A stretch of 64,000 nt of DNA, from positions 62,001 to 126,000 of IMG/VR virus record IMGVR_UViG_3300042465_005589. One strand, given 5' to 3'. Under the pieces are notes generated by a model. The model saw only the letters and a list, made by a program, of their open reading frames with translations, ran no database searches and was not told the origin of the DNA. The first letter of the stretch is position 1, and each line of letters starts with the position of its first letter. Below are positions 1 through 64,000 of the stretch, piece after piece. The position numbers and the translations under genes are program-made.

Positions 1-78
1 AAAACTATACCCATAATGAACGATGTTAAATCTACCATAATTTCTTTTTTTTTATTTGTTTATTATTGAACTGATAAT

Positions 79-459
79 TTATTGTTTAACTCCTCCCCAC
101 AAATAACCATCACCATATGAAGTACATATTTCTTCACCGGGTTGGATTGTTTGTAAAGAGTAAAATTGAAATGCTCGTTTAGTTGGGTGATTTCTCCACA
201 TTGCGTTATTAGTATCTGAATGATTATATATACATCCATACCCTAATGGTATCACATATTCAGTCCAATTTGGTCCTTGAGGATAACAAAATCTATAATC
301 ATCAAGTAATCTTGATTGTTCCCATTTTTTTGTTGGTAAAGTCACTAAATGACATTCTTCAATCAACTCATCTTTTTCAATGACATCAATTGCAAATACC
401 CCCATTCCTTTTCCTGGAGAGGGTTTAATCTCTATTTTGGTCGGTATTAATAAATTCAT
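79..459 (-). CDS. SET domain protein (putative lysine methyltransferase)
   Basis: GKGMGVFA, GYGCIYNHS and GEEICTSYG SET motifs. Confidence 0.9.
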   Translation of the reverse strand: MNLLIPTKIEIKPSPGKGMGVFAIDVIEKDELIEECHLVTLPTKKWEQSRLLDDYRFCYPQGPNWTEYVIPLGYGCIYNHSDTNNAMWRNHPTKRAFQFYSLQTIQPGEEICTSYGDGYLWGGVKQ

Positions 460-484
460 AAGTAAATTATAATAAAAAAAGAGA

Positions 485-922
485 CTATTTCAAGTCTCTT
501 TTCATATCTCTTTCAATGTCCCGAGATTTAATACTGTCTCGTTTATCGTATGTCTTCTTTCCTTTGGCAAGAGCAATCTCCATCTTAACTAACCCGGTAT
601 CATTTATGAATACACGATAAGGAACGATGGTGGTTCCGTTGATTAGTTCGTTCTCCAATTTATTAAGTTCTTTTCGTTTAAGTAATAGTTTTCTATCCTT
701 TACGGTCTCGTGAAAGGACCCGAACCCATAATCAGAGATATTCATTCCCTTTATAAACAACTCACCATTGTTGAAGTAACAAAACCCCTCAGATATGGAG
801 ACCTTTCCCTGACGGATGGACTTTACCTCTGAACCAACTAGTTTGATTCCCACGATTAGTGTCTGTAGGAATGAATACTCAAACTTGGCTTTCTTATTGA
901 CTATGTTAATTGATTTTTTCAT
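485..922 (-). CDS. smpB: SsrA-binding protein SmpB
   Basis: NKKAKFEY, GIKLVGSEVKSIR, RKLLLKRKE, LAKGKKTYDKR. Confidence 0.97.
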   Translation of the reverse strand: MKKSINIVNKKAKFEYSFLQTLIVGIKLVGSEVKSIRQGKVSISEGFCYFNNGELFIKGMNISDYGFGSFHETVKDRKLLLKRKELNKLENELINGTTIVPYRVFINDTGLVKMEIALAKGKKTYDKRDSIKSRDIERDMKRDLK

Positions 923-999
923 ACGACAAAGATAATGATTTTTTTTCTAATAATTATGACTTTTTATACTTTTTGAGATATTTATAATAAAGAGATATT

Positions 1000-1152
1000 A
1001 TGAACCCAAGAAAAAAAGAAGAAGATAAAAAAGTAAAATTTGGAATCTGTGTTGACCCGGTAATATACCAAAAAATGGAAGATGAGATGATTAACAAATC
1101 TCGCCTGATTGAAACACTATTGAAAGAACATTATGGAAAAAAAAGTTTGTAG
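1000..1152 (+). CDS. 50-aa ribbon-helix-helix-like protein upstream of HNH endonuclease
   Basis: Read by hand: MNPRKKEEDKKVKFGICVDPVIYQKMEDEMINKSRLIETLLKEHYGKKSL; overlaps the HNH start. Confidence 0.65.
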   Translation: MNPRKKEEDKKVKFGICVDPVIYQKMEDEMINKSRLIETLLKEHYGKKSL

Positions 1153-1753
1153 TAAGTGTAAAGAAGAAAAAGAGGTTTGCGAGTTTGGGAAACGAAAAGA
1201 TTCCAAAGATGGTCTGCGAAGTGAATGTAAAAGTTGTGCTAAAGAATGGAGATTAAAGAATCGAGAACATTTATTAAAATATAATAAAAATTGGAAAAAT
1301 TCTAATTCAGAACACGTTTATCATTATCATAAAAAATATAAAGAAGAAAATGATGAAGAATTAAAGAAATATCAAAAAGAATGGTATCTACAAAATAAAA
1401 ATATTCTTAATGAAAAAATAAAACTAAAAAAATTAACAAACCCAATATTTTTAGTTTCGTGTTCAGTTAGAAAAAGAATGTCCGAGTATATTAAAAAAAA
1501 TAATATATTGAAAAAAAATAAAACTTTTAAAGTTGTTGGATTGAACCCTATTGAATTATCTCATTACTTGGAAACTCAATTTACAGAAGGAATGTCTTGG
1601 AATAACTATGGAAAGTATGGGTGGCATATTGACCATATAATTCCGTTATCTTCAGCAAAAAATGAAAATGAACTTTATAAGTTATGTCATTATACTAATC
1701 TCCAACCACTATGGGCAGAAGACAATCTAAAAAAATCAAATAAACTATTATAA
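1133..1753 (+). CDS. Free-standing HNH endonuclease with N-terminal CxxC-CxxC zinc finger
   Basis: CSKC..CKSC; WHIDHIIPLS..HYTNLQPLWAEDNLKK. Confidence 0.88.
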   Translation: MEKKVCSKCKEEKEVCEFGKRKDSKDGLRSECKSCAKEWRLKNREHLLKYNKNWKNSNSEHVYHYHKKYKEENDEELKKYQKEWYLQNKNILNEKIKLKKLTNPIFLVSCSVRKRMSEYIKKNNILKKNKTFKVVGLNPIELSHYLETQFTEGMSWNNYGKYGWHIDHIIPLSSAKNENELYKLCHYTNLQPLWAEDNLKKSNKLL

Positions 1754-1757
1754 ACAA

Positions 1758-1791
1758 AAAAAGGTGTCACAAATTAATGTAACACCTTTTT
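1758..1791. terminator. Bidirectional intrinsic terminator
   Basis: AAAAAGGTGT..ACACCTTTTT between the converging HNH gene and the large ncRNA. Confidence 0.7.
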
Positions 1792-1794
1792 GGC

Positions 1795-2674
1795 TTAATA
1801 CGATGAGAATACTCGTCTTATTGAGAATCTTCGGAAGGATTATTGTTTCCCTTCTTTTCCACCATCTTTTGAATGGTAATCCTCATTGCCGATTGGTTAG
1901 ACCAATCACTCCTTAAGATATCATTTACTCTCTCATTATTCAACTCTCTTTAACCTTGCGAGCTAACTCCGGATTCGACTCCGTAGAGGTTTTTGGCGAG
2001 AATACATTCAGACTTGCGGTCATCCTGTGCAACGAACAGCTCGTTACTATGTAGGCAACTTGTCAATGATACCTGACAGACACTTTTGCTTTTTTCTGTT
2101 TAGTTTTTCACCATATTGAAAATAGTTATTGTGTTGTGGATGTGTCCAAGTAGAGGTCTGTCTTAGGCTTCATCATCTTTTGGACGAAGAAATACCAACC
2201 TACTCGGTAGAGCGTCCCCACTCTCATATTTTAAGAATTCTTCGAATCAAAATCTTGGTAGATGTTTGATAAGGATAATGACAGCACCACCTGTTACTTA
2301 TCTTGTCTTTCGACTTTAAGATTTCTCTCATATTGGAACCCGTAATAATTAAGTTGGATAACCTAACTTCTTACTTGATTCCTATCACTTATTCCTATTG
2401 GAGTTCCCCCCTCAACCGAAAGACCCACATCTCCCGGTCACCTAACCACTTTCTCTAAAGCGTTGCCCTCAATACTGAAGGTCAGATGGTATGTGACTTG
2501 TATACTCGAGTCCCATTTCTGAGACCGCAAACCTGTTAACACAACAGATTCACTTTAGCCCGGTTTCCCGGTTTATTTAAGGATGATATACCACCCATTA
2601 TCGTTTTTTACTCCACCGAAGTGGGTAAAGGATAATCTAAAATTTCTAAGAACGTCTTGAGGTTTCCCTCATTT
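1795..2674 (-). ncRNA. ~880-nt highly structured RNA, GOLLD-like candidate
   Basis: No ORF >=60 aa, raised GC, many GNRA/UUCG hairpins, own promoter and terminator, beside tRNA-like genes. Confidence 0.65.
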
Positions 2675-2680
2675 GTTTTA

Positions 2681-2711
2681 CAAAGGTAAGTGATTTTTTT
2701 CATTTGTCAAA
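2681..2711 (-). promoter_or_regulatory. Bacteroidota housekeeping-sigma promoter driving the large ncRNA
   Basis: TTTG..TACCTTTG. Confidence 0.75.
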
Positions 2712-2743
2712 CACTTTTGTAATTTTTTTTTATTTTTTTTTAA

Positions 2744-2973
2744 TCTGTGATAAGACCTTAAGATTTACTCATTCGTAGGTCACCCATTCTGTACTACCTA
2801 AAACTCGCCTTTAACATCCGTTCTACCCAAACCATCGTTTATTTCTTGTTAACCTCACGGTTATCTTTGAGTACCTCCTCAACTGTAATCTGATAGGGAC
2901 TCCATATTGCTCGTCATTTCTGACTCCCTATGGGGTTCTGCTGTAATAGGTCTATCTGCTATCTTATCACAGA
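2744..2973 (-). ncRNA. 230-nt structured RNA, weak RNase P RNA catalytic-domain resemblance
   Basis: 12-bp closing stem TCTGTGATAAGA/TCTTATCACAGA; GAGGAGGTACTC and ACAGAATGGGTGACCT can pair as a P4-like helix. Confidence 0.45.
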
Positions 2974-3121
2974 ATAAAATTTGTAAACCCTTGAGAAGGA
3001 ATCTGTGGGCGTGTATAGGATTACTTGTCTACCTTCTATCCATCCGGGTCTCTCACCCGACGAAACTTTACTACAAATAAATTCGTAGTTCCATCCCCCA
3101 CCAAATTATGGTTTACTTTTG

Positions 3122-3211
3122 TGGTATCAGATGGGCTCGAACCACCGGCACAGAGTCTTTCGTTACTCCTGCTCTACCAAAGGAGATAAATCTCCACTGA
3201 GCTATAATACC
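3122..3211 (-). ncRNA. tRNA-like RNA with hairpin inserted in D-loop and 8-nt anticodon loop
   Basis: Acceptor GGTATTA/TGATACC, T-loop GTTCGAG, D-loop insert GGAGATTTATCTCC. Confidence 0.6.
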
Positions 3212-3219
3212 ATATATTT

Positions 3220-3297
3220 TAGTGGACGTATGCTCTACCATCTGAGCTACGGGGTTAAGACCGGAGGGATTTGAATCCTCGACACAACGTCCACCTA
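3220..3297 (-). ncRNA. Circularly permuted tRNA-like RNA (YrlA/Y RNA-like topology)
   Basis: Order: stem GTGGACGT, T-arm, closed acceptor-like hairpin, D-arm TAGCTCAGATGGTAGAGC, stem ACGTCCAC. Confidence 0.65.
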
Positions 3298-3332
3298 TTT
3301 TTTCAATAATTTTAAGAACTTTATTTCTTCTA

Positions 3333-3364
3333 CAAAGATAATACTTTTATTTTAATATATCAAA
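3333..3364 (-). promoter_or_regulatory. Bacteroidota-type promoter
   Basis: TTTG..TATCTTTG. Confidence 0.75.
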
Positions 3365-3523
3365 TTATTTTAAAAATAATTCTAACAATTTTGTAATACC
3401 TAAACCAAAACACATTCCGGCAACAAAATAACTGAATGCGGGATTTCTACCTTTTTCTTTTTGAATTTTTGCACCGTATAGATTTATAACCGTCAATCCG
3501 AATTGTATTAATACTATTTCCAT
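3365..3523 (-). CDS. Small 2-TM membrane protein
   Basis: 52-aa hydrophobic ORF read by hand, downstream of a promoter at 3550-3580. Confidence 0.5.
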   Translation of the reverse strand: MEIVLIQFGLTVINLYGAKIQKEKGRNPAFSYFVAGMCFGLGITKLLELFLK

Positions 3524-3735
3524 AATTTGTTTCTTTTTTAATTAGAGTACAAAGATAATACTATTTTTTAATCTACCAAATCTTTTTTTGAATTTTCATC
3601 AATTTTTTTTAATTCACTAATAAGTTGGTTACCGTACCACTCTAACCATTCAATATGGGTAAACTTTGAATCCGGATTATCCGACATAAAGTTTTTGTAT
3701 TGTGTTTCTAATGTTGCCATATAATTTAATTTTAG

Positions 3736-3813
3736 TAGTCAGAACAGGATTCGAACCTGTGTGTCCACATAAGGGGTTTCCTTACCGTGCATCTCCAATG
3801 TGCTACCTGACTA
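3736..3813 (-). ncRNA. tRNA shell 1 (AGTCAGG acceptor; non-canonical anticodon arm)
   Basis: CAGGTTCGAATCCTG T-arm plus acceptor AGTCAGG/TCTGACT. Confidence 0.6.
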
Positions 3814-4054
3814 AATTGTGAATCAAAAAATTTCAGCCTTAGCTCAAAAATATCATCACACGATAAGACTTCTTTGTATGGTTCAGGTATCTAAACAACC
3901 TAGGTCATTCTGAATCTTCATATCATTAAAGCAATACCTTTTTTAAGGTTCAAATCCGAACTGTAACTCATTTATTCCTTAACTTACCTAAATAAGTCTC
4001 TATGTTTATTCATAGCCCCTGTAGATACTACAGGTAGTTGACATCGTCGATTTG

Positions 4055-4200
4055 TAGTCAGGACAGGATTCGAACCTGTAAGGTATAACCACTAAAATCG
4101 TGGAGATGGAGGTCAATTCCTCTTTTACAATACCAACCTGTGAGCGTCTACCATCAGGAATTAGCTTTATCAGTGCTACCCTTGTTCCGCCACCTGACTA
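4055..4200 (-). ncRNA. tRNA shell 2 (146 nt, Leu-type D-arm with insert, cargo in place of anticodon arm)
   Basis: Acceptor AGTCAGG/CCTGACT, GTGGCGGAA..TGGTAGACGC, T-arm. Confidence 0.65.
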
Positions 4201-4204
4201 TTTA

Positions 4205-4367
4205 AAAACTAATGGTGTGTTGTTACACCAAGATACGAGGTTCGTTACCACCTACGTGTGACACCCAATAACGATTTCCCTGGATGTTGACTTTTTGTCC
4301 GTACACTCCCACAAGGGGACAACTCCTTAGAAGATGGATACTATCAATCCCACTTCCCATTAGTTTT
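4205..4367 (-). ncRNA. Orphan structured RNA, 163 nt
   Basis: 11-bp closing stem AAAACTAATGG/CCATTAGTTTT between tRNA shells. Confidence 0.45.
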
Positions 4368-4368
4368 G

Positions 4369-4471
4369 TAGTCAGGACAGGATTCGAACCTGTTCCGTCT
4401 TTGCCATAAAGAGTCGGCCTTACCGTTACTCAACCTTGGGGAGGTGATACCAACCAATGGTCTCCTAACTA
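4369..4471 (-). ncRNA. tRNA shell 3
   Basis: Same acceptor and T-arm as 4055-4200, unrelated middle. Confidence 0.6.
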
Positions 4472-4484
4472 TTTTATTATGGTA

Positions 4485-4515
4485 CAAAGATAATACTTTA
4501 TTTTAATTTACCAAA
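4485..4515 (-). promoter_or_regulatory. Bacteroidota-type promoter driving tRNA-shell cluster
   Basis: TTTG..TATCTTTG. Confidence 0.75.
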
Positions 4516-4589
4516 TTTATTTTATAAAAATCTGATAAAAATCCGTCTTTTAATATTTTTCCGGATATTTATATATAAATAACATTATA

Positions 4590-4742
4590 ATGGGTAGACC
4601 TAAATTAAAAGAAGACGATAAAAAAGGTAAATTAGGTATAACAATATCTAAAGAACTTATCAATAAAATAAACAAAATTACAAATAATAAATCATTATTT
4701 ATTGAAGAATTAATTATTAAATATTTCAAGAATGGAGAATAA
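4590..4742 (+). CDS. 50-aa RHH-like protein upstream of HNH endonuclease
   Basis: MGRPKLKEDDKKGKLGITISKELINKINKITNNKSLFIEELIIKYFKNGE; paralog of 1000-1152. Confidence 0.65.
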   Translation: MGRPKLKEDDKKGKLGITISKELINKINKITNNKSLFIEELIIKYFKNGE

Positions 4743-5352
4743 AATATGTTCTAAATGTAAAGTTGAAAAACTATTATGTGATTTTCATAATAATAAAAAA
4801 GAGAAGAGTGGTAAAAACTGTCAATGTAAAAGTTGTGTAAAACTTTGTTATAAATATATTAAAAAAATACCCATTATAAATTTAGAAGAATCTATTAAAA
4901 AAGAAAATTTAAGAAAATTAAAAAAAAGTGTGTATAATAAAAAGTATCGTGAAGAAAATCGTGAAATATTAAAGAAGAAAAAAAATATTTATAAACAAAT
5001 TAGGATAAATGAAAATCCTTTAGTTAAACTACGTTTTAGGATTTCCAATAACATAACTGTTTCGTTAAAACGAAATGGTGGTAAAAAATTAAGTAAAACT
5101 ACTAATATTTTAGGGTGTTCTTTTGATGATTTTAAGAAACATATTGAATTATTATGGGAATCTTGGATGAGTTGGGAAAATTATGGTAACCCAAAAGATG
5201 GTATTTATCAACCAAATAAAACTTGGGATTTAGACCATATAACTCCATCCTCAAAGGCAACATCTGAAGAAGAAATACTTAAATTAAATCATTATAGTAA
5301 CTTTCAACCATTATGTTCTTATAATAACAGATTCATAAAAAAAGGTGACTAA
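4732..5352 (+). CDS. Free-standing HNH endonuclease with zinc finger
   Basis: CSKC..CKSC; WDLDHITPSS..HYSNFQPLCSYNN; paralog of 1133-1753. Confidence 0.88.
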   Translation: MENKICSKCKVEKLLCDFHNNKKEKSGKNCQCKSCVKLCYKYIKKIPIINLEESIKKENLRKLKKSVYNKKYREENREILKKKKNIYKQIRINENPLVKLRFRISNNITVSLKRNGGKKLSKTTNILGCSFDDFKKHIELLWESWMSWENYGNPKDGIYQPNKTWDLDHITPSSKATSEEEILKLNHYSNFQPLCSYNNRFIKKGD

Positions 5353-5386
5353 TGTCACCTTTTTTATAATTTTAACAAAAAACTAT

Positions 5387-5489
5387 GTCAATCCACCAAA
5401 ACTGTTAAAATCTCCTACTTACCTATATGGGCTCGGCCATCCCGTTGTCATATTGATTTACCTGAAACTTCTTTGGGTTGTTGATTGAC
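5387..5489 (-). ncRNA. Possible orphan structured RNA, ~100 nt
   Basis: GTCAATC/GATTGAC closing stem, raised GC. Confidence 0.3.
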
Positions 5490-5513
5490 CACTCCCACTT
5501 ACTCAAGTAGTTT

Positions 5514-5768
5514 TTACATACTCATCATCCAACCCATTCGGTTTTGTTCTTGATACTGAGAATAAGTACATTTTCTCATTGTCTTATAATCCGGTCTCAA
5601 CTTAACGTGAGTTGGGTATTTTTTTTCGTGTTCTTTGTGTTCTCTCACCACTTTAGCGTAAGCCTCTCTTTTACTTGGTGCCCACACGTCATTAAATCCT
5701 CCACCTATCCAATTGAATAAATATAAATACTCCCCGTTAACACTTCTATATAATTTCTCTTTAGTCAT
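5514..5768 (-). CDS. Hypothetical protein
   Basis: 84-aa ORF on the local coding strand. Confidence 0.7.
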   Translation of the reverse strand: MTKEKLYRSVNGEYLYLFNWIGGGFNDVWAPSKREAYAKVVREHKEHEKKYPTHVKLRPDYKTMRKCTYSQYQEQNRMGWMMSM

Positions 5769-5771
5769 AAT

Positions 5772-5942
5772 TTATCCGTGATTTTCTTTATGTAGTAAGG
5801 TTCCAAAAGCATTTGAACCAATTGAAATTAGTAAATATCCAAACCAAATACCGTTTGTTTTAATAGTTAATCCAACAACCACAAATCCAATTATAACCAA
5901 TAGACTTAATAAAGATAATGTGTGTTTTGATAATTTTGTCAT
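5772..5942 (-). CDS. Small 2-TM membrane protein
   Basis: 56-aa hydrophobic ORF read by hand, promoter at 5966-5996. Confidence 0.55.
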   Translation of the reverse strand: MTKLSKHTLSLLSLLVIIGFVVVGLTIKTNGIWFGYLLISIGSNAFGTLLHKENHG

Positions 5943-5996
5943 AATAATTAGTTTTAAATTCGGTACAAAGATAATACTTATTTTTAATCCACCAAA

Positions 5997-6218
5997 TTAT
6001 TTTTCATAAATTAAATCAGTTTTTTCACAACCATCTTTTAATTCAAGTAAACCATTTCTACATTGTCTTTTGATAATGTCTAAAATAACTGATAATTCGT
6101 CCGATTTTTTTCTATTTATTTTCCCCCAATCTAATGAACCCCATTTAAAAGTGGATTCTATCGTTTTTAGTTCTAAAATAAACTCCTTTTTTTCAGTATT
6201 AGTTTGCCAATTACTCAT
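5997..6218 (-). CDS. Hypothetical protein
   Basis: 73-aa ORF after promoter 6243-6273. Confidence 0.6.
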   Translation of the reverse strand: MSNWQTNTEKKEFILELKTIESTFKWGSLDWGKINRKKSDELSVILDIIKRQCRNGLLELKDGCEKTDLIYEK

Positions 6219-6406
6219 AATTTTATATTTTTAAATCCGGTACAAAGATAAGCATTAAATCGACATCTCCAAATATTATTTTAATTTTTTTCAAAAAAAT
6301 TTTTTACGATAACGATTACGTAAATTAATTTGGCATAAAACTTGATATTACGGATTTGTTAACCTATTTATTTAACGAAATTAAACATTATTTAAAACAA
6401 ATTATT

Positions 6407-6571
6407 ATGAAAAAAGTATTTTTAGCCCTTGCAGTTATTGCAACGTTATCTTTAACATCTTGTAAACACGAAGTGAAACAAGACGAAGCAACTGAAGTTG
6501 TTGATGATTCAACACAAGTAGATTCCACATCAGTTGATACCACTCAAGTAGATACTACTCAAGTGAAGTAA
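6407..6571 (+). CDS. Small lipoprotein
   Basis: MKKVFLALAVIATLSLTSC lipobox, acidic D/S/T-rich tail. Confidence 0.8.
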   Translation: MKKVFLALAVIATLSLTSCKHEVKQDEATEVVDDSTQVDSTSVDTTQVDTTQVK

Positions 6572-6574
6572 AAC

Positions 6575-6606
6575 AAAAAACCCCTCTTAACGGAGGGGTT
6601 ATTTTA
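6575..6606. terminator. Bidirectional terminator
   Basis: AAAAAACCCCTC..GAGGGGTT between converging genes. Confidence 0.7.
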
Positions 6607-7206
6607 TTTAAGTAAGTTTCTAATTTTACCTATTTCTTTATTTACTCTATGTTCTTTTAATCCTAAAGCCGTCCCAAATGCTGCTCCGATTTGTGAGTTC
6701 ATAATATCACTAGCAGTACTATCGGCATCACCACCAGGTGGGATTGTTGTTGTTGTTGTTGTTGAACCATCAGCCGCTGGAGCGATTTGTTCTTTATTTG
6801 AAACATGTACATGGTTATAATGGTCATCCATTTGCCATAAAACAGATTTTGTATTACCACCTTCACTATTTCTTTTATATCCAAGTTGTTCTAACTGAAT
6901 TACAAAACTATCAACATTTCTTTTGTTAGATGGGTCTTTAACGGCAACACCATTAACTTTACTTATATCTACAGCACTTCCGGTTGAGTGTCTACTAACA
7001 GCTCCTGAATCTGTTGTTTCACTATGGTCAGACACCGCAGATGTTATATTCACGTTAACATTAGCGTTTTTAGATGCGGTACAAATATCTTTTAATAATG
7101 CGTCGTTTACTAAATCTAATCCAATATCAGAATCCACGCTTATATAAGAACATCCTGATGAATTTAGTTTAATATTTGCTTCTAATAATTGTATTAATTT
7201 TTTCAT
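6604..7206 (-). CDS. M15/Hedgehog-fold zinc peptidase, putative peptidoglycan hydrolase
   Basis: SRHSTGSAVDI (H-x6-D) and HYNHVHVS. Confidence 0.7.
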   Translation of the reverse strand: MKKLIQLLEANIKLNSSGCSYISVDSDIGLDLVNDALLKDICTASKNANVNVNITSAVSDHSETTDSGAVSRHSTGSAVDISKVNGVAVKDPSNKRNVDSFVIQLEQLGYKRNSEGGNTKSVLWQMDDHYNHVHVSNKEQIAPAADGSTTTTTTIPPGGDADSTASDIMNSQIGAAFGTALGLKEHRVNKEIGKIRNLLK

Positions 7207-7207
7207 A

Positions 7208-7813
7208 TTATTGTTGTAAATGTGTCATTAAAACACCTCCTATTGATGCCGAATGTTGTAGTAAATGATTTATTGATTCAATGTCCAATTTAGATTTTCT
7301 TTTTGTATAATCTAACCCTAATGTCCCGATGAATTTACCTTCAATAGTTTTTATTGCAAATAAATATCCGGATTTACAACCAGTATCTTCAGCAATATAT
7401 TTTAAACCAAAAGTCGCAATAGTTTCATCTTTATAATCGGAAATTTCAATCACATCGGTTTCTAATAACTGATTTATTGAACGGCTGAATAAATTAACTG
7501 GAATATTATGAAAATTTGATTGAACTGATGTTATTCCCGGACCAACAACTTCATACATAATACTGAATTTTGCTATAGATTTTCCTGTTGGATAAAAGTT
7601 ACCCCCATTATGGAATTGTGTTATCCAAACTCTATCTGATTTAAATTCGTCTTTAATATGTTCCAATTTTGTCATCACAAGTTCACTAACTTTTAGTGTT
7701 TCCAACACCATATCAGGCTTTTCAGTTTTTTTATCCAATTTATTCTTAATGAATAATAATAGGAGAGGTCCCAATACCCCCGTGATAAACGCCACTATTA
7801 TAGATACACTCAT
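7208..7813 (-). CDS. N-terminal TM plus GAF-like domain protein, T4 gpT-like holin architecture
   Basis: One TM helix, then DRVWITQFHNGG..FIGTLGLDY. Confidence 0.55.
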   Translation of the reverse strand: MSVSIIVAFITGVLGPLLLLFIKNKLDKKTEKPDMVLETLKVSELVMTKLEHIKDEFKSDRVWITQFHNGGNFYPTGKSIAKFSIMYEVVGPGITSVQSNFHNIPVNLFSRSINQLLETDVIEISDYKDETIATFGLKYIAEDTGCKSGYLFAIKTIEGKFIGTLGLDYTKRKSKLDIESINHLLQHSASIGGVLMTHLQQ

Positions 7814-7885
7814 AATTTTAACTTAATATTTTATAACTTATAAATAGTAAAAAAACAAAAAAAGTGGGATATTACTCCCACTTTT

Positions 7886-8911
7886 TTACAACTTTTTAAA
7901 TTCCGGTCTTATTAGATTCCATATGATTTCAGAGTAATTTTTCTTATCAAACATTCTAAACAGAATCCCTGACATATGTTTAGGTTGAGTGAATACCCAC
8001 TCAGCAAACTCTTTTCTATCTTCTATGGGTTCTTTATCGTTATATTTACCATACATCATACCATCAAACTTTTTACCAGCATCCTCAGATATTTGGAAAT
8101 GACTATATCTTAAATCTCTAACATAAGATTTAATTTTATTGTAAAATTCGTCTGGAACATCTTTTAATATTTCCATAACATCCTCACCATTTTTCAAATA
8201 CTCCCAAACTCCGGTTGTGGTAACATTGGTCATAATTTTGTGAAGACGAAGATACTCAACACCTTTAACTTTAACTCTATCCCCATTGGAGAACTTCACC
8301 ACAAACCCTTCTTGGTCGTTTTTAACCATTTCTTTGAGTTGTTTGTAGTCGTTTATACCATCGTATTTTTTAACCACATCAAACCCGTATTCTCTCCACA
8401 TTTCCACATCATATTCTTTACCATTCTTATCAAAGGTTCCCAATAGGACTAACCCTTCATAATCACCGTAATCTACTACCACGCGATTCTGAGGAAATAA
8501 AATTTCAAAACAAAAAGTCAGATGTCTGAACATTATATCGGTGTTGTATTTTTTAAGTAATTCTCTACCCTTAATTGCTTGGTCTGAACCAAATGACCCA
8601 CGAGTCGCTAATATCCATTGTCCTTCGTACCAAAAAACTATTAAAAGTGAGCCATCCATTTTTTCATACACCTCAAAGTTTTCAGTTGGTTCAAATTTTC
8701 CTTCCTCTATGTTGAAGAATTTATCAAAAGGTTTTGCTACGATATCTCCGGTGTGGTCGGTAACTAAACCTCTACACATCAAAAGAGTTTCGTCCCACAA
8801 ATTTTCATACTGGACTTTTTCGCTATAGTTCCATATAGTTAATGGGAGGTATGGATGTACTTGTTTGTAAAGTAATCCGTCTTCGTAATATTTGTTTAGT
8901 TTTTCTATCAT
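7886..8911 (-). CDS. RNA ligase, T4 Rnl1 family
   Basis: KPFDKFFN, YEKMDGS, FEIL, EGFVV, VKVK nucleotidyltransferase motifs. Confidence 0.92.
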   Translation of the reverse strand: MIEKLNKYYEDGLLYKQVHPYLPLTIWNYSEKVQYENLWDETLLMCRGLVTDHTGDIVAKPFDKFFNIEEGKFEPTENFEVYEKMDGSLLIVFWYEGQWILATRGSFGSDQAIKGRELLKKYNTDIMFRHLTFCFEILFPQNRVVVDYGDYEGLVLLGTFDKNGKEYDVEMWREYGFDVVKKYDGINDYKQLKEMVKNDQEGFVVKFSNGDRVKVKGVEYLRLHKIMTNVTTTGVWEYLKNGEDVMEILKDVPDEFYNKIKSYVRDLRYSHFQISEDAGKKFDGMMYGKYNDKEPIEDRKEFAEWVFTQPKHMSGILFRMFDKKNYSEIIWNLIRPEFKKL

Positions 8912-8912
8912 T

Positions 8913-9239
8913 TTATTCTATTTTTTTTAAATTCTCTTCTAATCTACTTAAGAATGATTCTTCACCATCATCACCTGATAACAACCAATCCACTCGTTGA
9001 GCGTATTCTTGAGCAATTTTAAGAGCTTTAACTGCATCTTTCATCTTCTCAATAACCTCATCCGGATATTTGTAATGGAATAAGTCCTCAGGGTATTTTT
9101 TATACCAATCAGGGTCAATCCAATGTTCTTTAAGTTCTTCCGGTGTTTTTTCTAAACCATTCTTCACAATAACCTCATCTATTTGGTCTGCGATGTAACC
9201 AATCTTATATTGGTTATAATCGAAATGCCCACCACTAAT
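8913..9239 (-). CDS. Hypothetical phage protein; reading frame extends to a possible ATT start
   Basis: Open frame ISGGHFDYNQYKIGYIADQ upstream of the tracked start at 9167. Confidence 0.65.
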   Translation of the reverse strand: MSGGHFDYNQYKIGYIADQIDEVIVKNGLEKTPEELKEHWIDPDWYKKYPEDLFHYKYPDEVIEKMKDAVKALKIAQEYAQRVDWLLSGDDGEESFLSRLEENLKKIE

Positions 9240-9975
9240 GACTCACTCTCCCATCTTTATTTATATTCATAGTTTTAATATAATTTTCGTTATTTATAAT
9301 TTTACTAATATGTGATTGGTTAACACCATACATTTGAGCAATTTTTGTTTGACTTACCCCCTCTTTGTTCAATTTTTTTATCTCATTATAATCACATTCC
9401 TCTAACTTAACATATTGTTTTTTTCTTAAAGACAAATCTAAATCTGTTGCAATAGTTTTATATCTTTTCTCAATCAAAATCAAACCAATTGTTCTCCTAC
9501 TTACAGAATATAAATCACTAATTTCTTTTTGAGTTAATTTATTTTCAATTAACAACAATTTTATCTCTCGAACTTGTTCCGGTGTTAACTTTTTTAAGGA
9601 TGACTCATAATGTCCGTGAATTTTACCAACGTTAACACTTTTGTTTGAGGAGCCTATCTTATCTTTTGTGTCTTGTGACATATACACATAACCTTCCATT
9701 GATTTAGGTAAACGACAATTTAAACCTATTTTATTATCTAAACATTCATAAAATGTACCATAAAATAACTCCCGTTCTAAAAGAATTTCAATATCACATT
9801 CTTCAATAACTTCAAAAATGTGATTATCAACACCATATTTTACTAACGAGTTATATAATTTAGTTTGACTATTACATCTTAATTTTTTATACCACTTCCA
9901 ACGAGTATCAACATCTTTTGATGAACCGATATATACAAGACCTTTTGGACTTGTTATTTTATAAACTCCAATCAT
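9235..9975 (-). CDS. GIY-YIG homing endonuclease with C-terminal HTH repeats
   Basis: GVYKIT..VYIGSS..R; two HTH-like segments (QKEISDLYSVS, QTKIAQMYGVNQSHIS). Confidence 0.88.
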   Translation of the reverse strand: MIGVYKITSPKGLVYIGSSKDVDTRWKWYKKLRCNSQTKLYNSLVKYGVDNHIFEVIEECDIEILLERELFYGTFYECLDNKIGLNCRLPKSMEGYVYMSQDTKDKIGSSNKSVNVGKIHGHYESSLKKLTPEQVREIKLLLIENKLTQKEISDLYSVSRRTIGLILIEKRYKTIATDLDLSLRKKQYVKLEECDYNEIKKLNKEGVSQTKIAQMYGVNQSHISKIINNENYIKTMNINKDGRVSH

Positions 9976-10026
9976 ATTTTAAACTTTATTTATAAATATA
10001 TTAGAATCAAATAAAAGTCCCCCCAC

Positions 10027-10410
10027 TCATATCAATTCAAATTTTGTTAATGTCTCTCTTCTTTCTTCTTTGTTAATCCCCAATAAATAATTTTTAACAT
10101 TACTTACAATCGGTTTACTGTAAATTTGAACTATCTCACTAAAGGTTATTGTTTTCTTTACAATCTGAGTCGGGTCACCTTTTAATCTACCGTTTTTATA
10201 ATCACTAATAGCTGTGAGAATAGTTTTCTTATAACCACTATTTCCATCAATTAGGTTTATTGTATGGTCTGTGTATTGTCCGTTGATAATCAATCTAAGT
10301 AAATGAACCTTTCTCGCTTTACCATAAGTAATAACATATTCGTCATACCCATTATGATTGAATCCGGTCTCCGTTTTTTCGTATTTGGCAACTTTAAAGA
10401 TATTTTCCAT
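10027..10410 (-). CDS. Hypothetical protein
   Basis: 127-aa ORF. Confidence 0.7.
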   Translation of the reverse strand: MENIFKVAKYEKTETGFNHNGYDEYVITYGKARKVHLLRLIINGQYTDHTINLIDGNSGYKKTILTAISDYKNGRLKGDPTQIVKKTITFSEIVQIYSKPIVSNVKNYLLGINKEERRETLTKFELI

Positions 10411-10443
10411 AATTAACTAATTTTGTGGGTCAAAGATATTAAA

Positions 10444-10827
10444 TTAAAGTTTTACCTCAAAACGATTTTTCATTAATTTCAATTTATCTTCCGGAACCCC
10501 GTGTTCATTAACACCTTCGTGTCTGTTTTCACAAATTAAAGAATAAACTCTATATCCGTGTTTTTCAGCCAAGTCAAAGTATGGTTTCATTTCCCATTCT
10601 TGAGTAAATGTGTTTGATACCACAACTCGTTTGCCTTTATTTTCCATAAAAACTTTTACAGCGTTTTGACACCAATCGTGAGCGTCTTTTAATTTAGTAA
10701 CGTCAAATTCGTACTTACCTTCGTAGGTAAAGTATTTATCCGCTTCCATATGTTGACCACCTAATGATTCCGCCAACGTAGATTTACCACTTCCTGGTAA
10801 TCCTCTTAATAAAAATAACTCTTTCAT
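10444..10827 (-). CDS. P-loop polynucleotide kinase-like protein (AAA_33)
   Basis: RGLPGSGKST, EAD, VVSNTF, NEHGVP. Confidence 0.88.
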   Translation of the reverse strand: MKELFLLRGLPGSGKSTLAESLGGQHMEADKYFTYEGKYEFDVTKLKDAHDWCQNAVKVFMENKGKRVVVSNTFTQEWEMKPYFDLAEKHGYRVYSLICENRHEGVNEHGVPEDKLKLMKNRFEVKL

Positions 10828-11150
10828 ATTTCACATTCTTTTAAATATTTAACAATCTTCTCAATCCCACCAACATCATCCGGATTGATGATAAACTCAT
10901 CAAATGCTCCGTATCTTGACTGATGTCCAAAAATATATTTTAATCCATAACCAACTCTTTGCCAAAATGGTCGTTTAACCAAATGAGTATGAACATAAAC
11001 CATTGGAAATCTTACACCATCAATATCGTCCTCATCATATAGGACAACCATTTGATGTTCCGTGTTATGACAGGAACACACAAATAAATCTTTTTTTGTT
11101 TGTTTAATTCTCATATTACTTTCACTTCTATTAATTTTCTTCTTAACCAC
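10824..11150 (-). CDS. Hypothetical protein
   Basis: ORF with CSCHxxEH. Confidence 0.65.
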   Translation of the reverse strand: MVKKKINRSESNMRIKQTKKDLFVCSCHNTEHQMVVLYDEDDIDGVRFPMVYVHTHLVKRPFWQRVGYGLKYIFGHQSRYGAFDEFIINPDDVGGIEKIVKYLKECEI

Positions 11151-11374
11151 TGTTCATCAACATTATCAGGTCTTTTACCTAAAATAATTTCATCAATCGT
11201 ATCCCCAAGACATTCCATCAACATTCTTTTTATTTCTGCCGGTGCATCCATTGGCGCATACGAATAACAATCTTGTATCATTTCGTGAGATAACGGGACC
11301 TCAATTATTATTCGTGACGATATAAATGAATCATCTTCATTAAAATGATTATCCTCAACTCTTGTGTTTAACAT
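11111..11374 (-). CDS. Hypothetical protein
   Basis: 87-aa ORF in operon. Confidence 0.65.
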   Translation of the reverse strand: MLNTRVEDNHFNEDDSFISSRIIIEVPLSHEMIQDCYSYAPMDAPAEIKRMLMECLGDTIDEIILGKRPDNVDEQWLRRKLIEVKVI

Positions 11375-11375
11375 A

Positions 11376-12038
11376 TTATTTTCTTTTTTTTCCGTCTTCA
11401 GTTATTACTTCATCTATGTGGTGGTCCCCATCCATATTTGAACGAATCTCTCTTTCCTTAACAATCTTAATTACGTTACTTAAATCGTATGGTGAAAAGA
11501 ACAAACTACCATCCATCCCTACATCCATTCTACGACCTTTACCAAAAATTTTTGTTTGAGGTAAATGACAGTGTCCGTGTAAGTGGATGTGTCCTTTGTT
11601 TAATCCATCCCAAGAATCAATAGGGAAGTGTATTAAAACCAATGTCTCAAACTTATACATCAATTTTGTGTAATGATTAACACTCGCAAACAATTCTTGA
11701 CAATCCTCTCGGTTGTTCTCAATGTGGTGGTCGTGATTACCTAATATAAGATGAATCTCTTTACACACAATTCTGTCTCTAAAAATTTTTACATTCTCAA
11801 ACCCACCAAAACTCCAATCTCCTAAGTGAATCAAAACATCATCTTGTCCAACAACACTATTAATGTTATTCACTATCATTTCATTCATCTCACCAATTGA
11901 GTCAAAATCTCTTGTTTGAGATATTGGAATACTCCCATCAGGTAATCTCCACGCAGTTACTCCACGACATATATTCTTATGTCCAAAGTGGGTATCGGAT
12001 ATAATCCAAACTTTTCTTTCTTTATCTATTTTTATCAT
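11376..12038 (-). CDS. Calcineurin-like metallophosphoesterase
   Basis: SDTHFGH, LGDW, GNHD, HGHCH. Confidence 0.92.
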   Translation of the reverse strand: MIKIDKERKVWIISDTHFGHKNICRGVTAWRLPDGSIPISQTRDFDSIGEMNEMIVNNINSVVGQDDVLIHLGDWSFGGFENVKIFRDRIVCKEIHLILGNHDHHIENNREDCQELFASVNHYTKLMYKFETLVLIHFPIDSWDGLNKGHIHLHGHCHLPQTKIFGKGRRMDVGMDGSLFFSPYDLSNVIKIVKEREIRSNMDGDHHIDEVITEDGKKRK

Positions 12039-12247
12039 TTTATACGTTCTTTGATTATTAATTTTTTTGCTCTATCAAATAAAGTGTCAAAATACTTACC
12101 AAATTCTTCATCAGAAACTACTTTATTAAAAAAGTCATCAAAAGTAATAATTTCACCACTTTCATCCAAATGAAGTTTATATGCTCTCTCAACTATTTTT
12201 TCACCTTCCGGACCCATTATACGTGTGGTATTTGGACTCTCACACAA
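12035..12247 (-). CDS. Hypothetical protein
   Basis: 70-aa ORF in operon. Confidence 0.55.
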   Translation of the reverse strand: MCESPNTTRIMGPEGEKIVERAYKLHLDESGEIITFDDFFNKVVSDEEFGKYFDTLFDRAKKLIIKERIK

Positions 12248-12687
12248 GTTTGTGCTTGACCCTCGTTCATATAAAAATTGTTCAAATATCCCATTATGTT
12301 CGCACTTCCGATTGGGTTTGCAGAATGAACATATACAATTGGAAATACAAATTTGTCAGCCTTTCTTTCACTTCTACTCATATTGAATCTACCTTCATTT
12401 GTATTGTGAAACAACGCAACCAAGAACTTAGAGGCATCATATCCGGTTTTCTCATCAATATTGTTGTAATCCAAAGTATAATTTGGCGAAACATTGTTGA
12501 AATACTCCTTCATTGCTGTATCCCCCAAATCGTGGTCCAACGAAATTATATCAATATTCTCCAATCCAATCTCATTAACTTTACTAACAAATTCATCGTA
12601 ATTTCTTACAACTATCCAATTATCTCCGGTTGGAGTTCTTACGTCATCTAAATAGATACGATAAGGTGGTTTTACATTATTTTCCAT
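12217..12687 (-). CDS. Cyclic-phosphate-processing receiver-like domain protein
   Basis: IYLDDVRTP..WIVVRNYDEF..ISLDHDLG..HSANPIG. Confidence 0.82.
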   Translation of the reverse strand: MENNVKPPYRIYLDDVRTPTGDNWIVVRNYDEFVSKVNEIGLENIDIISLDHDLGDTAMKEYFNNVSPNYTLDYNNIDEKTGYDASKFLVALFHNTNEGRFNMSRSERKADKFVFPIVYVHSANPIGSANIMGYLNNFYMNEGQAQTCVRVQIPHV

Positions 12688-12688
12688 T

Positions 12689-13162
12689 TTATAATAATTT
12701 TTTTAATACACTATCCCAATCAGGGTATTCATTCCAAACTTTTTTCTCATAATTCCACCCAAAATGAATTAATTCACCGGTGAACTCTCCGGCACCGTTT
12801 GCCGTTCTATCATCAATTAAATAATCACCAAGTAATAAATCTTTTCGATGAGTAATTACCATTTTTTTATGAAATAACTTACCAAAATATTTCTCAATCC
12901 AATACCTTTTATCCGTAGACGCATAAGGGTTTCCCCAAGGCGCCGCAGTGGCAATCAATAATTCATATTTCCCACTATCAACCAACTTATTGATTGCCTC
13001 AATTGCCCCATCATATGGTTTAGGGTCTCTAAAGATACCCGGAATATGGTCAGGACTATGTTTGTATTTGTGAACTAAATTTGGATGTTCATCGAACCAT
13101 TTATCAAATTCTCCCCCTAAATCAACCAATACACCATCCATATCAATAAAAATTCTTTTCAT
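12689..13162 (-). CDS. 5'(3')-deoxyribonucleotidase, HAD family
   Basis: IFIDMDGVLVD, K.LLLGDYLIDD. Confidence 0.88.
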   Translation of the reverse strand: MKRIFIDMDGVLVDLGGEFDKWFDEHPNLVHKYKHSPDHIPGIFRDPKPYDGAIEAINKLVDSGKYELLIATAAPWGNPYASTDKRYWIEKYFGKLFHKKMVITHRKDLLLGDYLIDDRTANGAGEFTGELIHFGWNYEKKVWNEYPDWDSVLKKLL

Positions 13163-13266
13163 ATTTCAATATTTTGATACAAAGATACACAATTTTTTCA
13201 TATAAAAAAATCCATCACTAAAAAAATGATGGATTATATTTTGAAACCTTGTTATTTATTTATTAT

Positions 13267-14154
13267 TTAGAATTTGTTCCCACAAGAAGAACAAAACTTA
13301 TCAGAATCTTTTTTTCTTTTTTTACCACAATTAGTACAATACACTTTTAAGTCCTGTTTTTCAAAAACTTGTTGTGATACAGGAAGAATCTTCCATATTG
13401 ATGTTGAACAAGCGTAATGGTTAAAAGTTTTATTCACCGTTTGAAATGATTGGTCAGATGAACCACCTTTTTCAACTCTACCGGTTTCTAATGAATCCAT
13501 AGACAACATATCCATAGTAACCTCACTACGAGAATTAGGTTTAGATTTTTTCAAACTTCTTAAAACACCTCTATTGTTTGGACCTAAAATCTCTCTTTTG
13601 TTTGGTCCTGCAAAAGTATTACTTATTGATGTAGTATTAAAATTAACACCCGCAGTATTACTTGATGATGTAAATGATAAATTACCATTTGTGGTTGTTG
13701 TTGTACCATTACCATTAATATTAAAAGAGTTTGAGTTATAAGTATGGATTGGTCCACCAAATGAACCCCCAACATAAGTTATTGGGTTATTCCACACCGG
13801 TTGTTTATATTCATCAAAGAAGTCAATAACAACATCCCCATTTCCGGCGATGGCATCCAATACTTCATTTGATGTTCCGTCAACCTCATAAGTTTCAAAC
13901 TTAAATTTACGAGCGTCGTCAAGGTATCTCTCAAGAAATACTCTTTGTCCCGGTTTAAGTACAATTCCTCCTCCGGAGATATAACTTCCGTCAAGTTTAA
14001 TTTTCGCTAATACTGTGGTTGATGATGGGTTAAATAATTCTAGTTCGAATTCTTCCCCGTTTTTAAGATAGACATTTTGTCCAACTTGTTTAAGACGTTT
14101 TTTGTCTTTTGTAATATACGCACAAGGCGTACCTGTTTTTGTTTGGTAATACAT
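13267..14154 (-). CDS. Hypothetical protein with C-terminal zinc ribbon
   Basis: CTNCG..KFCSSCG. Confidence 0.8.
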   Translation of the reverse strand: MYYQTKTGTPCAYITKDKKRLKQVGQNVYLKNGEEFELELFNPSSTTVLAKIKLDGSYISGGGIVLKPGQRVFLERYLDDARKFKFETYEVDGTSNEVLDAIAGNGDVVIDFFDEYKQPVWNNPITYVGGSFGGPIHTYNSNSFNINGNGTTTTTNGNLSFTSSSNTAGVNFNTTSISNTFAGPNKREILGPNNRGVLRSLKKSKPNSRSEVTMDMLSMDSLETGRVEKGGSSDQSFQTVNKTFNHYACSTSIWKILPVSQQVFEKQDLKVYCTNCGKKRKKDSDKFCSSCGNKF

Positions 14155-14434
14155 AATTTCCTTATTTTATTTTTTATGTTTATTGAACTTCGCTTCGTTG
14201 GTATTAATTCCAACTCAAATGTCTCTGTGAACACGCGAACCTCAGCAACAAGGTTTCATTTATAAATATAAGGATACTTTATTTTATTGTAAATAAAAAA
14301 CCCCCAAGTTTCCTTGAAGGTTTTATGTAGAGTTAACTGGTATCTACACTTAGGAATGACCCTAAGACCACCGTTCATCACCTGTAAGGGTCTAACGATA
14401 GATATTGTACTTGCTTACACTCAAATATCCGCTG

Positions 14435-14510
14435 TGTCCTATACAGGATTCGAACCTGTGACCTTTTCGTTATGAGCGAACTGCTACTGACCGGACTGAG
14501 CTAATAGGAC
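14435..14510 (-). tRNA. tRNA-Met or Ile2 (CAT)
   Basis: Cloverleaf, loop CT-CAT-AA. Confidence 0.85.
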
Positions 14511-14549
14511 TAAAATGGGTTTTTAATGAACCCACAAACATATGTCAAC

Positions 14550-14780
14550 TTATTGGTGGTGTTTCACATACCTACCAAATTTATCAACCCTCACAGAGAG
14601 TTTCTCCAATCTAAAGTTCCACTGTTTGAACTTTCCTAAGCCCGATTTAATTCGTGCTTGTTTAATCGCAGATTCCTCTGCCTTCTCACGTCCTTCTTCC
14701 GTAGTTTCTACGAAAAAAGTGGGAGCCTGAACACCGTTATTAACGGGAACTACTCTCCAAATTCTCAATTTCTGAGTCAT
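14550..14780 (-). CDS. Hypothetical protein
   Basis: 76-aa ORF between tRNAs. Confidence 0.6.
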   Translation of the reverse strand: MTQKLRIWRVVPVNNGVQAPTFFVETTEEGREKAEESAIKQARIKSGLGKFKQWNFRLEKLSVRVDKFGRYVKHHQ

Positions 14781-14847
14781 AAATTTTAGCTAATAGCTAA
14801 AACTATGTGGAGTTGGGTTGGTTGTTTTTCATATTAATAAATATTAG

Positions 14848-14926
14848 TATCCCCGACGAGAGTTGAACTCGTAAGCCTAAGCGTCTCCTTTTAAGGAAGA
14901 GGTGTTTACCGTTTCACCACGGGGAT
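14848..14926 (-). tRNA. tRNA-Leu (TAA)
   Basis: CT-TAA-AA loop, variable arm. Confidence 0.8.
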
Positions 14927-14953
14927 GTGTTCCCCCAATGAGATTAATTTGGG

Positions 14954-15123
14954 GTAGATTTTTTCTGTTTTCCTATTCAAAAGTCGAGACGGTCTTACCC
15001 GCACATAAAAGTCAACTATTACTTGGAGGTGAGTTAGTACGCTCCCTTTTCCCAAAGACCCCCTCTGTAAAACCGTTTGAGGCGTCAGCTACATCTTTGT
15101 TTAAGAAACGATGCCAAATCTAT
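14954..15123 (-). ncRNA. Orphan structured RNA, ~170 nt
   Basis: Closing stem GTAGATTT/AAATCTAT, raised GC. Confidence 0.35.
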
Positions 15124-15144
15124 TGAGTATCTCTATCTCAATTG

Positions 15145-15238
15145 TAGTCAGGAGAGGAATCGAACCTCTCTACAGGGTGCTACCCGTCATCCGTGACCTT
15201 CCATCGGACTCGAACCGACCTTGTATCCAACCTGACTA
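15145..15238 (-). ncRNA. tRNA shell 4 with a nested second T-arm
   Basis: AGTCAGG acceptor; internal TCGGTTCGAGTCCGA. Confidence 0.6.
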
Positions 15239-15244
15239 TATTAT

Positions 15245-15321
15245 AACAACTACTCTTATCCCGTCTGTTATTCACAAGCCCTAATTTGTGTCAGGAGATT
15301 CGAACTCCATCCCTAGTTGTC
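15245..15321 (-). ncRNA. Second permuted (YrlA-like) tRNA-like RNA candidate
   Basis: Terminal stem, T-arm GGAGTTCGAATCTCC, then closed hairpin CACAA/TTGTG. Confidence 0.45.
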
Positions 15322-15362
15322 AAGTGTGTCTAAAGAGCGTTTGACACTTCCTTTATAATTTG

Positions 15363-15486
15363 TAGTCAGAACAGGGGTCGAACCTGTAATAAAAGACAAG
15401 CGGTTAGTCCTTTCACAAGGATTAGGGATTATGTCTATTCCCACATTTAACACACCACTGCGTACACCAATTCCGCCACCTGACTA
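15363..15486 (-). ncRNA. tRNA shell 5 (Leu-type D-arm, ~60-nt cargo)
   Basis: AGTCAGG acceptor, GGCGGAATTGGTGTACGC, T-arm. Confidence 0.65.
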
Positions 15487-15559
15487 TTTTCTCGTCTTTC
15501 CGAGATGTCAACTACTTGTATGTTGTTCCTACATACCAATCCTCTTATAGTCGATTTTG

Positions 15560-15681
15560 TGAACAGAGTAGGATTCGAACCTACAATAGTACCATACTCA
15601 TAAATTTCCGTTTACTTCGAGGAATCGAACCTCATCTCCCGACCTCCTGGCCGAGACGCTTTACCATTTACCACCCGTTCA
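15560..15681 (-). ncRNA. tRNA shell 6 with a nested second T-arm
   Basis: Acceptor TGAACGG/CTGTTCA; internal GAGGTTCGATTCCTC. Confidence 0.6.
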
Positions 15682-15686
15682 TTTTG

Positions 15687-15760
15687 AGCTTCCTGTCAGA
15701 ATCGAACTGACTCTATTCCGGGTTACAAATCCGGTACACCACCATTCGTGCGTAGGAAGC
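15687..15760 (-). tRNA. tRNA-Thr (TGT)
   Basis: TT-TGT-AA loop, A-C mismatch at stem base. Confidence 0.7.
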
Positions 15761-15869
15761 CTGTCGCAGAGTATTTTTTTTAAGTAGAAGTCAACTCTGT
15801 CTCTTAAACTACTAAAAGAAACTGCCCAAGGTCTATCCTGCTTTCGCTGTCCAGATTTTTCTCTGTTTC

Positions 15870-15959
15870 TTATAACATCATCACTTCGGCCACATTGGGA
15901 GAACCGCAGTTCCCACGTTGTTTAAGGAGGTAGTTGGCGGTGTATCACACCGAGTTATG
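15870..15959 (-). ncRNA. Orphan structured RNA, ~90 nt
   Basis: Closing stem and internal hairpins (GGTGTGATACACC, GGGAACTGCGGTTCTCCC). Confidence 0.35.
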
Positions 15960-15970
15960 ATAATGTATTG

Positions 15971-16043
15971 TACCTCAGGAGGGAATCGAACCCTCAAAAT
16001 CTTGTTCCTAAGACAAGCGTGTCTACCGTTCCACCACCAAGGC
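15971..16043 (-). tRNA. tRNA-Leu (TAG), short variable loop
   Basis: CT-TAG-GA loop, Leu-type D-arm. Confidence 0.75.
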
Positions 16044-16051
16044 AATTGATG

Positions 16052-16123
16052 TGACTCCACAGGGATTCGAACCCCGATAATTTCCTTAGAAGAGAAATGT
16101 CCTATCCGTTGAACGATGGAGCC
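16052..16123 (-). tRNA. tRNA-Arg (TCT)
   Basis: CT-TCT-AA loop. Confidence 0.85.
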
Positions 16124-16127
16124 AATT

Positions 16128-16348
16128 TATTCTGTTACCGACATAGATTGGTAATTAAGTGTGAAGGCCCAAACCCCTTCACTCCCCTATTATAGTCTGT
16201 CGCAACGTTGGAACGAATGCCGACCTTTTCACTTAACCTTTCGTTAGACATACGAATCTATGTTTTCTGTATGTGGTGAGTAACTTCCTTCCCCACTTGT
16301 GTTTCCGAGATATCGAGGGCACCATACTGTCTAACGTCAAACAGAATA
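16128..16348 (-). ncRNA. Orphan structured RNA, 221 nt
   Basis: 9-bp closing stem TATTCTGTT/AACAGAATA, several internal hairpins. Confidence 0.5.
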
Positions 16349-16358
16349 TAAAATTTAA

Positions 16359-16530
16359 AATAAAACACTGCTGTGGAGCAACACCACAATCCGACTTAAG
16401 GTTTTCATCAGGTGGATAGCTAATCCGGACTTATTCCCTTCTCACCGCAAAACAGATAATACGTACTTTCTGAATACTATAGGTGTCGTGATAACAGGTG
16501 CTGGTTAACCTATTTTCGTCGTGTTGTATT
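16359..16530 (-). ncRNA. Orphan structured RNA, 172 nt
   Basis: Closing stem AATACAACAC/GTGTTTTATT. Confidence 0.45.
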
Positions 16531-16534
16531 TTTG

Positions 16535-16605
16535 TGCGAGTACCGGTAGTCGAAACCGGCCCATCTGATTGGAAGTCAGAGATGCTACCGAAACACTTCA
16601 CTCGC
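16535..16605 (-). tRNA. tRNA-Gly (TCC)
   Basis: CT-TCC-AA loop. Confidence 0.85.
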
Positions 16606-16633
16606 AGTTAGATGAAATTAATCATCTATTTTG

Positions 16634-16807
16634 TTACACTTTTGTTTTAAGAGTGTCAATCTCTTTGTTGATTCTCTTCACATCAGAATCAGTTAATGGA
16701 ATCTTGGTATCCATAGTACCTTTTTCGGTTTTTACACCATTTTTTAATTGTTTCTCCAACATTTCAAGAACTCTTTGTTGTCTTGACCTTTTTGCTACTG
16801 TAGCCAT
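16634..16807 (-). CDS. Small basic hypothetical protein (57 aa)
   Basis: MATVAKRSRQQRVLEMLEKQLK.. read by hand. Confidence 0.6.
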   Translation of the reverse strand: MATVAKRSRQQRVLEMLEKQLKNGVKTEKGTMDTKIPLTDSDVKRINKEIDTLKTKV

Positions 16808-16829
16808 ACGGATTTAGTTATTAAATTAG

Positions 16830-16902
16830 TAGCGTAGGGCAGGTAACGCTCCTGCTTTGTTCGGCTTATGAGACCGATGGGATACTATACCCCCCCCTCG
16901 CG
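16830..16902 (-). tRNA. tRNA-Met (CAT), atypical, initiator-like C1 mismatch
   Basis: CT-CAT-AA loop; T-loop AGCGTTA. Confidence 0.6.
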
Positions 16903-16919
16903 ATGTATTATTTATTTTG

Positions 16920-17026
16920 CTGACTAATAAGGATTTGAACCTTAATCTCCCTTCCCCTGAGAAGCCCACGTTCCAGGGACTCGAACCCTGTTTTGGAGGA
17001 TGGTGTGCACCATTACACTATAATCA
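16920..17026 (-). ncRNA. tRNA shell 7 with a nested second T-arm
   Basis: Outer AAGGTTCAAATCCTT, inner CAGGGTTCGAGTCCCTG. Confidence 0.55.
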
Positions 17027-17076
17027 ATCGGATGCTTCGAATCATCCATTCCCAAGGTAATTAATCTTGAGTTTTG

Positions 17077-17147
17077 CGGTCTATGACGGTAACGCTCCGT
17101 CTACTCAACAGTGACAGTGTTGGATGATGCTTCTTCACTAATAGACC
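17077..17147 (-). tRNA. tRNA-Asp (GTC)
   Basis: CT-GTC-AC loop, G73, T-loop AGCGTTA. Confidence 0.8.
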
Positions 17148-17216
17148 TTGTTTTTATTCTCAACAAAGATAGGTAGAACAATTTAAACTACCAAATCTTT
17201 TTTTATTTTATTTTTG

Positions 17217-17288
17217 TGGAGGTACACGGTAACGCTCCGTGTTCTGTGATTTGCAAAACCACTGTAATTGCTTTTATACGATACCCCC
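17217..17288 (-). tRNA. tRNA-Cys (GCA), atypical (A73)
   Basis: TT-GCA-AA loop; 5' end overlaps the endonuclease stop codon. Confidence 0.65.
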
Positions 17289-17918
17289 ATTATTTATTTT
17301 CCTTCCCAATCTCCATCCTTCCGGAATTAAATCTCCTTTAAATATTTTTTTATTCTCAATTTCATTTGTTATCCAACAAGTCCCATACTGAGAATTATTT
17401 TCCCCATTACCTTGTCCTTTTCGAGATTCTTTCATTTTCTCAATAGATTCGGGGCTATGTTTTTTCCCTTTAAAATTATCATACTTAATCTTCCCCTCTT
17501 TATGTAGTTTTTTTACTCCTTCTTGTCTTACACGAATCATTTTATCTCGATATTCCGGGTCTTTCCATCTTTCTTTCATAAGAATACTAGACGCTATTTG
17601 ACCCTTTTCCCAATCTTTTTTTGTAAATCCACCTGAACCACCTTCTTTAAGATTCATACATAATTTATCGGAGATTAAAATCTTATCAACAATTTTTAAC
17701 TCTCGAATAACTAACTCTTCTCTTGTTAGTAAAAACTCCAAAATTTCTTTTGTGTGGTTTTCTTTACCGTATTTTCTAATAGAATATCTTAATCGTTTTC
17801 CACTACCCAAATAACCATCTTCTAAATTAGTGGTACTGTGCATTCCGATATAAAATCTATTTGTAACATTACAAGTTGTTTTATAAATGTAATGTATATG
17901 TGGTTTTTTTCTCGCCAT
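17274..17918 (-). CDS. Seg-like GIY-YIG homing endonuclease with NUMOD3-like motif
   Basis: YIYKTT..FYIGMHST..YLGSG; FKGKKHSPESIEKM. Confidence 0.88.
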   Translation of the reverse strand: MARKKPHIHYIYKTTCNVTNRFYIGMHSTTNLEDGYLGSGKRLRYSIRKYGKENHTKEILEFLLTREELVIRELKIVDKILISDKLCMNLKEGGSGGFTKKDWEKGQIASSILMKERWKDPEYRDKMIRVRQEGVKKLHKEGKIKYDNFKGKKHSPESIEKMKESRKGQGNGENNSQYGTCWITNEIENKKIFKGDLIPEGWRLGRKINNGGIV

Positions 17919-17975
17919 TTTGTTCTTTTACTATAAATATCTCAATATATAGTAAAAGTACAAAAATGTTTAAAG

Positions 17976-18047
17976 TACTGCCACGGAGAATCGAACTCCG
18001 ATTTTATGGATGAAAACCATATATCCTGACCGTTAGATGATGGCAGC
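17976..18047 (-). tRNA. tRNA-Glu (TTC)
   Basis: TT-TTC-AT loop. Confidence 0.85.
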
Positions 18048-18152
18048 GAATTTTGGATAGATGAGGTTCTATCCGGACCAGGACTTTCTCCCTTGGGAGA
18101 TGTCATTTTTACATTATCAATATTTCAATTAACTTGTTTCTTTTTGATGGTA

Positions 18153-18183
18153 CAAAGATAATACTTTATTTCATTCTACCAAA
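18153..18183 (-). promoter_or_regulatory. Bacteroidota-type promoter
   Basis: TTTG..TATCTTTG; a second copy at 18312. Confidence 0.75.
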
Positions 18184-18615
18184 TTTTATTCTTCTTTTTT
18201 TTCTTCTTCGATTAAAACATTTTTTAATCCGTAGGTTACTCCTAATATTGGTGAGTAATCCATAACCAACTCTTCTCTTATATCGTCCATATCTTGTTTT
18301 TTAATTCGGTACAAAGATAATCTTTTATTTCATTCCGACAACTATAAACCAAAAAAAAATCCACCTTTTTTGAAGATGGATTTTTGAATATTTTTTTTAC
18401 TTAAATATATATCATACCATCGACTTCCAAGTTGTATCTCTACCCTCAGTTCCCGCTATCGTAAGTAATATGTTTAAAGTTTGCATTTGTTGTGTTATTG
18501 TAATTTCTAATAAATATACGACTTTTTATAAAAGTGTCAAGTCTTTTTTTATTTATTTTTTTAATAACGATGATTTTAAAACTATTTATAGATAATAAAC
18601 GTTAAAAACTTTAAT

Positions 18616-18786
18616 ATGAATAAAGAACAAATTTTTGGTGTTATTCGCCATGTATTCACTGCCGTTGGTGGTATTGTAATTGCTCAAGGTTACATTTCTG
18701 ACGGATTGTACACTGAACTATCGGGTGCGGTATTAACATTAGTTGGTGTAATTTGGTCAATTGTTGCCAAAAAACCAGTAGTGTAA
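18616..18786 (+). CDS. Small putative holin (Pam3-gp28-like)
   Basis: MNKEQIFGVIRHVFTAVGG.., two TM segments, read by hand. Confidence 0.7.
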   Translation: MNKEQIFGVIRHVFTAVGGIVIAQGYISDGLYTELSGAVLTLVGVIWSIVAKKPVV

Positions 18787-18839
18787 TAAACAATAAAAAG
18801 GGTTAGATAATTCTAACCCTTTTTTTATAATTATTATTT

Positions 18840-19184
18840 TTAATAATCCCAAATATCTTTATCTTTATCTCTTTTAAGTAATTTTTTATATTCGAGAACT
18901 TTTTTTGGATTTATAAATCTAATTCCGTTATATAGGAATGAATGATTATCAATTAAATCATCAATATCATATTTGGGCCAATTATCGAAGAACTCAATAT
19001 CTTTGGTTCTATATTCTCCTTTATCATTGAATCCCCATTTTGATGGTCGTATAATAACATCTAAATCGTTAACATCATCAACCATACCGGTTATCACTAA
19101 TGGTGCCGAACCAAAAACAGCATAATCCTCAGAGTTTAAATTATAATCCTTGAGTTTATCCATTAAAAATTTAAAGTTTTTCAT
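18840..19184 (-). CDS. Minimal nucleotidyltransferase (Pol-beta superfamily)
   Basis: VFGSAPL..G..DLDV. Confidence 0.7.
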   Translation of the reverse strand: MKNFKFLMDKLKDYNLNSEDYAVFGSAPLVITGMVDDVNDLDVIIRPSKWGFNDKGEYRTKDIEFFDNWPKYDIDDLIDNHSFLYNGIRFINPKKVLEYKKLLKRDKDKDIWDY

Positions 19185-19202
19185 ATTGATAAATATATAA
19201 AA

Positions 19203-19400
19203 AAAAGTTTAACAACCCCGCCCTTGGGTCGTAGCGGGCAACAATGGGAAATCCGGAATTCGTCGTGTTCGTCACCGGCGTACTAGTCCTTATCTATCCT
19301 TTACCATATTTCTATGGTGCTACTATTGGGAGGTCACCCCTATCAACACGTCTAGTCCATTAATTTTTTAGAGTATGGACACCCCGGTTGTTAAACTTTT
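19203..19400 (-). ncRNA. Orphan structured RNA, 198 nt
   Basis: Perfect 15-bp closing stem, multibranched interior. Confidence 0.6.
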
Positions 19401-19405
19401 TAATT

Positions 19406-19481
19406 TGGGATATTGATAGGATTCGAACCTATATCCTCCCGGCCTTACGCCGGTCGCACGTCCAATTGTGCTTCAAAATCC
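19406..19481 (-). ncRNA. Degenerate tRNA-like gene with 5-nt anticodon loop
   Basis: Intact T- and D-arm; CCGGC-GTAAG-GCCGG. Confidence 0.55.
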
Positions 19482-19552
19482 ATATTTCTTCGGGAGAGAC
19501 CCTCTAGGGATAACCATAACGGAATTACCCTTGACTCACTCTCCGTCTTCTG

Positions 19553-19623
19553 CGCAGACCGTAGGAATCGAACCTACCCATCGAGGTTTTGGAGACCTGA
19601 CCGACGCCTTGTCTGTGACCTGC
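19553..19623 (-). tRNA. tRNA-Trp (CCA)
   Basis: CT-CCA-AA loop, G73. Confidence 0.8.
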
Positions 19624-19627
19624 ATTT

Positions 19628-19787
19628 AATAACATAATTCTTCTTGGTTCCCCGCCGGGTAACCCCCCTACTTTTTCACACAACCCGGATGCCTCCGAAT
19701 CTAATTTTCTATTTTACTCCCTAGTAAGAAACGCGTCTTCCATTCGGTTGTTCAAGCCCATTTTCGTGGTTAAACAATTATGTTATT
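19628..19787 (-). ncRNA. Orphan structured RNA, 160 nt
   Basis: 12-bp closing stem AATAACATAATT/AATTATGTTATT filling the gap between two tRNAs. Confidence 0.5.
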
Positions 19788-19789
19788 TG

Positions 19790-19859
19790 AGGTCTCGGTG
19801 GGAATCGAACCCACTCTGTTAGTTTTGCAGACTAACCGGTCGCCACGACCATCAAGACC
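19790..19859 (-). tRNA. tRNA-Cys (GCA)
   Basis: CT-GCA-AA loop, U73. Confidence 0.8.
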
Positions 19860-19934
19860 AATTAACCTACGACCTAAAGAACAGGAATTGTGTCCATATC
19901 ATTCTATGAGTACCGTAGGTTTTCTATTTTAAAA

Positions 19935-20042
19935 TTATCACTACGGGATTCGAACCCGTATTCAGTAACAAATTAAGAGATTCTATCTCAGTTACTATGC
20001 TAACCCAAGGTGGTATTCATTCCCACTTACACCAAGTGATAA
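19935..20042 (-). ncRNA. tRNA shell 8 (hairpin inserts in D-loop and anticodon loop)
   Basis: T-arm ACGGGTTCGAATCCCGT; extended arms. Confidence 0.55.
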
Positions 20043-20045
20043 TCT

Positions 20046-20888
20046 TTAATTTTCTGTTTCTAATCTTTTAATAACATCTTTAATATTGATATATGATGTT
20101 AAAATTGTTGGTAACCCAAGAAGAGCATTACAAAAGTCGAACATATATCTATAAGTTGAAAATACACTTCCCACACTCACCTTATTATACATTACATAGT
20201 AAGTTAACAATGCGGTTACACTTCCATAAACAATTCCTTGAATCCAAATTGAGAACTTAGCATCAATACTTGACATTTTAAGAGATAAGGACTGACCTCT
20301 TTTTAACAAATTGTTAATTGCTGAGATTTTTCTCGTACCAATCACATCAGTTTGTTCTTCAGACAAATCATTATATTGACTCGTAATATCTGCTATCTTT
20401 GGTGAATAATATGCTGTCGCTCCCAAGATTAAAATTGTTGTGATAATCAAGAACCCAACAATCGGTAAACTTACCATTGACAAGAAGTAGATAGCACCAA
20501 CCAAACCAATGATTGTTTGTATTACTAACAACATATCTCTCTCAAAAAACTGAACGATGTAGTGCATTAAGGTTAATCTTCCATTGATTTTGGTAGTCTC
20601 AACATCACTATCAAGTTGTTTACAAGTTTCAATAGAAGCAAATCTTCTATAAATTCCGGAGAACACTTTAGTGTCGTAAATTCTACTAATATATCCAAAG
20701 AACATAATCGCAGCAAACGTAGAAACCAAATACCATATGTATGAATAATCTTTAACTATCAAATGGTCAATCGCATTACCCAAAACTTTTGGATACATAA
20801 CCATTAATATCGCATTAATCATAAACAATGAATACGAAAACATTATTGATTTCCAATTCTCCCTAAACATTATTTTTAACTTATTCAT
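20046..20888 (-). CDS. ABC-transporter six-TM domain protein without ATPase domain
   Basis: Six TM segments; LGNAID..RIYDTKVF. Confidence 0.7.
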   Translation of the reverse strand: MNKLKIMFRENWKSIMFSYSLFMINAILMVMYPKVLGNAIDHLIVKDYSYIWYLVSTFAAIMFFGYISRIYDTKVFSGIYRRFASIETCKQLDSDVETTKINGRLTLMHYIVQFFERDMLLVIQTIIGLVGAIYFLSMVSLPIVGFLIITTILILGATAYYSPKIADITSQYNDLSEEQTDVIGTRKISAINNLLKRGQSLSLKMSSIDAKFSIWIQGIVYGSVTALLTYYVMYNKVSVGSVFSTYRYMFDFCNALLGLPTILTSYINIKDVIKRLETEN

Positions 20889-20928
20889 ATCTCCTCTTTT
20901 TTAATTTTGACAAAGATACAATTAAATT

Positions 20929-21720
20929 TTAAAATAATTTGGTTTGAACTGAAAAAACTTTTTCTAATCTTTTTTCAGACATTTTAACATATTCATCGTG
21001 TATTTCATAACCAAGACCTTTTCTCCCCAATTTCTTACACGAAACTAATGTTGTTCCTGAACCTAAAAATGGGTCTAACACTAAATCACCATAAAAAGAA
21101 TAATATTTTACAATATTGTCTGATAATTTTTCAGGATATGGTGCCAAATGTTTTGATTTAGTCTCCGGATTAATTAACCAAACATTACTTCGTTCATATT
21201 CTTCATTAACCAATGATTTCTCCAAAGTTTCTTTATCATACGACCTAACAATCTTATCTATTAAAAAGTTAGCCGGTTTTTGAAATACTAATATTGTTTC
21301 CGATACTAAATTTGGTTTATACGCCACAGGTTTTCTATGTTGGAAGAACCCGCCATTTCTATTAATTGCAGCACCTTCAGGTTTAACCCAAACAATATCA
21401 TCAATATATTTCCAACCCATTTTTTCCATTATTGCGAAAAAGTGGAATGGGATTGCCAAACGTTTACTTTCGTGAGACCTTGATTCTCGAGCCACAATAA
21501 CCGGAGATAAATTTACCACACACATACGACCATCCTTAGTTATTCTGAAAATTTCTAAAAAAACATTTTTTAAAAATTCCAAGTAATCTTCATATGTTGG
21601 CCATTCACTATATGACTTAGCATTATAATAGGGTGGAGAAGTCCAAGTTAAATCAACACAAGGTTCTTCAATTTTTTTTAATCCAGATAAACAATCTTCA
21701 TTTATTATTTTTAATTCCAT
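20929..21720 (-). CDS. DNA methyltransferase (N4-C/N6-A, beta class)
   Basis: TSPPY, HLAPYP, VLDPFLGSGTT. Confidence 0.93.
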   Translation of the reverse strand: MELKIINEDCLSGLKKIEEPCVDLTWTSPPYYNAKSYSEWPTYEDYLEFLKNVFLEIFRITKDGRMCVVNLSPVIVARESRSHESKRLAIPFHFFAIMEKMGWKYIDDIVWVKPEGAAINRNGGFFQHRKPVAYKPNLVSETILVFQKPANFLIDKIVRSYDKETLEKSLVNEEYERSNVWLINPETKSKHLAPYPEKLSDNIVKYYSFYGDLVLDPFLGSGTTLVSCKKLGRKGLGYEIHDEYVKMSEKRLEKVFSVQTKLF

Positions 21721-22148
21721 TATAGGTTAAAATTTCTTGCGGAATCTTTTTTATTAGAACAATCACCGCTGTCGATGCTCTTTCTATTATGACATAATTT
21801 ACAAAATGTTTTAACATTTTCAGTATCATTATTATTGTGGTCACCATCTAAATGGTCTAAATCTAAACAACCAATTTCAAATCCAACCCAATCTTCAATG
21901 GTTGGGACCGGACATTTAAATCCTAATTGACCATCAATATTTTCACAATATTTTTTCTTATGAATGACAATACCTTCTCTAATTACCCCTTTTTTTCTAT
22001 CTGTTTGACATCTTGAACATTCAGTCTTAAAAGACCAATTTGTCCAACTTCTAACCGCAACATCATTATCGCACCCAATGTTTACACACTTAGGTAAAAT
22101 AAGACCCCTTTCATAATATTTAGTTTTTTGTACGTTTGAAATACTCAT
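21720..22148 (-). CDS. HNH-family protein
   Basis: LDLDHLDGDHNNN..CKLCH. Confidence 0.7.
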   Translation of the reverse strand: MSISNVQKTKYYERGLILPKCVNIGCDNDVAVRSWTNWSFKTECSRCQTDRKKGVIREGIVIHKKKYCENIDGQLGFKCPVPTIEDWVGFEIGCLDLDHLDGDHNNNDTENVKTFCKLCHNRKSIDSGDCSNKKDSARNFNL

Positions 22149-22181
22149 ATTTTTTAGTTTATATAATAATACGAGTTTTTT

Positions 22182-22691
22182 TTAGAAAAACAAATATGGT
22201 TCCCATTCTTTTGGAATTTCGTGGTGAACCTGTTTCATCAACATCAAATAGTGTGGTCGTCTTGGTTGTGGAATTTCTTTACCATACTCTTCCAATGTTA
22301 AATTGGACTTCTCACCGTTACATCTTCTACAAGCGGTAACCAAGTTGTCCCAACTGTCTTTACCACCCTTAGATTGGGGCACTACGTGGTCTAATGTTAA
22401 CGACTTTCTATTATTGTCCCCACAATACACACACTCAAAATTATCTCTACGATAAACATTCTCTCTACTTAAAGGAACTTTTTGAATTATCTGATTCACA
22501 TATTTGTAGACCCGGATAATTGATGGTTTTTTGATATCCAATTCAGGATTCACTAATTTGAATGATTCCGGATGTTCATTTATAACGTCAGCATTACCCT
22601 TATAAGAAATGACGAAAGCCCTCTCTGTGGAAATAATACTCCTCGCCATAAAACTTGAATCCAAAACCAAAGTTTTTTGGTAACTACTCAC
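22182..22691 (-). CDS. HNH endonuclease (McrA-like)
   Basis: RDNFECVYCG..TLDHVVPQSKGG..WDNLVTACRRCN. Confidence 0.9.
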   Translation of the reverse strand: MSSYQKTLVLDSSFMARSIISTERAFVISYKGNADVINEHPESFKLVNPELDIKKPSIIRVYKYVNQIIQKVPLSRENVYRRDNFECVYCGDNNRKSLTLDHVVPQSKGGKDSWDNLVTACRRCNGEKSNLTLEEYGKEIPQPRRPHYLMLMKQVHHEIPKEWEPYLFF

Positions 22692-22722
22692 GACTATTAA
22701 TTTTTAATTAAACATTTTTTTG

Positions 22723-22793
22723 TACCCCCAGGTGGTATCGAACCAACTTCCCGATATTAAAAGTATCGTGCTTCACCTTAAAGCTTTGGGGGT
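22723..22793 (-). tRNA. tRNA-Lys (TTT)
   Basis: CT-TTT-AA loop. Confidence 0.85.
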
Positions 22794-22875
22794 GATTGGG
22801 CTCATTTTACTCTATCATTTGGCTCAAAATATAAGTAATTTGAGCTTAATAATCAAAATCAGTGAGCCACATTTG

Positions 22876-22949
22876 TAGGTGGTATGAGACTCGAACTCAT
22901 AACCTCTTCGGTATCAGCGAAGGACTCCAACCAATTGAGCTAACCACCT
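22876..22949 (-). tRNA. tRNA-Ile (GAT)
   Basis: CT-GAT-AC loop. Confidence 0.85.
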
Positions 22950-22955
22950 AAATTG

Positions 22956-23032
22956 TCGGGATAGCAGGATTCGAACCTGCGAGTTCTCCTGCTCCCAAAG
23001 CAGGCGGGGTAACCGGACTCCCCAATATCCCG
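22956..23032 (-). tRNA. tRNA-Pro (TGG)
   Basis: TT-TGG-GA loop. Confidence 0.88.
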
Positions 23033-23097
23033 AATTTTCTAATTCTACGCTTCCCCCATACTGTTAGGGTTCTATAAATTAGTAACAATCTCCCTCG

Positions 23098-23171
23098 TCT
23101 AAATGACTGGACTCGAACCAGCGGTCTGTACATTCCAAGTGTACCGGATTAACCAACTTTCCCACATCTAG
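23098..23171 (-). tRNA. tRNA-Pro (TGG), second copy
   Basis: CT-TGG-AA loop. Confidence 0.8.
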
Positions 23172-23175
23172 AATT

Positions 23176-23288
23176 TAATTAGTTGAGTTTATAACATCTT
23201 TATCCTACTAAGGCAAGGACTCCATTTGGGGTTCCGTTGATTGATGTCTCTTTATACCCCTTGACGGAACAAACGGGGGAACTAATTA
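23176..23288 (-). ncRNA. Orphan structured RNA, ~110 nt
   Basis: 9-bp closing stem TAATTAGTT/AACTAATTA. Confidence 0.4.
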
Positions 23289-23290
23289 TT

Positions 23291-23485
23291 TTATAATGAT
23301 TTAATTAACTCATCATACTTACCTGAGTGATAATCCTCTACCATTTGTTGAATTCTTAAATCTCTTGATTCAACACCTTTTCTTAGTTTTTCAAGTTGTT
23401 CGGGTGTTGGATTGTTATTTACCGTGTAATTGACTCCTATCGCATCTAATTTATCGGTAATTTCTTTTATTTCAATTTTTTTCAT
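23291..23485 (-). CDS. Hypothetical protein
   Basis: 64-aa ORF. Confidence 0.65.
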   Translation of the reverse strand: MKKIEIKEITDKLDAIGVNYTVNNNPTPEQLEKLRKGVESRDLRIQQMVEDYHSGKYDELIKSL

Positions 23486-23602
23486 AATATCTATTTTACC
23501 TCTAAATAAAGAGTAACTTTAATTCCTTTTTTAGTTATGAAAAACCCTGCTTCATACCAAAATTTTTCTTTCTCTTTTTCTTCCATAATCTTTAATTTTC
23601 TG

Positions 23603-23688
23603 CGGAGAGCAGAATACTCGAAATCCATCCCTTTTACAGAACCACTCGCTTAGCAGGCGGTGACAATACCCTGATTGTTTTACTCTCC
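23603..23688 (-). tRNA. tRNA-Ser (GCT)
   Basis: CT-GCT-AA loop, long variable arm, G73. Confidence 0.8.
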
Positions 23689-23780
23689 AATTCGTAGGAC
23701 ATCGCTTAACCTACAGTGAATAGCTCTTTCACTTTTGACGTTGCCATATTTACATATGTTGGCATCTAACGATTTTTTTG

Positions 23781-23853
23781 TGTCCCCAAGAGGATTCGAA
23801 CCCCTATCGTATCTGCCGTAAAGATAAGTCCTATCCAATTGAACGATGGAGAC
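23781..23853 (-). tRNA. tRNA-Arg (ACG)
   Basis: TT-ACG-GC loop. Confidence 0.85.
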
Positions 23854-24063
23854 AATTTGAGGTTGAGAACTCCTCTGTGTTGTGTAGGATGATATAACCT
23901 ACCTCGTATTTCATATTCCCCTCTCACCGGGAACAACACATTTACCATTACTGATAGTATCTTTATGTAAATTAAAGTATTAGTACTATAGACATATTAT
24001 ATTTAATTGACCGTTTCACCAATTTGCACAAGGGTGACTTTAATTTACAAAGATACTCAATTT

Positions 24064-24252
24064 TTACTTCCACTGAGTCATTCGGTTATACTTCCAAGTT
24101 TTATGTTCTCTGTATTTGTGAGAGAACTGACCTTTTCTGTAATAAACACCCTCATCCCAATAAGATGGGTATTCAAACTTTAACCAAATCAATCTGTAAT
24201 CTTTTGAACAAGTCGCCTTGTTCAGTTTCATTCTGTTTGTGTTTACACTCAT
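24064..24252 (-). CDS. Small basic hypothetical protein
   Basis: 62-aa ORF. Confidence 0.6.
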   Translation of the reverse strand: MSVNTNRMKLNKATCSKDYRLIWLKFEYPSYWDEGVYYRKGQFSHKYREHKTWKYNRMTQWK

Positions 24253-24302
24253 AATCTTGAGTCTGTTGTTTAGCAGACCTCAAAGATTATCCAATACCTT
24301 TT

Positions 24303-24560
24303 TCATAACCGTAATTTATAAACTCGTTTATATTCGTCCAACGCCGACTTTAGATTCTCAATACATTCTCGGTAATTAACATCATCACCAAGATTAAATC
24401 TCTCATTTTCTTGTTCCCTCTTGAACAACACTTTTAACGAATTATCAATGTTGGATAAAATGTCCAAGTAAACCATCTCTTTGTCTTTGGATTTCTTTAA
24501 ATCAAATTTTAAATCTACAATTAGACCCTCTAATTCTTCAATTTTTTCATTCTCATCCAT
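24303..24560 (-). CDS. Hypothetical coiled-coil protein
   Basis: 85-aa ORF. Confidence 0.7.
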   Translation of the reverse strand: MDENEKIEELEGLIVDLKFDLKKSKDKEMVYLDILSNIDNSLKVLFKREQENERFNLGDDVNYRECIENLKSALDEYKRVYKLRL

Positions 24561-24574
24561 AACACATAATTTAG

Positions 24575-24647
24575 GGTGACTAAGGAGAATCGAACTCCCA
24601 TTTACAGAACCACAATCTATCGTGTTAACCGTTACACTATAGCCACC
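24575..24647 (-). tRNA. tRNA-His (GTG)
   Basis: TT-GTG-GT loop, G-1/C73. Confidence 0.88.
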
Positions 24648-24653
24648 ATATTT

Positions 24654-24759
24654 AAACCTATCAATGTGGGTTTGAGATGTACCCTTTTCAATCCGCTTTC
24701 ACACCCATCACCCCTTCTTAAGTAGGAGCTGTCAGTATCGGATACCACATTTAAGGTTT
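24654..24759 (-). ncRNA. Orphan structured RNA, ~105 nt
   Basis: Interrupted closing stem AAACCT/AGGTTT plus AATGTGG/CCACATT. Confidence 0.4.
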
Positions 24760-24761
24760 TG

Positions 24762-24833
24762 TACTCTTGGAAGGAATTGAACCTTCTTTTCATTCTTATC
24801 AGGAATGTGTGCTAACCATTCTACTACAAGAGC
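24762..24833 (-). tRNA. tRNA-Ile (GAT), second copy
   Basis: CT-GAT-AA loop. Confidence 0.8.
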
Positions 24834-24910
24834 AATTTTACCCCACTTCACCGGCTTAACGGACCGGCTGCCATATGGGAGTGGGGGTTTCCTGTTGTAT
24901 CAGGACTCCG

Positions 24911-24982
24911 CGGACTTGGGGAATCACGATATCCCGACCCTTCGCTTAACAGGCGAACGCTCTTCCTCTGAGCTACAAGTCC
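24911..24982 (-). tRNA. tRNA-Asn (GTT), atypical T-loop
   Basis: CT-GTT-AA loop, G73. Confidence 0.75.
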
Positions 24983-25131
24983 AATTTTGACTACTACCTG
25001 ACTCCTTTCGAACTTTGCAGGCTCGTATCATTCAATAATAGTAGTCCAAGGCGTTACGCACCCATCTGATAACTTTACTTCTCTTGAGTCCGGATAAGCG
25101 CTTACCAACTCGGGGGTTGTTTCCTTGTTTG

Positions 25132-25204
25132 TGGGGACTACCGGTTACGCTCCGGTCTCCTTGATTCTTCAGACCAATGCTTTCACTAGATTAGCTTAAT
25201 CCCC
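25132..25204 (-). tRNA. tRNA-Phe (GAA)
   Basis: CT-GAA-GA loop; T-loop AGCGTAA. Confidence 0.78.
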
Positions 25205-25361
25205 AATTATAATAATGATGGAGTACCCGTCTCGCTCCATTCTTAAGTGCTTAATCGTAGTTTTACGAGGCCCTCGGCACATTCCCTTTTCAGGGGGGTG
25301 ATGATTTCTTGAACCCATATTGAATTGTCGACATCCAATATAGAGAAACCCATTATCATAG

Positions 25362-25442
25362 TGGGCAGTAGTGGACTCGAACCACTCCAGTTAAGACTTG
25401 ATTTACAGTCAAGTTGCCGTATCCGAACGACTTTTACTACCC
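25362..25442 (-). tRNA. tRNA-Tyr (GTA)
   Basis: CT-GTA-AA loop, variable arm. Confidence 0.85.
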
Positions 25443-25487
25443 AATTACACTTCCTTTCCTATGTGGTATAGTGTGAACCAATATTAG

Positions 25488-25558
25488 TACCTCGTGGTGG
25501 AATCGAACCACCGCCATTTGTATGTAAAACAAATACGCTCCCATTACGCCAACGAGGC
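25488..25558 (-). tRNA. tRNA-Val (TAC)
   Basis: TT-TAC-AT loop. Confidence 0.82.
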
Positions 25559-25742
25559 TGAGTCCCACTTTACTATTGCAATAGTTGATGAGGTAGTGAG
25601 ACACCTTTATCATCATTCTGTACCGAGTAATGGTGTTGAGCCATTCTAAAGTCAGATATGAGCCGTCTTTGGTCCCGGACCACTCGGCAGTTGTGGTGGA
25701 CATAGGCTCATCACCTATTCTTGGGTTTCCACCGAACCCTTG

Positions 25743-25814
25743 TTATCCCTAATGGAATCGAACCACTTCCGCGTAGACCAAAACTACGTGTACTAACCGT
25801 TATACGAAGGGACA
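25743..25814 (-). tRNA. tRNA-Gln (TTG)
   Basis: TT-TTG-GT loop, U1-A72. Confidence 0.82.
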
Positions 25815-25914
25815 AAATATTTTTTAGTTAATGAACGGTTACCACAATTACGTTCGCCCCGGACTGCTCCGGACATTCTTTTTTGGGTGTGGATTAAACT
25901 ATTTAACTAACCCG

Positions 25915-25996
25915 CGGAGGAGACAGGATTCGAACCTGCAACCCATTACGAGCGACGGTTTTCAAGACCGCTCGACAACCAACTGTCCACTCCTCC
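25915..25996 (-). tRNA. tRNA-Ser (TGA)
   Basis: CT-TGA-AA loop, variable arm, G73. Confidence 0.87.
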
Positions 25997-26045
25997 ATTT
26001 TTCTTACCAATATTTCAAATAACTAATTCCTTTATTTTGATGGGA

Positions 26046-26076
26046 CAAAGGTAATCCTTTTTTTCTAACTTCCAAA
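26046..26076 (-). promoter_or_regulatory. Bacteroidota-type promoter at the head of the tRNA array
   Basis: TTTG..TACCTTTG. Confidence 0.75.
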
Positions 26077-26365
26077 CTTTTAACCAAAAAAAAATCCTGA
26101 ACTTTTTGAGTTCAGGATTTTGGTTATATTTTATGTTTAACTTTATCTATATTGTAGTTAAATCATCGAATAAATCATCTGAACTTGTATGCGAAATACG
26201 CGGATACGAACAATTACTAAACTGTTGGTTCCAAATCGAGACATTCATATGTTTATTACTATTTTTCATTTTTCTTTTTTTTGTGGTATTTCTACCTTGT
26301 TCTTTATAACTATTACAAACTTACGAAAAGTTTATCAAAAGTCAAATATTTTTTTATTTTTTTTA

Positions 26366-26632
26366 TTATATCAATTTGTTCGCAATCTCAATTATTCTAC
26401 TTTCGTCCTCATTGGATAGTAAATGCTTAGAATTTCTAATTTTCATCATTAATTCATCCCACTCTAACTCCATTACTGTCGCCCCTTCTTTTTTTGGTTT
26501 AACTCTCCCATTGAATGAATCTAAATGACCATCCTCAATAAGGCTTTCAATTAAATCGTCAATATCTCTTTTTGAACACGCCGATATATATTCGTAAGGC
26601 TCAATATCAATTTCTGTACTAAAATCTGGCAT
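26366..26632 (-). CDS. Hypothetical protein
   Basis: 88-aa ORF. Confidence 0.7.
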   Translation of the reverse strand: MPDFSTEIDIEPYEYISACSKRDIDDLIESLIEDGHLDSFNGRVKPKKEGATVMELEWDELMMKIRNSKHLLSNEDESRIIEIANKLI

Positions 26633-26635
26633 AAT

Positions 26636-26899
26636 TTATAAATTTTCTAAATAATTAATTAATTCGGTTACTTCTTCTTTTGAATTCCATCCTGAAACAT
26701 CATTACCATCGGGCATTGGCACAAATTTATCAAGAGTTTTATAAAACGCAGCAACTTCAAAGGAAGTCGTTCCATTTCCATATAAATGTTTTCCCCCAAC
26801 AACGGAAACTTCAATATCATTTCCTAAATCTAATTTTGCTTGAACAGCTCCATTACCCATTGAGTGGGGTTTAAATACTAAATCATCAAATGTTTTCAT
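26636..26899 (-). CDS. Hypothetical phage protein (start reassigned to MKTF)
   Basis: The tracked N-terminus MYYFCP is the translated promoter. Confidence 0.7.
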   Translation of the reverse strand: MKTFDDLVFKPHSMGNGAVQAKLDLGNDIEVSVVGGKHLYGNGTTSFEVAAFYKTLDKFVPMPDGNDVSGWNSKEEVTELINYLENL

Positions 26900-26929
26900 A
26901 GGACAAAAGTAATACAAATAATTTAATTA

Positions 26930-28078
26930 TCAAAAATAAAACCCACCTTTTTTTCTTTTAACATTAAAAGACTCTTCAATTTGTTTTCTTTGGTTAACCA
27001 TCGAGTCTTTTTTAAGTTCTGTTAATTGATTTCTATAGTTTGGTACTAGTTCTCTAAGAGGTTTTTCGTCTTTTTTAGATGGTATAAAAATTCCTTTGGT
27101 TTGTAAAACTTGGTTAATAACATTATAATCAACATTATCTGTGGGTTCATTTTTATTCATCAAACTATTAATTAAATTAATATTTTTTGTTTTATCAACT
27201 ACACTGTTAGGAGGATTAATTATCCTTGAATCAACTATTACAGGTTTTTTAGATAATGTTATTTTTTTACTAGTTAATTTATCCAATAATAATTGACTTT
27301 CTTTTGGTTTACCATAATTAGGAGTATAAGTAATCCCATCTTCATTTACTATTGTAATATTTTCATATTTAGGTAATTTGTAAACATATCCAGCAATTTT
27401 ACTTTGTAGAGTTTTATCCCCAAATGAGTTTGTATTTGAATATGATTGATTTTCATGCCATGTGTAGATATACGTTACTTGGTCCAAATAATAGAAATGA
27501 GAATTTCCCGCCATTTCTAACATTGGTATTCCTGCACCAATATCACAACCCGCTTTAAAATATTCTCCCTCAAATTTTAAATCTTCATCTTTAATCATTC
27601 TAAATAAAAATGCTCGATAGGTTCTCATGTGTGAGAAATTCCACGATTTAATTCTTGCTTTATCAGCATTAAATTTACCATAATTCCCTACAACACCGTC
27701 TTTATCCATCCATTTTGAACCACAAATCCATATATTTTCATTTGTATATATTTTAGTAATTAATCCTAAAACAAAATTATCACTTAATTGGTCATCACCA
27801 TCAATTTCAATAATAACATCATCCCAATCTATATTTGGATTATTATTAATAACATCAATAAAATTTTTGGTTTTATATTTTTTCTCAATATTTTTTATTA
27901 AGATAAATCGTTCATCCCCATCGATGGCTTCAAGAGCAACATCGTAAGAATTATCAGTTGACATATCATCAATCATATATACGACAAATTCGCTATAATA
28001 TTGATTTTTTATAGATTTAATACAGTCTGCGACGTATTCTTCGGAATTCCAAAATGTGGATACAATAACTAGTTTCAT
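26930..28078 (-). CDS. Glycosyltransferase family 2
   Basis: VSTFWN..MIDDMSTD..IEIDGDD. Confidence 0.88.
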   Translation of the reverse strand: MKLVIVSTFWNSEEYVADCIKSIKNQYYSEFVVYMIDDMSTDNSYDVALEAIDGDERFILIKNIEKKYKTKNFIDVINNNPNIDWDDVIIEIDGDDQLSDNFVLGLITKIYTNENIWICGSKWMDKDGVVGNYGKFNADKARIKSWNFSHMRTYRAFLFRMIKDEDLKFEGEYFKAGCDIGAGIPMLEMAGNSHFYYLDQVTYIYTWHENQSYSNTNSFGDKTLQSKIAGYVYKLPKYENITIVNEDGITYTPNYGKPKESQLLLDKLTSKKITLSKKPVIVDSRIINPPNSVVDKTKNINLINSLMNKNEPTDNVDYNVINQVLQTKGIFIPSKKDEKPLRELVPNYRNQLTELKKDSMVNQRKQIEESFNVKRKKGGFYF

Positions 28079-28144
28079 AAAAAGAAAGGTTCAATATTTA
28101 TAAATAGACCTAATGTCTTATTTTAATAATAAAAACAAAATAAA

Positions 28145-28714
28145 ATGATTGAGAATACATTTATTAAACCTAAAGGAAGGGTTTTTCATATGATACCCTG
28201 GAATTCTGATAAAAATATTGGTAAATCATATAATGAATTAATGTCAATGGTCAAAACTGATGATTGGGTTTGTTTTTTAGATGGTGATGCTGTTCATACC
28301 TCTCATTTTTTTGGGAAACGGATTGAAGAAGTTATTCAAACTAATCCTGAATATTCATTATTCACTTGTACAACAAATAGAGTTAATTGTCAATATCAAA
28401 TTGCTCCTAATGTCGATATTAAAACAAATGACCAAGAATACCATAGGAATTTTGGAGATTCTCTTTGGGAATTATATGGTAATCAAGTTATGGATGTTAC
28501 ACATAATATGGAATTAAGTGGTGTTTTAATTGTTATAAAAAAATCCATATGGGAAAAAGTTGGTGGTTTTAAAGAAGATAAAATGTTAACTATAGATAAC
28601 GACATTCATAGAAAAATTAGAATTTCCGGTGGATTAGTCGGGTTAATGAAAGGGATATATGTACAACATTGGTATCGTGGTGGTATAAAAGAAAATAGAC
28701 AACACTTACTATAA
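28145..28714 (+). CDS. GT-A fold glycosyltransferase-like protein
   Basis: WVCFLDGD, WEKVGGF, YVQH. Confidence 0.75.
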   Translation: MIENTFIKPKGRVFHMIPWNSDKNIGKSYNELMSMVKTDDWVCFLDGDAVHTSHFFGKRIEEVIQTNPEYSLFTCTTNRVNCQYQIAPNVDIKTNDQEYHRNFGDSLWELYGNQVMDVTHNMELSGVLIVIKKSIWEKVGGFKEDKMLTIDNDIHRKIRISGGLVGLMKGIYVQHWYRGGIKENRQHLL

Positions 28715-29454
28715 TGTATTTAATTCATAAACAAGGGGGTTATTTTAATTCAATTTCAAAAATGGTTGAGGAGGTTTTAGAAGAACCTTGTAGACACACA
28801 TCAAATCCAAATGAAACAGGTGTATGGGTATTATTTTTCACTTCATTTTTATCAGGATTTTATAAATCAATTAAAGGTGATTATATTGTTATTCAAACAG
28901 AACCACCTGAAAGAACTTTCAATAGATATCCGGAATATAAAATAATGTGTGATAACGCAATTAAAGTTTTAGATTACTCTAAGAATTTTGAAATACGTTA
29001 TTCCAATAACTATAGGGTTGATTGTGAAGAATCTAAAGAAATTGACGTTCTTTTCTACGGAGTTTTAAGCCCAAGAAGAAAAGAACTCTTAGATAAAATA
29101 AATGTACCAAATAAAGTTATTCTTCATACATCACCTCCGGTTGCTGGTACTGATTTATGGAAATTAATAAATAAAAGTAAAATTGTATTATTAATCAGTA
29201 CACACGATAGTTCACAAGAACTTGATTGGATTAGACTCACACCTTTATTATCCAATAAAGTTTTTGTTATTATGGAAAAAAATGATGACAAAAAATACGA
29301 TTACTTAAGTAATCATATCGCAATAACAAATTATGATTACATACCAACATTAATTAAACATTTTTTAAAAAACCCATTAGGTAGAGCTCAATGGGCGGAT
29401 AAAGGATTTGACTATATAAGACAACATAAAACAAAAATAATAAACAATGATTAG
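28714..29454 (+). CDS. Glycosyltransferase-like protein (GT-B C-terminal-like)
   Basis: DVLFYGVLSPRR..SKIVLLI..R. Confidence 0.65.
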   Translation: MYLIHKQGGYFNSISKMVEEVLEEPCRHTSNPNETGVWVLFFTSFLSGFYKSIKGDYIVIQTEPPERTFNRYPEYKIMCDNAIKVLDYSKNFEIRYSNNYRVDCEESKEIDVLFYGVLSPRRKELLDKINVPNKVILHTSPPVAGTDLWKLINKSKIVLLISTHDSSQELDWIRLTPLLSNKVFVIMEKNDDKKYDYLSNHIAITNYDYIPTLIKHFLKNPLGRAQWADKGFDYIRQHKTKIINND

Positions 29455-30220
29455 AACTAATTTTTTTACCGCATGTAATGGGATATACAAAGAATTTATA
29501 CCTCTTTTTATATTATCCCATCTATATTATAACGAAAATTGTTTTGTTGAAATAGGTGTTGATACAATGTTAAAACCTGAAATATTAAAAAGTTTACAGG
29601 TACTTAATAATTTTTACCCAAATAAATTTAGCATTCACCTAATAGATTTTGGACCTATTAATGTTAATAGTAAAAAATATAATGCAATACCAAATACGAT
29701 TAGATTTTTTACCACCCCAAAAACTAAAAGTGAATATGTCTATATTTCCGATATAGACATTATTTGTCTTCAAAAAGAATTATCCGATATTCATATTAAT
29801 GATATGATAAGAACAGGTTTACCATATTCAAATATTGTGAGACCAGTCAAAGACGAATCCCATCCTCATCGTAGATTGAGTGGGTTACATTTTACACCAT
29901 ACGATAATTATTATCCATTACCAAATTATGATAATTTATGCCAAACAGGTTTATTACAACATGATGAAGTATTTTTATATGAATTAGTTAAAAAACGTCA
30001 TCCTAATTTTTTAATAGATAATTCATATAGACCTGTTCACGGTATTCACGTATCTCCAAATAGAAATCCAACCGGAACTATGAATTGGGGTATACCTAAA
30101 TGGAGAAATCAATGGGGGGAATTTAGAAATTCTAAAGAATTTAGAGACCTCGAGTTAACTTTAACACAAATGATTAAAGAAAAAATAAATATAATTGATA
30201 ATTACTATACCGATAACTAA
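29447..30220 (+). CDS. Glycosyltransferase-like protein (DxD)
   Basis: YVYISDIDII; position in cluster. Confidence 0.55.
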   Translation: MIRTNFFTACNGIYKEFIPLFILSHLYYNENCFVEIGVDTMLKPEILKSLQVLNNFYPNKFSIHLIDFGPINVNSKKYNAIPNTIRFFTTPKTKSEYVYISDIDIICLQKELSDIHINDMIRTGLPYSNIVRPVKDESHPHRRLSGLHFTPYDNYYPLPNYDNLCQTGLLQHDEVFLYELVKKRHPNFLIDNSYRPVHGIHVSPNRNPTGTMNWGIPKWRNQWGEFRNSKEFRDLELTLTQMIKEKINIIDNYYTDN

Positions 30221-30226
30221 AAAATA

Positions 30227-30931
30227 ATGGAAACTTTTACAAATAAAACACCAAAAATAATTGTTTATAGTGTGAGTACTGGTGGGTACGATGAACTAAA
30301 AACACCAACCGTATACGACCCAAACATTAGATACATTTTATTTACCGATAATAAATATTTTAAATCAGATGTGTGGGAAGTTAATCATGTTGATTTTATT
30401 GATAATAATTTAGATAACAGACGAAAAGCTAGATATATTAAACTAAACCCTCATTTAATTTTACCAACTCACGACATAAGTATTTGGATTGACCATTGTT
30501 ATGTTCCAAGATTTTCTAATGCCGAAGAATTATTAAATGAAATTAAGTTTTTTAACAATGATATTATGTGTTATAAACATGATGTAAGACAGTGCTTATA
30601 TTCAGAATCTGAAGAAGTTAAATCTCAAGGATTAGACTATCCGGACATTGTTAATACTCAAATGAAAAAATATAGAATGGAAGGTTTTCCTCACAATTAC
30701 AATCTATTCGATAGTGGTTTCACCATTAGAAAAAATAATGAAAAAGTTAACGAATTTAATAATATTTGGTGGGATGAAGTTAAAAATTTTAGCGCTAGAG
30801 ACCAATTATCTCAAGTTTATTCTTCATGGAAAACTGATACTCAAATATCCCCAATATCCATTGGTTCATCAATCTACATAAATAAATTTTTAAACCCTAA
30901 AATTAAACACCCTAAAAAATGGTTGATATAA
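30227..30931 (+). CDS. DUF616/TOD1-MUCI70 glycosyltransferase-like protein
   Basis: TGGYD, SIWID, H..R.C.Y.E, RDQLS. Confidence 0.82.
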   Translation: METFTNKTPKIIVYSVSTGGYDELKTPTVYDPNIRYILFTDNKYFKSDVWEVNHVDFIDNNLDNRRKARYIKLNPHLILPTHDISIWIDHCYVPRFSNAEELLNEIKFFNNDIMCYKHDVRQCLYSESEEVKSQGLDYPDIVNTQMKKYRMEGFPHNYNLFDSGFTIRKNNEKVNEFNNIWWDEVKNFSARDQLSQVYSSWKTDTQISPISIGSSIYINKFLNPKIKHPKKWLI

Positions 30932-31503
30932 TTGCTGTAACATACGGACAAAATGAAATATTAAAATGTTTCATTAATTCAATTAAATCTCAAACAAGTA
31001 ATAATTGGAGATTAGTGATTATTCATGACGGTCCAAATCCAACATTACATAACGAACTTAGAAATGAAGGTTATTTAAATTCAGATAAAATTGAATTTAT
31101 TGAGCATCCTGTAAGAACTGAATATTACGGACATTTATTACGTAAATGGTCGTTAGAAAACGTTATTAAGAATGAATATGTCTTACTAACTAATGGAGAT
31201 AATTATTATATGCCAACAATGGTTGATGAGATTAGTAAAAGAACGGAAGATTTAATATACTTTGATTTAATTCATTCACATAAAACACCATTTAATAGTA
31301 ATAATTCGACTTACGGATTAATGAATAGTCAATTAATTAGTTCCAAAGTTGATATGGGTAATGTTGTTATTAAAAGTGAGTTAGCTAAAAAAGTAGGTTT
31401 TAATTCTGTCGCATTTAACGCCGATTGGATTTACTTTAGTGATATAATTAAATTATCACCAAGTATTTTTAAAATTGATAAAGTATTATTCGTACATAAT
31501 TAA
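30919..31503 (+). CDS. Glycosyltransferase family 2
   Basis: IIHDGP, LLTNGDNYY, ADW, VLFVHN. Confidence 0.8.
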   Translation: MVDIIAVTYGQNEILKCFINSIKSQTSNNWRLVIIHDGPNPTLHNELRNEGYLNSDKIEFIEHPVRTEYYGHLLRKWSLENVIKNEYVLLTNGDNYYMPTMVDEISKRTEDLIYFDLIHSHKTPFNSNNSTYGLMNSQLISSKVDMGNVVIKSELAKKVGFNSVAFNADWIYFSDIIKLSPSIFKIDKVLFVHN

Positions 31504-31508
31504 AAAAC

Positions 31509-31534
31509 AAAAAGATGTCTCTCGACATCTTTTT
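31509..31534. terminator. Bidirectional terminator
   Basis: AAAAAGATGTC..GACATCTTTTT. Confidence 0.7.
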
Positions 31535-31602
31535 GCTAGATTTGGAATTTTCCCCTTTCTTTTAGTTGGTTAATCCCATTCGGATTCTACTCCGAAGGTA
31601 CT

Positions 31603-33219
31603 TTAATTAGACATTGCTTTATCTCTAATTTCATCATGAGCGTTATCTAACTTATCAGATAACCCATTTAATAATGGACATAATATTTTTGTGATATTAC
31701 TTTCAAGTTTATTTAAAAAGTCATTATCGTTTACATAATCAAAAATGTTGTCTCTTACCATATCGTATAGACCACCATTCAAATCAGCATCTTTTTTTAA
31801 TTTCCCAGCACTTCCATCAACAATTGATTTTGAAATTGTTTTTGTCAAATAACTACAATCAAGTAATTTTTCAATATCACTAACTTTAATATCATCAAGT
31901 GAATTAATTATTAATTTACTCATCCATCCATCAGAGTGTAATGGTGTTAATTTAGAAACTAACCATTCACCCATATATTCTTTAAATGTGTCAAAAATTG
32001 AATCGTAATCACCCTTGTCAAAAAACCCTTTTAACGTTTCAAAAAATTGTTCTTGGATAATATGTTTACTAAAATTTTGAGAATTTAAATAAATAGATTC
32101 TGTCAATATATCGTTAAACAATCTTTTTTGTTGAGGTTTGGTTTTTAAATATAAAGTCTCTACTATAATAGACGTTCTACCTTTAACAATTTTAGATTCC
32201 GCAGAATATGTTCTTAATTTTTCAGTTTTAACTTTTGTTAAATTTTCCTTAATTAAAGATTTAATTTTTAAATCAGTAGATTCGTTAAGACCAATAATGT
32301 ATGGACTAGGTGCTTTAAGATATTTGGTTTTACCCGCTAAAATTCTAAATACTTGTCTTTTATCAATTTTTTTATTTAAGAATCCGTAAGGAGACAATTT
32401 ACTCTTAACTTCAGCAGTTTCATCTTCTCTAAAACCATCAAAACTATCAAACTGTCCTGAACCATCACATTTAACTAATTGTTGTTTAAACTCTCTTAAT
32501 TGAGGGATTGGTGTTGTTTCAACTCTCGCATTATATTGTAATGCTGCTCCAAGATATTGACCTAATATTGTTCTACAACCTTCAGCATCTAATTTGATAC
32601 CTCCGGCAGCTCCCGCTTGTAAATCTTTAGTTTTACCTTTTGGTAAATAAAGAATTATGTTTTTCCAACCTTTATCTCTATCCAAAGCCGGTACTTGAGT
32701 AAATTGTGTTGTTAAAACATCGCTATCCGGTAACACTTTATCTTCAATATTGGTTAATAATTTAGCCTTTGGATAATCCTTAGATAACAATTCATTCCAT
32801 TGTTTAAAAATGTTTGACACAGCTTCTTTATCAACATAAGTTTGTAAGTTAGCTGTTACATTATCCAATGTTTTTAATAAAGTCACCTCATCCAATTTTG
32901 GGTCAATATTAAATGATGTTAATAAAGGACTTGTTGAATATGATAATGCGTCACATGCCCATTTTTTTTTATTTTTAGTCACCATATTCTGCACAGTCAT
33001 ATCAGCAAAGAATACAACATTCTCACCTTTACTATTTTGACCATACCAAATATCTTGATTATTTAATTTTCCTGGCTTACCATTCTTTAACCATTTAGGA
33101 AAACAACCCGATTTAAAGGCGTTTTGGAATAATAATTGTTCGTTAGTTTGAACTGGTCTAGCCTGTAATTGTTCTTTTATTGTATTTTTCATAATTGGTT
33201 GTTTTTTATACTTCTTCAT
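31603..33219 (-). CDS. Large hypothetical protein, possibly virion-associated
   Basis: 538-aa ORF in leader-bearing operon. Confidence 0.8.
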   Translation of the reverse strand: MKKYKKQPIMKNTIKEQLQARPVQTNEQLLFQNAFKSGCFPKWLKNGKPGKLNNQDIWYGQNSKGENVVFFADMTVQNMVTKNKKKWACDALSYSTSPLLTSFNIDPKLDEVTLLKTLDNVTANLQTYVDKEAVSNIFKQWNELLSKDYPKAKLLTNIEDKVLPDSDVLTTQFTQVPALDRDKGWKNIILYLPKGKTKDLQAGAAGGIKLDAEGCRTILGQYLGAALQYNARVETTPIPQLREFKQQLVKCDGSGQFDSFDGFREDETAEVKSKLSPYGFLNKKIDKRQVFRILAGKTKYLKAPSPYIIGLNESTDLKIKSLIKENLTKVKTEKLRTYSAESKIVKGRTSIIVETLYLKTKPQQKRLFNDILTESIYLNSQNFSKHIIQEQFFETLKGFFDKGDYDSIFDTFKEYMGEWLVSKLTPLHSDGWMSKLIINSLDDIKVSDIEKLLDCSYLTKTISKSIVDGSAGKLKKDADLNGGLYDMVRDNIFDYVNDNDFLNKLESNITKILCPLLNGLSDKLDNAHDEIRDKAMSN

Positions 33220-34009
33220 CGTCTGATATGGTACTTTGAATTTGTCCTTGTACCTGTGTATTAGAATCTGTTATTCCATCATTTTGTTGTTTAGGAGTTT
33301 CACCTCCTTGAACACCAGGTAATGTTTTAGGTAGATTTTGTGCGTCTTTAAGTTTTTGAGCAAAAAATTCTTTATATTTTTCAGCATTATCTGTCGGTGG
33401 AGTTGAGTTTTGTGGTGTTGTTGGTTCTACCGGTGTATCACCCTTCGGATTTTTATCAAACAACGCTTTTATAGAATCAATACCTTTTTGAGCTTTAGCT
33501 TCAACCCAATTTGGATATTTAGTTGCGAATTTACCACCCGACTTACCTTTAAAATAATATTTTCCGTTTTCTAATTTGTAATCATAAGATTTATCATTTT
33601 TAGTAATTAAAACCGATGTTGGTGGTGTCGTTCCTGCTGCCGGTGGCGTTGTTCCTGCTGCCGGTGGTGTAGTCCCTGATGCTGTAGTCCCTGCTGCTGT
33701 AGTTGTTCCTGCTGCCGGTGGTGTTGTTCCTGCTGATGTAGTCCCTGCTGCTGTAGTTGTTCCTGCTGCCGGTGGTGTTGTTCCTGCTACAGCCGCTTGT
33801 GCGTTTTTCAACATATCAGCCGGAGATGTTGGGGTATACTTAATACCAGCGTCTTGAGCCGAACCTGTATTAGATGTGAAATTAAATTTTTTATCACCAA
33901 CAGTTTGTTCAACAATGTTTTCAGATAAAGTCTTTTTAGGGTCGTAATTAAATAAAAGAGCCGCTTTTTGTAGCTCTTCAGAAATTAAATTATTTATATT
34001 ATTTTTCAT
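33206..34009 (-). CDS. Leader-bearing protein with (PP)AAGTT repeats
   Basis: LISEE..LSENIVEQ leader; T/P/A-rich linker. Confidence 0.8.
   Translation of the reverse strand: MKNNINNLISEELQKAALLFNYDPKKTLSENIVEQTVGDKKFNFTSNTGSAQDAGIKYTPTSPADMLKNAQAAVAGTTPPAAGTTTAAGTTSAGTTPPAAGTTTAAGTTASGTTPPAAGTTPPAAGTTPPTSVLITKNDKSYDYKLENGKYYFKGKSGGKFATKYPNWVEAKAQKGIDSIKALFDKNPKGDTPVEPTTPQNSTPPTDNAEKYKEFFAQKLKDAQNLPKTLPGVQGGETPKQQNDGITDSNTQVQGQIQSTISDDEEV
33620..33790 (-). repeat. Coding tandem repeats (AAGTT / PPAAGTT)
   Basis: Repeated GTTCCTGCTGC(CGGTGG) units of 15-21 bp. Confidence 0.9.
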
Positions 34010-34020
34010 ATATTTTTTTT

Positions 34021-35241
34021 TTAAAGTTCAATATCGTCACCCACATTAGGGTCTAAATCGTCTTGTTTTATTTGAGTAACTTTACTCCACCCTTTAGATG
34101 ATGTATATTGACCACCATCTTCGGTATTAATTACCATTTGATTACCATCACATTTCCAAGTCCCATTTAAAATAGTTCCATCTTCAAACTCATAGATAAA
34201 TTTTAAATTTTTATAAAAATTCAACGAATCTTTACCACTTGTTGATTTAAAAGATATTTTATTAGTTTGTGTTGTAGGTATATTCTTTCCAAAACCGTTA
34301 AAACAAGAATAATCATTTGTCCAAGTAGGTTTAGAAGATTCTGTTGTTGATGGTGCTGGTGGTGGAATCACCGGTGTTGATTGACCACATTCTTTTTTAG
34401 CATTAGGGAATCTTTTATCCAAGTCTCTAATTGCGTTAGGAAGATTTTTTAATGATTTCCAATCAGTAATTGATTTACCTTTTGTTTCCCATTCACAGTC
34501 ATTTGATAATCTATATTGATAAGGGTCTCCTGGTGTTGTATATATTTTTTTATCACTAGTTGATGTACTTGAGGATGATAATGAACCTAAATTACTTTTT
34601 CCGGTATTATCCCACCCAAATTGTTTGGTATATTCATAACCATCTTCTGTTTTTATATATAATTTACCTGAAACACATTTCCATTTTCCATTTAATATAG
34701 CTTTAACTTCATTTTCATAAACAAATTTTCCGTCTTTATAAAAATATAAATTATCTTCACCATCTTGAGTTTTAACAACAACTTTATCATCACTATCACT
34801 TCTATTAATATTACCTATCTCGTTAATGCAAGGGTTATCTTTTACCCAATCAGGTAAAGTTGTCATGTCTTCCCACCAATTAGATAAACGGTCTCTAATA
34901 TCACGATACCATACATTACCTTCTTTCCATACTTTTTTACCGGCATCTTTCAATTTCTCAAGAAGAGCTGCGTCCGTAACCTTTTCCCAAAATATTCTTT
35001 CAATATCAGAAACGTTTGGAATTGGGTCCGGAGTTGGAGGTGCAGGTGTCGGAGGTGCAGGTGTCGGTGGAGATGGCGTTGGAGGAGCTGGTGTTGGTGT
35101 TGTAATTTTAGGTTTATACCATTTACCATCACTACTAACATCATATTTAGACTTATCTATCTTACCAATTAAGGGTGGTGGAACTGCAGTCCAATCACCA
35201 CTATTGTCAGGTTGTTCTAATATAAGGGAATTTCTTTTCAT
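34021..35241 (-). CDS. Leader-bearing protein with Pro-rich repeats and a duplicated ~70-aa module
   Basis: PTPAPP repeats; two FYK..KF.YE..NG.WKC..TEDG..Y...GW modules. Confidence 0.8.
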   Translation of the reverse strand: MKRNSLILEQPDNSGDWTAVPPPLIGKIDKSKYDVSSDGKWYKPKITTPTPAPPTPSPPTPAPPTPAPPTPDPIPNVSDIERIFWEKVTDAALLEKLKDAGKKVWKEGNVWYRDIRDRLSNWWEDMTTLPDWVKDNPCINEIGNINRSDSDDKVVVKTQDGEDNLYFYKDGKFVYENEVKAILNGKWKCVSGKLYIKTEDGYEYTKQFGWDNTGKSNLGSLSSSSTSTSDKKIYTTPGDPYQYRLSNDCEWETKGKSITDWKSLKNLPNAIRDLDKRFPNAKKECGQSTPVIPPPAPSTTESSKPTWTNDYSCFNGFGKNIPTTQTNKISFKSTSGKDSLNFYKNLKFIYEFEDGTILNGTWKCDGNQMVINTEDGGQYTSSKGWSKVTQIKQDDLDPNVGDDIEL

Positions 35242-35264
35242 ATTACATAAATATCAATAAAATA

Positions 35265-37160
35265 TTAATTACCTTTAGAGTAAGGAATAAATTTTTTACC
35301 ATCCTTATCCCAATACCAAGTATCAAATCCAGTACTAGAATCAATTTCATTTGTTTGAGCTGAAACTCCATCATATTCTTTTTTAACGGTAAAACCATAT
35401 TCTTTCATTTTAAGATTAAATAATCCTTTTAAACCAGCATCCGTTGTATCATCAATTACTTCTTCAGATTTCTTTTTCGCTTCTTCCGTTGTCTTTTCAA
35501 CCTCAACTTTAACATCGGTTTGCATACAATTAAAAATAATATTAATATTTTCTTCTCTTGATTTAGTTTTATCATAACATTTCAATTTAGATAACTCCTC
35601 ATCTGTTAATTTAGACAACGCCTCAATAAATTCTTTTTTACCTTTATTTAAAATACCTTCACCCGCTTTAACATCAAATTTAGAATTCATCCAATCATAA
35701 ATGTCTAAACCTAGTAAATGAGCCGGATTTAAATCTATTCTAGTTATTGGGAAGTCATCTGGAAAAGGTAAATGAACATCAAAATAAGTGTCAGTTTTTT
35801 TCCAATTATTATATCTTTCAACAAAATTTTTCCAATATAACTCAAAAATATTTTTAGTATCAGTGTCATTTCCATAACCAAAAATATTAAACCATTGAAA
35901 TAATGTTTGAAAAGTAAGGATGGTTGCGGGTAACCCTACGTGTGTAGCAACCCATAAATCTCGAACCAAGTCTTTTAATCCTGGTACTCCTCGTTTAAAA
36001 TATGACGCCCATTCATCAATACTTTTTGGTGCTCCCACAGTTAATAAACTAACCGTTCTTTCTAATAAAACTGGAATTTTATTTTTCATAAATTTAGGCA
36101 TTACTGAACTAGCCAAATCTTTTAACGCGTTTGCCGATGAAGTATTATCCAAAAAATAAGTAAGAGAACCCCATCTTCCTGATTCAAAAGGATTATGACT
36201 TTTAACTTGAGTTAAAACTTCACTAACTTCAGTACTATTATTAGGGTATCTCTTTTTTAAATATTTTTCCATTGTAGAATAAAAAGCCTCTTGTCCTGTT
36301 TTATATTTTTGAATTAGAACATCCATGTTAGTTCTAATATTACGAAACAAATTATCATCAATAGCCTCACCTCGTTTAAGTTGGTCAATTGATTGTGATA
36401 AAGCTTCATCAAATTTATTAAATAAATCTTGAGCAAATTTTTCATCACCTATTTTCCATAATCTAGCTTTATTCACATAATTATCTAATGCCGCACGAGT
36501 AAAGTCAATAAGAGTTTTATCACTAGATAATATATTTTCCCACCATTTAAGTGTTTTTGGAGATAAATCTTTTAATGATTCTCTATACAGAACTGAACTT
36601 ATTCCAATGCCTTCTTCACCTAAATCAGACACGACTTCGGTAACAAATTTATCTTGTTTAAGGTCTCTAATTTTTTGAGCAATTTTTTGAATTAAAACTT
36701 CATTTAAAAATACATCTTCTTCTCCATTAAGGTCTGTTAACACATCTCCGATTTTTTTATTACCTTTTGCTTGATTTGAGATAAATTCTATTAAACCTTT
36801 TTCACTTTTATTTGTTGATAACATAGCTTCACTCATTAATAGTTCGTAAATATCGTCAACAATACCTTGATTTTGACTAACTATTTGACCAAATATTTCT
36901 TTTTCTGCTTTACTTAAAGTATCATATAATGATGTGTTATCTAATACATCCATAATTTTTCTTAACACTCCTTTGTTAACTCTAATTGAATCAACCATTA
37001 CCTCATCAACGACATTATCAATTACCTTTTGACTTTTATTAAAAAAACTTTTTATTAAATCACTACCTATTTCAACATACTTATTTTCTTTTAATATTTT
37101 TGCATCAACACCCATAAGTTGTTGTTGACGATAAATCTCATATATAATTTTTTTATTCAT
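35265..37160 (-). CDS. Large helical protein with hydrophobic segment
   Basis: 631-aa ORF; QQLMG..ILKE leader. Confidence 0.8.
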   Translation of the reverse strand: MNKKIIYEIYRQQQLMGVDAKILKENKYVEIGSDLIKSFFNKSQKVIDNVVDEVMVDSIRVNKGVLRKIMDVLDNTSLYDTLSKAEKEIFGQIVSQNQGIVDDIYELLMSEAMLSTNKSEKGLIEFISNQAKGNKKIGDVLTDLNGEEDVFLNEVLIQKIAQKIRDLKQDKFVTEVVSDLGEEGIGISSVLYRESLKDLSPKTLKWWENILSSDKTLIDFTRAALDNYVNKARLWKIGDEKFAQDLFNKFDEALSQSIDQLKRGEAIDDNLFRNIRTNMDVLIQKYKTGQEAFYSTMEKYLKKRYPNNSTEVSEVLTQVKSHNPFESGRWGSLTYFLDNTSSANALKDLASSVMPKFMKNKIPVLLERTVSLLTVGAPKSIDEWASYFKRGVPGLKDLVRDLWVATHVGLPATILTFQTLFQWFNIFGYGNDTDTKNIFELYWKNFVERYNNWKKTDTYFDVHLPFPDDFPITRIDLNPAHLLGLDIYDWMNSKFDVKAGEGILNKGKKEFIEALSKLTDEELSKLKCYDKTKSREENINIIFNCMQTDVKVEVEKTTEEAKKKSEEVIDDTTDAGLKGLFNLKMKEYGFTVKKEYDGVSAQTNEIDSSTGFDTWYWDKDGKKFIPYSKGN

Positions 37161-37185
37161 AACTTATTATTTTAATATAAATACA

Positions 37186-38862
37186 TTATCTTTTAATCTT
37201 AAACCAATTAACCCCATTTACTTGAGTATAATCATAAACCGTATTTTCATTTTTTAATTCTGATTCAGGAATAAATCCTTCTTTTCTTAATTTTTTTTCA
37301 TCCTCAAGACTACCTTTTTTATTATCCACCGCTTTATTCTCATCCTCCGGTAATTCGGTATAAACACCTCCCGCTTCTTGAATACTATCTTTCATTACTG
37401 TGTTATAATATTTTCCCCAAGATTTTCCTTTTTTATTTAATTTTGTAAATGTTTCAATTTTTTTAACTGATTCGGTCTGTGGTAATTTTTTTAATACTTC
37501 CGCGTCATTAGACAATAAATTAAACGCCATTTCTTTTTGAAGTTCTTCAGGAATATTTATATAAACACCTTTTAATTTTTCTAAATCTTCTGAATTAAGA
37601 ACATCTCCCCACGCAGCATTTACCAAAATACCCAATAAAATAAAAAACGCATTTGTACTTAATTCTCTAGCCCAAAGTTTATTAAAAAAAGAAATACTTT
37701 TTAATAATTCAGGTTTAGATTTAACCATATTCTTAAGTTCTTTTATTATAATTTTAGGTAAATCATCCGAAACCGCAGTTTTCAATTCTTTTAATAATAA
37801 ATTTTTTGTTACTTCATCTTGAGTTAATAATTTTGACATAACTAATTGTTCAGATTCAGATAAACCATTATAAAATTTAACATAATCTTCAACATTACTT
37901 GATTTAGTCAATCCTGCTTTTGATAATTTTTCAGATAATTCAGTGAAAACCCCTTCAGGTATTCCTCTAAACATTTTTGAAAGTTTTAACATTGGTAAAG
38001 CCCCTGTAATAAATGATAATGCCGCTGAAACATTTTCACCTTTTTCAAGCTCTCTAAAACCAACCGCCGCACCTAAACCAGCTTCAAGTGCTATTTCCGC
38101 ATATAAAACCCATGCGGCACCACCCGTTAACATACCGGCAATTGCCGTTCCTAATGCAGCAGCTATTTGAATTGCAAAACCATAGTCGTCAACAAACCTT
38201 TGATAATCACTACGTTTATCAACCCATTCAGGTGGAGTATAAGGTTCTTTTGTTTTTAAATTTCTATAATAACCAAATCTCCAAAGATTAGTTCCTTCTG
38301 TTTTAATTACATAACCAATATAAACTTCATCACCAATGGAGAATTGCCTTACAGAACCTATCGGAAATACTTTACTAAGATTACTAATTAATAGTTTTTT
38401 ATCTTCTTTAGGGTGTTTTTTAACAAATTTATTAACAGTGTCACTAATTCCTTCTATATCCCAAAAATAAATTTTACTATCTTCCGGTATTGGGACACTA
38501 TTAATGTCACCCATTTTTTGATTTGAAGGTGAAGGGTAATAACAAAACCTTTTTCCGGTTTCTTTGTCGACAAGAATAGCGTCTTCACCTTCAACCCCTT
38601 CAGGATTTTTAGGGATTCCTAATGCTTTATCGGGATATTTACACCAATTAGGGTATTTTTTAGATTTTTCTTCAGCACTTCGTTGTAAAATTTGTTGTTC
38701 CCCTCTTGCTAATATTTCTTTTGTTTGAGGATTTTCAAATCTACTATCAGGTTGTTCAAATATATATTGAGTATTTTCATTTAAAGTTTTGGACATATCA
38801 TACCCCATCAATAGTTTAACTCTATTAACAAGTAATTCACCCTCATTTAATTTATTGTCCAT
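37186..38862 (-). CDS. Large protein with Gly/Ala-rich TM segments
   Basis: 558-aa ORF; LLMGY..TLNE..IFEQ leader. Confidence 0.8.
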   Translation of the reverse strand: MDNKLNEGELLVNRVKLLMGYDMSKTLNENTQYIFEQPDSRFENPQTKEILARGEQQILQRSAEEKSKKYPNWCKYPDKALGIPKNPEGVEGEDAILVDKETGKRFCYYPSPSNQKMGDINSVPIPEDSKIYFWDIEGISDTVNKFVKKHPKEDKKLLISNLSKVFPIGSVRQFSIGDEVYIGYVIKTEGTNLWRFGYYRNLKTKEPYTPPEWVDKRSDYQRFVDDYGFAIQIAAALGTAIAGMLTGGAAWVLYAEIALEAGLGAAVGFRELEKGENVSAALSFITGALPMLKLSKMFRGIPEGVFTELSEKLSKAGLTKSSNVEDYVKFYNGLSESEQLVMSKLLTQDEVTKNLLLKELKTAVSDDLPKIIIKELKNMVKSKPELLKSISFFNKLWARELSTNAFFILLGILVNAAWGDVLNSEDLEKLKGVYINIPEELQKEMAFNLLSNDAEVLKKLPQTESVKKIETFTKLNKKGKSWGKYYNTVMKDSIQEAGGVYTELPEDENKAVDNKKGSLEDEKKLRKEGFIPESELKNENTVYDYTQVNGVNWFKIKR

Positions 38863-38931
38863 AAAATGTTTTTTTATAAATAGTTTGGTTTATAAAAAAA
38901 TAAAAATTATCTTTGACCAAAATATAAGGAT

Positions 38932-39219
38932 ATGAGATATAAAATAAATGAATTAGTTTGTGTTAGAGGTACAAACACACCTAAAAAAATTACAGAATTT
39001 GAAAATATTTGTGGTACAGGGATTTATTATATGTCAGATAATACTTCATATTCTGAAGAACAAATTCTAATCGGTTATACGGATTATATTGATTTAAGTA
39101 ATAAATGTGAATCTATTATAGAGGAAAAAAAAGATGTTATAGTAAATTTGATTGACTATAAAAAATACGCCAAGAATTGGGCGAAGGTTATTTCAGAAAC
39201 AGAAAATAGGGATAAATAA
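38932..39219 (+). CDS. Hypothetical protein
   Basis: 95-aa ORF after TATCTTTG. Confidence 0.7.
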   Translation: MRYKINELVCVRGTNTPKKITEFENICGTGIYYMSDNTSYSEEQILIGYTDYIDLSNKCESIIEEKKDVIVNLIDYKKYAKNWAKVISETENRDK

Positions 39220-39220
39220 T

Positions 39221-39472
39221 TTAAGGAACAGGATTCGCATGACCTCTTGTAAGTCCTGTCCCCCACTTTTCACCGGCAACACCTAACATATTTGCAGGAC
39301 CTCTAGTTAATCCGGTCTCCCATTTTCTACCAGTATTTGTTGCAGTTCCACCACCACCGGCAGCTGCGGGTGCGGCATCAGGGGTTTCTTCTTGTTCACC
39401 AAGTTCTTCGTTTGAATTACTTGTTGTGTATCGTTTCATTAAACTAATTATGTGGTCAATATCTGTTCTCAT
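39221..39472 (-). CDS. Small protein with duplicated KW.TGLTRG.AN motif (start reassigned to MRTD)
   Basis: Motif seen twice; TATTTAT upstream. Confidence 0.7.
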   Translation of the reverse strand: MRTDIDHIISLMKRYTTSNSNEELGEQEETPDAAPAAAGGGGTATNTGRKWETGLTRGPANMLGVAGEKWGTGLTRGHANPVP

Positions 39473-39534
39473 ATGTTGATAAATATTTTTTGTTTTGAAA
39501 AAAATTGTATCTTTGTAAAATAAAACCATAATAT

Positions 39535-40047
39535 ATGAAAAAAATAATTTTAAATTTAGTATTATTACTAACATTAGTATCCTGTGAAGTCTATGACCAA
39601 CCAAAAACTTTAAGTTTAAGTGGTGAATACATTGTAGATAGAATCACCCGTACATCAACGGAAAATACATCAGGAACTCAACAATTAGTTGTTTATCAAC
39701 CAGGAGACACTTTTATTAGCAATGCTGAATCATTTCCAATGGATATTATAGTTATTGGAGCAACACGATGGCACTTTGATTATAGTGTCATATCATTTAG
39801 TCCTGTTGGGTTAAACAATGGTCAAGTATTGTGGCAATATCAATATTTTTATCAAGTTTATAATAATTGGTATAACACCGATTTAGGACATATTGAATTT
39901 GAGTTGAATAACGGGTCGAAAAGAATGTTTAAGATTATTGATGACGGGATGGAGAGTTTAACTCTTAGAACTACCGGACAATGGGCTGACGGACCATATG
40001 GACCTAACTCTAATATAACATTACATTTAACCCGAGTCGGTCCTTAA
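39535..40047 (+). CDS. Lipoprotein
   Basis: MKKIILNLVLLLTLVSC lipobox. Confidence 0.82.
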   Translation: MKKIILNLVLLLTLVSCEVYDQPKTLSLSGEYIVDRITRTSTENTSGTQQLVVYQPGDTFISNAESFPMDIIVIGATRWHFDYSVISFSPVGLNNGQVLWQYQYFYQVYNNWYNTDLGHIEFELNNGSKRMFKIIDDGMESLTLRTTGQWADGPYGPNSNITLHLTRVGP

Positions 40048-40048
40048 T

Positions 40049-40075
40049 AAAAAACCCACCTATTGGTGGGTTTTT
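40049..40075. terminator. Bidirectional terminator
   Basis: AAAAAACCCACC..GGTGGGTTTTT. Confidence 0.75.
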
Positions 40076-40078
40076 GTT

Positions 40079-40390
40079 TTAAAATAATTGAGTGTCTGGT
40101 AATTTTTTTGGATAGATTAAATAATATTCATTTAAAAAAGATATAATCTCATCTTCATCTAAAAAATCTTCATCAAAATCATCGTATACCTCATCAAACT
40201 CATCATCGTCTTCATCAAAAAAACTTTCATCAATTTTATTTGAGATATTATATCCAAATGTTTCTATCTCATCAAGTATTATTTGGTCTGTTCTTATTTC
40301 ATCTTCATTATCACTTAAGATTCTGAATGTCACATCTAAAGTATGAGATGTTTCATTTATGTAATAAGACACTAATTCTTTAATTTCCAT
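40079..40390 (-). CDS. Acidic hypothetical protein
   Basis: 103-aa D/E-rich ORF. Confidence 0.75.
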   Translation of the reverse strand: MEIKELVSYYINETSHTLDVTFRILSDNEDEIRTDQIILDEIETFGYNISNKIDESFFDEDDDEFDEVYDDFDEDFLDEDEIISFLNEYYLIYPKKLPDTQLF

Positions 40391-40452
40391 TATTGTTTAA
40401 TTTAACATTGTTTATTACAAAGAAATATCACAACTTTTTTGAAAGTTCTAAA

Positions 40453-41013
40453 TTAGTTATATTTTTTAAATCTTTTGAACATATCTAAAGATTCATTAAT
40501 TTTATCTAAAATGTTCTCTTTTTCCTCTTCCTCAATTTCATTTTCTTCATCGCCTAAATCCATTAAATCATCAAGATTCATTTCAAAATCATCATCTTCA
40601 TACATTTCAAATTCATCGTCAAAATCAACAGTACCATTAGTTAAGTCATCTTCACCATCACCAATCATATCAAGTTGTTCTTCAACTTCTTCAAAACTTT
40701 CGTCCGGAACAAATTGTGAACCTGGTGAAATATATTCAACAACTTCATTATAATCTTCTTCTTCATCGGAAAATAAACCAGTACTTTTATTATCATGTTT
40801 CATCTCATTGATGTTCATGTTTCTATAAGTTGTTACCTCACCTTTATTATTAACTGTAAGACCTTCTTTATCGTTAGCGAAGTCTTGTACATATAATGGT
40901 TGTTCGTTTGATGGTTGGATATAACTTGTTAAGTATCCATCATAAACTTCCTTATGTTGGTCAAGGATGTTATTTTTTTCCTCGTTTGTCATTTTAAAAA
41001 AATATGCGTTCAT
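40453..41013 (-). CDS. Acidic hypothetical protein (scaffold-like composition)
   Basis: 186-aa D/E-rich ORF. Confidence 0.75.
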   Translation of the reverse strand: MNAYFFKMTNEEKNNILDQHKEVYDGYLTSYIQPSNEQPLYVQDFANDKEGLTVNNKGEVTTYRNMNINEMKHDNKSTGLFSDEEEDYNEVVEYISPGSQFVPDESFEEVEEQLDMIGDGEDDLTNGTVDFDDEFEMYEDDDFEMNLDDLMDLGDEENEIEEEEKENILDKINESLDMFKRFKKYN

Positions 41014-41027
41014 ATATTTGTTTTGTG

Positions 41028-41516
41028 TTACGCAATACCTGTTGTGGTATCTGTTGGTTGATTATTCATTGCGAAGTCCGCTTTTGGAACAAATTTCCCA
41101 CCACGACTAACTGTACAATATTGTTTTTCTAATGCTTTTAAAAATTTTAAATTAAATAATGTGAGAGGTTTAAGTTCTCTTTCTTTAAAGTTTTGAGGAT
41201 TTTTACCTTTTAAAATTACAATTGGTTCCGATGTACCACATTGAAATTCTAAAACTCTAGAAGCTCCTCCAGTTCTACCTTCATTATCTATTACGATTTT
41301 TATTGTGTTACCTTCTTTAACCGGTTTAAGAATTTTAAAAGTCCCTAATAATTGTGTTTCACCTTTATCTTTATAAAGATTTACTGTTTTACCATCAATT
41401 GGTGTTGGTGTAGGTCTTAATACACCCTGTTCAGAAATAATATTCTTTTTAACGGAGTGCATTTCTAAAATCCTATTTTTTTCATCTTGAGAAATATCAT
41501 TAAATAAATTTTTCAT
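41028..41516 (-). CDS. Leader-bearing hypothetical protein
   Basis: ISQDEKNRILEMH..IISEQ. Confidence 0.75.
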   Translation of the reverse strand: MKNLFNDISQDEKNRILEMHSVKKNIISEQGVLRPTPTPIDGKTVNLYKDKGETQLLGTFKILKPVKEGNTIKIVIDNEGRTGGASRVLEFQCGTSEPIVILKGKNPQNFKERELKPLTLFNLKFLKALEKQYCTVSRGGKFVPKADFAMNNQPTDTTTGIA

Positions 41517-41550
41517 AATAATTTGTTTTGTATATAAATATGTTTATGTA

Positions 41551-42132
41551 TTATAAAAGGGTATATGTTTGAACAATCTTGGTTGCAAACCTTTGTAGGT
41601 ATTTATTAATACTTGACATATCCTCTTCAATCCCCTTATCATTTAAATAGTTTATAACCCCGTTAATCATTTCTGCTTGTGATTGGTTAGCGTGGTCTAA
41701 CACTTCTTCAAAGGCTTCTTCATTATGTATGTCTTTGTATTTGAATTCGTGTTGGATTCTTTCTCGACCAATATAAAGATATGGGGATGCTCCCATCATA
41801 TTGGTAATACCAGATTCTCTAACCATTAAAAGGTATTTTTTTAAAAATTTAATGTTGAAATATTTGAACAATTCAATATTGTTCATTATAAATTTATCTC
41901 TATCTTCAGTGATTCTTTTTTTGGATTTAAATCTCTCTTCTTTATCCCACATATCCGTATCAGACAATAACGCTAGTTTACTACCATTATCCCATTCAAC
42001 ACCATATTGAATATCACCAAATATTTTATCAACACTATATACTGTACCAAGAGTTCCATCAGGTACAGAATTTTCTTCTGACATGTGTAATAAAATTATT
42101 CTATCACCTTTTTTTAACTCTGGATTAATCAT
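41551..42132 (-). CDS. DUF4314-like plus DUF5049-like fusion protein
   Basis: GDRI..GT.GTV..V.WDNGS.L.L; VRESGITNM. Confidence 0.6.
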   Translation of the reverse strand: MINPELKKGDRIILLHMSEENSVPDGTLGTVYSVDKIFGDIQYGVEWDNGSKLALLSDTDMWDKEERFKSKKRITEDRDKFIMNNIELFKYFNIKFLKKYLLMVRESGITNMMGASPYLYIGRERIQHEFKYKDIHNEEAFEEVLDHANQSQAEMINGVINYLNDKGIEEDMSSINKYLQRFATKIVQTYTLL

Positions 42133-42182
42133 ATTTAATAAATTTATTTAACAATAAATATAATTAAAGTATTTATTGTTGT

Positions 42183-42812
42183 ATGAAAACCACATTAATA
42201 ATAAATGAAAGTCAAAAAAAGATGATTCTTAAAGAATCTACAATTGACAATTTAACTAAATCCATTCAAGAGGGTTATGAATATTCGACCAAAGTCTTAA
42301 ATGAGGTAAAAGAAAATTACGGTCTTAATTTTGATTTCCTAATAACATGGGGAGCAAGTATTGGGGGTTTTATCTCACCAATTGGTGAATTTATTCAAGG
42401 TAAATACCCTGAGATATCAGATATTAATTTAAGTTTAATCTTAACTGGTATTATCGCTGTTCATTATTTAGATAACAAAAAAGATATTGAGAAAATTCTT
42501 ACGAAGATAAAAGAAGAAGGATTGTCCGATGTTTTTAAAGTTGGGTTAGATAAATCGAAAGAATTAAAAGATACTTTATTTAATTTTCTTGAAAGTCTAA
42601 ATGTGACATTTTTTAAGATTTCAAAAATGATATCCTACGCATTTATTGTTCCGGTTCTACTTACCATCTTTACAATGGTTAAAAGTGGTCAAATAAATAC
42701 TTCTGACGCAAAAGAAATTGCGGTAAGGGTTATTGGTAGTGGAGTTGTAAATCTGTCAGGTATTGTTGTTAGAGATTTAGTAACTAAATTAATTAAAAGA
42801 TTCAAAGGTTAA
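42183..42812 (+). CDS. Leader-bearing membrane protein
   Basis: LIINESQ leader; TM segments. Confidence 0.75.
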   Translation: MKTTLIINESQKKMILKESTIDNLTKSIQEGYEYSTKVLNEVKENYGLNFDFLITWGASIGGFISPIGEFIQGKYPEISDINLSLILTGIIAVHYLDNKKDIEKILTKIKEEGLSDVFKVGLDKSKELKDTLFNFLESLNVTFFKISKMISYAFIVPVLLTIFTMVKSGQINTSDAKEIAVRVIGSGVVNLSGIVVRDLVTKLIKRFKG

Positions 42813-43594
42813 TCTCCCGAAATAAAATCACATAATTTACTTGAAAATGTTGATTGATTTATATAATTAAAATCGTCAACCTCAATATCACCAATATTTC
42901 TAAGATATGTGTAAGTATGTGTCCATATCTCACAATCTTCTAAATTCATATATTTGGTAATTTCACCCCAAACAATACCATCTAACGGGACTCTAAGGTT
43001 ATCGTCTTCACTCATATACCCAACAATAGTTTCCGCAAGGTCTTGAGTTATGTTTTCTAAAGGTTCATTATCAACTAACACTTGATTACAATAAACTGAA
43101 ATATCAGTTGTTATTCCATCATCTATATAGACATCAGAAACTTCATAACTAACATTCAAGGTTAATGTTTTTCTTTCACCACCACAAAAAAAGTTAAGTC
43201 CTGTTTGTTTTGAACCTAATCGGTCTATGTCTTTAGTAATTTTTTCATTAAACCATTTAGGGATATACCCACCATATTTACCAATTTTCTCCCCATCATA
43301 ATAAATGTCATTAACTTTAGTAAAAACATTCGACCAATTAAGACCAACCATTTCACATCCATCTTGTACGATGTGTTTTGATTTACAATTAAAAAAATCC
43401 CACAAATAAGGGATATCTGATTGTTTTGGTGTAATTTCTAAATCATATTGGATTTCAGGGTAAGATTCACCACCTCTAGTTGTTTTATCAACTTCAATAT
43501 TAACAAATCTAAATCTAAATGCGTCCACAGTGTGTGTTAATTTAGTTAGATATGATATAAGACCTTTTATTTCACCACTATTGACCATTGACAA
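42809..43594 (-). CDS. Hypothetical protein
   Basis: 261-aa ORF. Confidence 0.75.
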   Translation of the reverse strand: MSMVNSGEIKGLISYLTKLTHTVDAFRFRFVNIEVDKTTRGGESYPEIQYDLEITPKQSDIPYLWDFFNCKSKHIVQDGCEMVGLNWSNVFTKVNDIYYDGEKIGKYGGYIPKWFNEKITKDIDRLGSKQTGLNFFCGGERKTLTLNVSYEVSDVYIDDGITTDISVYCNQVLVDNEPLENITQDLAETIVGYMSEDDNLRVPLDGIVWGEITKYMNLEDCEIWTHTYTYLRNIGDIEVDDFNYINQSTFSSKLCDFISGD

Positions 43595-44549
43595 TGATTT
43601 GAATTACTTTTTCCATTTCATCTTCAGTCAATTTATGGATATCTTTATGTGTTTCATACCAATCTCTAACAACATCATTAAATGGTAATTTTCTTAACTT
43701 GGCAACTCTTCTAAAACCAACTCTTTGAGCTGTTATTTCATGTGGTTGAGTGTAATATTTAAATGGTTCTTCTGGTTCTTTTTTACGTTTACGTTCTCCT
43801 TTAAAATATTGGAAACCATGTTCCAATTCATGAGCCATAATATCGTTTAATTCACCTATTATATTATAAAAATTTCTTTTTAATGTTTTTGGATTAAAAA
43901 TTATTAAAACCTCAATTACATCTTCATCCGGAACAAAAGTTCCTGTCATTTTATACCCCTCTAATTTATTGTTAATTTTGATTGTTAAATCAATTGAAAA
44001 TCCAAAAGGGAGATTTGTGAATGAGTAATTACGACCATCTTCAGGGTTTGGTAACATAAAACTACCGCGTTTTCCATTTTTTAAAACATTCACAATATCT
44101 TTTACTGTTGTTCTAACGGCTAATCTACTCATTCTTGATTCTGTTATGTTTTCAGGTTTTTTCACGTCAAATGTTAAACTATCAATTGTTGTTCTAATAT
44201 TACTATCAAAGATACTTAAAAAATTGGTCATCTCCAAATTTAAATTTGAATAGAATTTGTATAATCTATTTTCAAAACTTCTAGCAATCATTTTACCTTG
44301 TTCATTGTCTTCAGGTGTAAATAATAATCGACTTAAATTATCATTAAGACCTATAATAACAACATTTAATAAGGCGTAATCATATTCCTCACCAACGCTA
44401 GTCATTTTTCTATAACCATCAATTTTGAATTTATAATCAATATCCGAAATCATTGATTCCGGTAAATCATTAATTATTTGACCTTTAAACTTAAATGTCC
44501 GGGTTGATAATAGTTCATTAATTCTATTTAGTTGTTTTTCTGTTAACAT
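43578..44549 (-). CDS. Protein with C-terminal HExxH zincin-like domain
   Basis: AHELEHGFQ..PHEITA. Confidence 0.7.
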   Translation of the reverse strand: MLTEKQLNRINELLSTRTFKFKGQIINDLPESMISDIDYKFKIDGYRKMTSVGEEYDYALLNVVIIGLNDNLSRLLFTPEDNEQGKMIARSFENRLYKFYSNLNLEMTNFLSIFDSNIRTTIDSLTFDVKKPENITESRMSRLAVRTTVKDIVNVLKNGKRGSFMLPNPEDGRNYSFTNLPFGFSIDLTIKINNKLEGYKMTGTFVPDEDVIEVLIIFNPKTLKRNFYNIIGELNDIMAHELEHGFQYFKGERKRKKEPEEPFKYYTQPHEITAQRVGFRRVAKLRKLPFNDVVRDWYETHKDIHKLTEDEMEKVIQIIVNGQ

Positions 44550-44809
44550 ATTTATAAATACTTTAATAATCGATTAATGTTTTTTTTATCTTTATTTTTT
44601 ATATATTTATAAAAAAATACAATATGTCTTGTTACGAAAAATTATTAGAATGGGTTGAGGATGAACAAAATAAATTCTCAGACGATGATTTTGAAATCTC
44701 ACAACTAGTTGCCTACTCAACTTTAGAGTTAGTCAAACGAAAAATAATAGAATTAAAGAATGAAGAATTATAGATATCCCTATATTTATAGTATAAAAAC
44801 ATTTCAGTT

Positions 44810-45322
44810 ATGAAAAAAATACAAATAAACGAGACCGAACTTCGCAAATCAGTTAGAAAACATTTGTTGGAACAATCTGAATCCGGAGCGAAAGATAATA
44901 GAGAAGAAAAACAAAGATGTGTTTCTGGAAACATAATGCCATTAGATGAACTTGTTGGTCCTTCCGACAATTTTAGTGATTATACATCAGGTGTTTTAAA
45001 ACGTGATGGTGGTATTAACGGAATGGTTGACACATTAGATATGTTAAGAACATTACGTTTACATTCAAACATTAAAGATAATGGTGAACATTTGTCATAT
45101 AATTTAATGAATCACCTAAATAAATTTAGAAATAAAAATTTTCACGACGAAACAAACAATGGATGTTTAAAAGCGATGGATAAAGTAATTGAACTTTATA
45201 AAGAAAATGAACACGGTGAAGATTTAGTTAAAGACATTGAAAAAGTGTTAGCTCACAAAGACCCATCTCCAAGAGCAAAAGAATATCTGAAAAGATGTTT
45301 GGTTTTAGTTAAGGAGAAATAA
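44810..45322 (+). CDS. Leader-bearing hypothetical protein
   Basis: IQINETELR..LLEQ. Confidence 0.75.
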   Translation: MKKIQINETELRKSVRKHLLEQSESGAKDNREEKQRCVSGNIMPLDELVGPSDNFSDYTSGVLKRDGGINGMVDTLDMLRTLRLHSNIKDNGEHLSYNLMNHLNKFRNKNFHDETNNGCLKAMDKVIELYKENEHGEDLVKDIEKVLAHKDPSPRAKEYLKRCLVLVKEK

Positions 45323-45443
45323 TACACCCCGTCATTGGGGACATTTAGGACCGTTATCAGTGATGGTAACAAAATAAAGGGGAAGTTCGCTACTATCCCC
45401 TTTTTTAATTTATAAAAGTAAATATTTATTATAAAACATTATT

Positions 45444-45737
45444 ATGAAAAGTAACAAATATTTTTTTGGGTGGGATAACATTAAATGGTTCATTTCTGAA
45501 ATTGGAAAACAATATAGTAATTCGGATTCTTATTTTTCAAAAAAAAGAGTTGAATCGGGCGTGGCTTTTTCTGTTGGACAAATAGGTTTAATTTTCTTTT
45601 TATTTAAGAAATATGAGACATTATCGATGTCCGATGTTGTTATGTGGGCAACATTAGAATTCGCAATCGCTGGTTATATTATTAATCAAATCCAAAAGGA
45701 AAAAAAAGATGAATCAAATGAAAACCCTCCTGTATAA
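45444..45737 (+). CDS. 2-TM membrane protein
   Basis: Hydrophobic segments. Confidence 0.7.
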   Translation: MKSNKYFFGWDNIKWFISEIGKQYSNSDSYFSKKRVESGVAFSVGQIGLIFFLFKKYETLSMSDVVMWATLEFAIAGYIINQIQKEKKDESNENPPV

Positions 45738-45748
45738 GGGGGTTTTTT
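45721..45748. terminator. Bidirectional terminator
   Basis: AAAACCCTCC..GGGGGTTTTTT. Confidence 0.65.
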
Positions 45749-45750
45749 AT

Positions 45751-46104
45751 TTATCGTTTTTGTGGTAAATGAAATTCTTGTTGGATAATATCTTTGGCTT
45801 GTTGACGTAATTCTTTAGCTTGTTGTTCTAAATCACGAGATTGTCTAATTAAATCATTTGCCTGTTCCGCTTGTTCATCAGATAGATAAAAAACTTCCGT
45901 TCTACTACCCCCGTGACGAGCAACACCTCTTTCTAATGGTTTCTTTTCTCTTTTTGTAAAAACACCATTACTATAAGTGTATATATTTTTACCCTCACTT
46001 TTATGTGTTAATACATCCGCAGACCAAGTCCCGGAATCGTCTAAATCAGATTTTTTAACAATTCTTAATTTATTAAATTGTTCTTCAGTTACAGTTATTT
46101 TCAT
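45751..46104 (-). CDS. Leader-bearing hypothetical protein
   Basis: MKITVTEEQ. Confidence 0.7.
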   Translation of the reverse strand: MKITVTEEQFNKLRIVKKSDLDDSGTWSADVLTHKSEGKNIYTYSNGVFTKREKKPLERGVARHGGSRTEVFYLSDEQAEQANDLIRQSRDLEQQAKELRQQAKDIIQQEFHLPQKR

Positions 46105-46601
46105 TTTTTATTTCTAATTTTATTCTTTAAGTTAGATAAAGCCGAAATAACAATATCTGTATTATCAATTTGAATTGGTATATTTTTAACTCTAACAATA
46201 CTATCATTTTTAGGGTTTGATGATGAACCATTACCGTTGTTACGTATCACCATTTGGTGTGGGCGACTACCTCTTAACATATTTTGTAATTCATCAATCT
46301 GAGCAATTATTTCTTTCTCTCTTTGAATCCTTTTATGAGAACATTCGGATTGTCCATCAATCACTTCCTGAGTCAAATTATCAATTCTAAGAGTTAAAGT
46401 ATCCATTTGGGTATTCAGAGATATAATTTCTTTTTTTTGTCTCTGAATCACCAAATTCTGTTGTATTGGGTCCGGTTTTAATGCGTCGATAATATCTGAA
46501 CCAAATGTTATAAAAAAGACGGATATACATAAAATAATCAAAGCCCAAATACGTTGGGCTGTTGAAAATGTTTTAAGGATTTCGGTAAAGTATTGAATCA
46601 T
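46101..46601 (-). CDS. TM plus coiled-coil protein (possible i-spanin)
   Basis: One N-terminal TM, coiled coil. Confidence 0.55.
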   Translation of the reverse strand: MIQYFTEILKTFSTAQRIWALIILCISVFFITFGSDIIDALKPDPIQQNLVIQRQKKEIISLNTQMDTLTLRIDNLTQEVIDGQSECSHKRIQREKEIIAQIDELQNMLRGSRPHQMVIRNNGNGSSSNPKNDSIVRVKNIPIQIDNTDIVISALSNLKNKIRNKK

Positions 46602-46612
46602 ACTGATAAATA

Positions 46613-47203
46613 TCAGTCATTCAGGTATTGTAATAATTTTTCTTTAACACCCGCTTGTTTTATTCCTTCACTTTCTCTTGGTGTGTGAACGAAGTTGGAT
46701 AATCCCCACTTTTGCTCATAAAATCCGTTAGAATCTTTTTCACCTAACTCCAAATCATCAATACAAGCCCAATGTGTGATTTCAGGATGGTCAGTTAGAT
46801 ATTGTCTAACTTCGATACATCTTTGTTGTTCGTACATTGTTCTTCTAACCCATTCAAACTCATCAGGTTTATCACAACCGATGTATCGTTTGGTGAATGC
46901 GATTGGAGCTTTTAAGATTCCTTTTGATAAAAAATATTCACCAAGTTCTTCTAATGTCGCAAATAATCTCCAATCAGAGGATACAACGATTTCAGCTCCG
47001 GTTTGTTCTAACACCTCATTTAATACCTTAACGGCTTTCTTATCAAAATCGTCAAATCTAACATCAAGGGGCGCCTCCGAATCGTTGAGAGCTTCCGGAT
47101 TAAGTTTTTTATACTTCTTCCATTTTTTAGCTCGTCCACCCCAATTATTGGAAAGACAGATTACCCCATCATTATCCAAAAACAATATTTTTTTAGTTTC
47201 CAT
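46613..47203 (-). CDS. HAD phosphatase, Swiss-Army-Knife RNA-repair-like (HAD_SAK_2)
   Basis: LFLDNDGVI, IVVSSDWR, CIDD. Confidence 0.85.
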   Translation of the reverse strand: METKKILFLDNDGVICLSNNWGGRAKKWKKYKKLNPEALNDSEAPLDVRFDDFDKKAVKVLNEVLEQTGAEIVVSSDWRLFATLEELGEYFLSKGILKAPIAFTKRYIGCDKPDEFEWVRRTMYEQQRCIEVRQYLTDHPEITHWACIDDLELGEKDSNGFYEQKWGLSNFVHTPRESEGIKQAGVKEKLLQYLND

Positions 47204-47576
47204 CTATTTCTCTTTTATTTATATAAGTTTTATACTTATCAATTATACTTACTTCATACGGAACCCGTAATATCGCTAAACGTGTGTTTGATAACATATT
47301 AACATAATTATTTACATCGTCCGGGAATAAAGGTAACTTTTTTTCTCTTGCCCGCATAACCCATTCCAACTTTCTTTCCTCAATATAGAGATATTTTCTT
47401 CTTTCAACTAAATCCCACAATAACTCGGGGGTTAAAAGACCCAATTTCTCTAAGGTTACAATTGCCCGGTCGGTTGAACTATTTAAGGATGAAACACTTA
47501 TACGTTTCCCTTTTGCTCGTTTGTAATTCAATTTCTTTAATGAATCAAAACTTCTAACTTTTATAATCCCTTTCAT
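47193..47576 (-). CDS. Hypothetical protein
   Basis: 127-aa ORF. Confidence 0.65.
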   Translation of the reverse strand: MKGIIKVRSFDSLKKLNYKRAKGKRISVSSLNSSTDRAIVTLEKLGLLTPELLWDLVERRKYLYIEERKLEWVMRAREKKLPLFPDDVNNYVNMLSNTRLAILRVPYEVSIIDKYKTYINKREIDGN

Positions 47577-47583
47577 AATTTAC

Positions 47584-47796
47584 TTATTTCCACCCAATTT
47601 GTAAATCTGTTAAGTCAGTAAGTGCTGATGTGTAGTTTTGGTAATCATCCCAATTTCCCGCACAATTATAAACTACTCTTACAGATGTTGTGGTATGTTC
47701 AGGAATTTCTTTTACTACACCATTTTCAATTCTATCTCCAATATGTTCCGGAACATAAGTAACTTTGTCCCCTACTTTTAAATCTGATTGTTTCAT
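47584..47796 (-). CDS. Hypothetical protein (SH3-like)
   Basis: VGDKVTYVP. Confidence 0.65.
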   Translation of the reverse strand: MKQSDLKVGDKVTYVPEHIGDRIENGVVKEIPEHTTTSVRVVYNCAGNWDDYQNYTSALTDLTDLQIGWK

Positions 47797-47800
47797 TTCT

Positions 47801-48091
47801 TTATTCTTCTTCGTTAAATTTACTTATTTCGTCCCAAATTTCCTGTGATGTCGCAACTTCACCCATTTCCATAGTAAAACTCTTTAAACCTCTTCTATAA
47901 TCATTACTAAACCATTTACCCTCACCATTTAATCTGACATAGGTTCTGAAACCGTTTAAGTTCCAATGTGGTTTAATTTCACTATTCGGGTTATGAGCAC
48001 AATCACCATACCAAACATCAATACACCCCTCTACACAAGGAACTCTACTGAATTTAACCCACCCTTCTTGTAAGTATTCAGGATTTATCAT
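47801..48091 (-). CDS. Hypothetical protein
   Basis: 96-aa ORF. Confidence 0.65.
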   Translation of the reverse strand: MINPEYLQEGWVKFSRVPCVEGCIDVWYGDCAHNPNSEIKPHWNLNGFRTYVRLNGEGKWFSNDYRRGLKSFTMEMGEVATSQEIWDEISKFNEEE

Positions 48092-48306
48092 TATTGGTAA
48101 AATTTTATAATTTCATCATCATCTAATTCATCCCAATCTTCTTCTTCCTCTTCCGGTTCATTCGCCTCAAGTATTTTTGAGACACTTAAATTGTATAGGA
48201 CATCACCCAAGCTATCCTGTGATAGGATATACTTTCTAATCTCGTCTATTGTAAATGTGTTTTGCATCTTATATGTAGGTATTAACTTTATACGCTTCAT
48301 AATCAT
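48091..48306 (-). CDS. Hypothetical acidic protein
   Basis: ORF in operon. Confidence 0.6.
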   Translation of the reverse strand: MIMKRIKLIPTYKMQNTFTIDEIRKYILSQDSLGDVLYNLSVSKILEANEPEEEEEDWDELDDDEIIKFYQ

Positions 48307-48574
48307 AGAGATTTGCCGAATACTGTAAATATTTTGGGTCGACCAAATATCGGATAACCCTACCTGTGTTCAGATTCTTACTTTCCCAAATGTATTGACC
48401 GGTTTCGTTTAATGTCGGTAATGTTGTTACCTCACTTTTAATACCAACCCCCAACTCATATTCATAATGAATATCACCAACTTTAATCTCTTCAACTATT
48501 ACGTTTCCTTTTGTGTATGTTTTCATCTTATTTTTAACATTTATGTTCTTTATCTTTGTAGATGGAACAACCAC
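48269..48574 (-). CDS. Hypothetical protein
   Basis: ORF in operon; start probably MKTYTK. Confidence 0.65.
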   Translation of the reverse strand: MVVPSTKIKNINVKNKMKTYTKGNVIVEEIKVGDIHYEYELGVGIKSEVTTLPTLNETGQYIWESKNLNTGRVIRYLVDPKYLQYSANLYDYEAYKVNTYI

Positions 48575-48710
48575 AATTACTACAAATTTTTATACCCTTT
48601 TCTTTCATCTCTTTGAAGATGTTTTCAATATTACCGGAATGGTAATTAAATTGGTTTTCAACTCGTTCCAAATATTCTGTAACTGTTTCTGTTTCTAACT
48701 TTTCCATCTA

Positions 48711-49211
48711 TTATCCTTTTAATATTCTAATTGCTCTGTTGGCACATTCATTTGTTAATCCATATCCGATATCCAACGCATCCGGATGATTGATGTTGTT
48801 AGCGGTTCTAACAAAATTCCCTCTCTGATTTGGTAAGAAATCATTATCGTCGTCAAAGATAACATATTTTTCCACTTCGGGATGTTCATTTAACCAATAT
48901 TCAACTTCGTGACCTCTCTCAACTTGGTCTAACCATTCAAATAAACCTTCATTAAATAAGTAAGTACAATCCTCTGTGATATCAATCACCTCACCAGGTA
49001 AGTTTCTCTTTTCCCACATTTCTTTCATCCTATCAAGACCCGCATATCTCCAAGTGGATGATATTACAATCTTGGCACCGGTTTCTTCAATAACTCGTTT
49101 AAGGTTATTGACGAATTGTGGCATAAATTGACTACCAAACTCATCGTGGTCGTGGGAGTAAACATTAAGAACCCCATCAATATCCAAAAATATGACCTTA
49201 ATTTTTTCCAT
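48711..49211 (-). CDS. HAD phosphatase, HAD_SAK_2-like
   Basis: IFLDIDGVLN, IVISSTWR, IFDD. Confidence 0.87.
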   Translation of the reverse strand: MEKIKVIFLDIDGVLNVYSHDHDEFGSQFMPQFVNNLKRVIEETGAKIVISSTWRYAGLDRMKEMWEKRNLPGEVIDITEDCTYLFNEGLFEWLDQVERGHEVEYWLNEHPEVEKYVIFDDDNDFLPNQRGNFVRTANNINHPDALDIGYGLTNECANRAIRILKG

Positions 49212-49289
49212 TTTTAATTTCTTTTAAAATAATAGACACAATTGAACCTATTATTAACACTAAACCTATTACTCCAACTATACTCATTT

Positions 49290-49700
49290 TTATTCTTTTT
49301 TCTTTGGTATTTCGTAATTTTCTTTTAACCATTCAAATAATTCGTTTGGTAATATACACGGGTAAAAATCTATAAAATCAAATAAGATTTCTTCCCAATC
49401 CATTATAACAACATCAACATTAATGTTATACATTTCCTCCATTTCTTCCGGCATTATACCATATAATGTGTTGATGTTTTCACTATTCCCACCTTTGAAA
49501 TATTCACGAACCATATTTCGTCTTCTTTCTTCAGTTTGGTTTAACCACCAAGTTCTAATTTCTTTATTGGTGTAGGTGTCTTCATAAACCATATTCATCA
49601 TTTCAATCTCAGTCAATTCCAACTCTTCCGGTGTAATTTTTGATATCATATCTTTTAAGATTTCTGAATTATACACTCTTGGTTTGTTATAATCACCCAT
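49290..49700 (-). CDS. Hypothetical protein
   Basis: 136-aa ORF. Confidence 0.7.
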   Translation of the reverse strand: MGDYNKPRVYNSEILKDMISKITPEELELTEIEMMNMVYEDTYTNKEIRTWWLNQTEERRRNMVREYFKGGNSENINTLYGIMPEEMEEMYNINVDVVIMDWEEILFDFIDFYPCILPNELFEWLKENYEIPKKKE

Positions 49701-49713
49701 TTCTTATTTTTTT

Positions 49714-49974
49714 TTATTTTTTTTCATACAATATGTCTTTTATTTTTCTTAACTTCTCCCCTGAAGGGTCTGTTATATGTAAAATTCTAATTAAAGAATT
49801 TATCTCCTTAATTTCATATGGTAATCCCCAACCGGAAGAACAGGTTAGGGCATCCCTACCGGTTAATTCTTCAAATTTATCTCTTACTATAGACCTTAAC
49901 GGCCAATCACCAATACTTTCTCCCTCGTGTAGTGGACCAATCTCACAAAACCAATAGTTGTTAATTTCTTCCAT
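49714..49974 (-). CDS. Hypothetical protein
   Basis: 86-aa ORF. Confidence 0.7.
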   Translation of the reverse strand: MEEINNYWFCEIGPLHEGESIGDWPLRSIVRDKFEELTGRDALTCSSGWGLPYEIKEINSLIRILHITDPSGEKLRKIKDILYEKK

Positions 49975-49986
49975 ATGAAATATTTT

Positions 49987-50598
49987 TTATTCTTTATTTA
50001 ATTGTTTAATAATATATTGAATACCTTTATCAGTTAATTTATAACCATCCGGAAATTCACCATAACCATCACTTGTCATTTCCAAATGAGCAGGGTTGAT
50101 TAAATACAAACCTTTCAAAACTTTATGTTGATGAATTACTCTTTTAGCTCCTTCTCTTTTCTCATCGTTAAAGATATCCTCAAGTTTAATTTCTTTAACT
50201 AAAGCAGTACTACCTTTTGTGACAGGGTTATTTTGGTCAATTTGTTCATATAACCCCAATTCTTCATCACCCTTCATCATATCAATTAGATGTTGTTTTT
50301 GTTCTTCTTTATGAGGAATTATAATACCTCTTTCTAATAAATGGGGTCTAGCATACCATTTACAAAGAGAATGGTTTTGTCCTAAATCATTTGGGTCAAC
50401 ATCTCTTCCCATAGGATTAACTAATGCTTCGGTAAAGTCAATTTCATTACCATCGTAAAATCTCTCATTCTTAATATAAACAAAATCCGTCATTTCCACA
50501 AAATTCGGATGTAATGGTAATCTAAAAGAACCACCACCTTCAGACCTCACATACCTTACAAACCACTTATCACCTATTTTTTCTAATTTACCTTTCAT
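49987..50598 (-). CDS. Hypothetical protein (start reassigned to MKGK)
   Basis: The tracked N-terminus spans the promoter. Confidence 0.7.
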   Translation of the reverse strand: MKGKLEKIGDKWFVRYVRSEGGGSFRLPLHPNFVEMTDFVYIKNERFYDGNEIDFTEALVNPMGRDVDPNDLGQNHSLCKWYARPHLLERGIIIPHKEEQKQHLIDMMKGDEELGLYEQIDQNNPVTKGSTALVKEIKLEDIFNDEKREGAKRVIHQHKVLKGLYLINPAHLEMTSDGYGEFPDGYKLTDKGIQYIIKQLNKE

Positions 50599-50681
50599 AT
50601 TCAATTGTTTTATGGGACAAAGATAAACAAAAAATCCCAATAAAAAAATTATTGGGATTAAAAAAACATTATTGTAAAATG

Positions 50682-52550
50682 TTATTCAGGTTTAACTTCT
50701 TCAAACTCTACATCTGAAGCGTTTATATCTGATTCCGGTGTCTCACTCTCATTTACACTATTGTATAATTCCTGTGTGATGGTTTGGAACTTTTGAGTAA
50801 GTTCTTCCATAATCGTTTTAACATTTTCCACATCTTTATTAGAATGAGATTCTTTCAAAGTATCAAGAATAGTTGTTATTTCTGTTTTTTGTTCTTCAGA
50901 AATCTTATCCTCTAAATCCGTTAAAGATTTACCTGTTTGGAATATCAGGTTGTCAGCAGAGTTTAATGTATCCACATCTTCTTTAACTTTTTTGTCCGCT
51001 TCAGCATTTTCTTCAGCTTCAGCCTTCATTCTTTCAATGTCTTCTTGAGATAGTCCCGTTGAACCCTCAATTCTAATTGATTGTGTTTTGTTTGTTGCTT
51101 TGTCAACCGCAGATACGTTGATGATACCATTCGCATCAATATCAAAGATAACCTCAATCTGAGGAACACCTCTCATCGATGGTGGTAAACCATCTAAATG
51201 GAATCTTCCCATCGTTCTGTTGTCTTTCGCCATTGGTCTCTCCCCTTGTAAGACGTGAATCTCCACAGAAGGTTGATTATCAACAGCCGTTGAGAAAACT
51301 TGTGACTTTTTGGTTGGGATTGTGGTATTTGATTCAATAAGTCGAGTTAAAATCCCACCCATCGTTTCAATACCTAATGAAAGTGGTGTTACGTCTAATA
51401 ACAACACGTCTTTCACATCACCAGCCAATACACCCCCTTGAATAGCCGCTCCTAACGCAACTACTTCATCCGGATTAACACCTTTTGATGGTTCTTTACC
51501 AAAGAACTTCTTAACCGCCTCTTGTATTGCTGGGATTCTTGTTGTTCCACCAACAAGGATAACCTCATCAATATCGGAAATCTTAAGTTTCGCGTTTTTC
51601 AATGCCGTTTTACAAGGGTCAATCGTTCTTTTGATTAAATCAGTAGCAAGTTGTTCAAACTTAGCTCTTGATAAAGTTTTAACCAAGTGTTTTGGTCCGG
51701 TCGCATCAGCACTTAAATAAGGTAAGTTGATTTCTGTCTGAGGAGATGAAGATAATTCAACCTTCGCTTTCTCAGCACCTTCTCTTAACCTTTGTAATGC
51801 CATTGCGTCTTTTGAGATGTCTATACCACCATTATCGTTCTTAAATTCTTCAACCAAGTAATCGATAATGACTCTGTCAAAGTCGTCCCCTCCTAAGTGA
51901 GTGTCTCCATCGGTAGATAATACCTCAAACACACCTCCACCTAAGTCAAGAATAGACACGTCGTGAGTTCCCCCTCCGCAGTCAAACACAACAATTTTAC
52001 TATCACCCTTTTTGTCAAGACCGTACGCAAGAGCCGCCGCGGTTGGTTCGTTGATAATACGACGAACATTTAATCCGGCAATTTCACCCGCCTCTTTTGT
52101 AGCCTGACGTTGGGCGTCGTTAAAGTAAGCTGGAACGGTGATTACCGCATCAGTTACTGATTCACCCAAATAATCTTCAGCAGTTTGTTTCATCTTTTGT
52201 AAGATGATTGCCGATAATTCTTGTGGTGAGTATTTTCTATCATCAATTTGAACTCTTGGTTGTGAGTTTTCATTTACAACTGAGTAAGGAACTTTTCCAA
52301 TTTCGTTTTTACTCTCGTTATAGGTGGAACCCATAAATCGTTTAATTGATGATATTGTTTTAGTCGGATTGGTTACCGCCTGTCTTTTTGCCGGGTCACC
52401 AACTTTTCTTTCTCCTTCGTTGATGAAACCGATGATTGAAGGTGTTGTTCTTTTACCTTCTGAATTTGCTATTACAACAGGTTCGTTCCCCTCCATTACA
52501 GAGACACACGAGTTTGTTGTTCCTAAGTCAATTCCAATAATTTTTCCCAT
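50682..52550 (-). CDS. dnaK: Chaperone DnaK (Hsp70)
   Basis: [30 protein letters not shown]; full length. Confidence 0.98.
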
Positions 52551-52682
52551 AGTTAAATAAGTTTTGTTAAAGTATATGTGTTTAATTTTATTGTGTCAAG
52601 CACAACCCACATATTATCAAAATTGTGCCAAAACAAAAAACCTGACAAAAAGTCAGGTTCGTATGTTATTGTGTCAGGTTGA

Positions 52683-53141
52683 TTACATTCTTTCTTTTAT
52701 GTCGTCCAACATACTCTCATCAAATTCTACTCCGTGTCTCTCTTGGAAGTGGTCCAATAATGTCCGAACTGATTCATAATAACCTTTATCTTGTAATAAT
52801 AGGTAAGCTCCTAAATCGGCTTCCAGTTCATCTTTCTCGTCTCTTGGTCCATCGTGACCTAATAATACGTGGGTAACCTCGTGAGCTTCAATAAATTTCA
52901 ATATACTTTTAGCGTCCGGTTGTCCCGTCAATATCTCACCATCAATAATGATTAAATTCTTACCAGGAACCATAAATCCAAAACCATATTCTTCAAAGTA
53001 TCCTTTAACTTGTTCGTATAATGGGTCTTCCTCAAATACCACAACAACCGTAACACCATCTAAAAATTCGCTGGTGTATTCCAATTGAGTATTTTCGTTA
53101 ATTAATTTTTTATATTGAGATTCTGTAATTATTAATTTCAT
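52683..53141 (-). CDS. Leader-bearing HExxH metallopeptidase (start MKLIITESQ)
   Basis: AHEVTHVLLGH..ELEAD. Confidence 0.75.
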   Translation of the reverse strand: MKLIITESQYKKLINENTQLEYTSEFLDGVTVVVVFEEDPLYEQVKGYFEEYGFGFMVPGKNLIIIDGEILTGQPDAKSILKFIEAHEVTHVLLGHDGPRDEKDELEADLGAYLLLQDKGYYESVRTLLDHFQERHGVEFDESMLDDIKERM

Positions 53142-53145
53142 ATTT

Positions 53146-54306
53146 TCACCATTTATAATTACTTTCCTCACCGTGCATAGTCACAAAGTCAGACAATGTA
53201 AGGTTTAATTTTGGAAATTTTTTATTAATCATATTAATAAATAATTCATTACTTATTTTACCCATACCAGGATAGTAATTAATATTATTTGGTCTAAAAA
53301 TTTTTCCTAATGACCCAAATATTATTATAAGGTCATTTTCTAATCCAATTAAAAATTTTTTATTATACTCATCAATATTTGATATAAACCATTTACGTCC
53401 TTTCTCTAATTTATCATCTAATGTTATGTTATTAACAATATCAGTTAAAACATATTTAATACCTTTTATTGTATTTTTTTCATCATCTGTTATCTCTAAA
53501 CCTAATTTTTCTTTATAATAAATTGGTATTAACTTTTCACTTAACCCTTTTTTTAGTAAAAATTTAGTTAAATTAATAAATAATTCACTTTCACTAATGT
53601 CGTCATCATTTTTATCCATAAATTGAGTAGAATCATAATGAAATTGGTAAGGAGATTTTGGGTCTCCTAAATTATAAAAAACATAATAGGATGAACCTGG
53701 TGAGTTTTTAAGATATTCTTTAAAACTATCAAATCCCGCCATAGTGCAAATTGATACTATCTGCCCTTTATCTCTACCCGAACATTTACCAAGAATCTCC
53801 CGATACACATTCCAAGCTTCTTTACTATCCTTCACTTCCGGTGGAACTTGAAAAGATTGTAATCCATCGACCATCCCCAAATATTTAATACCAACAGACT
53901 CTAATTTTTGAATATCGTTTGTGCTAACTAAGTTTTTTTTATCAGAAATATCACCTTGTTCATTATCTTGTTGTTTTATTAAAATATCTTTTGACTTTCT
54001 TTCAAACTTATCAACATCTTGTAATGTTTTAATTTGACCTAAATCTTTAATAGGGTAGTGTTGTTTAAATTTTTCAAAAATATTAAAGTAATTTTTAAAT
54101 TTATAAGCGTCCTCATATTTTATGAAACCGGAACTTAACATTTTTAACAACCATCCGACATAAAATGGTTTTTTTATATTATTAAGAATTTCATTAAACT
54201 GATTTTCAGGGATTAACTCTGAATCAACATATTTAACCCTTAACTCATCTTCTGAGTATTGCTCGGTAAGTATTCTATACTGCGTTTCTGTAATTATTAG
54301 TTTCAT
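53146..54306 (-). CDS. Leader-bearing hypothetical protein
   Basis: MKLIITETQ; YQFHYDSTQFMD. Confidence 0.78.
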   Translation of the reverse strand: MKLIITETQYRILTEQYSEDELRVKYVDSELIPENQFNEILNNIKKPFYVGWLLKMLSSGFIKYEDAYKFKNYFNIFEKFKQHYPIKDLGQIKTLQDVDKFERKSKDILIKQQDNEQGDISDKKNLVSTNDIQKLESVGIKYLGMVDGLQSFQVPPEVKDSKEAWNVYREILGKCSGRDKGQIVSICTMAGFDSFKEYLKNSPGSSYYVFYNLGDPKSPYQFHYDSTQFMDKNDDDISESELFINLTKFLLKKGLSEKLIPIYYKEKLGLEITDDEKNTIKGIKYVLTDIVNNITLDDKLEKGRKWFISNIDEYNKKFLIGLENDLIIIFGSLGKIFRPNNINYYPGMGKISNELFINMINKKFPKLNLTLSDFVTMHGEESNYKW

Positions 54307-54542
54307 ATTTTATCAACCTTAGCTTTAAATTTAACGCCATTTGTTCTTAATATATAAACTAATCTATGATATTGAATTGAGTCCGTCAATGTTATTGAAA
54401 ATGGCTCTATTACCTCAATATTAAAAACTTCTTTTTGTTGTTTGGTTCCCGTAATACCTTTTAACGCATTTAAGTTATCCTCATCCCAAAAGATACCCTC
54501 TTTAATTTTTTTCATCTGAGATTCTGTAATTATTAATTTCAT
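54303..54542 (-). CDS. Small leader-bearing protein
   Basis: MKLIITESQ. Confidence 0.72.
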   Translation of the reverse strand: MKLIITESQMKKIKEGIFWDEDNLNALKGITGTKQQKEVFNIEVIEPFSITLTDSIQYHRLVYILRTNGVKFKAKVDKI

Positions 54543-54590
54543 ATTGATAAATACCTTAAAATTTCATATCATTACACAAAAGTATAAATT

Positions 54591-55289
54591 ATGATAAAAA
54601 ATACCACACCTTATATCGGAAAACTTAAATTAAAATTTGAAAAGTTCCCTGAATATACCGGAAAATCAAAATTAAATAAAATTCACTTGAATTTAGGCTT
54701 CACAAAATTGGTTTCAAGGATTACTCCCGTTAGAACATTGTCTGGATGGGTCGTTAATCCTGAATGTGTTTATTTAATCCAAAAATACACCGGAGGTGTT
54801 ATTGGTGAGCATACTTTTGGAGATGAAAACGAATATAGTTTACCTAATTCATTTTTAACTAAAGACGGTAAATATATCGGAGATATTGATAGAGGTTGGT
54901 GGTATTATAAAAACAATATGGTTGTAAACGAGAGTTATCCTCACGGAGTTGCCACAATTATTGAATATAATGATATGTATCCCGACCAACAATTCATTAC
55001 CGGATATCACGGATATACCCACAGAGGTGGTCAAACATTTAAAATTGGTGATAGATTATTTGACCCATCTTATATACCAAAAGAAGAAGATTACGAAGAG
55101 TGGGAATGGGCTGGTTGGAAACAAAAATATGATAAATCATTTAGTGAAGGTGATGACTTCGATAAAAAATGGATGGCAGAATCAGGAATTGCTTATGTTA
55201 TACCATATACAAAAAGGGGTACTAAAGTAATTGAGACTAATCCAGAAGCTTTACAAGCAGCAATCAATATGTCGAAGGACTTATCATAA
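54591..55289 (+). CDS. Hypothetical protein
   Basis: 232-aa ORF. Confidence 0.75.
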   Translation: MIKNTTPYIGKLKLKFEKFPEYTGKSKLNKIHLNLGFTKLVSRITPVRTLSGWVVNPECVYLIQKYTGGVIGEHTFGDENEYSLPNSFLTKDGKYIGDIDRGWWYYKNNMVVNESYPHGVATIIEYNDMYPDQQFITGYHGYTHRGGQTFKIGDRLFDPSYIPKEEDYEEWEWAGWKQKYDKSFSEGDDFDKKWMAESGIAYVIPYTKRGTKVIETNPEALQAAINMSKDLS

Positions 55290-55325
55290 AAAAATAAACC
55301 CCTACTTTACAGTGGGGGTTTTTTA

Positions 55326-55631
55326 TTATCTAAATCTACGTGGTAATCTATCCTCATATTCATTATCTTCACTATCAAAGTCATCCATTTCATCTTCATC
55401 ATCAAGACCTAATTTACTTAAGTCAAAATCACTAAAATCATCATCCTCAATATCGTCCGGATTAGTTTCATCAACATCATCGTATTTATAACCTTTATCC
55501 AAATCTTCAGTATCACCATAAAAATATTCATCTATTTCTGGTTGTTCTTGTTCTGAAATAACTCTACCCGCCTTATACCCTAAAAGGTACTTCATATTGG
55601 CAATATCTTCGTTAATTAATTTCTTATCCAT
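55326..55631 (-). CDS. Acidic leader-bearing protein
   Basis: LINE..LLGY..VISEQ. Confidence 0.72.
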   Translation of the reverse strand: MDKKLINEDIANMKYLLGYKAGRVISEQEQPEIDEYFYGDTEDLDKGYKYDDVDETNPDDIEDDDFSDFDLSKLGLDDEDEMDDFDSEDNEYEDRLPRRFR

Positions 55632-55660
55632 TTTAATTGTTTTTTATTATAAATATACCA

Positions 55661-56458
55661 TTATTTTAATAAGTTATAATATTCTTTGAAGTGTTTGAGT
55701 CTATCAGGTAATCCAATAGTTCCCCCGTTTACTCTTTTAGTTACCTCAGTTACTGTGGTATCATCCGCCCCTTTATCACAAATAGACCATAGTTTATTTG
55801 AGTCAAAGAAGAATGCCGCTGACGCCAATGGATATTTTGTAGCGACCAAATCAGGGTTTGTGATAGTATCTTCTCCGATGAATTTTGCGAAGTTTTTATA
55901 GTTGTCTTTACCAGTTAATTGAATATATCCACGTCCTCTAAATTTGAAACCCTCTTTTGTTGATTCATCCCCATTACCCATTCTACCACCATATACTTTT
56001 GACGCAATTTTTTCAGGGTTTCTTGCGTAAGATTCTGATAAGTTACCAGGAAAGTATTTTGGGAATATCTTTTTAAGACCATCCGCAGAATAGTTAACAT
56101 TTTCGGAAACCAATTTAAATCCTCCTGATTCGTGACCACATTGGGATAAGAAGTGAGCCAATCTTAATGGTGTTGTAATATTGAATTTTTTTGCCGTATC
56201 CGGAATCTGAGCAATTACTGAATCAGGGACATGACCTTTTAAATTTTCTAATTTAAAGATTCCTTTAATAACTTCACCCAAAAACATTTTTTCCCATGTC
56301 TCATCACCAATAACCCCATCTGACGTTAATCCATTTTTAGTTTGCCATTCTTTAACTAATTTTTCGGTACCAACACCAAAATCACCATCAACCACAGTAC
56401 CTAATTTTGTTTGTAGTTTTTTCACATCTTCCCCTTTTGACCCAACTTTCAATAACAT
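55661..56458 (-). CDS. Endolysin: peptidoglycan-binding domain plus GH19 muramidase
   Basis: LKVGSKGEDVKKLQ..DGDFG; HESGGF, FRGRGYIQLTGKDNY, VNGG. Confidence 0.93.
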   Translation of the reverse strand: MLLKVGSKGEDVKKLQTKLGTVVDGDFGVGTEKLVKEWQTKNGLTSDGVIGDETWEKMFLGEVIKGIFKLENLKGHVPDSVIAQIPDTAKKFNITTPLRLAHFLSQCGHESGGFKLVSENVNYSADGLKKIFPKYFPGNLSESYARNPEKIASKVYGGRMGNGDESTKEGFKFRGRGYIQLTGKDNYKNFAKFIGEDTITNPDLVATKYPLASAAFFFDSNKLWSICDKGADDTTVTEVTKRVNGGTIGLPDRLKHFKEYYNLLK

Positions 56459-56520
56459 AATCTCTAATTTTACAATTGTTTATATGTCAATAAATACCTA
56501 CTCAACAAATTTTACGTATT

Positions 56521-56567
56521 TGTGGGTTTATTAGTTTTTGGTGTTGTGGGTTTATTAGTTTTTGGTG
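56521..56567. repeat. 23-bp direct repeat x2 (24-bp period)
   Basis: TGTGGGTTTATTAGTTTTTGGTG twice. Confidence 0.9.
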
Positions 56568-56580
56568 CATAAAAAAAAGG

Positions 56581-56766
56581 TTACTTTTTTAGAGTAACCT
56601 TTCTTGTAACCTTTTTATTTTTAACAATTGGTTTTTTATACTTAATTTCAACCTCATAAGGACCAAACTTATTTTTTGATGTGTCATATCTCCAAATAAT
56701 TATCTCATCTGGGTCATCGTAAACTTGTTCCCACTTTTTACCTAAATCTTTTACTATTATACTCAT
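56581..56766 (-). CDS. Hypothetical protein
   Basis: 61-aa ORF. Confidence 0.65.
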   Translation of the reverse strand: MSIIVKDLGKKWEQVYDDPDEIIIWRYDTSKNKFGPYEVEIKYKKPIVKNKKVTRKVTLKK

Positions 56767-56802
56767 AGGACAAAATTAAACAATATTTACAATATTTCAA
56801 AA

Positions 56803-57000
56803 TTATTCATCTTCTTTTTTATGTTTTTTCCATTCAAACCAAAACGCCATTAAAACTAATAGATTCATACCAAATGACGCAATAATTTCATATAAATCTT
56901 CATAAACATTCATCGTTAGATGAACATGACCAATAACCCAAAAAGGTACCGCTAAATTACTACCCATCCAAATAATAAAAAACAATAAAAATTTCTTCAT
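56803..57000 (-). CDS. Small 2-TM membrane protein
   Basis: Hydrophobic segments. Confidence 0.7.
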   Translation of the reverse strand: MKKFLLFFIIWMGSNLAVPFWVIGHVHLTMNVYEDLYEIIASFGMNLLVLMAFWFEWKKHKKEDE

Positions 57001-57011
57001 ATTAATAAATA

Positions 57012-57824
57012 CTACTTATTTAATAAATCCCAAGCTCTTGCCAATCTTGTTAAACCAATACCAGCACCAAATCTTGGAAAGAAGTCCAAAGATAAGAATT
57101 CTTCCAATTCTTTTTCCACTCTATCTTTTCCAAATAACTCAAATAACTTGGAAGAATACCCACCACCTTCGATTGAGTAGAACATCTCTCTCATTTTAAC
57201 AACATCACAACTTCTCTCAGCAGAACCAATAGTTTCTTGACCAAAAAGGATTACGTCAACCTTATTGAAGATGTTGTCTGAATCGTGTTTCATATTCCAA
57301 AATGGGTTTGTTCTAATTGGAAAGTTTTGTAATGATATAACCTCACTTTTTTCTTTCCACATTCTTGATTCGTGTTCATCTTCTAAAATAGAAACATCTC
57401 CATATTCTTTACAAACTTGTTCGTAATCTACGGGAACTGGTTCTGAGAAACCTAAATATTGTAATAATTCACGTTCTAATACAAGTAAATGAAGCATACC
57501 ACCCTTTGATTCAAATTCAAACATTGGAAAGATTAACTCGTGACGACCCGGAATTGGATTTTTCTCTTCTCTATATGATGTTGAAATACAGAACACTCCA
57601 TCCCACTCAGGATTCTTCAATAATTCCAATTCTAACCACATTTGTCCTGTTTGTGGTAATGGCCAAATTTCACCCCCATATTCAAAGGTTTTTACTGAAT
57701 GTGGGTTTTCACAAGCAGCTAAAATAGATAATCTTGATTGAGTTGGGACCTCAATAAAATTCTTACTAACGAAGAATGTTCTTAATTTTTGTACCAGTTC
57801 GTGGTAAGTTTTTGTGTTTTTCAT
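57012..57824 (-). CDS. Class II aaRS-like catalytic domain lacking anticodon domain (AsnRS2/archaeal-type asparagine synthetase-like)
   Basis: LPQTGQ, STSYREE..RH..FPMFEFE, ETIGSAER, GAGIGLTRL. Confidence 0.82.
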   Translation of the reverse strand: MKNTKTYHELVQKLRTFFVSKNFIEVPTQSRLSILAACENPHSVKTFEYGGEIWPLPQTGQMWLELELLKNPEWDGVFCISTSYREEKNPIPGRHELIFPMFEFESKGGMLHLLVLERELLQYLGFSEPVPVDYEQVCKEYGDVSILEDEHESRMWKEKSEVISLQNFPIRTNPFWNMKHDSDNIFNKVDVILFGQETIGSAERSCDVVKMREMFYSIEGGGYSSKLFELFGKDRVEKELEEFLSLDFFPRFGAGIGLTRLARAWDLLNK

Positions 57825-57861
57825 TGTTTTAATATTTAATTTTTATTGTTTACGTATGGGC

Positions 57862-57942
57862 AAAAAAAAGTCCCTAAAATAAAATAGGGACTTACATTTA
57901 AGTAATATAGTTGTTCGGCATGTATAATTCATATCTCTTCAT
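57862..57942 (-). promoter_or_regulatory. Candidate leader-peptide attenuator (MKRYELYMPNNYIT plus terminator)
   Basis: 14-aa uORF 57898-57942, hairpin AAGTCCCTA/TAGGGACTT plus T8. Confidence 0.5.
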
Positions 57943-58017
57943 TGGTAATAAATATACTATATTAAGATAAAAAATCAATAAGCTTTACATTTTAATATTT
58001 GAGAATATATTTATAGT

Positions 58018-58203
58018 ATGAACGATGAACAAAAAGCCCAATTGTATAGCCAACTAACATATAATTATGATAGATTAGCTAATGAAATCTCCTCAATTAA
58101 AGGTGAGAGTATTGATTTAAATCAACCACAAAAAGAAAGAATTCAAAAACTTCAGGTTGAACAGCATAAAATTATGAGTCGAGTTCAACAATTAATGAAT
58201 TAG
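58018..58203 (+). CDS. Hypothetical coiled-coil protein
   Basis: 61-aa ORF after TATTTATA. Confidence 0.7.
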   Translation: MNDEQKAQLYSQLTYNYDRLANEISSIKGESIDLNQPQKERIQKLQVEQHKIMSRVQQLMN

Positions 58204-58231
58204 ACTATATTTATAAACAAAAACAAAAATT

Positions 58232-58564
58232 ATGTTATTAGCAAAAATTAATCCATCAGCAGAAAAAATTTCAGAAATTACACCATTTAGTTCGGTAACT
58301 ATATCTTTAGATTATATGACCGCAATTGCAAGACCGTATGTAGCAGGAGCTACTCAAACAAATTTCTCAATTGAATTTGGTGCTATTACTAAAGTTGACG
58401 GTGTTCCTACATCATTTCGAGCTCAAAATCAAAGTAACCTAACATTAACCTCAGAAGAATTATCTTCATGGGGAACTAACGACGAAGTTTTATTAACTAT
58501 CATAGCTAGTAAATTAGGTGTTGCGATTGAAGGTTACGAAAACGTAGACAACGGAAATTTCTAA
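58232..58564 (+). CDS. Hypothetical protein
   Basis: 110-aa ORF. Confidence 0.72.
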   Translation: MLLAKINPSAEKISEITPFSSVTISLDYMTAIARPYVAGATQTNFSIEFGAITKVDGVPTSFRAQNQSNLTLTSEELSSWGTNDEVLLTIIASKLGVAIEGYENVDNGNF

Positions 58565-58595
58565 AAAACAAACCCCCAATTAAGGGGGTTTTTTA

Positions 58596-59288
58596 TTACA
58601 CAAACTCTACTTCGTTTGTATCCGGATTCCAATCAACGGTTAATGGTTTTTGAGTATATATGTATCTCTCATCTAAAACCGCAGTGTTAAAGTGGTGTGT
58701 GTCTCCTTTTCTAACGTAACCATATCCGGTGTGGATGTGACCAACATTATGAAGTTTAACATTCAATCTCTCTAATCTTTCAGTCAATAACTCACAACCC
58801 AAATTATCGTATCTTCTACCATCAACGGTGTCTAATATTCCAAATGCCGGACAGTGAGTAAGTAAGATGTCAGTATCATCAGGGATTCCTTCCCATTTAC
58901 CCGCCAATCCCATACCATTTTTAGGTAAGTTAAACGCCCATCCGTGAAATTCAGGTTGCCAAGGACTACCGTAGATTTTTACTTCTCTTTCGTCACCAAT
59001 TTGGATTTTGAATTCACTATCTTGAAGATATGTGATACCGGTGTAGAAATCTAATATTTCTTTTACCTTATCAACATTATCTTGAAAACCCCAATCGTGA
59101 TTTCCGGCTACGAATACCTTGTGAGTATAACCTTTAATGTCGTTAAACCATTTACAGAACTCTCTGATTTCGTGTTCGTAACCCATAGATGATATATCAC
59201 CACTATGGACTAGTAAGTCACCACCAGGTAAGTCGGCAGTTATTTGTTTGTGTTTGTTGTGTGTGTCACTTATTAATGTTATTTTCAT
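58596..59288 (-). CDS. Metallophosphoesterase (MPPED/239FB-like)
   Basis: ISDTH, HSGD, AGNHD, THCP, GHIH. Confidence 0.92.
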   Translation of the reverse strand: MKITLISDTHNKHKQITADLPGGDLLVHSGDISSMGYEHEIREFCKWFNDIKGYTHKVFVAGNHDWGFQDNVDKVKEILDFYTGITYLQDSEFKIQIGDEREVKIYGSPWQPEFHGWAFNLPKNGMGLAGKWEGIPDDTDILLTHCPAFGILDTVDGRRYDNLGCELLTERLERLNVKLHNVGHIHTGYGYVRKGDTHHFNTAVLDERYIYTQKPLTVDWNPDTNEVEFV

Positions 59289-59306
59289 AATTTCTAAATT
59301 TCTATA

Positions 59307-59507
59307 TCATTTGTTTAAATTTTTATACTCTGTTAATGTTAGGTATAAATCAATTCCCAATTTTTTTTTTAACATAGTGTTAATCTCATCTTGATTACCG
59401 GCGTACGTATTTGAATTAAATAATAATTCGTGCATTATTTCAAGTGTCTTTTCTTTTTCTACCCCAATATTTGCTAAAGTTTCAATAATGTATTTTTCTT
59501 CTTCCAT
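59307..59507 (-). CDS. Hypothetical protein
   Basis: 66-aa ORF. Confidence 0.6.
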   Translation of the reverse strand: MEEEKYIIETLANIGVEKEKTLEIMHELLFNSNTYAGNQDEINTMLKKKLGIDLYLTLTEYKNLNK

Positions 59508-59510
59508 AAT

Positions 59511-59747
59511 CTAAATTTCTATAACATTTGTCATTATATCTCCGACACTGTAATATCCGGTTAATGATTCAAAATTTGGGGGACACACATCACTATTTTG
59601 AAACTCAATTTCGTAATGTCTATCTTCTTCGGGGCTAGATTCAACCATCCCTTTTTTTAACGCCTCATATTTGTCTTCAGCCTCAACTTTAAATAATTGT
59701 AAGTCGTTATCAAACAAACTTAAAATTCCTACTACATAATTTTTCAT
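59511..59747 (-). CDS. Hypothetical protein
   Basis: 78-aa ORF. Confidence 0.65.
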   Translation of the reverse strand: MKNYVVGILSLFDNDLQLFKVEAEDKYEALKKGMVESSPEEDRHYEIEFQNSDVCPPNFESLTGYYSVGDIMTNVIEI

Positions 59748-60076
59748 TCTTCTTCTTCTTTTTTATCGTCAAAATCAAATCCATCTCCAAATAAATCATC
59801 ACCTTTATAATCGGGATGTTTTTCGTGCATATCGGTAATACCTTTAACCCAAAGGGCGGATACTCCAATAACAACAAACGCCATTAATCCATATACTTCT
59901 AACATAACTTATTTTTTTTATTACTTAATTCTTTATGTCGTTCTTCATCACCCGGTTTATCATAATTCCAAGTTAAAACATATTCAAGTGTGATTAACTC
60001 TTTATATTCATCAACAGTTAAATTACCTCTGAGTTCTTCTGCAACTTTATTCCAAACTTCTTCAAATGTGCTCATA

Positions 60077-60724
60077 TTAATCCCACCATCTCTCGATGTT
60101 TTTTTCCATTATTTTGAATAACAATTTTCTTGCTCTGTCGTGGTTGATATGTCCGATATTCATAGCGATTCTTTGTTTTTTATCGGTACTGACGTTATTG
60201 TGGTCTTCTAATGAAAAAATACCTTCACCATTTAAAACCCTTTTGTAGATTAGTGGATATTTCTTGAAGTAATCGTCAAAATTCTCTTCCAATAATCGTG
60301 ATTCCCAAGAACTATAACCTTCTTTTCCCGGCACGGGTTCAAACCAATGTTTTGTATTATGATAGTCAGTGTATTCACCTGAATAAAACTCATCTTGAAC
60401 TAACCCCATCAATTTTACACACAATCTCATTCTTTTTGCATCTTCTTGAGCTCGAGTATGTATGTCCCTACGACCAATATAGTCAGCTTGTCCTGATAAC
60501 TTATGTTTCATTATATCAAAGATGTAATGACTGTCCCAGTTTCGGTCTTTCCATATGATTGGGAACCAATAAATTAAGTTTTTTACACCCATTTTAATAT
60601 ATTTGTGGTAATATTGACCATCGTGATACCACCATAACGGTATAAATCGTAATTTTCTCATAATCCACGATTCTTTTTCTCTTTCTTCCGACCATTGGTC
60701 AAATATGTCTTTTTCTGGTTCCAT
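60077..60724 (-). CDS. Hypothetical aromatic-rich phage protein
   Basis: WFPIIWKDRNWD. Confidence 0.75.
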   Translation of the reverse strand: MEPEKDIFDQWSEEREKESWIMRKLRFIPLWWYHDGQYYHKYIKMGVKNLIYWFPIIWKDRNWDSHYIFDIMKHKLSGQADYIGRRDIHTRAQEDAKRMRLCVKLMGLVQDEFYSGEYTDYHNTKHWFEPVPGKEGYSSWESRLLEENFDDYFKKYPLIYKRVLNGEGIFSLEDHNNVSTDKKQRIAMNIGHINHDRARKLLFKIMEKNIERWWD

Positions 60725-60880
60725 TTTTAATATTTTCTACAAAGATAAGTAATTATTTAAAATAAAAAAAGGAATTAGTAAAACTAACTCCTTTTTTTTT
60801 TGGGTAAGATATGTAGGCACTCAGATGTGAGTGATAGAACTTATAAATATACGTAAATTAAAAAAAATACGTATAAATCA

Positions 60881-61102
60881 CTATATAACACCATTTTTTT
60901 GAATATCTTCACTATGTTCACTATAATTGTTATTAAAATCCTTTAATAATGTGATTTTTAAATCCTTACTCATCTCAAAACTCCATTTATTCATAAAATT
61001 ATTAAATAAGTTAAGAGAACCTTCTATGTGGTCCTTTGTTTTAGAGGAAAATAATACTTTATTAACCCAATCAAATTCCTGATAGATATTATATACGTCC
61101 AT
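60881..61102 (-). CDS. Hypothetical protein
   Basis: 73-aa ORF. Confidence 0.6.
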   Translation of the reverse strand: MDVYNIYQEFDWVNKVLFSSKTKDHIEGSLNLFNNFMNKWSFEMSKDLKITLLKDFNNNYSEHSEDIQKNGVI

Positions 61103-61386
61103 TATTTTTTAGTTCTCATAATTTTACTTAAATTTTGAAACTCTGACATCATTTTATTCATATCAGGCAACCCATTCATTATCTCTGTAGGATTAATGTT
61201 AAACATTTGAGTTGGAATTGATTTTTTCATTTCCATATATGTGTTAAACAGTTGTTTACCATATTTTTTCCAAAATTTATACCCCAAAATAATCATGGTT
61301 AGTTGCAGAATCACGAAAATCGTTAAAATTACATTTAGATACATAGTTTTTTTCTTAATGATAAGGCGTTTCTTGATAAATGTCAA
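61102..61386 (-). CDS. Single-TM hypothetical protein
   Basis: Hydrophobic N-terminus. Confidence 0.6.
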   Translation of the reverse strand: MTFIKKRLIIKKKTMYLNVILTIFVILQLTMIILGYKFWKKYGKQLFNTYMEMKKSIPTQMFNINPTEIMNGLPDMNKMMSEFQNLSKIMRTKK

Positions 61387-61679
61387 ATATTAAACTATAT
61401 TTATCACATATGAAGAAAGCGTTTGAATTTTTCTTAAATAAACTCTTGAAAAAAGAGATTGACCTACTTTTTGGGGTTGATAGTATTATTGTTGTTAATT
61501 ATATCAAATATTCCACAAATAATAAATCATTAACCATTGATTGCAAGTTATTAACTACCGACCCTGAGATATGTATTGAAACATATCCTGTAGGGTTAGA
61601 ATGTCTAGTGATGGAAAGTTGGGGATGGATGGGTTGTCAGGAAAATATTACCTTAACCCATTCAATAGACCTTAAATAA
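61380..61679 (+). CDS. Hypothetical protein
   Basis: ORF; start probably MKKAF. Confidence 0.6.
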   Translation: MSNIKLYLSHMKKAFEFFLNKLLKKEIDLLFGVDSIIVVNYIKYSTNNKSLTIDCKLLTTDPEICIETYPVGLECLVMESWGWMGCQENITLTHSIDLK

Positions 61680-61866
61680 ATAAGTGTACGTCAGATTGAA
61701 TTAACCCTTCTATCACAAATTCATCAAACACGTCTTGGACGACCTCAGAAAAATTTCTTTTTGAGTCGTTATTTCTAATTTTAGTTACTTCATTAGAGAA
61801 TTCTTTGAATACTCCTGAAATATGAGCGAAATAGTACATTTCCTCAACGTGTTCTTCGTTTGACAT
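61672..61866 (-). CDS. Hypothetical protein
   Basis: 64-aa ORF. Confidence 0.55.
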   Translation of the reverse strand: MSNEEHVEEMYYFAHISGVFKEFSNEVTKIRNNDSKRNFSEVVQDVFDEFVIEGLIQSDVHLFI

Positions 61867-61987
61867 GATATTATAAAGGGTTTAAGGGGTTATTTATACC
61901 CATAATTATAGTCTTTTTTATTTTTTTTGTCAATTACATTTGATTATTATTTAATTTAAACTTATATTTTCTAAAAATACTTAAAAT

Positions 61988-62413
61988 ATGAAAAAAATTC
62001 AAACAGGTGATACAGTAAAAGTACACTACACAGGGAAATTAGAAGATGGGTCTATTTTTGATACGTCATTAGCTGAAGGTCGTGAGCCGATTGAAGTAAC
62101 TTTAGGTCAGGGACAATTAATTCCGGGATTTGAAGCTGGGTTAATTGACATGAGTGAAGGTGAGAAAAAAACAGTTGAGATTGAATCTGCGGACGCTTAT
62201 GGTGACCCAAGACCTGAAATGATTAATGAAGTACCTAAAGCTAATGTTCCTGAAGGAGTACAATCTGGAGAAATGTTACAAGGTATGGGACCACAAGGAC
62301 CAGTTAATGTAAAGGTGGTATCTGTAACTGAAGAAACTGTTACATTAGATGCTAATCACCCATTAGCAGGTAAAAAATTAATTTTTGATTTAGAAATTGT
62401 TAGTATCTCTTAA
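61988..62413 (+). CDS. FKBP-type peptidyl-prolyl isomerase (SlyD/SlpA-like, no His-rich tail)
   Basis: VKVHYTGKLEDG..FD, LIPGFE, DANHPLAGKKL. Confidence 0.93.
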   Translation: MKKIQTGDTVKVHYTGKLEDGSIFDTSLAEGREPIEVTLGQGQLIPGFEAGLIDMSEGEKKTVEIESADAYGDPRPEMINEVPKANVPEGVQSGEMLQGMGPQGPVNVKVVSVTEETVTLDANHPLAGKKLIFDLEIVSIS

Positions 62414-62438
62414 TGAGATATTAACAATTTTTTGTTAT

Positions 62439-62828
62439 TTAATCATACATTTTATCAGCATCTTTCGGGTGCGATTTTTCGTATTTTTTAATTATTGAAC
62501 CGGACTTTGCGTTAGCCTCATCTTCATTTTTACCACCAATATCACCACCTCTATCTCTATTGAGAATTGTTCGTTGATATTCATGAATCCACTCATGAGT
62601 TAATGTTCTTAAAATATCGCGATTCATTCTCCCTTTAGATAAGACGAATATTTCACTATTGTCATTTCTAAGACCTGTAGTCATATTTGTGTCTCTCTTA
62701 CCTACAAAAATAATGGTTAAGTCTCTTTTCAAGGGGCATTCTGTTTGCAAGTAACTAATGAAATTATTAAAAAATTTAAAATTATCTTTAGGTATATCAG
62801 AATTAATATGTTTAATTGTAATTTTCAT
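62439..62828 (-). CDS. HExxH zincin-like protein
   Basis: LTHEWIHEYQ..EDEAN. Confidence 0.68.
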   Translation of the reverse strand: MKITIKHINSDIPKDNFKFFNNFISYLQTECPLKRDLTIIFVGKRDTNMTTGLRNDNSEIFVLSKGRMNRDILRTLTHEWIHEYQRTILNRDRGGDIGGKNEDEANAKSGSIIKKYEKSHPKDADKMYD

Positions 62829-62879
62829 ATTTTATAAATATATCACAATTGCTAAGTATTTATATATAAAAGATTAAAC

Positions 62880-63470
62880 ATGTCAAAAAAATTAATAATA
62901 ACTGAAGAAGAAAAAGATGAAATAAAATCTTTACACAATATTAATGAACAAATTGGGTTTGAGGAAATTATTAACTATGTTAAAAATTTATTAAATAATA
63001 TGGGTAAGGGAACTGAGTCTAAACCAAACACCAATATTGTTACAAGTAATATAACATCTGATGATGACATTTATAAGGGTATTTTAGAATGTATCGGGGC
63101 TAAACCAACAAAAAATAATATGTTATTTATGTATGCTTGGAGACAAGCCGAAGGAGGTGGGTCATCAAACAACCCCTTTAATACCACTCAAAAATGGGCA
63201 AATGCAACAATTCTTAAAAATAGTTCTGCTGGTGTTAAAAACTATAAAACACCTGAAGATGGAATACAAGCAACTTGTAAAACATTAAAAAATGGTAGGT
63301 ACCAAAGTATTATAGACGGGTTTAAAAATGATGTGGGACTATCCAAATTAACAGATGCTGTTGTAAATTCGCCTTGGGGTACTAAGGATTTATTACGTAC
63401 AGTAACTCAAGGATATATCGCTGGTAATACACCAAAACCAAAACCAATTAATAGAACTGAAATCGTTTAA
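62880..63470 (+). CDS. Leader-bearing lysozyme-like (putative muramidase/glucosaminidase) protein
   Basis: WRQAEGG..NNPFNT..GVKNY..GIQAT. Confidence 0.62.
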   Translation: MSKKLIITEEEKDEIKSLHNINEQIGFEEIINYVKNLLNNMGKGTESKPNTNIVTSNITSDDDIYKGILECIGAKPTKNNMLFMYAWRQAEGGGSSNNPFNTTQKWANATILKNSSAGVKNYKTPEDGIQATCKTLKNGRYQSIIDGFKNDVGLSKLTDAVVNSPWGTKDLLRTVTQGYIAGNTPKPKPINRTEIV

Positions 63471-63498
63471 ACAAGAAAACCGACATCAGTCGGTTTTT

Positions 63499-63852
63499 TT
63501 ATTTAATAAATTGTAGTAAAACATAACATAGTTTGTATCCTGTGAACGCCCCTAAAGCGGAAGGTATCGGGAACACAATTAATTTACCCAAGTCAGTTAC
63601 GTATTTTGGACGGTTCACAATTTTACCCATATAGAAGTAATATACAATATACCCCACCAAAACAGCAATATCTGTTCGTGTTGCAATAAAAACCACTAAG
63701 GTGGCACCTAAGAATCCAAAAGTAAAATTGTCTCTTACACCTTCCCAAACTTCTTTGTTTGAGGCGGACTCATACTCCTTAACAATTTTTTTAATTTTTA
63801 CTTTATTCTTTTTAAAGTAATTATTCTCCGATTCTATATTTTGCTCTTCCAT
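63499..63852 (-). CDS. Membrane protein
   Basis: Three hydrophobic segments. Confidence 0.7.
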   Translation of the reverse strand: MEEQNIESENNYFKKNKVKIKKIVKEYESASNKEVWEGVRDNFTFGFLGATLVVFIATRTDIAVLVGYIVYYFYMGKIVNRPKYVTDLGKLIVFPIPSALGAFTGYKLCYVLLQFIK

Positions 63853-64000
63853 CTAATGTTTCCGCTGTAAATTTATCCTTATTTAAGAATGTTAGTTCTA
63901 ATTGAATACTTGCTATTAATAATTCTTCAACTTGGTCCCAAGTTATCAAACCTTTCATCCATAATGTATGGAGTGACCTCATTATTTCAAATTCTGTTGC

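What the first reader, a model, noticed from the sequence alone, without database searches (positions are those of the whole stretch)
26930..35241. Six glycosyltransferase-like genes abut Thr/Pro-rich repeat proteins
Seen: the GT cluster (26930-31503) is next to proteins with AAGTT/PPAAGTT and PTPAPP repeats. Known: T/P-rich linkers are typical O-glycosylation targets and some phages glycosylate their virions. Inference: virion glycan shielding; alternatives are DNA or host-surface modification.
Basis: inference. Interest (0 to 1): 0.6.

Follow-up and report, generated by a model that had tools for sequence, protein, structure and literature searches.

The report
Swappable sugar-enzyme island in lake jumbo phage
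A 318-kb lake-water jumbo phage carries a block of six soluble sugar-adding enzymes in a genome slot where related phages swap or lose such enzymes; the Thr/Pro-rich repeat proteins nearby are real, but nothing found here ties them to the enzymes.

Summary
Window 26930-31503 encodes six soluble glycosyltransferase (GT)-like proteins. Two pass Pfam cut-offs, two rest on PHROG or sub-threshold profile hits, one is shown by a confident GT-A model, and one is weak. Genes at 33206-34009 and 34021-35241 carry true tandem AAGTT(PP) and PTPAPP repeats.

The window belongs to a freshwater jumbo myophage (318,164 bp, about 31% GC, 23 tRNAs, DnaK), probably with a Bacteroidota host.

Comparing 30 related loci shows that the slot beside the 538-aa gene is a glycan-island hot spot. 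A core of three or four GTs is kept. Middle cassettes are exchanged for a GT-D-like enzyme, a GT2, a pyruvyl transferase or methyltransferases. In some lineages other islands fill the slot (RgpF and rhamnosyltransferase genes, or a methyltransferase-GT2 fusion). In nine loci the slot is empty.

Long Ser/Thr-rich tracts beside the island occur in only one sub-clade. Deeper lineages keep the island without them.

T/S/P-rich tracts occur in 15 proteins genome-wide, including the tail sheath and a collagen-like fibre. At least 13 GT genes lie in four loci, and their closeness to T/P-rich genes is no better than chance (P about 0.2).

DNA glycosylation is disfavoured: the only ThyA is canonical and there is no TET. 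The acceptor is unknown. Glycosylation of phage proteins is my leading guess, followed by remodelling of host envelope glycans.

The parts
26366..26917 (-). Two small ORFs (88 and 93 aa) that mark the far border of the island slot
   Evidence: Found directly after the island, or directly after the 538-type gene where the slot is empty, in 25 or more related loci.
26930..28078 (-). GT2-family glycosyltransferase (382 aa; GT-A domain 1-150 plus a basic C-terminal extension); core island gene
   Evidence: PF00535 55.6 bits. No TM segment. Orthologues 48-84% identical in all own-type islands.
28095..28106 (.). 12-bp palindrome TATTTATAAATA in the 66-nt divergent spacer; putative bidirectional promoter or operator of the island
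   Evidence: Invariant in 11 related islands although the flanks diverge. Nine copies in the genome, all 8-58 nt upstream of gene starts, against about 1 expected.
28145..28714 (+). Small GT-A-like glycosyltransferase (189 aa); core island gene
   Evidence: phrog_14179 E 1.4e-27; Pfam GT2 22.2 bits. 68-91% identical orthologues.
28714..29454 (+). Probable GT-B-type half-size glycosyltransferase (246 aa); variable cassette gene
   Evidence: Glyco_trans_1_2 E 1.6e-3; Atlas features 0.97. Replaced in type-B islands.
29447..30220 (+). GT8/GT24-like retaining GT-A glycosyltransferase (257 aa) with a DxD motif; variable cassette gene
   Evidence: AF2 pLDDT 95.3; Foldseek probability 1.0 to Gat1, UGGT, LgtC, glycogenin and GlyE. 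Best viral match is a Tupanvirus protein, TM 0.69. 167 homologues, some fused to a polysaccharide deacetylase or a methyltransferase.
30227..30931 (+). TOD1/MUCI70 (DUF616)-type glycosyltransferase-like protein (234 aa); core island gene
   Evidence: PF04765 51.6 bits; phrog_26101 E 1e-31. Homologues in Cellulophaga siphoviruses and Synechococcus phage S-SCSM1.
30919..31503 (+). Small GT2-like glycosyltransferase (194 aa); near-core gene (missing in L039)
   Evidence: PF00535 22.0 bits; NCBIfam EpsE 5e-5. Paralogue at G001 18773-19333.
31506..31537 (.). 14-bp-stem hairpin between the convergent island and neighbour genes; terminator-like
   Evidence: sequence read.
31603..33219 (-). 538-aa conserved protein of unknown function; the constant neighbour of the slot; no repeats
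   Evidence: Homologues at 30-86% identity in all 30 loci, fused into 939-1073-aa proteins where the slot is empty.
33206..34009 (-). 267-aa protein: conserved N-terminal YD..KTLSEN box, 58-aa AAGTT(PP) tract (DNA repeat 33621-33788), small domain, acidic C-terminus
   Evidence: Orthologues are 193-290 aa with different or no repeats; the same phage in another sample has one extra 18-aa unit (L026).
34021..35241 (-). 406-aa 'beads on a string' protein: PTPAPP linker (DNA repeat 35033-35097), two small beta domains with conserved Cys, Ser- and Thr-rich linkers
   Evidence: Alignment of 28 homologues: domains 70% or more conserved, linkers hypervariable. AF2 shows linkers 48-71, 214-229 and 287-302 disordered. 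Beta domains are weakly lipocalin/avidin-like, Z about 6.
35265..37160 (-). 631-aa module protein with the N-terminal box; C-terminal half fast-evolving
37186..38862 (-). 558-aa module protein with the N-terminal box and two hydrophobic Gly/Ala-rich segments
   Evidence: 87 metagenomic homologues, none annotated. Hydropathy. Box present in 57 of 86 homologues as the strict pattern, the rest as a variant.

Best explanation
The block 26930-31503 is a phage-borne glycan-assembly island. Shown: it holds six soluble (no TM) Leloir-type glycosyltransferases of at least four kinds: GT2-like GT-A, GT8/GT24-like retaining GT-A, TOD1/MUCI70-like, and a probable GT-B half. They are read divergently from a spacer holding a conserved palindrome and end at a hairpin. 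The island occupies a fixed slot of a freshwater jumbo-myophage lineage. There a core (GT2, the 189-aa GT, TOD1, and often the 194-aa GT) is kept, while middle cassettes are exchanged, the whole island is replaced, or it is lost. Inferred: the enzymes use host nucleotide sugars, because the phage has no clear sugar-nucleotide genes, and act in sequence in the cytoplasm to build a strain-variable hetero-oligosaccharide that other lineages methylate or pyruvylate. The cassette turnover suggests that something outside the cell 'sees' the glycan. The acceptor is not identified. My most likely reading is O-glycosylation of the phage's own proteins on Ser/Thr-rich tracts. Such tracts occur in 15 proteins, including the tail sheath, a collagen-like fibre and the two neighbours. 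On this reading the island enzymes extend a glycan started by another enzyme, possibly the GT60-like gene elsewhere in the genome. The neighbours are not dedicated partners of the island.
For: GT identities. No TM segments. Hairpin. Palindrome. Hot spot and cassette exchange across 30 loci. No NTP_transferase and only a sub-threshold epimerase hit. At least 13 GT genes in four loci, including PF11397 (GT60-like, E 9e-72), GT47 and a bifunctional GT2. S/T/P tracts in the sheath (phrog_23 1.6e-54), the collagen-like fibre (PF01391 1.7e-33), a SprB-repeat protein and a 642-aa protein with an 83-aa PT tract beside the GT60-like gene. Structural neighbours of the 257-aa GT include enzymes that extend protein-linked glycans (Gat1, GlyE, UGGT, glycogenin) and giant-virus GTs. 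The type-B island has a GT-D-like gene, a fold I know only from Ser-rich-adhesin glycosylation. Long S/T tracts beside the slot occur only in island-bearing loci, 5-6 of 11 against 0 of 8. Precedent: mycobacteriophage virion glycosylation (Freeman 2023, cited in PMC12619734).
Against: There is no direct evidence for any acceptor. GT-to-T/P adjacency is at chance level. Island-bearing deep lineages lack the tracts. The 5-6 tract-bearing loci form one clade, so they amount to about one evolutionary event. The island is not next to capsid or tail genes; its neighbourhood holds tRNAs, RNA ligase, DnaK and an endolysin. RgpF, rhamnosyltransferase, pyruvyl-transferase and EpsE/TuaG/NodC-like hits are typical of lipid-linked polysaccharide pathways. 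The GT60-like gene lies near the DNA polymerase here and in phage XacN1, where no PT-rich protein is nearby. PT and GTS tracts may be plain flexible linkers or collagen-like repeats.
Confidence: 0.45

Rival explanations
1. Remodelling of host envelope glycans. The soluble GTs act at the inner face of the host membrane on undecaprenyl-linked intermediates of a surface polysaccharide, or of the Bacteroidota general O-glycan. This changes the infected cell's surface, for example to block superinfection or to stop progeny sticking to debris.
For: Best NCBIfam neighbours of the GT2 genes are EPS, teichuronic acid, NodC and PglI enzymes. Alternative islands in the same slot carry RgpF, a rhamnosyltransferase, a polysaccharide pyruvyl transferase and methyltransferases. 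ORF4 homologues are sometimes fused to a polysaccharide deacetylase. Cyanophage GT clusters are usually read this way (PMC12801897). Cassette turnover resembles O-antigen loci.
Against: The phage has no flippase, polymerase, initiating phosphoglycosyl transferase or exporter in or beside the island. It shows no lysogeny genes near the island, although L043 has an integrase 6 kb away. A lytic jumbo phage has little time for surface turnover.
Confidence: 0.25
2. The adjacent 267-aa and 406-aa proteins are the dedicated acceptors, are virion-surface components, and their glycosylated T/P tracts shield the virion.
For: Proximity of 1.7-2.5 kb. Long tracts occur only where an island is present, and the 267-type gene exists only in island-bearing genomes. 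Repeat copy number varies between samples of the same phage (L026), as expected for an exposed, selected tract.
Against: L038 has the same island but no tract. Deep island-bearing lineages have no tract. Repeat type does not track island type. The units are convergent and separated by a terminator. The neighbours show no homology to virion proteins. Their shared N-terminal box ending in hydrophobic-x-Glu, together with a T4-type prohead protease in the genome, would fit internal head or ejected proteins better than surface ones.
Confidence: 0.15
3. DNA hypermodification. The GTs add sugars to modified bases to evade restriction.
For: This is a known function of phage GTs, including multi-sugar chains (Pyle 2024, cited in PMC12619734). 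One related cyanophage cluster has a gene annotated as DNA beta-glucosyltransferase. The Cellulophaga phage homologue of the TOD1 gene lies next to a DNA methyltransferase.
Against: The only ThyA-family gene keeps the Asn of dUMP-specific thymidylate synthase. There is no Tet/JBP. None of the six matches the T4 alpha/beta-GT families. Pyruvyl transferase and RgpF cassettes in sister islands do not fit base-linked sugars.
Confidence: 0.07

Closest known systems
Multi-GT clusters of large aquatic phages (Synechococcus phages S-SCSM1 / S-SCSM2R, Prochlorococcus P-SSM2) and the GT orthogroups of 'moraphages'
   Same: Many small soluble GTs in a row in a jumbo or large myophage of aquatic bacteria. 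There is direct homology of the TOD1-type gene to S-SCSM1 (31% identity) and structural similarity of ORF4 to an S-SCSM1 GT. The function is unknown in the literature too (PMC12801897, PMC12619734). The moraphage description (freshwater, about 300 kb, Bacteroidota host, DnaK) fits this genome.
   Different: No nucleotide-sugar epimerases or 2OG oxygenases accompany the GTs here. The fixed-slot hot spot with cassette exchange, and the conserved palindrome, are shown here; I did not find them described in the two papers I read. Membership in the moraphage lineage was not tested.
Mycobacteriophage virion glycosylation (Che8/Corndog type; Freeman et al. 2023)
   Same: Phage-encoded soluble GTs, with O-glycans on Ser/Thr-rich unstructured segments of phage proteins.
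   Different: There the GT genes sit beside the capsid and tail-tube genes and the acceptors are C-terminal extensions of those proteins. Here the island lies among non-structural genes and the neighbours are uncharacterised. No sequence relationship was tested, and no glycans have been demonstrated.
Giant-virus glycan gene clusters (Mimivirus fibril polysaccharides, chlorovirus capsid glycans)
   Same: A dozen or so virus-encoded cytoplasmic GTs. Sister islands hold methyl- and pyruvyl-transferases, and collagen-like and Thr-rich structural proteins are present. ORF4's best viral structural match is a Tupanvirus protein (TM 0.69). GT content varies by clade.
   Different: This is a tailed phage, not a nucleocytovirus, and it has no sugar-nucleotide biosynthesis genes.
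Bacterial O-antigen / capsule loci and Ser-rich-repeat adhesin glycosylation islands
   Same: A fixed chromosomal slot with conserved flanks and exchangeable GT cassettes. GT-D-like, GT8 and GT2 enzymes act in sequence on Ser-rich repeats in the adhesin systems.
   Different: There is no Wzx/Wzy/ABC exporter, no initiating transferase, no GtfA/B pair and no accessory Sec system.

Membership tests
GT2 (Pfam PF00535, GT-A inverting) | Profile score above the curated cut-off | tested here: met
   The 382-aa protein scores 55.6 bits against 23.3. The 189-aa and 194-aa proteins score 22.2 and 22.0 bits, just below, so those two are 'GT2-like' only.
GT2 (Pfam PF00535, GT-A inverting) | Acidic DxD-type metal/nucleotide-sugar motif after beta-4 | tested here: met
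   The 382-aa protein reads ...MIDDMSTD... and ...EIDGDDQ.... This was read from the sequence; no structure was made.
GT8 / GT24-type retaining GT-A | GT-A Rossmann-like fold with conserved DxD | tested here: met
   ORF4 model pLDDT 95.3. Foldseek probability 1.0, TM 0.40-0.55 to 6mw5, 5y7f, 3tzt, 1ss9 and 3t7m. D102 and D104 are invariant.
GT8 / GT24-type retaining GT-A | Sequence-profile membership (PF01501 or PF18404) | tested here: not met
   No Pfam, NCBIfam or PHROG hit for ORF4. It is therefore filed as 'GT8-like fold', not as a member.
TOD1/MUCI70 (PF04765) | Profile score above the cut-off | tested here: met
   51.6 bits against 21.4, covering profile positions 128-290 of 314.
GT-B (Glyco_trans_1_2, PF13524) | Profile score above the cut-off | tested here: not met
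   The 246-aa protein scores 18.9 bits against 25. Only a language-model similarity supports it.
Actinobacteriophage-type virion glycosylation system | GT genes embedded in or next to the capsid and tail-tube genes whose products are the acceptors | tested here: not met
   Portal, terminase and prohead protease lie at G001 43-50 kb, and sheath and baseplate at 250-285 kb. The island is at 89-93.5 kb among tRNA, RNA-ligase and DnaK genes.
Actinobacteriophage-type virion glycosylation system | Glycans detected on virion proteins | not testable with these tools
   This needs virions or co-expression plus mass spectrometry.
Phage DNA glycosylation (hmC/hmU-sugar) | dCMP/dUMP hydroxymethylase or TET/JBP oxygenase that creates the hydroxymethyl acceptor | tested here: not met
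   There is a single ThyA homologue with PCH and PFNIASY motifs, that is Asn and not Asp. PF12851 is absent.
Seroconverting Gtr-type or O-antigen/capsule locus | Membrane components (GtrA flippase, GtrC, Wzx/Wzy or ABC exporter, initiating phosphoglycosyl transferase) | tested here: not met
   None of the six proteins has a hydrophobic segment, and no such Pfam family appears in the island or its flanks.
T4-type capsid-targeted internal proteins (considered for the neighbouring module) | Short N-terminal leader ending in hydrophobic-x-Glu, plus a gp21-type (S77) prohead protease in the genome | tested here: inconclusive
   The protease is present (PF03420, E 1.5e-24). Conserved leaders end in ..TLSE/N..ILE/QP or ..IFE/QP. 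Such tripeptides are common by chance, and cleavage and packaging are untested.
Moraphages (PMC12619734) | Placement in the marker-gene phylogeny or AAI with the 25 described genomes | not tested
   Only descriptive agreement: freshwater, about 300 kb, DnaK, likely Bacteroidota host, several GT orthogroups.

The most novel reading that the evidence does not exclude
This lineage of lake jumbo phages makes mucin-like, O-glycosylated virions. A GT60-like polypeptide GlcNAc-transferase primes Thr in (PT)n, poly-Thr, (GTS)n and AAGTT tracts of the sheath, the fibres and the module proteins. The exchangeable island then extends the glycan into strain-specific 'glycotypes', a viral counterpart of bacterial O-antigen serotypes. 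These could govern host recognition, grazing or defence evasion.
Probability: 0.18. Interest if true: 0.8.

Novelty: new variant of a known kind. Interest (0 to 1): 0.5.

Why it matters
Clusters of glycosyltransferases are common in large aquatic phages, and the papers read here leave their role open. This locus offers a clean comparative handle on that question. It has a fixed slot, a conserved promoter-like palindrome, a stable core and interchangeable cassettes. The phage is abundant in many lake metagenomes, and its sheath and fibres carry Thr/Ser-rich tracts. If the glycan ends up on virions, this would extend virion glycosylation from actinobacteriophages to jumbo phages of Bacteroidota, and it would show glycan 'serotypes' in phages. 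If the glycan ends up on the host envelope, it would be a case of surface remodelling by a phage with no sign of lysogeny near the island. Either outcome can be tested by co-expression and mass spectrometry.

Tried and rejected
- tblastn of the 558-aa and 406-aa proteins against 50,697 phage records found no match, so no proteomics-backed homologue exists.
- Foldseek with the whole 406-aa model gave only beta-propeller noise (TM about 0.12). VIA-align gave weak lipocalin/avidin/OspA-like matches (Z 6.5 or less), within the tool's background. No function was drawn from either.
- Prolyl hydroxylation of the PTPAPP tract, a Skp1-like pathway, was considered. No 2OG-FeII_Oxy_3 gene is present, so the idea was dropped.
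- A T4-style late promoter (TATAAATA) was considered as evidence for late, structural timing. The motif is really a 12-bp palindrome that also precedes the DNA-polymerase operon, so no timing inference was made.
- ClpP was considered as the maturation protease because it sits beside the module in L004. In this genome it is 34 kb away, so this was not pursued.
- GT-to-T/P proximity was tested as a genome-wide signal. The permutation gave P about 0.2, so it was rejected as evidence.
- Co-variation of repeat type with island type was looked for and not found.
- Read laying on four lake metagenomes was used to look for repeat-length alleles. It returned assembled contigs only. These break at the repeat and show a second allele of the 538-aa gene, but no indel call.
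- No RNA run holds the region, so expression is untested.
- The large representative-protein search and the complex predictor were not used; nothing in the claim rests on them.


Full report
**What the window is.** The 64-kb window is bases 62208-126207 of a 156.6-kb IMG/VR virus record. That record is 99.975% identical to the first half of a 318,164-bp record, G001, which CheckV rates complete. G001 coordinate = window coordinate + 62000. The genome is 31% GC.

It encodes a portal, a large terminase, a T4-type prohead protease, a tail sheath and a baseplate wedge. It also carries 23 tRNAs in the window, a DnaK 66% identical to those of megaphages, an RNA ligase and an endolysin.

The region is found almost word for word in 24 lake-water metagenome runs. 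The description of 'moraphages' fits well: freshwater jumbo phages of about 300 kb with DnaK, Bacteroidota hosts and several GT orthogroups of unknown role (PMC12619734). I did not test membership of that lineage.

**The observation.** Six ORFs fill 26930-31503.
- One lies on the minus strand: a 382-aa GT2, 55.6 bits against a cut-off of 23.3.
- Five lie on the plus strand.
  - 189 aa: phrog_14179 GT, E 1.4e-27.
  - 246 aa: only a weak GT-B-type hit.
  - 257 aa: no profile hit.
  - 234 aa: TOD1/MUCI70, 51.6 bits against 21.4.
  - 194 aa: GT2 just under the cut-off.

For the 257-aa protein I collected 167 homologues. A 44-sequence alignment has invariant D102 and D104, and the model has pLDDT 95.3. 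It is a GT-A fold. The best solved matches are the Skp1 alpha-galactosyltransferase Gat1, the UGGT catalytic domain, a GT8 protein, LgtC, glycogenin and GlyE. The best viral match is a Tupanvirus protein.

So five of the six are well supported and one is weak. None has a transmembrane segment.

The repeats are true tandem repeats. AAGTT(PP) fills 58 residues of the 267-aa protein, and PTPAPP fills about 25 residues of the 406-aa protein. The gene that actually touches the cluster, the 538-aa protein, has no repeat.

**Anatomy of the island.** The minus-strand GT2 and the five plus-strand genes diverge from a 66-nt spacer. The spacer contains the palindrome TATTTATAAATA at 28095-28106. This 12-mer is invariant in eleven related islands although the rest of the spacer has diverged. 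It occurs nine times in the genome, always 8-58 nt upstream of a gene start, where about one copy is expected. It is therefore very probably a promoter or operator.

The same element also precedes the head/packaging operon and the DNA-polymerase operon, so it says nothing about timing. The plus-strand operon ends at a 14-bp-stem hairpin (31506-31537), which it shares with the convergent 538-aa gene. The island is 27.0% GC, against 30.4% for the neighbouring module.

**Comparative genomics.** I compared 30 loci from metagenomes and IMG/VR that contain a homologue of the 538-aa or 558-aa protein. The interval between the 538-type gene and a pair of small ORFs (88 and 93 aa here) takes one of three states.
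- **Own-type island.** The core is the GT2, the 189-aa GT, TOD1 and usually the 194-aa GT.
  - The middle varies: the 246+257-aa pair as here; a GT2 plus a GT-D-like gene (non-homologous replacement); the 257-aa gene alone; a polysaccharide pyruvyl transferase plus the 257-aa gene; or an added SAM methyltransferase.
- **A different island.** One form has an HNH endonuclease with RgpF, a rhamnosyltransferase, Glyco_tranf_2_5 and a double GT2. Another has an FkbM-methyltransferase-GT2 fusion.
- **Empty slot.** This occurs in nine loci. There the 406-type and 538-type parts are fused in one 939-1073-aa gene and no 267-type gene exists.

The island core is 48-80% identical even where the 538-type neighbour has dropped to 30%. 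The island is therefore old, was lost repeatedly, and its content turns over. This pattern resembles O-antigen or capsule loci. It argues that the product is a variable glycan exposed to selection.

**Is the island tied to the T/P repeats?** Long tracts (25 residues or more) made only of S/T/P/G/A occur beside the slot in 5-6 of 11 island-bearing loci and in 0 of 8 empty-slot loci. However, all tract-bearing loci belong to one close clade.

L038 has the same six GTs and a 193-aa orthologue with almost no repeat. The five deep island-bearing lineages have none. Repeat chemistry (AAGTTPP, SGTTSGAT, SGSAGT, ATAAP) does not follow island type. A distant island-less relative has a long SGT repeat in a module protein.

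Within the 406-aa family the folded domains are 70% or more conserved, while the linkers vary freely in length and composition. They are disordered in the model.

Genome-wide, 15 of 426 ORFs have a 25-residue window with at least 60% T+S+P, and GT genes lie in four loci. A permutation shows that GT genes are no closer to T/P-rich genes than chance (P about 0.2). Adjacency is therefore not evidence of a functional link.

**What the neighbours are.** The five minus-strand genes (558, 631, 406, 267 and 538 aa) have no Pfam, PHROG or NCBIfam family and no relative in cultured phages.

Three of them share an N-terminal box with module proteins of far relatives (...LLMxYDxxKTLxEN...). It is found in only 5 of 426 proteins of the genome. 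The 406-aa and 558-aa proteins share ...I-L/F-E-Q-P-D just after it.

The 558-aa protein has two Gly/Ala-rich hydrophobic segments. The 406-aa protein is a string of small beta domains with conserved Cys pairs. One homologue from a bacterial-labelled record has a signal peptide.

The genome has a T4-type prohead protease, whose relatives cut after hydrophobic-x-Glu (established knowledge for T4 gp21). The leaders could therefore be capsid-targeting and cleavage signals, which would make these internal or ejected proteins. That is inference only. It would speak against a role as shielded surface proteins.

**The wider genome.** At least 13 GT-like genes exist.
- The island holds six.
- A second locus at G001 17-29 kb holds a Glyco_tranf_2_5+GT2 fusion, a GT2-like paralogue, a GT47/exostosin-like gene, a weak GT1 and a GT2.
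- A lone GT2 lies at 170 kb.
- A PF11397 (GT60-like) enzyme lies at 300213-301460, E 9e-72.

PF11397 is the family of cytoplasmic polypeptide and hydroxyproline GlcNAc-transferases (my knowledge of Pfam and CAZy). Directly beside the G001 gene lies a 642-aa protein with an 83-residue PT tract and C-terminal Asp-box repeats.

The same enzyme occurs at 46-49% identity in the jumbo phages XacN1, Xoo-sp13, CM1 and RAS14. In XacN1, as here, it lies near the DNA polymerase, and in XacN1 no PT-rich gene is nearby.

The tail sheath carries poly-Thr/Ser inserts, a giant collagen-like (GTS)n protein spans the contig ends, and a SprB-repeat protein has PT linkers. The phage has no NTP-transferase and only a sub-threshold epimerase hit, so it must use host nucleotide sugars.

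**Weighing the acceptors.**
- **DNA.** The single ThyA homologue has the Asn of true thymidylate synthases. No Tet/JBP is present. Pyruvyl and RgpF cassettes do not suit base-linked sugars. This reading is unlikely (about 0.07).
- **Host envelope.** Several family resemblances point to lipid-linked polysaccharide chemistry. No membrane or export component is phage-encoded. This reading is plausible (about 0.25).
- **Phage proteins.** In favour are many soluble GTs, a GT60-like candidate initiator, GT8-like and GT-D-like elongating types, Thr/Ser-rich tracts on bona fide virion proteins, and the giant-virus and mycobacteriophage precedents. This is my leading reading (about 0.45 including the neighbours as possible but not special acceptors).

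**Verdict.** The genes are glycosyltransferases and protein glycosylation remains a live hypothesis, but the adjacency that prompted it carries no weight. What is really there is an exchangeable glycan-assembly island in a conserved hot spot of a freshwater jumbo-phage lineage. It is a new variant of a known kind (phage GT clusters) and of moderate interest. It would become high interest if virion 'glycotypes' were demonstrated.

Noticed in passing
window 28095-28106, 9987-9998, 44549-44560 (and six more sites in G001): The 12-bp palindrome TATTTATAAATA occurs nine times in the 318-kb genome. Every copy lies 8-58 nt upstream of a gene start, against about one copy expected. It precedes the GT island, the head/packaging operon and the DNA-polymerase operon, so it is probably a phage promoter or operator.
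   Followed up: partly
window 3121-25996: An array of 23 tRNA genes lies on the minus strand, interspersed with small ORFs, an HNH endonuclease, an N6/N4 methyltransferase and an ABC_membrane_3 protein. Two tRNAs are unusually long (Thr 91 nt, Pro 94 nt), and tRNA-Pro(TGG) is present three times.
   Followed up: no
window 33206-38862; L042:12833-13705; L043:13657-14925: A conserved N-terminal box (..LLMxYDxxKTLxEN.., often followed by I-x-E-Q-P) is shared by otherwise unrelated module proteins across the lineage. The genome also has a T4-type prohead protease (G001 43231-43650). This may be a capsid-targeting or cleavage signal.
   Followed up: partly
G001 300213-303528 (outside the window; L022:213-3528): A PF11397 (GT60-like, polypeptide/hydroxyproline GlcNAc-transferase family) gene lies directly beside a 642-aa protein with an 83-residue PT tract and C-terminal Asp-box (SxDxGxTW) repeats. 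The GT is 46-49% identical to genes of the jumbo phages XacN1, Xoo-sp13, CM1 and RAS14.
   Followed up: partly
G001 17265-28630 (outside the window; L007/L008): A second glycan locus holds a bifunctional Glyco_tranf_2_5+GT2, a GT2-like paralogue of the 194-aa gene, an exostosin/GT47-like gene, a xylose-isomerase-like TIM barrel, a weak GT1 and a GT2.
   Followed up: partly
G001 312217-318164 and 1-2800; G001 281741-285067: A giant collagen-like (Gly-Thr-Ser)n protein appears to run across the contig ends, where the DNA is tandemly repeated. The 1108-aa tail sheath has poly-Thr/Ser inserts around residues 288-317.
   Followed up: partly
window 50682-52550, 55661-56458, 57012-57824, 7886-8911, 9235-9975: Other genes in the window: DnaK (66% identical to megaphage DnaK), an endolysin (PG_binding_1 + GH19), a 270-aa class-II aminoacyl-tRNA-synthetase-like fragment, a T4 Rnl1-type RNA ligase, and a GIY-YIG/HTH homing-endonuclease-like gene.
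   Followed up: no
L003:1488-4024, L031:1199-3738: In relatives the IMPDH gene is split into two pieces. A gene between them has a weak NUMOD3 hit and one IMPDH piece has a weak Hint (intein-like) hit. In L038 the IMPDH gene is intact.
   Followed up: no
window 31550-35300 in runs X14, X16, X20, X24: Lake metagenome contigs break at the AAGTT repeat (about 33712/33759) in all four runs. A second allele of the 538-aa gene, with 30 differences in 303 nt at 32183-32485, co-occurs in three runs, so several strains coexist.
   Followed up: partly
P0140 (homologue of window 34021-35241): A 345-aa protein from an NCBI-sourced record has a signal-peptide-like N-terminus and the same two small Cys-containing beta domains as the 406-aa phage protein. 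This hints that the domain works outside the cytoplasm.
   Followed up: no

What the first reader, a model, noticed from the sequence alone, without database searches (positions are those of the whole stretch)
31603..63470. Shared N-terminal (I/L)-x-E leader on at least 14 unrelated proteins: candidate capsid-loading signal
Seen: leaders such as MKLIITESQYKKLINE, MSKKLIITEEEKDEIKSLHNINEQ, LISEE..LSENIVEQ, LLMGY..TLNE..IFEQ, IQINETE..LLEQ and ILEMH..IISEQ at 33206, 34021, 35265, 37186, 41028, 42183, 43578, 44810, 45751, 53141, 54306, 54542, 55631 and 62880. Cargo domains include peptidases, a muramidase-like domain and TM proteins. Known: T4 gp21 and phiKZ gp175 cleave head-protein propeptides after Glu, and T4 internal proteins use an N-terminal capsid-targeting sequence. 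Inference: a modular system for packaging effectors that are injected with the DNA.
Basis: partly seen in the sequence, partly recalled or inferred. Interest (0 to 1): 0.75.

Follow-up and report, generated by a model that had tools for sequence, protein, structure and literature searches.

The report
Shared N-terminal leader on phage proteins
A 318-kb T4-like freshwater phage puts the same short N-terminal tag, built around the cutting motif of its own head-maturation protease, on dozens of unrelated proteins, most likely to load them into the capsid and deliver them to the host; no experiment has tested this.

Summary
Sixteen window genes, 13 of them clear cases, start with a conserved non-hydrophobic leader. 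It comes in three intergrading forms: A (MK-LIITE-SQY..L), B (K.LLGY…) and C (EEKNRIL.MH…). Most forms end in hydrophobic-x-Glu-Gln. The cargo parts show no similarity to one another. The leader occurs only at N-termini, and selection acts on the peptide, not the DNA. In related uncultured phages it sits on more than 100 unrelated cargo families. A profile of form C alone finds 1,841 protein clusters. The window belongs to a bS21-encoding T4-like jumbo phage. Its head module lies 12-30 kb to the left and encodes a T4 gp21-family prohead protease. The major capsid protein, scaffold and protease of this clade carry the same hydrophobic-x-Glu motif at the expected maturation sites. T4 Alt, a packaged and injected protein, starts MELITE. 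Leader genes also sit inside the head module, and orthologues swap leader forms. The cargo domains that can be named are mostly cell-wall binding or lytic. Best reading: a T4-style capsid-targeting propeptide system, greatly expanded (confidence about 0.6). Neither cleavage nor packaging has been demonstrated.

The parts
33206..34009 (-). 267-aa protein. Form-B leader at 33905-34009 (35 aa, ends NIVEQ), then a Pro/Thr/Ala-rich linker.
34021..35241 (-). 406-aa protein. Minimal leader at 35212-35241 (MKRNSLILEQ), followed by PD and a Pro/Thr-rich linker.
35265..37160 (-). 631-aa protein. Form-A/B leader at 37083-37160 (KKIIYE…QQLMGV…ILKEN). TATTTATA lies upstream at 37176-37183.
37186..38862 (-). 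558-aa protein. Form-B leader at 38752-38862 (37 aa, KLLMGYD…YIFEQ then PD). Two TM-like segments in the cargo.
40453..40992 (-). 179-aa very acidic protein. Form-C leader at 40900-40992 (EEKNNILDQH…SNEQ).
   Evidence: C profile 23 bits
41028..41516 (-). 162-aa protein. Form-C leader at 41427-41516 (…DEKNRILEMH…IISEQ), then a Pro/Thr linker.
   Evidence: C profile 53 bits
42183..42812 (+). 209-aa protein. Form-A leader at 42183-42239 (…LIINESQKKMILKES). One TM-like segment in the cargo.
43578..44549 (-). 323-aa conserved HExxH protein. Only a weak, truncated A-like start at 44505-44549 (MLTEKQLNRINELL). Doubtful member.
44810..45322 (+). 170-aa protein. Long form-A leader at 44810-44875 (…IQINETELRK…HLLEQ).
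   Evidence: orthologue in L005
45751..46104 (-). 117-aa protein. Form-A leader at 46063-46104 (MKITVTEEQFNKL).
   Evidence: 18.6 bits
52683..53141 (-). 152-aa protein. Form-A leader at 53094-53141 (MKLIITESQYKKLINE). Cargo has an HExxH motif and a weak metallo-protease PHROG hit.
53146..54306 (-). 386-aa protein. Form-A leader at 54259-54306 (MKLIITETQYRILTEQ).
54303..54542 (-). 79-aa protein. Form-A leader at 54495-54542 (MKLIITESQMKKIKEG).
55326..55631 (-). 101-aa very acidic protein. Form-A/B leader at 55548-55631 (…KLINED…KYLLGY…RVISEQ). The cargo differs in the relatives L003 and L005.
62880..63470 (+). 196-aa protein. Form-A/C leader at 62880-62951 (24 aa, ends NINEQ), a hypervariable linker, then a GH73-like peptidoglycan hydrolase domain (residues ~57-185).
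31603..33192 (-). 529-aa protein (538 aa from the upstream ATG). Possible minimal leader MKNTIKEQ at 33169-33192. Weak candidate.
55661..56458 (-). Endolysin without a leader (PG_binding_1 + GH19). Serves as an internal negative control.

Best explanation
The leader is a capsid-targeting propeptide of the T4 type. It is a short N-terminal peptide made of an extended hydrophobic stretch, an amphipathic helix, and one or more sites of the form hydrophobic-hydrophobic-(T/S/N)-Glu followed by Ser or Gln.

Inferred steps:
1. The leader docks a newly made protein onto the scaffolding core while the prohead assembles.
2. The phage's gp21-family protease (Peptidase_S77) then cuts after the Glu and frees the cargo inside the head.
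3. The cargo leaves with the DNA at infection.

The three leader forms (A, B, C) would be interchangeable versions of one address. The tagged set includes cell-wall-binding and cell-wall-lytic proteins, membrane-inserting proteins, very acidic proteins and many orphans. It would therefore be a large, fast-evolving arsenal of ejected proteins.

Shown by computation: the leader, its N-terminal specificity, its modularity, the protease family, and the shared motif in the canonical protease substrates.

Inferred only: docking, cleavage, packaging and ejection.
For: 1. The leader is a selected peptide module.
- 84 distinct MK[LF]IITE starts on ORFs of at least 50 aa were found in IMG/VR. Positions that the search pattern did not force are still conserved: S8 49%, Q9 68%, L/I/V13 88%.
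- Of 214 HMM hits, 199 start with Met and 201 lie close to the preceding stop codon.
- 219 of 2,483 ORF starts match, against 1 interior control.
- Codon choice inside the leader matches background usage.

2. It is modular.
- 205 leader proteins fall into 108 cargo clusters.
- The form-C profile finds 1,841 cluster representatives at E <= 1e-3. In about 142 of the best 150, the match starts at residues 1-3 of the protein.
- In the 62880 family the leader is conserved, the 25-50-aa linker is hypervariable, and the domain is conserved.
- AF2 predicts an unpacked helix at residues 9-18 and a disordered linker.
- Orthologues at E 1e-94 to 1e-104 carry form A-long in this genome and form C in L176, L184 and L185.

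3. The protease is present.
- The same genome has TerL, portal, bS21, Peptidase_S77, scaffold and Gp23-type MCP 12-30 kb left of the window.
- The protease is 36% identical to T4 gp21 (E 5e-23), with ELNHP and SSRGxGS conserved.

4. The same motif is found in the canonical substrates.
- The MCP has x-L-I-N-E|A in 69 of 71 relatives. It lines up with T4 gp23 F-L-T-E65|A.
- The scaffold has KESL[STN]EQ before its acidic region.
- The protease has GIL.E18 and hydrophobic-hydrophobic-x-E37 followed by S/A/Q/N.
- T4 gp21 has LIE-9 (PMC9026906).

5. T4 precedents.
- ipII and ipIII start MKTYQEFIAE|A, ipI has …STITE|A, and Alt starts MELITE.
- Alt loses a propeptide of about 7 residues through gp21, and the CTS loads diverse proteins into the head (PMC9026906, PMC3012670).

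6. Genomic context.
- Leader genes lie directly downstream of the MCP gene in this genome and in relatives.
- TATTTAT precedes scaffold (50/52), protease (40/43) and portal (20/26) genes. It precedes 48% of leader genes against 27% of other genes.

7. Cargo.
- Pfam hits among 121 leader proteins are mostly cell-wall domains: PG_binding_1, Peptidase_M23, LysM, Hydrolase_2, Phage_lysozyme, Phage_lysozyme2, GH19 and OmpA.
- The lysis endolysin has no leader.
- Exported phage proteins in the same genome use classical signal peptides.

8. A cultured relative.
- Flavobacterium phage immuto shares syntenic genes with the window.
- Its genome is annotated with a prohead core serine protease.
- It has two proteins that share a 23-aa leader ending LAGIITE|S and then diverge.
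Against: - There are no proteomic or biochemical data, so packaging and cleavage are untested.
- At least 29 of 234 ORFs seen in this genome are tagged. That is far more than the handful of CTS proteins in T4.
- In form A, conservation runs on past Glu7 (S-Q-Y..L). A cut at Glu7 alone would leave the docking helix on the cargo.
- About 28% of form-A leaders have no second hydrophobic-x-Glu within 40 residues.
- The leader has no sequence homology to the T4 IP CTS beyond M-K and I-T-E.
- The promoter-like motif also precedes many genes without a leader.
- Cell-wall-acting cargo has to reach the periplasm. T7 shows this route for capsid-internal proteins, but T4-like phages do not.
- A protease-leader complex prediction gave no verdict.
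Confidence: 0.6

Rival explanations
1. The leader is a handle for the phage's own proteostasis machinery: DnaK, a ClpB/ClpA-like AAA+ protein, ClpP and FKBP. It would recruit a chaperone for folding, or mark proteins for timed degradation as an N-terminal degron.
For: - The genome encodes DnaK inside the window, and ClpB-like, ClpP and SmpB genes in the flanks.
- A leader-gene array abuts dnaK in the window and in L003 and L005.
- ClpP lies beside leader genes.
- The T4 gp23 N-terminus is reported to direct proteins to GroEL (cited in PMC10052503).
- The start Met-Lys-hydrophobic x3 resembles known Hsp70 and ClpX binding preferences (my own knowledge, not tested here).
Against: - The invariant Glu with a hydrophobic residue two positions before it is not a feature of those signals. 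It is the gp21 motif, and it recurs in the MCP, scaffold and protease.
- In immuto the IITE motif sits at residues 20-23, not at the extreme N-terminus, and no DnaK is annotated in that genome.
- Leader genes occur in many contexts away from dnaK, including next to the MCP gene.
Confidence: 0.12
2. The leader is a non-classical sorting signal that sends proteins to the host cell envelope or periplasm during infection, independent of the virion.
For: - The cargo domains that can be named are mostly peptidoglycan-binding or lytic.
- Some cargos have TM-like segments.
Against: - The leader has no hydrophobic core, no twin-arginine motif and no lipobox.
- The same genome uses ordinary Sec/lipoprotein signals on other proteins.
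- Most cargo families have no envelope-related domain.
- The motif matches the protease sites in head proteins.
Confidence: 0.1
3. The leader has no address function. It is a shared structural element, such as an oligomerisation helix, or a conserved 5' gene end kept by recombination that shuffles cassettes in hyperplastic regions.
For: - Leader genes form tandem arrays whose content differs between phages that are 85% identical.
- In some small families the helix after Glu7 continues into a conserved ..KYLD..F segment that looks like part of the fold.
- In the 323-aa family the N-terminal helix is modelled with fair confidence and no linker follows it.
Against: - Synonymous sites are free to vary, so conservation does not act on the DNA.
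- The leader is separated from conserved domains by hypervariable linkers, and AF2 does not pack it against the domain.
- Orthologous cargos carry different leader forms.
- The strict N-terminal position and the invariant Glu are left unexplained.
Confidence: 0.08

Closest known systems
T4 capsid targeting sequence (CTS) of internal proteins IPI/IPII/IPIII, and the N-propeptide of Alt, removed by gp21
   Same: - A short N-terminal peptide sits on otherwise unrelated, fast-evolving proteins.
- It ends in Ile/Leu-x-Glu.
- A gp21-family protease is encoded in the same genome.
- Alt starts MELITE and IPI ends …ITE, against MK-LIITE here.
- The genes lie near the tRNA cluster and the lysozyme gene in both phages.
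   Different: - There is no sequence homology to MKTYQEFIAE.
- There are three leader forms of up to 37 residues, often with two or three candidate sites and a characteristic Glu-Gln end.
- Dozens of tagged genes occur per genome, against about four in T4.
- Many cargos are cell-wall-active.
- The system is untested experimentally.
Propeptides of phiKZ / 201phi2-1 / SPN3US head and ejection proteins, cut by gp175/gp245
   Same: - These are jumbo phages with many head proteins and a gp21-related protease that cuts after Glu.
- Propeptides carry multiple redundant sites.
- Ser is preferred at P1' in SPN3US (PMC10052503).
   Different: - P3 there is Ala/Ser/Gly; here it is Ile/Leu/Val, as in T4.
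- Most propeptides there are long (111-254 aa) and not shared between proteins.
- This phage is T4-like (Gp23-type MCP, bS21 clade), not phiKZ-like.
T7 internal core protein gp16 and other virion-associated peptidoglycan hydrolases
   Same: A peptidoglycan-degrading domain is carried in the particle and used at entry, separate from the lysis endolysin.
   Different: - Those proteins have no shared, removable N-terminal address.
- Here lytic and binding domains of several families carry the common leader.
MuF-domain polymorphic toxins of temperate phages
   Same: A conserved N-terminal part is thought to bring variable C-terminal effectors into the head.
   Different: - MuF is a folded domain of several hundred residues.
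- No MuF domain was found in any leader protein scanned here.

Membership tests
T4-type capsid-targeting propeptide processed by a gp21-family prohead protease | A gp21-family (Peptidase_S77/U9) protease is encoded by the same phage. | tested here: met
   L298:9258-9983 hits PF03420. It is 36% identical to T4 gp21 (E 5e-23), with ELNHP and SSRGxGS conserved.
T4-type capsid-targeting propeptide processed by a gp21-family prohead protease | The propeptide ends in hydrophobic-x-Glu, the protease's cleavage motif. | tested here: met
   Glu is at position 7 in 99% of 207 form-A leaders, and a hydrophobic residue two positions before it in 97%. Forms B and C end in hydrophobic-x-E-Q. The same motif occurs in the MCP, scaffold and protease.
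T4-type capsid-targeting propeptide processed by a gp21-family prohead protease | The leader is strictly N-terminal and shared by otherwise unrelated proteins. | tested here: met
T4-type capsid-targeting propeptide processed by a gp21-family prohead protease | Sequence homology to the T4 IP CTS (MKTYQEFIAE). | tested here: not met
   By eye, only M-K and the I-T-E of IPI and Alt are shared. This is an analogue or a very distant relative, not a recognisable homologue.
T4-type capsid-targeting propeptide processed by a gp21-family prohead protease | The protein is present in proheads or virions, and the leader is removed in vivo. | not testable with these tools
   No proteome exists for these phages. 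A protease-leader complex prediction gave no verdict.
phiKZ-type head propeptides | Cleavage motif with a small residue (S/A/G) at P3. | tested here: not met
   P3 is Ile/Leu/Val in the leaders and in the MCP site. The MCP is Gp23-type.
Sec / Tat / lipoprotein signal peptides | A hydrophobic core of 10-20 residues, a twin-arginine motif or a lipobox Cys. | tested here: not met
   No TM-like stretch occurs in any leader. The leaders are charged and amphipathic. Classical signals exist on other proteins of the same genome.
MuF polymorphic-toxin packaging domain | A MuF/Phage_Mu_F domain at the N-terminus. | tested here: not met
   No such Pfam hit in 20 window proteins or in 121 leader proteins.
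bS21-encoding T4-like jumbo phages of Bacteroidota (Chen et al. 2022) | bS21 lies on the opposite strand inside a TerL-portal-protease-MCP block. Genome about 290-330 kb, 31-34% GC, many tRNAs. | tested here: met
   L298 gene order. Contig of 318,164 bp. Window GC 0.27-0.36. 23 tRNAs. Description in PMC9723584.

The most novel reading that the evidence does not exclude
The three leader forms are a phage-encoded protein-sorting code that is not tied to head maturation. For example, the leader could be recognised by the phage's own DnaK/ClpB/ClpP set, or it could drive an unknown route that takes cell-wall-acting proteins to the envelope. Its likeness to gp21 sites would then be coincidental or secondary.
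Probability: 0.15. Interest if true: 0.85.

Novelty: new variant of a known kind. Interest (0 to 1): 0.7.

Why it matters
If the leader is a capsid address, then the proteins a phage injects could be read directly from sequence. This would hold for a very abundant group of uncultured freshwater phages of Bacteroidota: more than 100 cargo families for form A in the loci sampled, and 1,841 protein clusters for form C alone.

That would turn hundreds of orphan genes into candidate entry enzymes, anti-defence proteins and host-takeover proteins. It would also show that the T4 CTS principle has been scaled up to dozens of cargos per virion in jumbo phages.

It would supply natural, portable tags for packaging foreign proteins into phage heads, as is done with T4.

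A cultured relative, Flavobacterium phage immuto, carries the leader on two proteins, so the idea can be tested directly.

I found none of the leader strings in the searchable literature.

Tried and rejected
- Searches of the INPHARED phage collection found nothing. I tried megablast with 20 kb of window DNA and tblastn with the 386-aa and 558-aa leader proteins.
- Pfam on 20 window proteins named no family for any leader; the only hits were in cargo or leaderless proteins. PHROGs on 10 of them gave one weak hit, also in a cargo.
- Fishing for the window phage's own head module with MCP queries from L057 and from immuto failed. Each query returned about 600 contigs, and the window's contig was not among the best 80.
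- I then walked along the genome by exact-protein look-ups. The right flank (126-150 kb and 170-191 kb of the contig) held no head genes. The left flank did.
- One look-up failed because I had called the ORF start wrongly.
I resent it without those rows. The result was no verdict (score 0.00), which is no evidence either way.
- Foldseek against the PDB gave no significant match for the 62880 model. The exhaustive VIA search gave the GH73 matches.
- The AF2 model of the 323-aa HExxH protein was poor (pLDDT 61, pTM 0.36). Its structural matches were generic, so 'peptidase' stays unsupported for that protein.
- The ESM Atlas search for the 386-aa protein returned only unnamed viral clusters.
- I rejected chance and AT-rich composition as explanations.
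- I rejected DNA-level conservation as an explanation.
- I rejected a classical signal peptide as an explanation.


Full report
**What the window is.** The window matches positions about 62,004-126,003 of IMG/VR contig IMGVR_UViG_3300042465_005589 (318,164 bp) at 100% identity. Its GC content is 27-36%. It holds 23 tRNA genes at 3-26 kb, and most genes are small and lie on the minus strand. Nothing in the INPHARED phage collection is close at the DNA level, and neither of two leader proteins finds a match there. A relative at about 85% protein identity exists as a 322-kb contig (L003).

**Checking the observation.** The quoted N-termini are all present.
- The four-residue motif [ILVMF]-x-E-Q occurs 19 times in 17,010 residues of window ORFs, and 12 of those fall in the first 45 residues.
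- In 31.6-64 kb, 11 of 52 proteins carry it there, against 2.5% of interior windows.
- The 16 cargo regions show no BLASTP similarity to one another.

Reading the leaders side by side shows three intergrading forms:
- Form A: M-(x)-K-hydrophobic x3-(T/N/S)-E-(S/E)-Q-(Y/F)-x-x-(L/I).
- Form B: a helix with K-x-L-(L/M)-G-Y.
- Form C: (S/T)-x-(D/E)-E-K-x-R-I-L-x-(M/L)-H.

Forms B and C, and the long version of A, end in hydrophobic-x-E-Q. A polar or Pro/Thr-rich stretch follows.

**The leader is a widespread, selected, N-terminal peptide.**
It gave 84 distinct starts on ORFs of at least 50 aa. They lie in contigs of about 30% GC and 4-322 kb in length.
- Positions that the pattern did not force are still conserved: S8 49%, Q9 68%, aromatic or Leu at 10, L/I/V at 13 in 88%.
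- Of 214 profile hits in stop-to-stop translations, 199 begin with Met and 201 lie just after a stop codon.
- An iterated profile hits 219 of 2,483 unique ORF starts, against 1 interior control.
- Codon choice at synonymous leader positions mirrors background usage, so selection acts on the peptide.
- The 205 leader proteins fall into 108 cargo clusters.
- A 36-position profile of form C finds 1,841 cluster representatives (E <= 1e-3) among 1.84 billion proteins. In about 142 of the best 150, the match starts at residues 1-3. Protein lengths range from 36 to 472 aa.
- Sources name these proteins only 'hypothetical' or 'OmpA-like'.
- In the roughly 150 kb of this genome that I could read, 29 of 234 ORFs pass the leader criteria. 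These include further arrays just right of the window.

**Architecture.**
- In the family of 62880-63470 (231 homologues), the 24-residue leader is nearly as conserved as the C-terminal domain.
- The two are separated by a 25-50-residue linker that is hypervariable and rich in indels. Conservation stops exactly at …N-E-Q.
- AF2 predicts an extended start, a helix at residues 9-18 that does not pack on the domain, a disordered linker, and a folded domain.
- The five best structural matches of that domain are GH73-type peptidoglycan hydrolases: FlgJ Z 7.8, AtlA 7.7, and others down to 5.8. A weak Pfam Glucosaminidase hit agrees with this.

**Which phage, and does it have the right protease?**
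- Loci carrying the leader often encode T4 gp18-like sheaths (E 1e-27 to 1e-70).
- L057 and L060 show a T4-like head block with ribosomal protein bS21 on the opposite strand. That arrangement is described for freshwater jumbo phages of Bacteroidota of 293-331 kb (PMC9723584).
- Walking left from the window by exact-protein look-ups found the window phage's own head block 12-30 kb away. Its order is TerL, portal, bS21 (opposite strand), Peptidase_S77, DUF4494, an acidic 516-aa scaffold, and a Gp23-type MCP.
- The protease is 36% identical to T4 gp21 (E 5e-23), with ELNHP and SSRGxGS conserved.
- The window also shares syntenic genes at E 1e-39 to 1e-180 with the cultured Flavobacterium phage vB_FspM_immuto. 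That genome is annotated with a prohead core serine protease.

**The leader motif is the motif of the protease's canonical substrates.**
- The MCP N-terminus reads …S-F-L-I-N-E|A-T-S. It lines up with T4 gp23 …S-F-L-T-E65|A. The motif x-L-I-N-E-A is present in 69 of 71 related MCPs.
- The scaffold has K-E-S-L-(S/T/N)-E-Q just before its acidic region in 26 of 52 relatives, including this genome.
- The protease itself has an invariant G-I-L-x-E18, and hydrophobic-hydrophobic-x-E37 followed by S, A, Q or N just before the catalytic domain. T4 gp21 has a comparable L-I-E9 (PMC9026906).
- From the T4 record, ipII and ipIII start MKTYQEFIAE|A, ipI has …S-T-I-T-E|A, and Alt starts M-E-L-I-T-E.
- The review states that Alt loses an N-propeptide of about 7 residues through gp21, and that the CTS lets T4-like phages load varied proteins into the head (PMC9026906; PMC3012670).

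**Context.**
- In this genome the gene right after the MCP gene is a 393-aa form-C leader protein, and a 165-aa long form-A protein follows about 3 kb further on.
- In relatives, two to four leader genes follow the MCP gene.
- One of them, an OmpA-like protein, has an orthologue (E 1e-94 to 1e-104) left of the window that carries a form-A leader instead of form C. The leader forms are therefore interchangeable on one cargo.
- The leader-gene array beside dnaK differs in gene content between the window, L003 and L005. This recalls the variable IP repertoires of T-even phages.
- A promoter-like TATTTAT(A) lies upstream of scaffold (50/52), protease (40/43) and portal (20/26) genes. It is essentially never found upstream of MCP (0/69) or TerL (1/20).
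- The same motif lies upstream of 48% of leader genes, against 27% of other genes.

**Cargo.**
- Among 121 leader proteins, the Pfam domains found are mostly cell-wall related: PG_binding_1, Peptidase_M23, LysM, Hydrolase_2, Phage_lysozyme, Phage_lysozyme2, GH19 and OmpA.
- Examples include M23 + GH19 and PG_binding + M23 on single chains, and a PG_binding protein just right of the window.
- The window's lysis endolysin (55661-56458) has no leader.
- Other proteins of the genome carry ordinary signal peptides.
- Two window cargos have TM-like segments, and three leader or neighbouring proteins are extremely acidic.

**Interpretation.** The simplest account is a T4-style capsid-targeting propeptide system, much expanded. 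What is shown is the leader, its modularity, the protease family and the shared motif. Docking to the core, cleavage, packaging and ejection are inferred.

Weak points:
- no proteomics;
- the unusually large number of tagged genes;
- conservation that extends beyond Glu7 in form A;
- cargos that must act in the periplasm;
- a complex prediction that gave no verdict.

Rival explanations are a chaperone or degron handle for the phage's DnaK/Clp set, a non-classical envelope-sorting signal, and a mere structural or recombinational element. Each explains less. In particular, none explains the invariant Glu with a hydrophobic P3, or its recurrence in the MCP, scaffold and protease.

**Novelty.** The principle has been known from T4 since the 1990s. 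This leader family, its three forms, its scale and its cargo spectrum are not described in the searchable literature. I file it as a new variant of a known kind.

Noticed in passing
window 37176-37183, 38875-38882, 41533-41540, 44553-44560, 44783-44790, 55648-55655, 62857-62864 and others; L298 upstream of 10378: A promoter-like motif TATTTAT(A) lies 5-30 nt upstream of many start codons. It is nearly universal before scaffold, protease and portal genes of the clade, and absent before MCP and TerL. It is the reverse complement of the T4 late promoter TATAAATA. It is probably the late promoter of these phages.
   Followed up: partly
window 3121-25996: An array of 23 tRNA genes, all on the minus strand, some unusually long (91-94 nt). 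It is interleaved with GIY-YIG-like ORFs (9235-9975, 17274-17918) and two paralogous Cys-rich 206-aa ORFs (1133-1753, 4732-5352).
   Followed up: no
window 485-922, 50682-52550, 61988-62413; flanks L128:13555-15603 and L126:1273-2007: The phage carries a proteostasis and translation-rescue kit: SmpB, DnaK, FKBP, a ClpB/ClpA-like double AAA+ protein and ClpP. It also encodes ribosomal protein bS21 in the head module (L298:8477-8671).
   Followed up: partly
window 54591-55289 (+): A Tad6-like protein (Pfam PF25188, type I Thoeris inhibitor, E 3e-14) sits between leader genes. It has no leader itself.
   Followed up: no
window 40079-40390, 40453-40992, 55326-55631: Three very acidic small proteins, with 34-45% Asp+Glu in the two that carry leaders. 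They could be DNA mimics or core peptides like T4 gp67/gp68.
   Followed up: no
L211:11675-12139 and L212:25061-25456 (Flavobacterium phage immuto gp083 and gp230): Two proteins of a cultured phage share a 23-residue leader ending LAGIITE|S and then diverge completely. This gives a culturable system for testing the leader.
   Followed up: partly
L128:17041-18060 versus L176:9796-10860, L184:2969-4042, L185:2803-3870: Orthologous OmpA-like proteins carry different leader forms, and the gene has moved away from the MCP gene in the window phage. The adjacent 127-aa secreted-protein gene on the opposite strand moved with it.
   Followed up: yes
window 26930-31503: A block of glycosyltransferase-like genes lies between the tRNA array and the first leader genes. 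I did not run families on it. Immuto has a comparable block at 49-60 kb.
   Followed up: no
window 79-459, 7886-8911, 57012-57824: A SET-domain protein, a T4 Rnl1-like RNA ligase and a 270-aa class-II aminoacyl-tRNA-synthetase-like (tRNA-synt_2) protein, according to precomputed Pfam hits.
   Followed up: no
A6 alignment (form-C leaders): Form C has an invariant Ile-Leu-x-x-His with near-invariant Glu and Arg before it. A conserved His in a targeting peptide is unexplained.
   Followed up: no

Follow-up and report, generated by a model that had tools for sequence, protein, structure and literature searches.

Does the tiny open reading frame that precedes an asparaginyl-tRNA-synthetase-like gene in a lake-water jumbo phage, together with the terminator that follows it, form a switch that responds to asparagine (Asn) decoding, or is it a chance pattern in AT-rich DNA? 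We addressed this question in a 64,000-nt stretch of IMG/VR contig 3300042465_005589 (hereafter, the window). A sequence-only reading of the window had described a TATTTAT motif, a 14-codon ORF with two adjacent Asn codons, a 9-bp hairpin with a T-run and an aaRS-like gene, and had proposed that the phage senses the supply of Asn-tRNA to control an asparagine-synthetase-like gene, while noting that there were only two Asn codons and no clear antiterminator. We first asked whether these elements are present, then whether they are conserved beyond chance in related loci, and finally which mechanism best accounts for them.

Layout of the locus

All of the elements described in the sequence-only reading were found where it had placed them, and the observation is confirmed (Table 1). 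The genes upstream lie on the opposite strand; the terminator is therefore situated inside a divergent promoter region, between a promoter-like motif and a gene start, which is an odd place for an ordinary end-of-gene terminator. In this window alone, however, two Asn codons in 14 are not significant, and the terminator is one of 35 terminator-like sites in 64 kb, although it is the only one with a motif-led mini-ORF and the only one followed by GCCC.

Table 1. Features of the leader, the downstream gene and other window features referred to in the text
Feature	Coordinates	Strand	Description
Promoter-like motif TATATTTAT	57956-57948	minus	5 nt upstream of the mini-ORF ATG; TATTTAT at 57955-57949
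Leader mini-ORF MKRYELYMPNNYIT	57942-57898	minus	14 codons plus stop; ATG at 57942-57940, stop at 57900-57898
Tandem Asn codons	57915-57910	minus	AAC AAC; first bases 22 and 19 nt upstream of the stem
Terminator hairpin	57893-57868	minus	4 nt after the stop; 9-bp stem, 8-nt loop, -12.8 kcal/mol
T8 run (U-tract)	57869-57862	minus	First two T can pair with the AA at the base of the stem
GCCC	57861-57858	minus	Directly after the U-tract
A-rich spacer	57857-57825	minus	33 nt (37 nt counted from the end of the U-tract); no Shine-Dalgarno sequence or promoter motif
AsnRS-like gene	57824-57012	minus	270 aa; class IIb aaRS catalytic core without an anticodon-binding domain
Divergent 61-aa gene	58018-58203	plus	Starts 3-6 nt after a motif copy
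Motif copy of the 61-aa gene	58006-58014
Second upstream gene	58232-58564	plus
406-aa gene	start at 35241		Starts 3-6 nt after a motif copy
129-aa gene	start at 62828		Starts 3-6 nt after a motif copy
tRNA-Asn	24910-24982		Normal, 73 nt

The motif behaves as a promoter-like signal of this phage and points at the mini-ORF. In the window, 15 of 21 intergenic ATATTTAT lie 4-22 nt upstream of an ATG on the same strand, and in intergenic regions between co-oriented genes the motif follows the gene direction 13 times against 3. Several long genes start 3-6 nt after the motif, so the mini-ORF ATG stands where real start codons stand. As the reverse complement of the motif resembles TATAAATA, we considered whether it is a T4-type late promoter on the other strand; this was rejected because of the orientation and spacing just described, and the divergent 61-aa gene has its own copy. 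Only six of 84 genes have a Shine-Dalgarno-like 4-mer, and A peaks at -3 and at -11 to -13, which fits the way translation is initiated in Bacteroidota (PMC6847099). The motif also resembles the Bacteroidota -7 box, TAnnTTTG. A Bacteroidota host, and transcription start sites at or just before the ATG, are inferences.

Conservation of the leader in related loci

More than 590 viral contigs encode a homolog of the gene. Among the 80 best loci (loci are labelled L with a number) there are 62 distinct upstream regions, of which about 44 carry a perfect 7-10 bp hairpin followed by T7-T10, mostly then GCCC. About 17 diverged lineages with unrelated mini-ORF sequences keep the full order of motif, 5-10 nt, ATG, a short ORF of 8-26 codons (41-43 in L010 and L023, which read through the hairpin) and hairpin; examples of the encoded peptides are MHRKKQNKNNIIM, MKNNKLNNK, MIKLQNNNGDSNPF, MNTRTKSNNNNHSES and MENNITNNNYLLNKK. 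GCCC is present in most lineages. Some loci (L015, L031, L034) have a longer upstream ORF in place of the mini-ORF, and a second clade of homologs has a terminator followed by a TATATATA box and a different 5' leader. A query at 46% identity yielded 13 loci, only one of which (L086) carries the T8-GCCC leader, whereas those from GC-rich phages and giant-virus bins do not; a query at 37% identity found nothing.

The stems covary: there are 31 distinct perfect hairpins at the same place in relatives, with 3-5 pair types at each stem position. MAFFT could not put stems with different loop lengths in register, and pairs were therefore counted from the stem ends; as the search that found these stems required perfect pairing, the absence of mismatches is by construction.

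The leader travels with the gene. Flanking genes are mostly unrelated between lineages, and the gene often lies alone between opposite-strand genes, so that the motif before the mini-ORF is its only visible promoter. In L038, L042, L051 and L053 only 10-13 nt separate the U-tract from the gene ATG, which leaves no room for a separate promoter. The string T8GCCCATACGT occurs 33 times in IMG/VR; 32 sites are followed by a family homolog, and the last is cut by a contig end.

To assess whether the mini-ORF could arise by chance, we fixed the ATG and shuffled the bases between it and the stem. The first stop is expected to fall within -25 to +12 nt of the stem start with a probability of 0.10-0.63 per lineage, or in 5.2 of 17 lineages; it does so in 16 of 17 (P < 1e-5), at -18 to +11 nt, and the seventeenth reads through the hairpin. 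For two lineages, the second ATG after the motif was used. In close relatives of the window, changes at Y4 (TAT/TAC), L6 (TTA/CTA), P9 (CCG/CCA) and N11 (AAC/AAT) of the mini-ORF are synonymous, whereas those at codons 2, 3, 5, 8 and 12 change the residue.

Asparagine codons in the mini-ORF

Conservation of the Asn codons in homologs had been named beforehand as a check on the sequence-only reading. Across the 17 lineages, 59 of 243 internal codons (24%) are Asn, against 29.6 +/- 5.0 in mononucleotide and 31.1 +/- 4.9 in dinucleotide shuffles conditioned on an open frame; none of 2000 or 1000 shuffles, respectively, reaches 59. The enrichment is frame-specific, as the other two frames hold 15 and 12 AAY, and Lys is not enriched (41 observed, 48.6 expected). 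Runs of two or more Asn occur in 11 of 17 lineages, against three expected. By comparison, proteins encoded in the window have 6.6% Asn, and their residues 2-15 have 7.5%. Asn density also depends on position, at 11% of codons more than 35 nt before the stem, 28% at 24-35 nt, 45% at 15-23 nt, 29% at 9-14 nt, and 9% closer or inside.

These values need to be interpreted cautiously, as lineages are related by descent and the P values overstate their independence; retention of Asn while everything else diverged is nevertheless itself the signal. Two lineages (L010, L023) have no Asn codon before the hairpin, and L032 is also among those with few or none. Further variants (L186-L208, L086, L029, L024), which are not independent of the first set, carry about 17% Asn by our count.

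Search for alternative RNA structures

We next asked whether the leader could form an antiterminator. With the 3' arm removed, leader plus 5' arm plus loop folds at 0 to -7 kcal/mol in the 17 lineages, which is no better than shuffles (mean z = +0.3), and four lineages fold to 0.0 kcal/mol; the terminator hairpin alone gives -9 to -15 kcal/mol. The lack of a clear antiterminator noted in the sequence-only reading is thus a true absence. An Rfam scan of the leader, which would detect a T-box or other described RNA leader, gave a best hit of 21.9 bits against a gathering score of 43, to an unrelated family.

The encoded protein and its link to tRNA-Asn

The 270-aa product matches Pfam tRNA-synt_2 (E = 8.5e-13) and PHROG 29758, annotated as of unknown function. 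A 47-sequence profile searched against solved structures finds AsnRS at E = 3.5e-14, archaeal AspRS at 2.6e-13, archaeal AsnRS-like Asn synthetase A at 1.8e-7 (ranked 18th) and EpmA at 1e-5. The protein falls far below the curated cut-offs of all NCBIfam models examined for AsnRS, AspRS, AsnA and EpmA; for the EF-P lysine ligase EpmA/PoxA it scores 18-19 bits against 264-287. The AlphaFold model is confident (pLDDT 96.5). The arginines of motifs 2 and 3 and the acidic Mg/ATP residues are present, from which we infer that it is probably an active adenylate-forming enzyme. On these profile and model scores 'asparagine synthetase', as suggested in the sequence-only reading, is unproven.

The family is very large and viral, with more than 8000 clusters at 90% identity and 641 representatives at 50%. 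An atlas search returned only viral 'tRNA ligase' clusters, and a literature search found nothing on the family beyond a table entry with the same label.

A second, independent line of evidence ties the family to tRNA-Asn. In Prochlorococcus phages P-SSM2 and P-SSM7 the homolog, labelled 'tRNA ligase', is followed 8 nt later by an 87-88 nt tRNA with anticodon GUU, a long variable arm and a 3-bp D stem. Among 73 marine loci with enough downstream sequence, 70 have such a tRNA-Asn(GUU) of 83-96 nt, mostly 8-11 nt after the stop. The window phage has a normal tRNA-Asn (Table 1), and no long-arm one was found in the 157 kb of its genome examined. Two separate clades thus connect this family to Asn decoding by different means, Asn codons in the freshwater leaders and an adjacent unusual tRNA-Asn in cyanophages. 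This favours a role on tRNA-Asn over free Asn synthesis, although both remain inferences from sequence.

A candidate ribosome-occlusion attenuator

The layout is real, conserved and specific, and very probably not a chance pattern. The interpretation offered in the sequence-only reading is partly supported. The short ORF and terminator form a conserved leader that travels with the gene, Asn codons are enriched in frame in most lineages, and the gene family is tied to Asn and tRNA-Asn; the assignment as an Asn synthetase is not supported, and the sign that we prefer for the response is the opposite of the implied homeostatic logic. What the analysis itself establishes is the anatomy of the leader, its conservation, the frame- and position-specific Asn enrichment, the absence of an antiterminator and the exclusive link to this gene family, whereas the transcription start, translation of the ORF, termination at the hairpin, a response of read-through to charged tRNA, the sign of that response and the reaction of the enzyme are inferred.

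The best explanation, in our view, is a minimal leader-peptide transcription attenuator. Transcription would start at the phage motif a few bases before the ATG of a 9-26 codon ORF, which would be leaderless or nearly so and would run up to, or into, the 5' arm of an intrinsic terminator. As no alternative RNA fold exists, only the ribosome translating the mini-ORF could stop the hairpin from forming, and it could do so only sterically: the stop codon lies 0-11 nt before the stem or inside it, so that a ribosome at the end of the ORF would cover or melt the 5' arm. If the ribosome is close behind the polymerase when the U-tract is made, the polymerase would read on into the AsnRS-like gene; if it lags, the hairpin would form and a transcript of about 80 nt would end at the T-run. 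With Asn codons concentrated 9-35 nt before the stem, the speed of Asn decoding (the supply of charged tRNA-Asn) would set the read-through fraction. Published in vivo work shows that a ribosome within about 27 nt of a hairpin represses an intrinsic terminator, with termination below 10% when the stop is 5 bp away and about 90% at 28 bp (PMC4824070), and slow codons that uncouple translation from transcription are reported to raise termination (PMC5021804).

We consider an Asn-tuned ribosome-operated attenuator, of either sign, somewhat more likely than not. As to the sign, we tentatively prefer that fast Asn decoding gives read-through and that Asn-tRNA shortage gives termination, the opposite of what the sequence-only reading implied. 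Simple geometry and kinetics suggest this, as the Asn codons sit at the edge of the ribosome's reach, and no extra assumption is needed. Several points weigh against it. Twenty-four lake-water DNA runs contain the stretch and no RNA run does, so the start site, the short transcript and translation rest on sequence alone. The leader is very short (58-85 nt to the end of the U-tract), and for coupling to matter a ribosome must load very quickly or the polymerase must pause; no pause element was identified. In Flavobacterium johnsoniae most transcripts are reported to be leadered (PMC6847099), and leaderless initiation in the presumed host group is therefore not assured. The preferred sign gives positive feedback if the enzyme makes Asn or Asn-tRNA, which is unusual, and does not by itself explain why Asn codons cluster near the hairpin rather than anywhere in the ORF. 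The two lineages without an Asn codon before the hairpin (L010, L023) and the loci with a longer upstream ORF in place of the mini-ORF (L015, L031, L034) also count against it.

The strongest rival, which we nevertheless regard as unlikely, although not by a wide margin, is the same attenuator with the opposite, homeostatic sign. In this view the polymerase dwells at the U-tract/GCCC boundary, and a ribosome held at hungry Asn codons 9-23 nt before the stem keeps the hairpin from folding until the polymerase escapes, whereas a well-supplied ribosome reaches the stop codon and is released, so that the hairpin folds. This explains why Asn codons peak inside the zone from which a ribosome can repress a terminator and fall to background beyond 35 nt, and it makes physiological sense for an enzyme tied to Asn or tRNA-Asn; the conserved GCCC could prolong the dwell. 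However, it needs the polymerase to wait for ribosome arrival and release, and no pause signal was shown. In short leaders of the L038 type the stop codon lies about 30 nt before the release site, by our geometry, and a coupled ribosome can barely reach it before the decision is made; moreover, the first Asn codon met is usually 22-36 nt from the stem, at or beyond the repression limit.

Somewhat less likely still is an unregulated device, in which the mini-ORF and a leaky terminator only set a low, fixed expression level or insulate the gene, and Asn richness is a by-product of a need for A-rich, unstructured, non-poly(A) sequence after a leaderless start. The leaders are 53% A and less structured than shuffles, (AAT)n-like runs can be read only as Asn or Ile in an open frame, and some lineages have few or no Asn codons. 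Against this, Asn is doubled relative to composition-matched open shuffles while Lys is not enriched, AAC contributes 18 of the 59 Asn codons, real genes that start at the same distance from the same motif have 7.5% Asn in their first residues, and the positional peak is not expected from composition.

We regard as very unlikely that the locus comprises two separate units, a tiny gene (peptide or small RNA) with its own terminator and an aaRS-like gene transcribed from an unrecognised promoter in the spacer. The leader of the second clade of homologs is consistent with such a reading, and the conserved GCCC-ATACGT could be part of an unknown promoter; however, the U-tract lies too near the ATG in four lineages, the spacer contains no phage promoter motif, the peptide sequence is not conserved across lineages, the mini-ORF and terminator were never found apart from this gene, and no Rfam family matches. 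A classical trp/his-type attenuator with alternative antiterminator and pause hairpins, although suggested by a short ORF with cognate codons before a terminator, is all but excluded by the folding results.

Leader-peptide attenuation is textbook biology for bacterial amino-acid operons, but our literature searches found no described case for asparagine and none in a phage. It is possible, although doubtful on present evidence, that this is the first asparagine-responsive leader-peptide attenuator and the first such device described in a phage, a stripped-down form in which a leaderless mini-ORF and one hairpin are the whole switch, controlling a virus-specific AsnRS-core family that in marine cyanophages is paired with its own long-arm tRNA(GUU); the family would then be a phage-encoded synthetase that works on tRNA-Asn without reading the anticodon. 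A switch without alternative RNA folds would be a clean natural system for studying how a ribosome alone decides an intrinsic terminator, and a compact part for synthetic biology in hosts that lack Shine-Dalgarno sequences. It also flags an abundant, uncharacterised viral enzyme family, and suggests that AT-rich phages may manage the supply of one particular charged tRNA during infection.

Comparison with known systems

The archaeal AsnRS-like asparagine synthetase A (PDB 3P8T, 1NNH) and bacterial AsnA share with the phage protein a class IIb catalytic core of about 270-295 aa without an anticodon-binding domain, and Foldseek gives a TM-score by query of 0.72-0.74. They differ in the weaker profile match and in the NCBIfam AsnA models (NF005055 / NF005053), which score 14-17 bits against cut-offs of 322-389; in addition, the phage family is viral and in cyanophages is linked to a tRNA gene. 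The catalytic domains of AsnRS and archaeal-type AspRS are the best sequence and fold matches (Foldseek TM 0.73-0.79 for AspRS/AsnRS). Motif 2 (SYREE...RHE) and motif 3 (GAGIGLTR) are present, and at two pocket positions, which bear on substrate choice, the family reads QTGQMWLE and FEFE (Leu64-Glu65 and Glu103) like AsnRS (QSSQLYLE, VEAE), not AspRS (QSPQLYKQ, DSEM), which has Lys-Gln and Asp there. This comparison does not include archaeal AsnA, as none of the control genomes scored above the cut-off for that family. The phage protein has no OB-fold anticodon-binding domain, its 270 aa align to the catalytic domain only, and it scores 15-16 bits against cut-offs of 343-414 for AsnRS (TIGR00457 / NF003037).

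The pheST (pheM leader) attenuator of Escherichia coli and the trp/his/leu/thr leader-peptide attenuators share with this locus a promoter, a short ORF enriched in codons cognate to the controlled function, and an intrinsic terminator upstream of the gene, and in pheST the controlled gene is itself an aminoacyl-tRNA synthetase; a theory of regulatory codons has been presented (PMC1183508). The phage leader differs in that it shows no antiterminator or pause hairpin, its ORF starts 5-10 nt after the promoter motif, the amino acid is Asn, it sits in a phage, and the sign of the response may be inverted. In the pyrBI and pyrE attenuators, which depend on coupling-dependent antitermination, the translating ribosome itself blocks the terminator hairpin, the leader ORF ends at or inside the hairpin, and no alternative RNA structure is needed (discussed in PMC4824070); the phage leader likewise has an ORF that ends next to or inside the hairpin and no antiterminator. 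There, however, the signal is UTP-sensitive polymerase pausing rather than codon supply, and no pause sites were identified here, where the frame-specific Asn enrichment points instead to decoding speed.

Leader and start signals

Across the window, the promoter-like motif (T)ATATTTAT lies 3-22 nt before start codons. Genes almost never have Shine-Dalgarno sequences, and A is enriched at -3 and at -11 to -13; this suggests a Bacteroidota host and very short or absent mRNA leaders. A second Asn-rich mini-ORF (MKNNQPNST) starts 4 nt after the same motif, inside the tRNA island, and is followed by an AT-rich hairpin and an ORF of about 80 aa.

The GCCC that directly follows the U-tract of the leader is conserved in this leader, at the same place in most related loci, and is absent from the other 34 terminator-like sites of the window; a subclade has ATGCTT instead. 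A second clade of homologs, represented by nine of the related loci (L035, L039, L048, L059, L061, L063, L069, L073 and L074), has a different leader about 100 nt upstream of the gene start, which consists of a terminator, a TATATATA(T/C) box, a hairpin of varying sequence, and then A10 and TTTCNT directly before the ATG. Homologs of the aaRS core also occur, without the leader, in contigs labelled as giant-virus bins (GVMAG; loci L091 and L094).

Positions of further features in the window and in two cyanophage relatives
Feature	Position	Strand
tRNA genes (23)	window 3121-25996	-
tRNA-Thr(GGU), unusually long call (91 nt)	window 3121-3211	-
tRNA-Pro(UGG), unusually long call (94 nt)	window 15144-15237	-
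T4-type RNA ligase	window 7886-8911	-
Second Asn-rich mini-ORF	window 14803-14832	-
Promoter-like motif, example	window 35247-35254	-
Promoter-like motif, example	window 58006-58014	+
Promoter-like motif, example	window 62834-62842	-
Full-length Hsp70/DnaK (E 2e-256)	window 50682-52550	-
Endolysin with a peptidoglycan-binding domain	window 55661-56458	-
GCCC directly after the U-tract	window 57858-57861	
Two-way terminator	window 58570-58594	
Gene convergent on the two-way terminator	window 58232-58564	+
Gene convergent on the two-way terminator	window 58596-59288	-
tRNA with anticodon GUU, P-SSM2	L081:1378-1465	
tRNA with anticodon GUU, P-SSM7	L082:946-1032	

Gene content and tRNA genes

The phage encodes a full-length Hsp70/DnaK, a T4-type RNA ligase and an endolysin with a peptidoglycan-binding domain. 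The two-way terminator, a GC-rich stem with T runs on both strands, lies between two convergent genes. The tRNA genes of the window are all on the minus strand.

In marine cyanophage relatives (P-SSM2, P-SSM7 and loci L096-L175), the aaRS-core gene is followed, mostly 8-11 nt after its stop, by an 83-96 nt tRNA with anticodon GUU, a long variable arm and a 3-bp D stem. This arrangement holds for 70 of 73 loci. It looks like a dedicated enzyme/tRNA pair.
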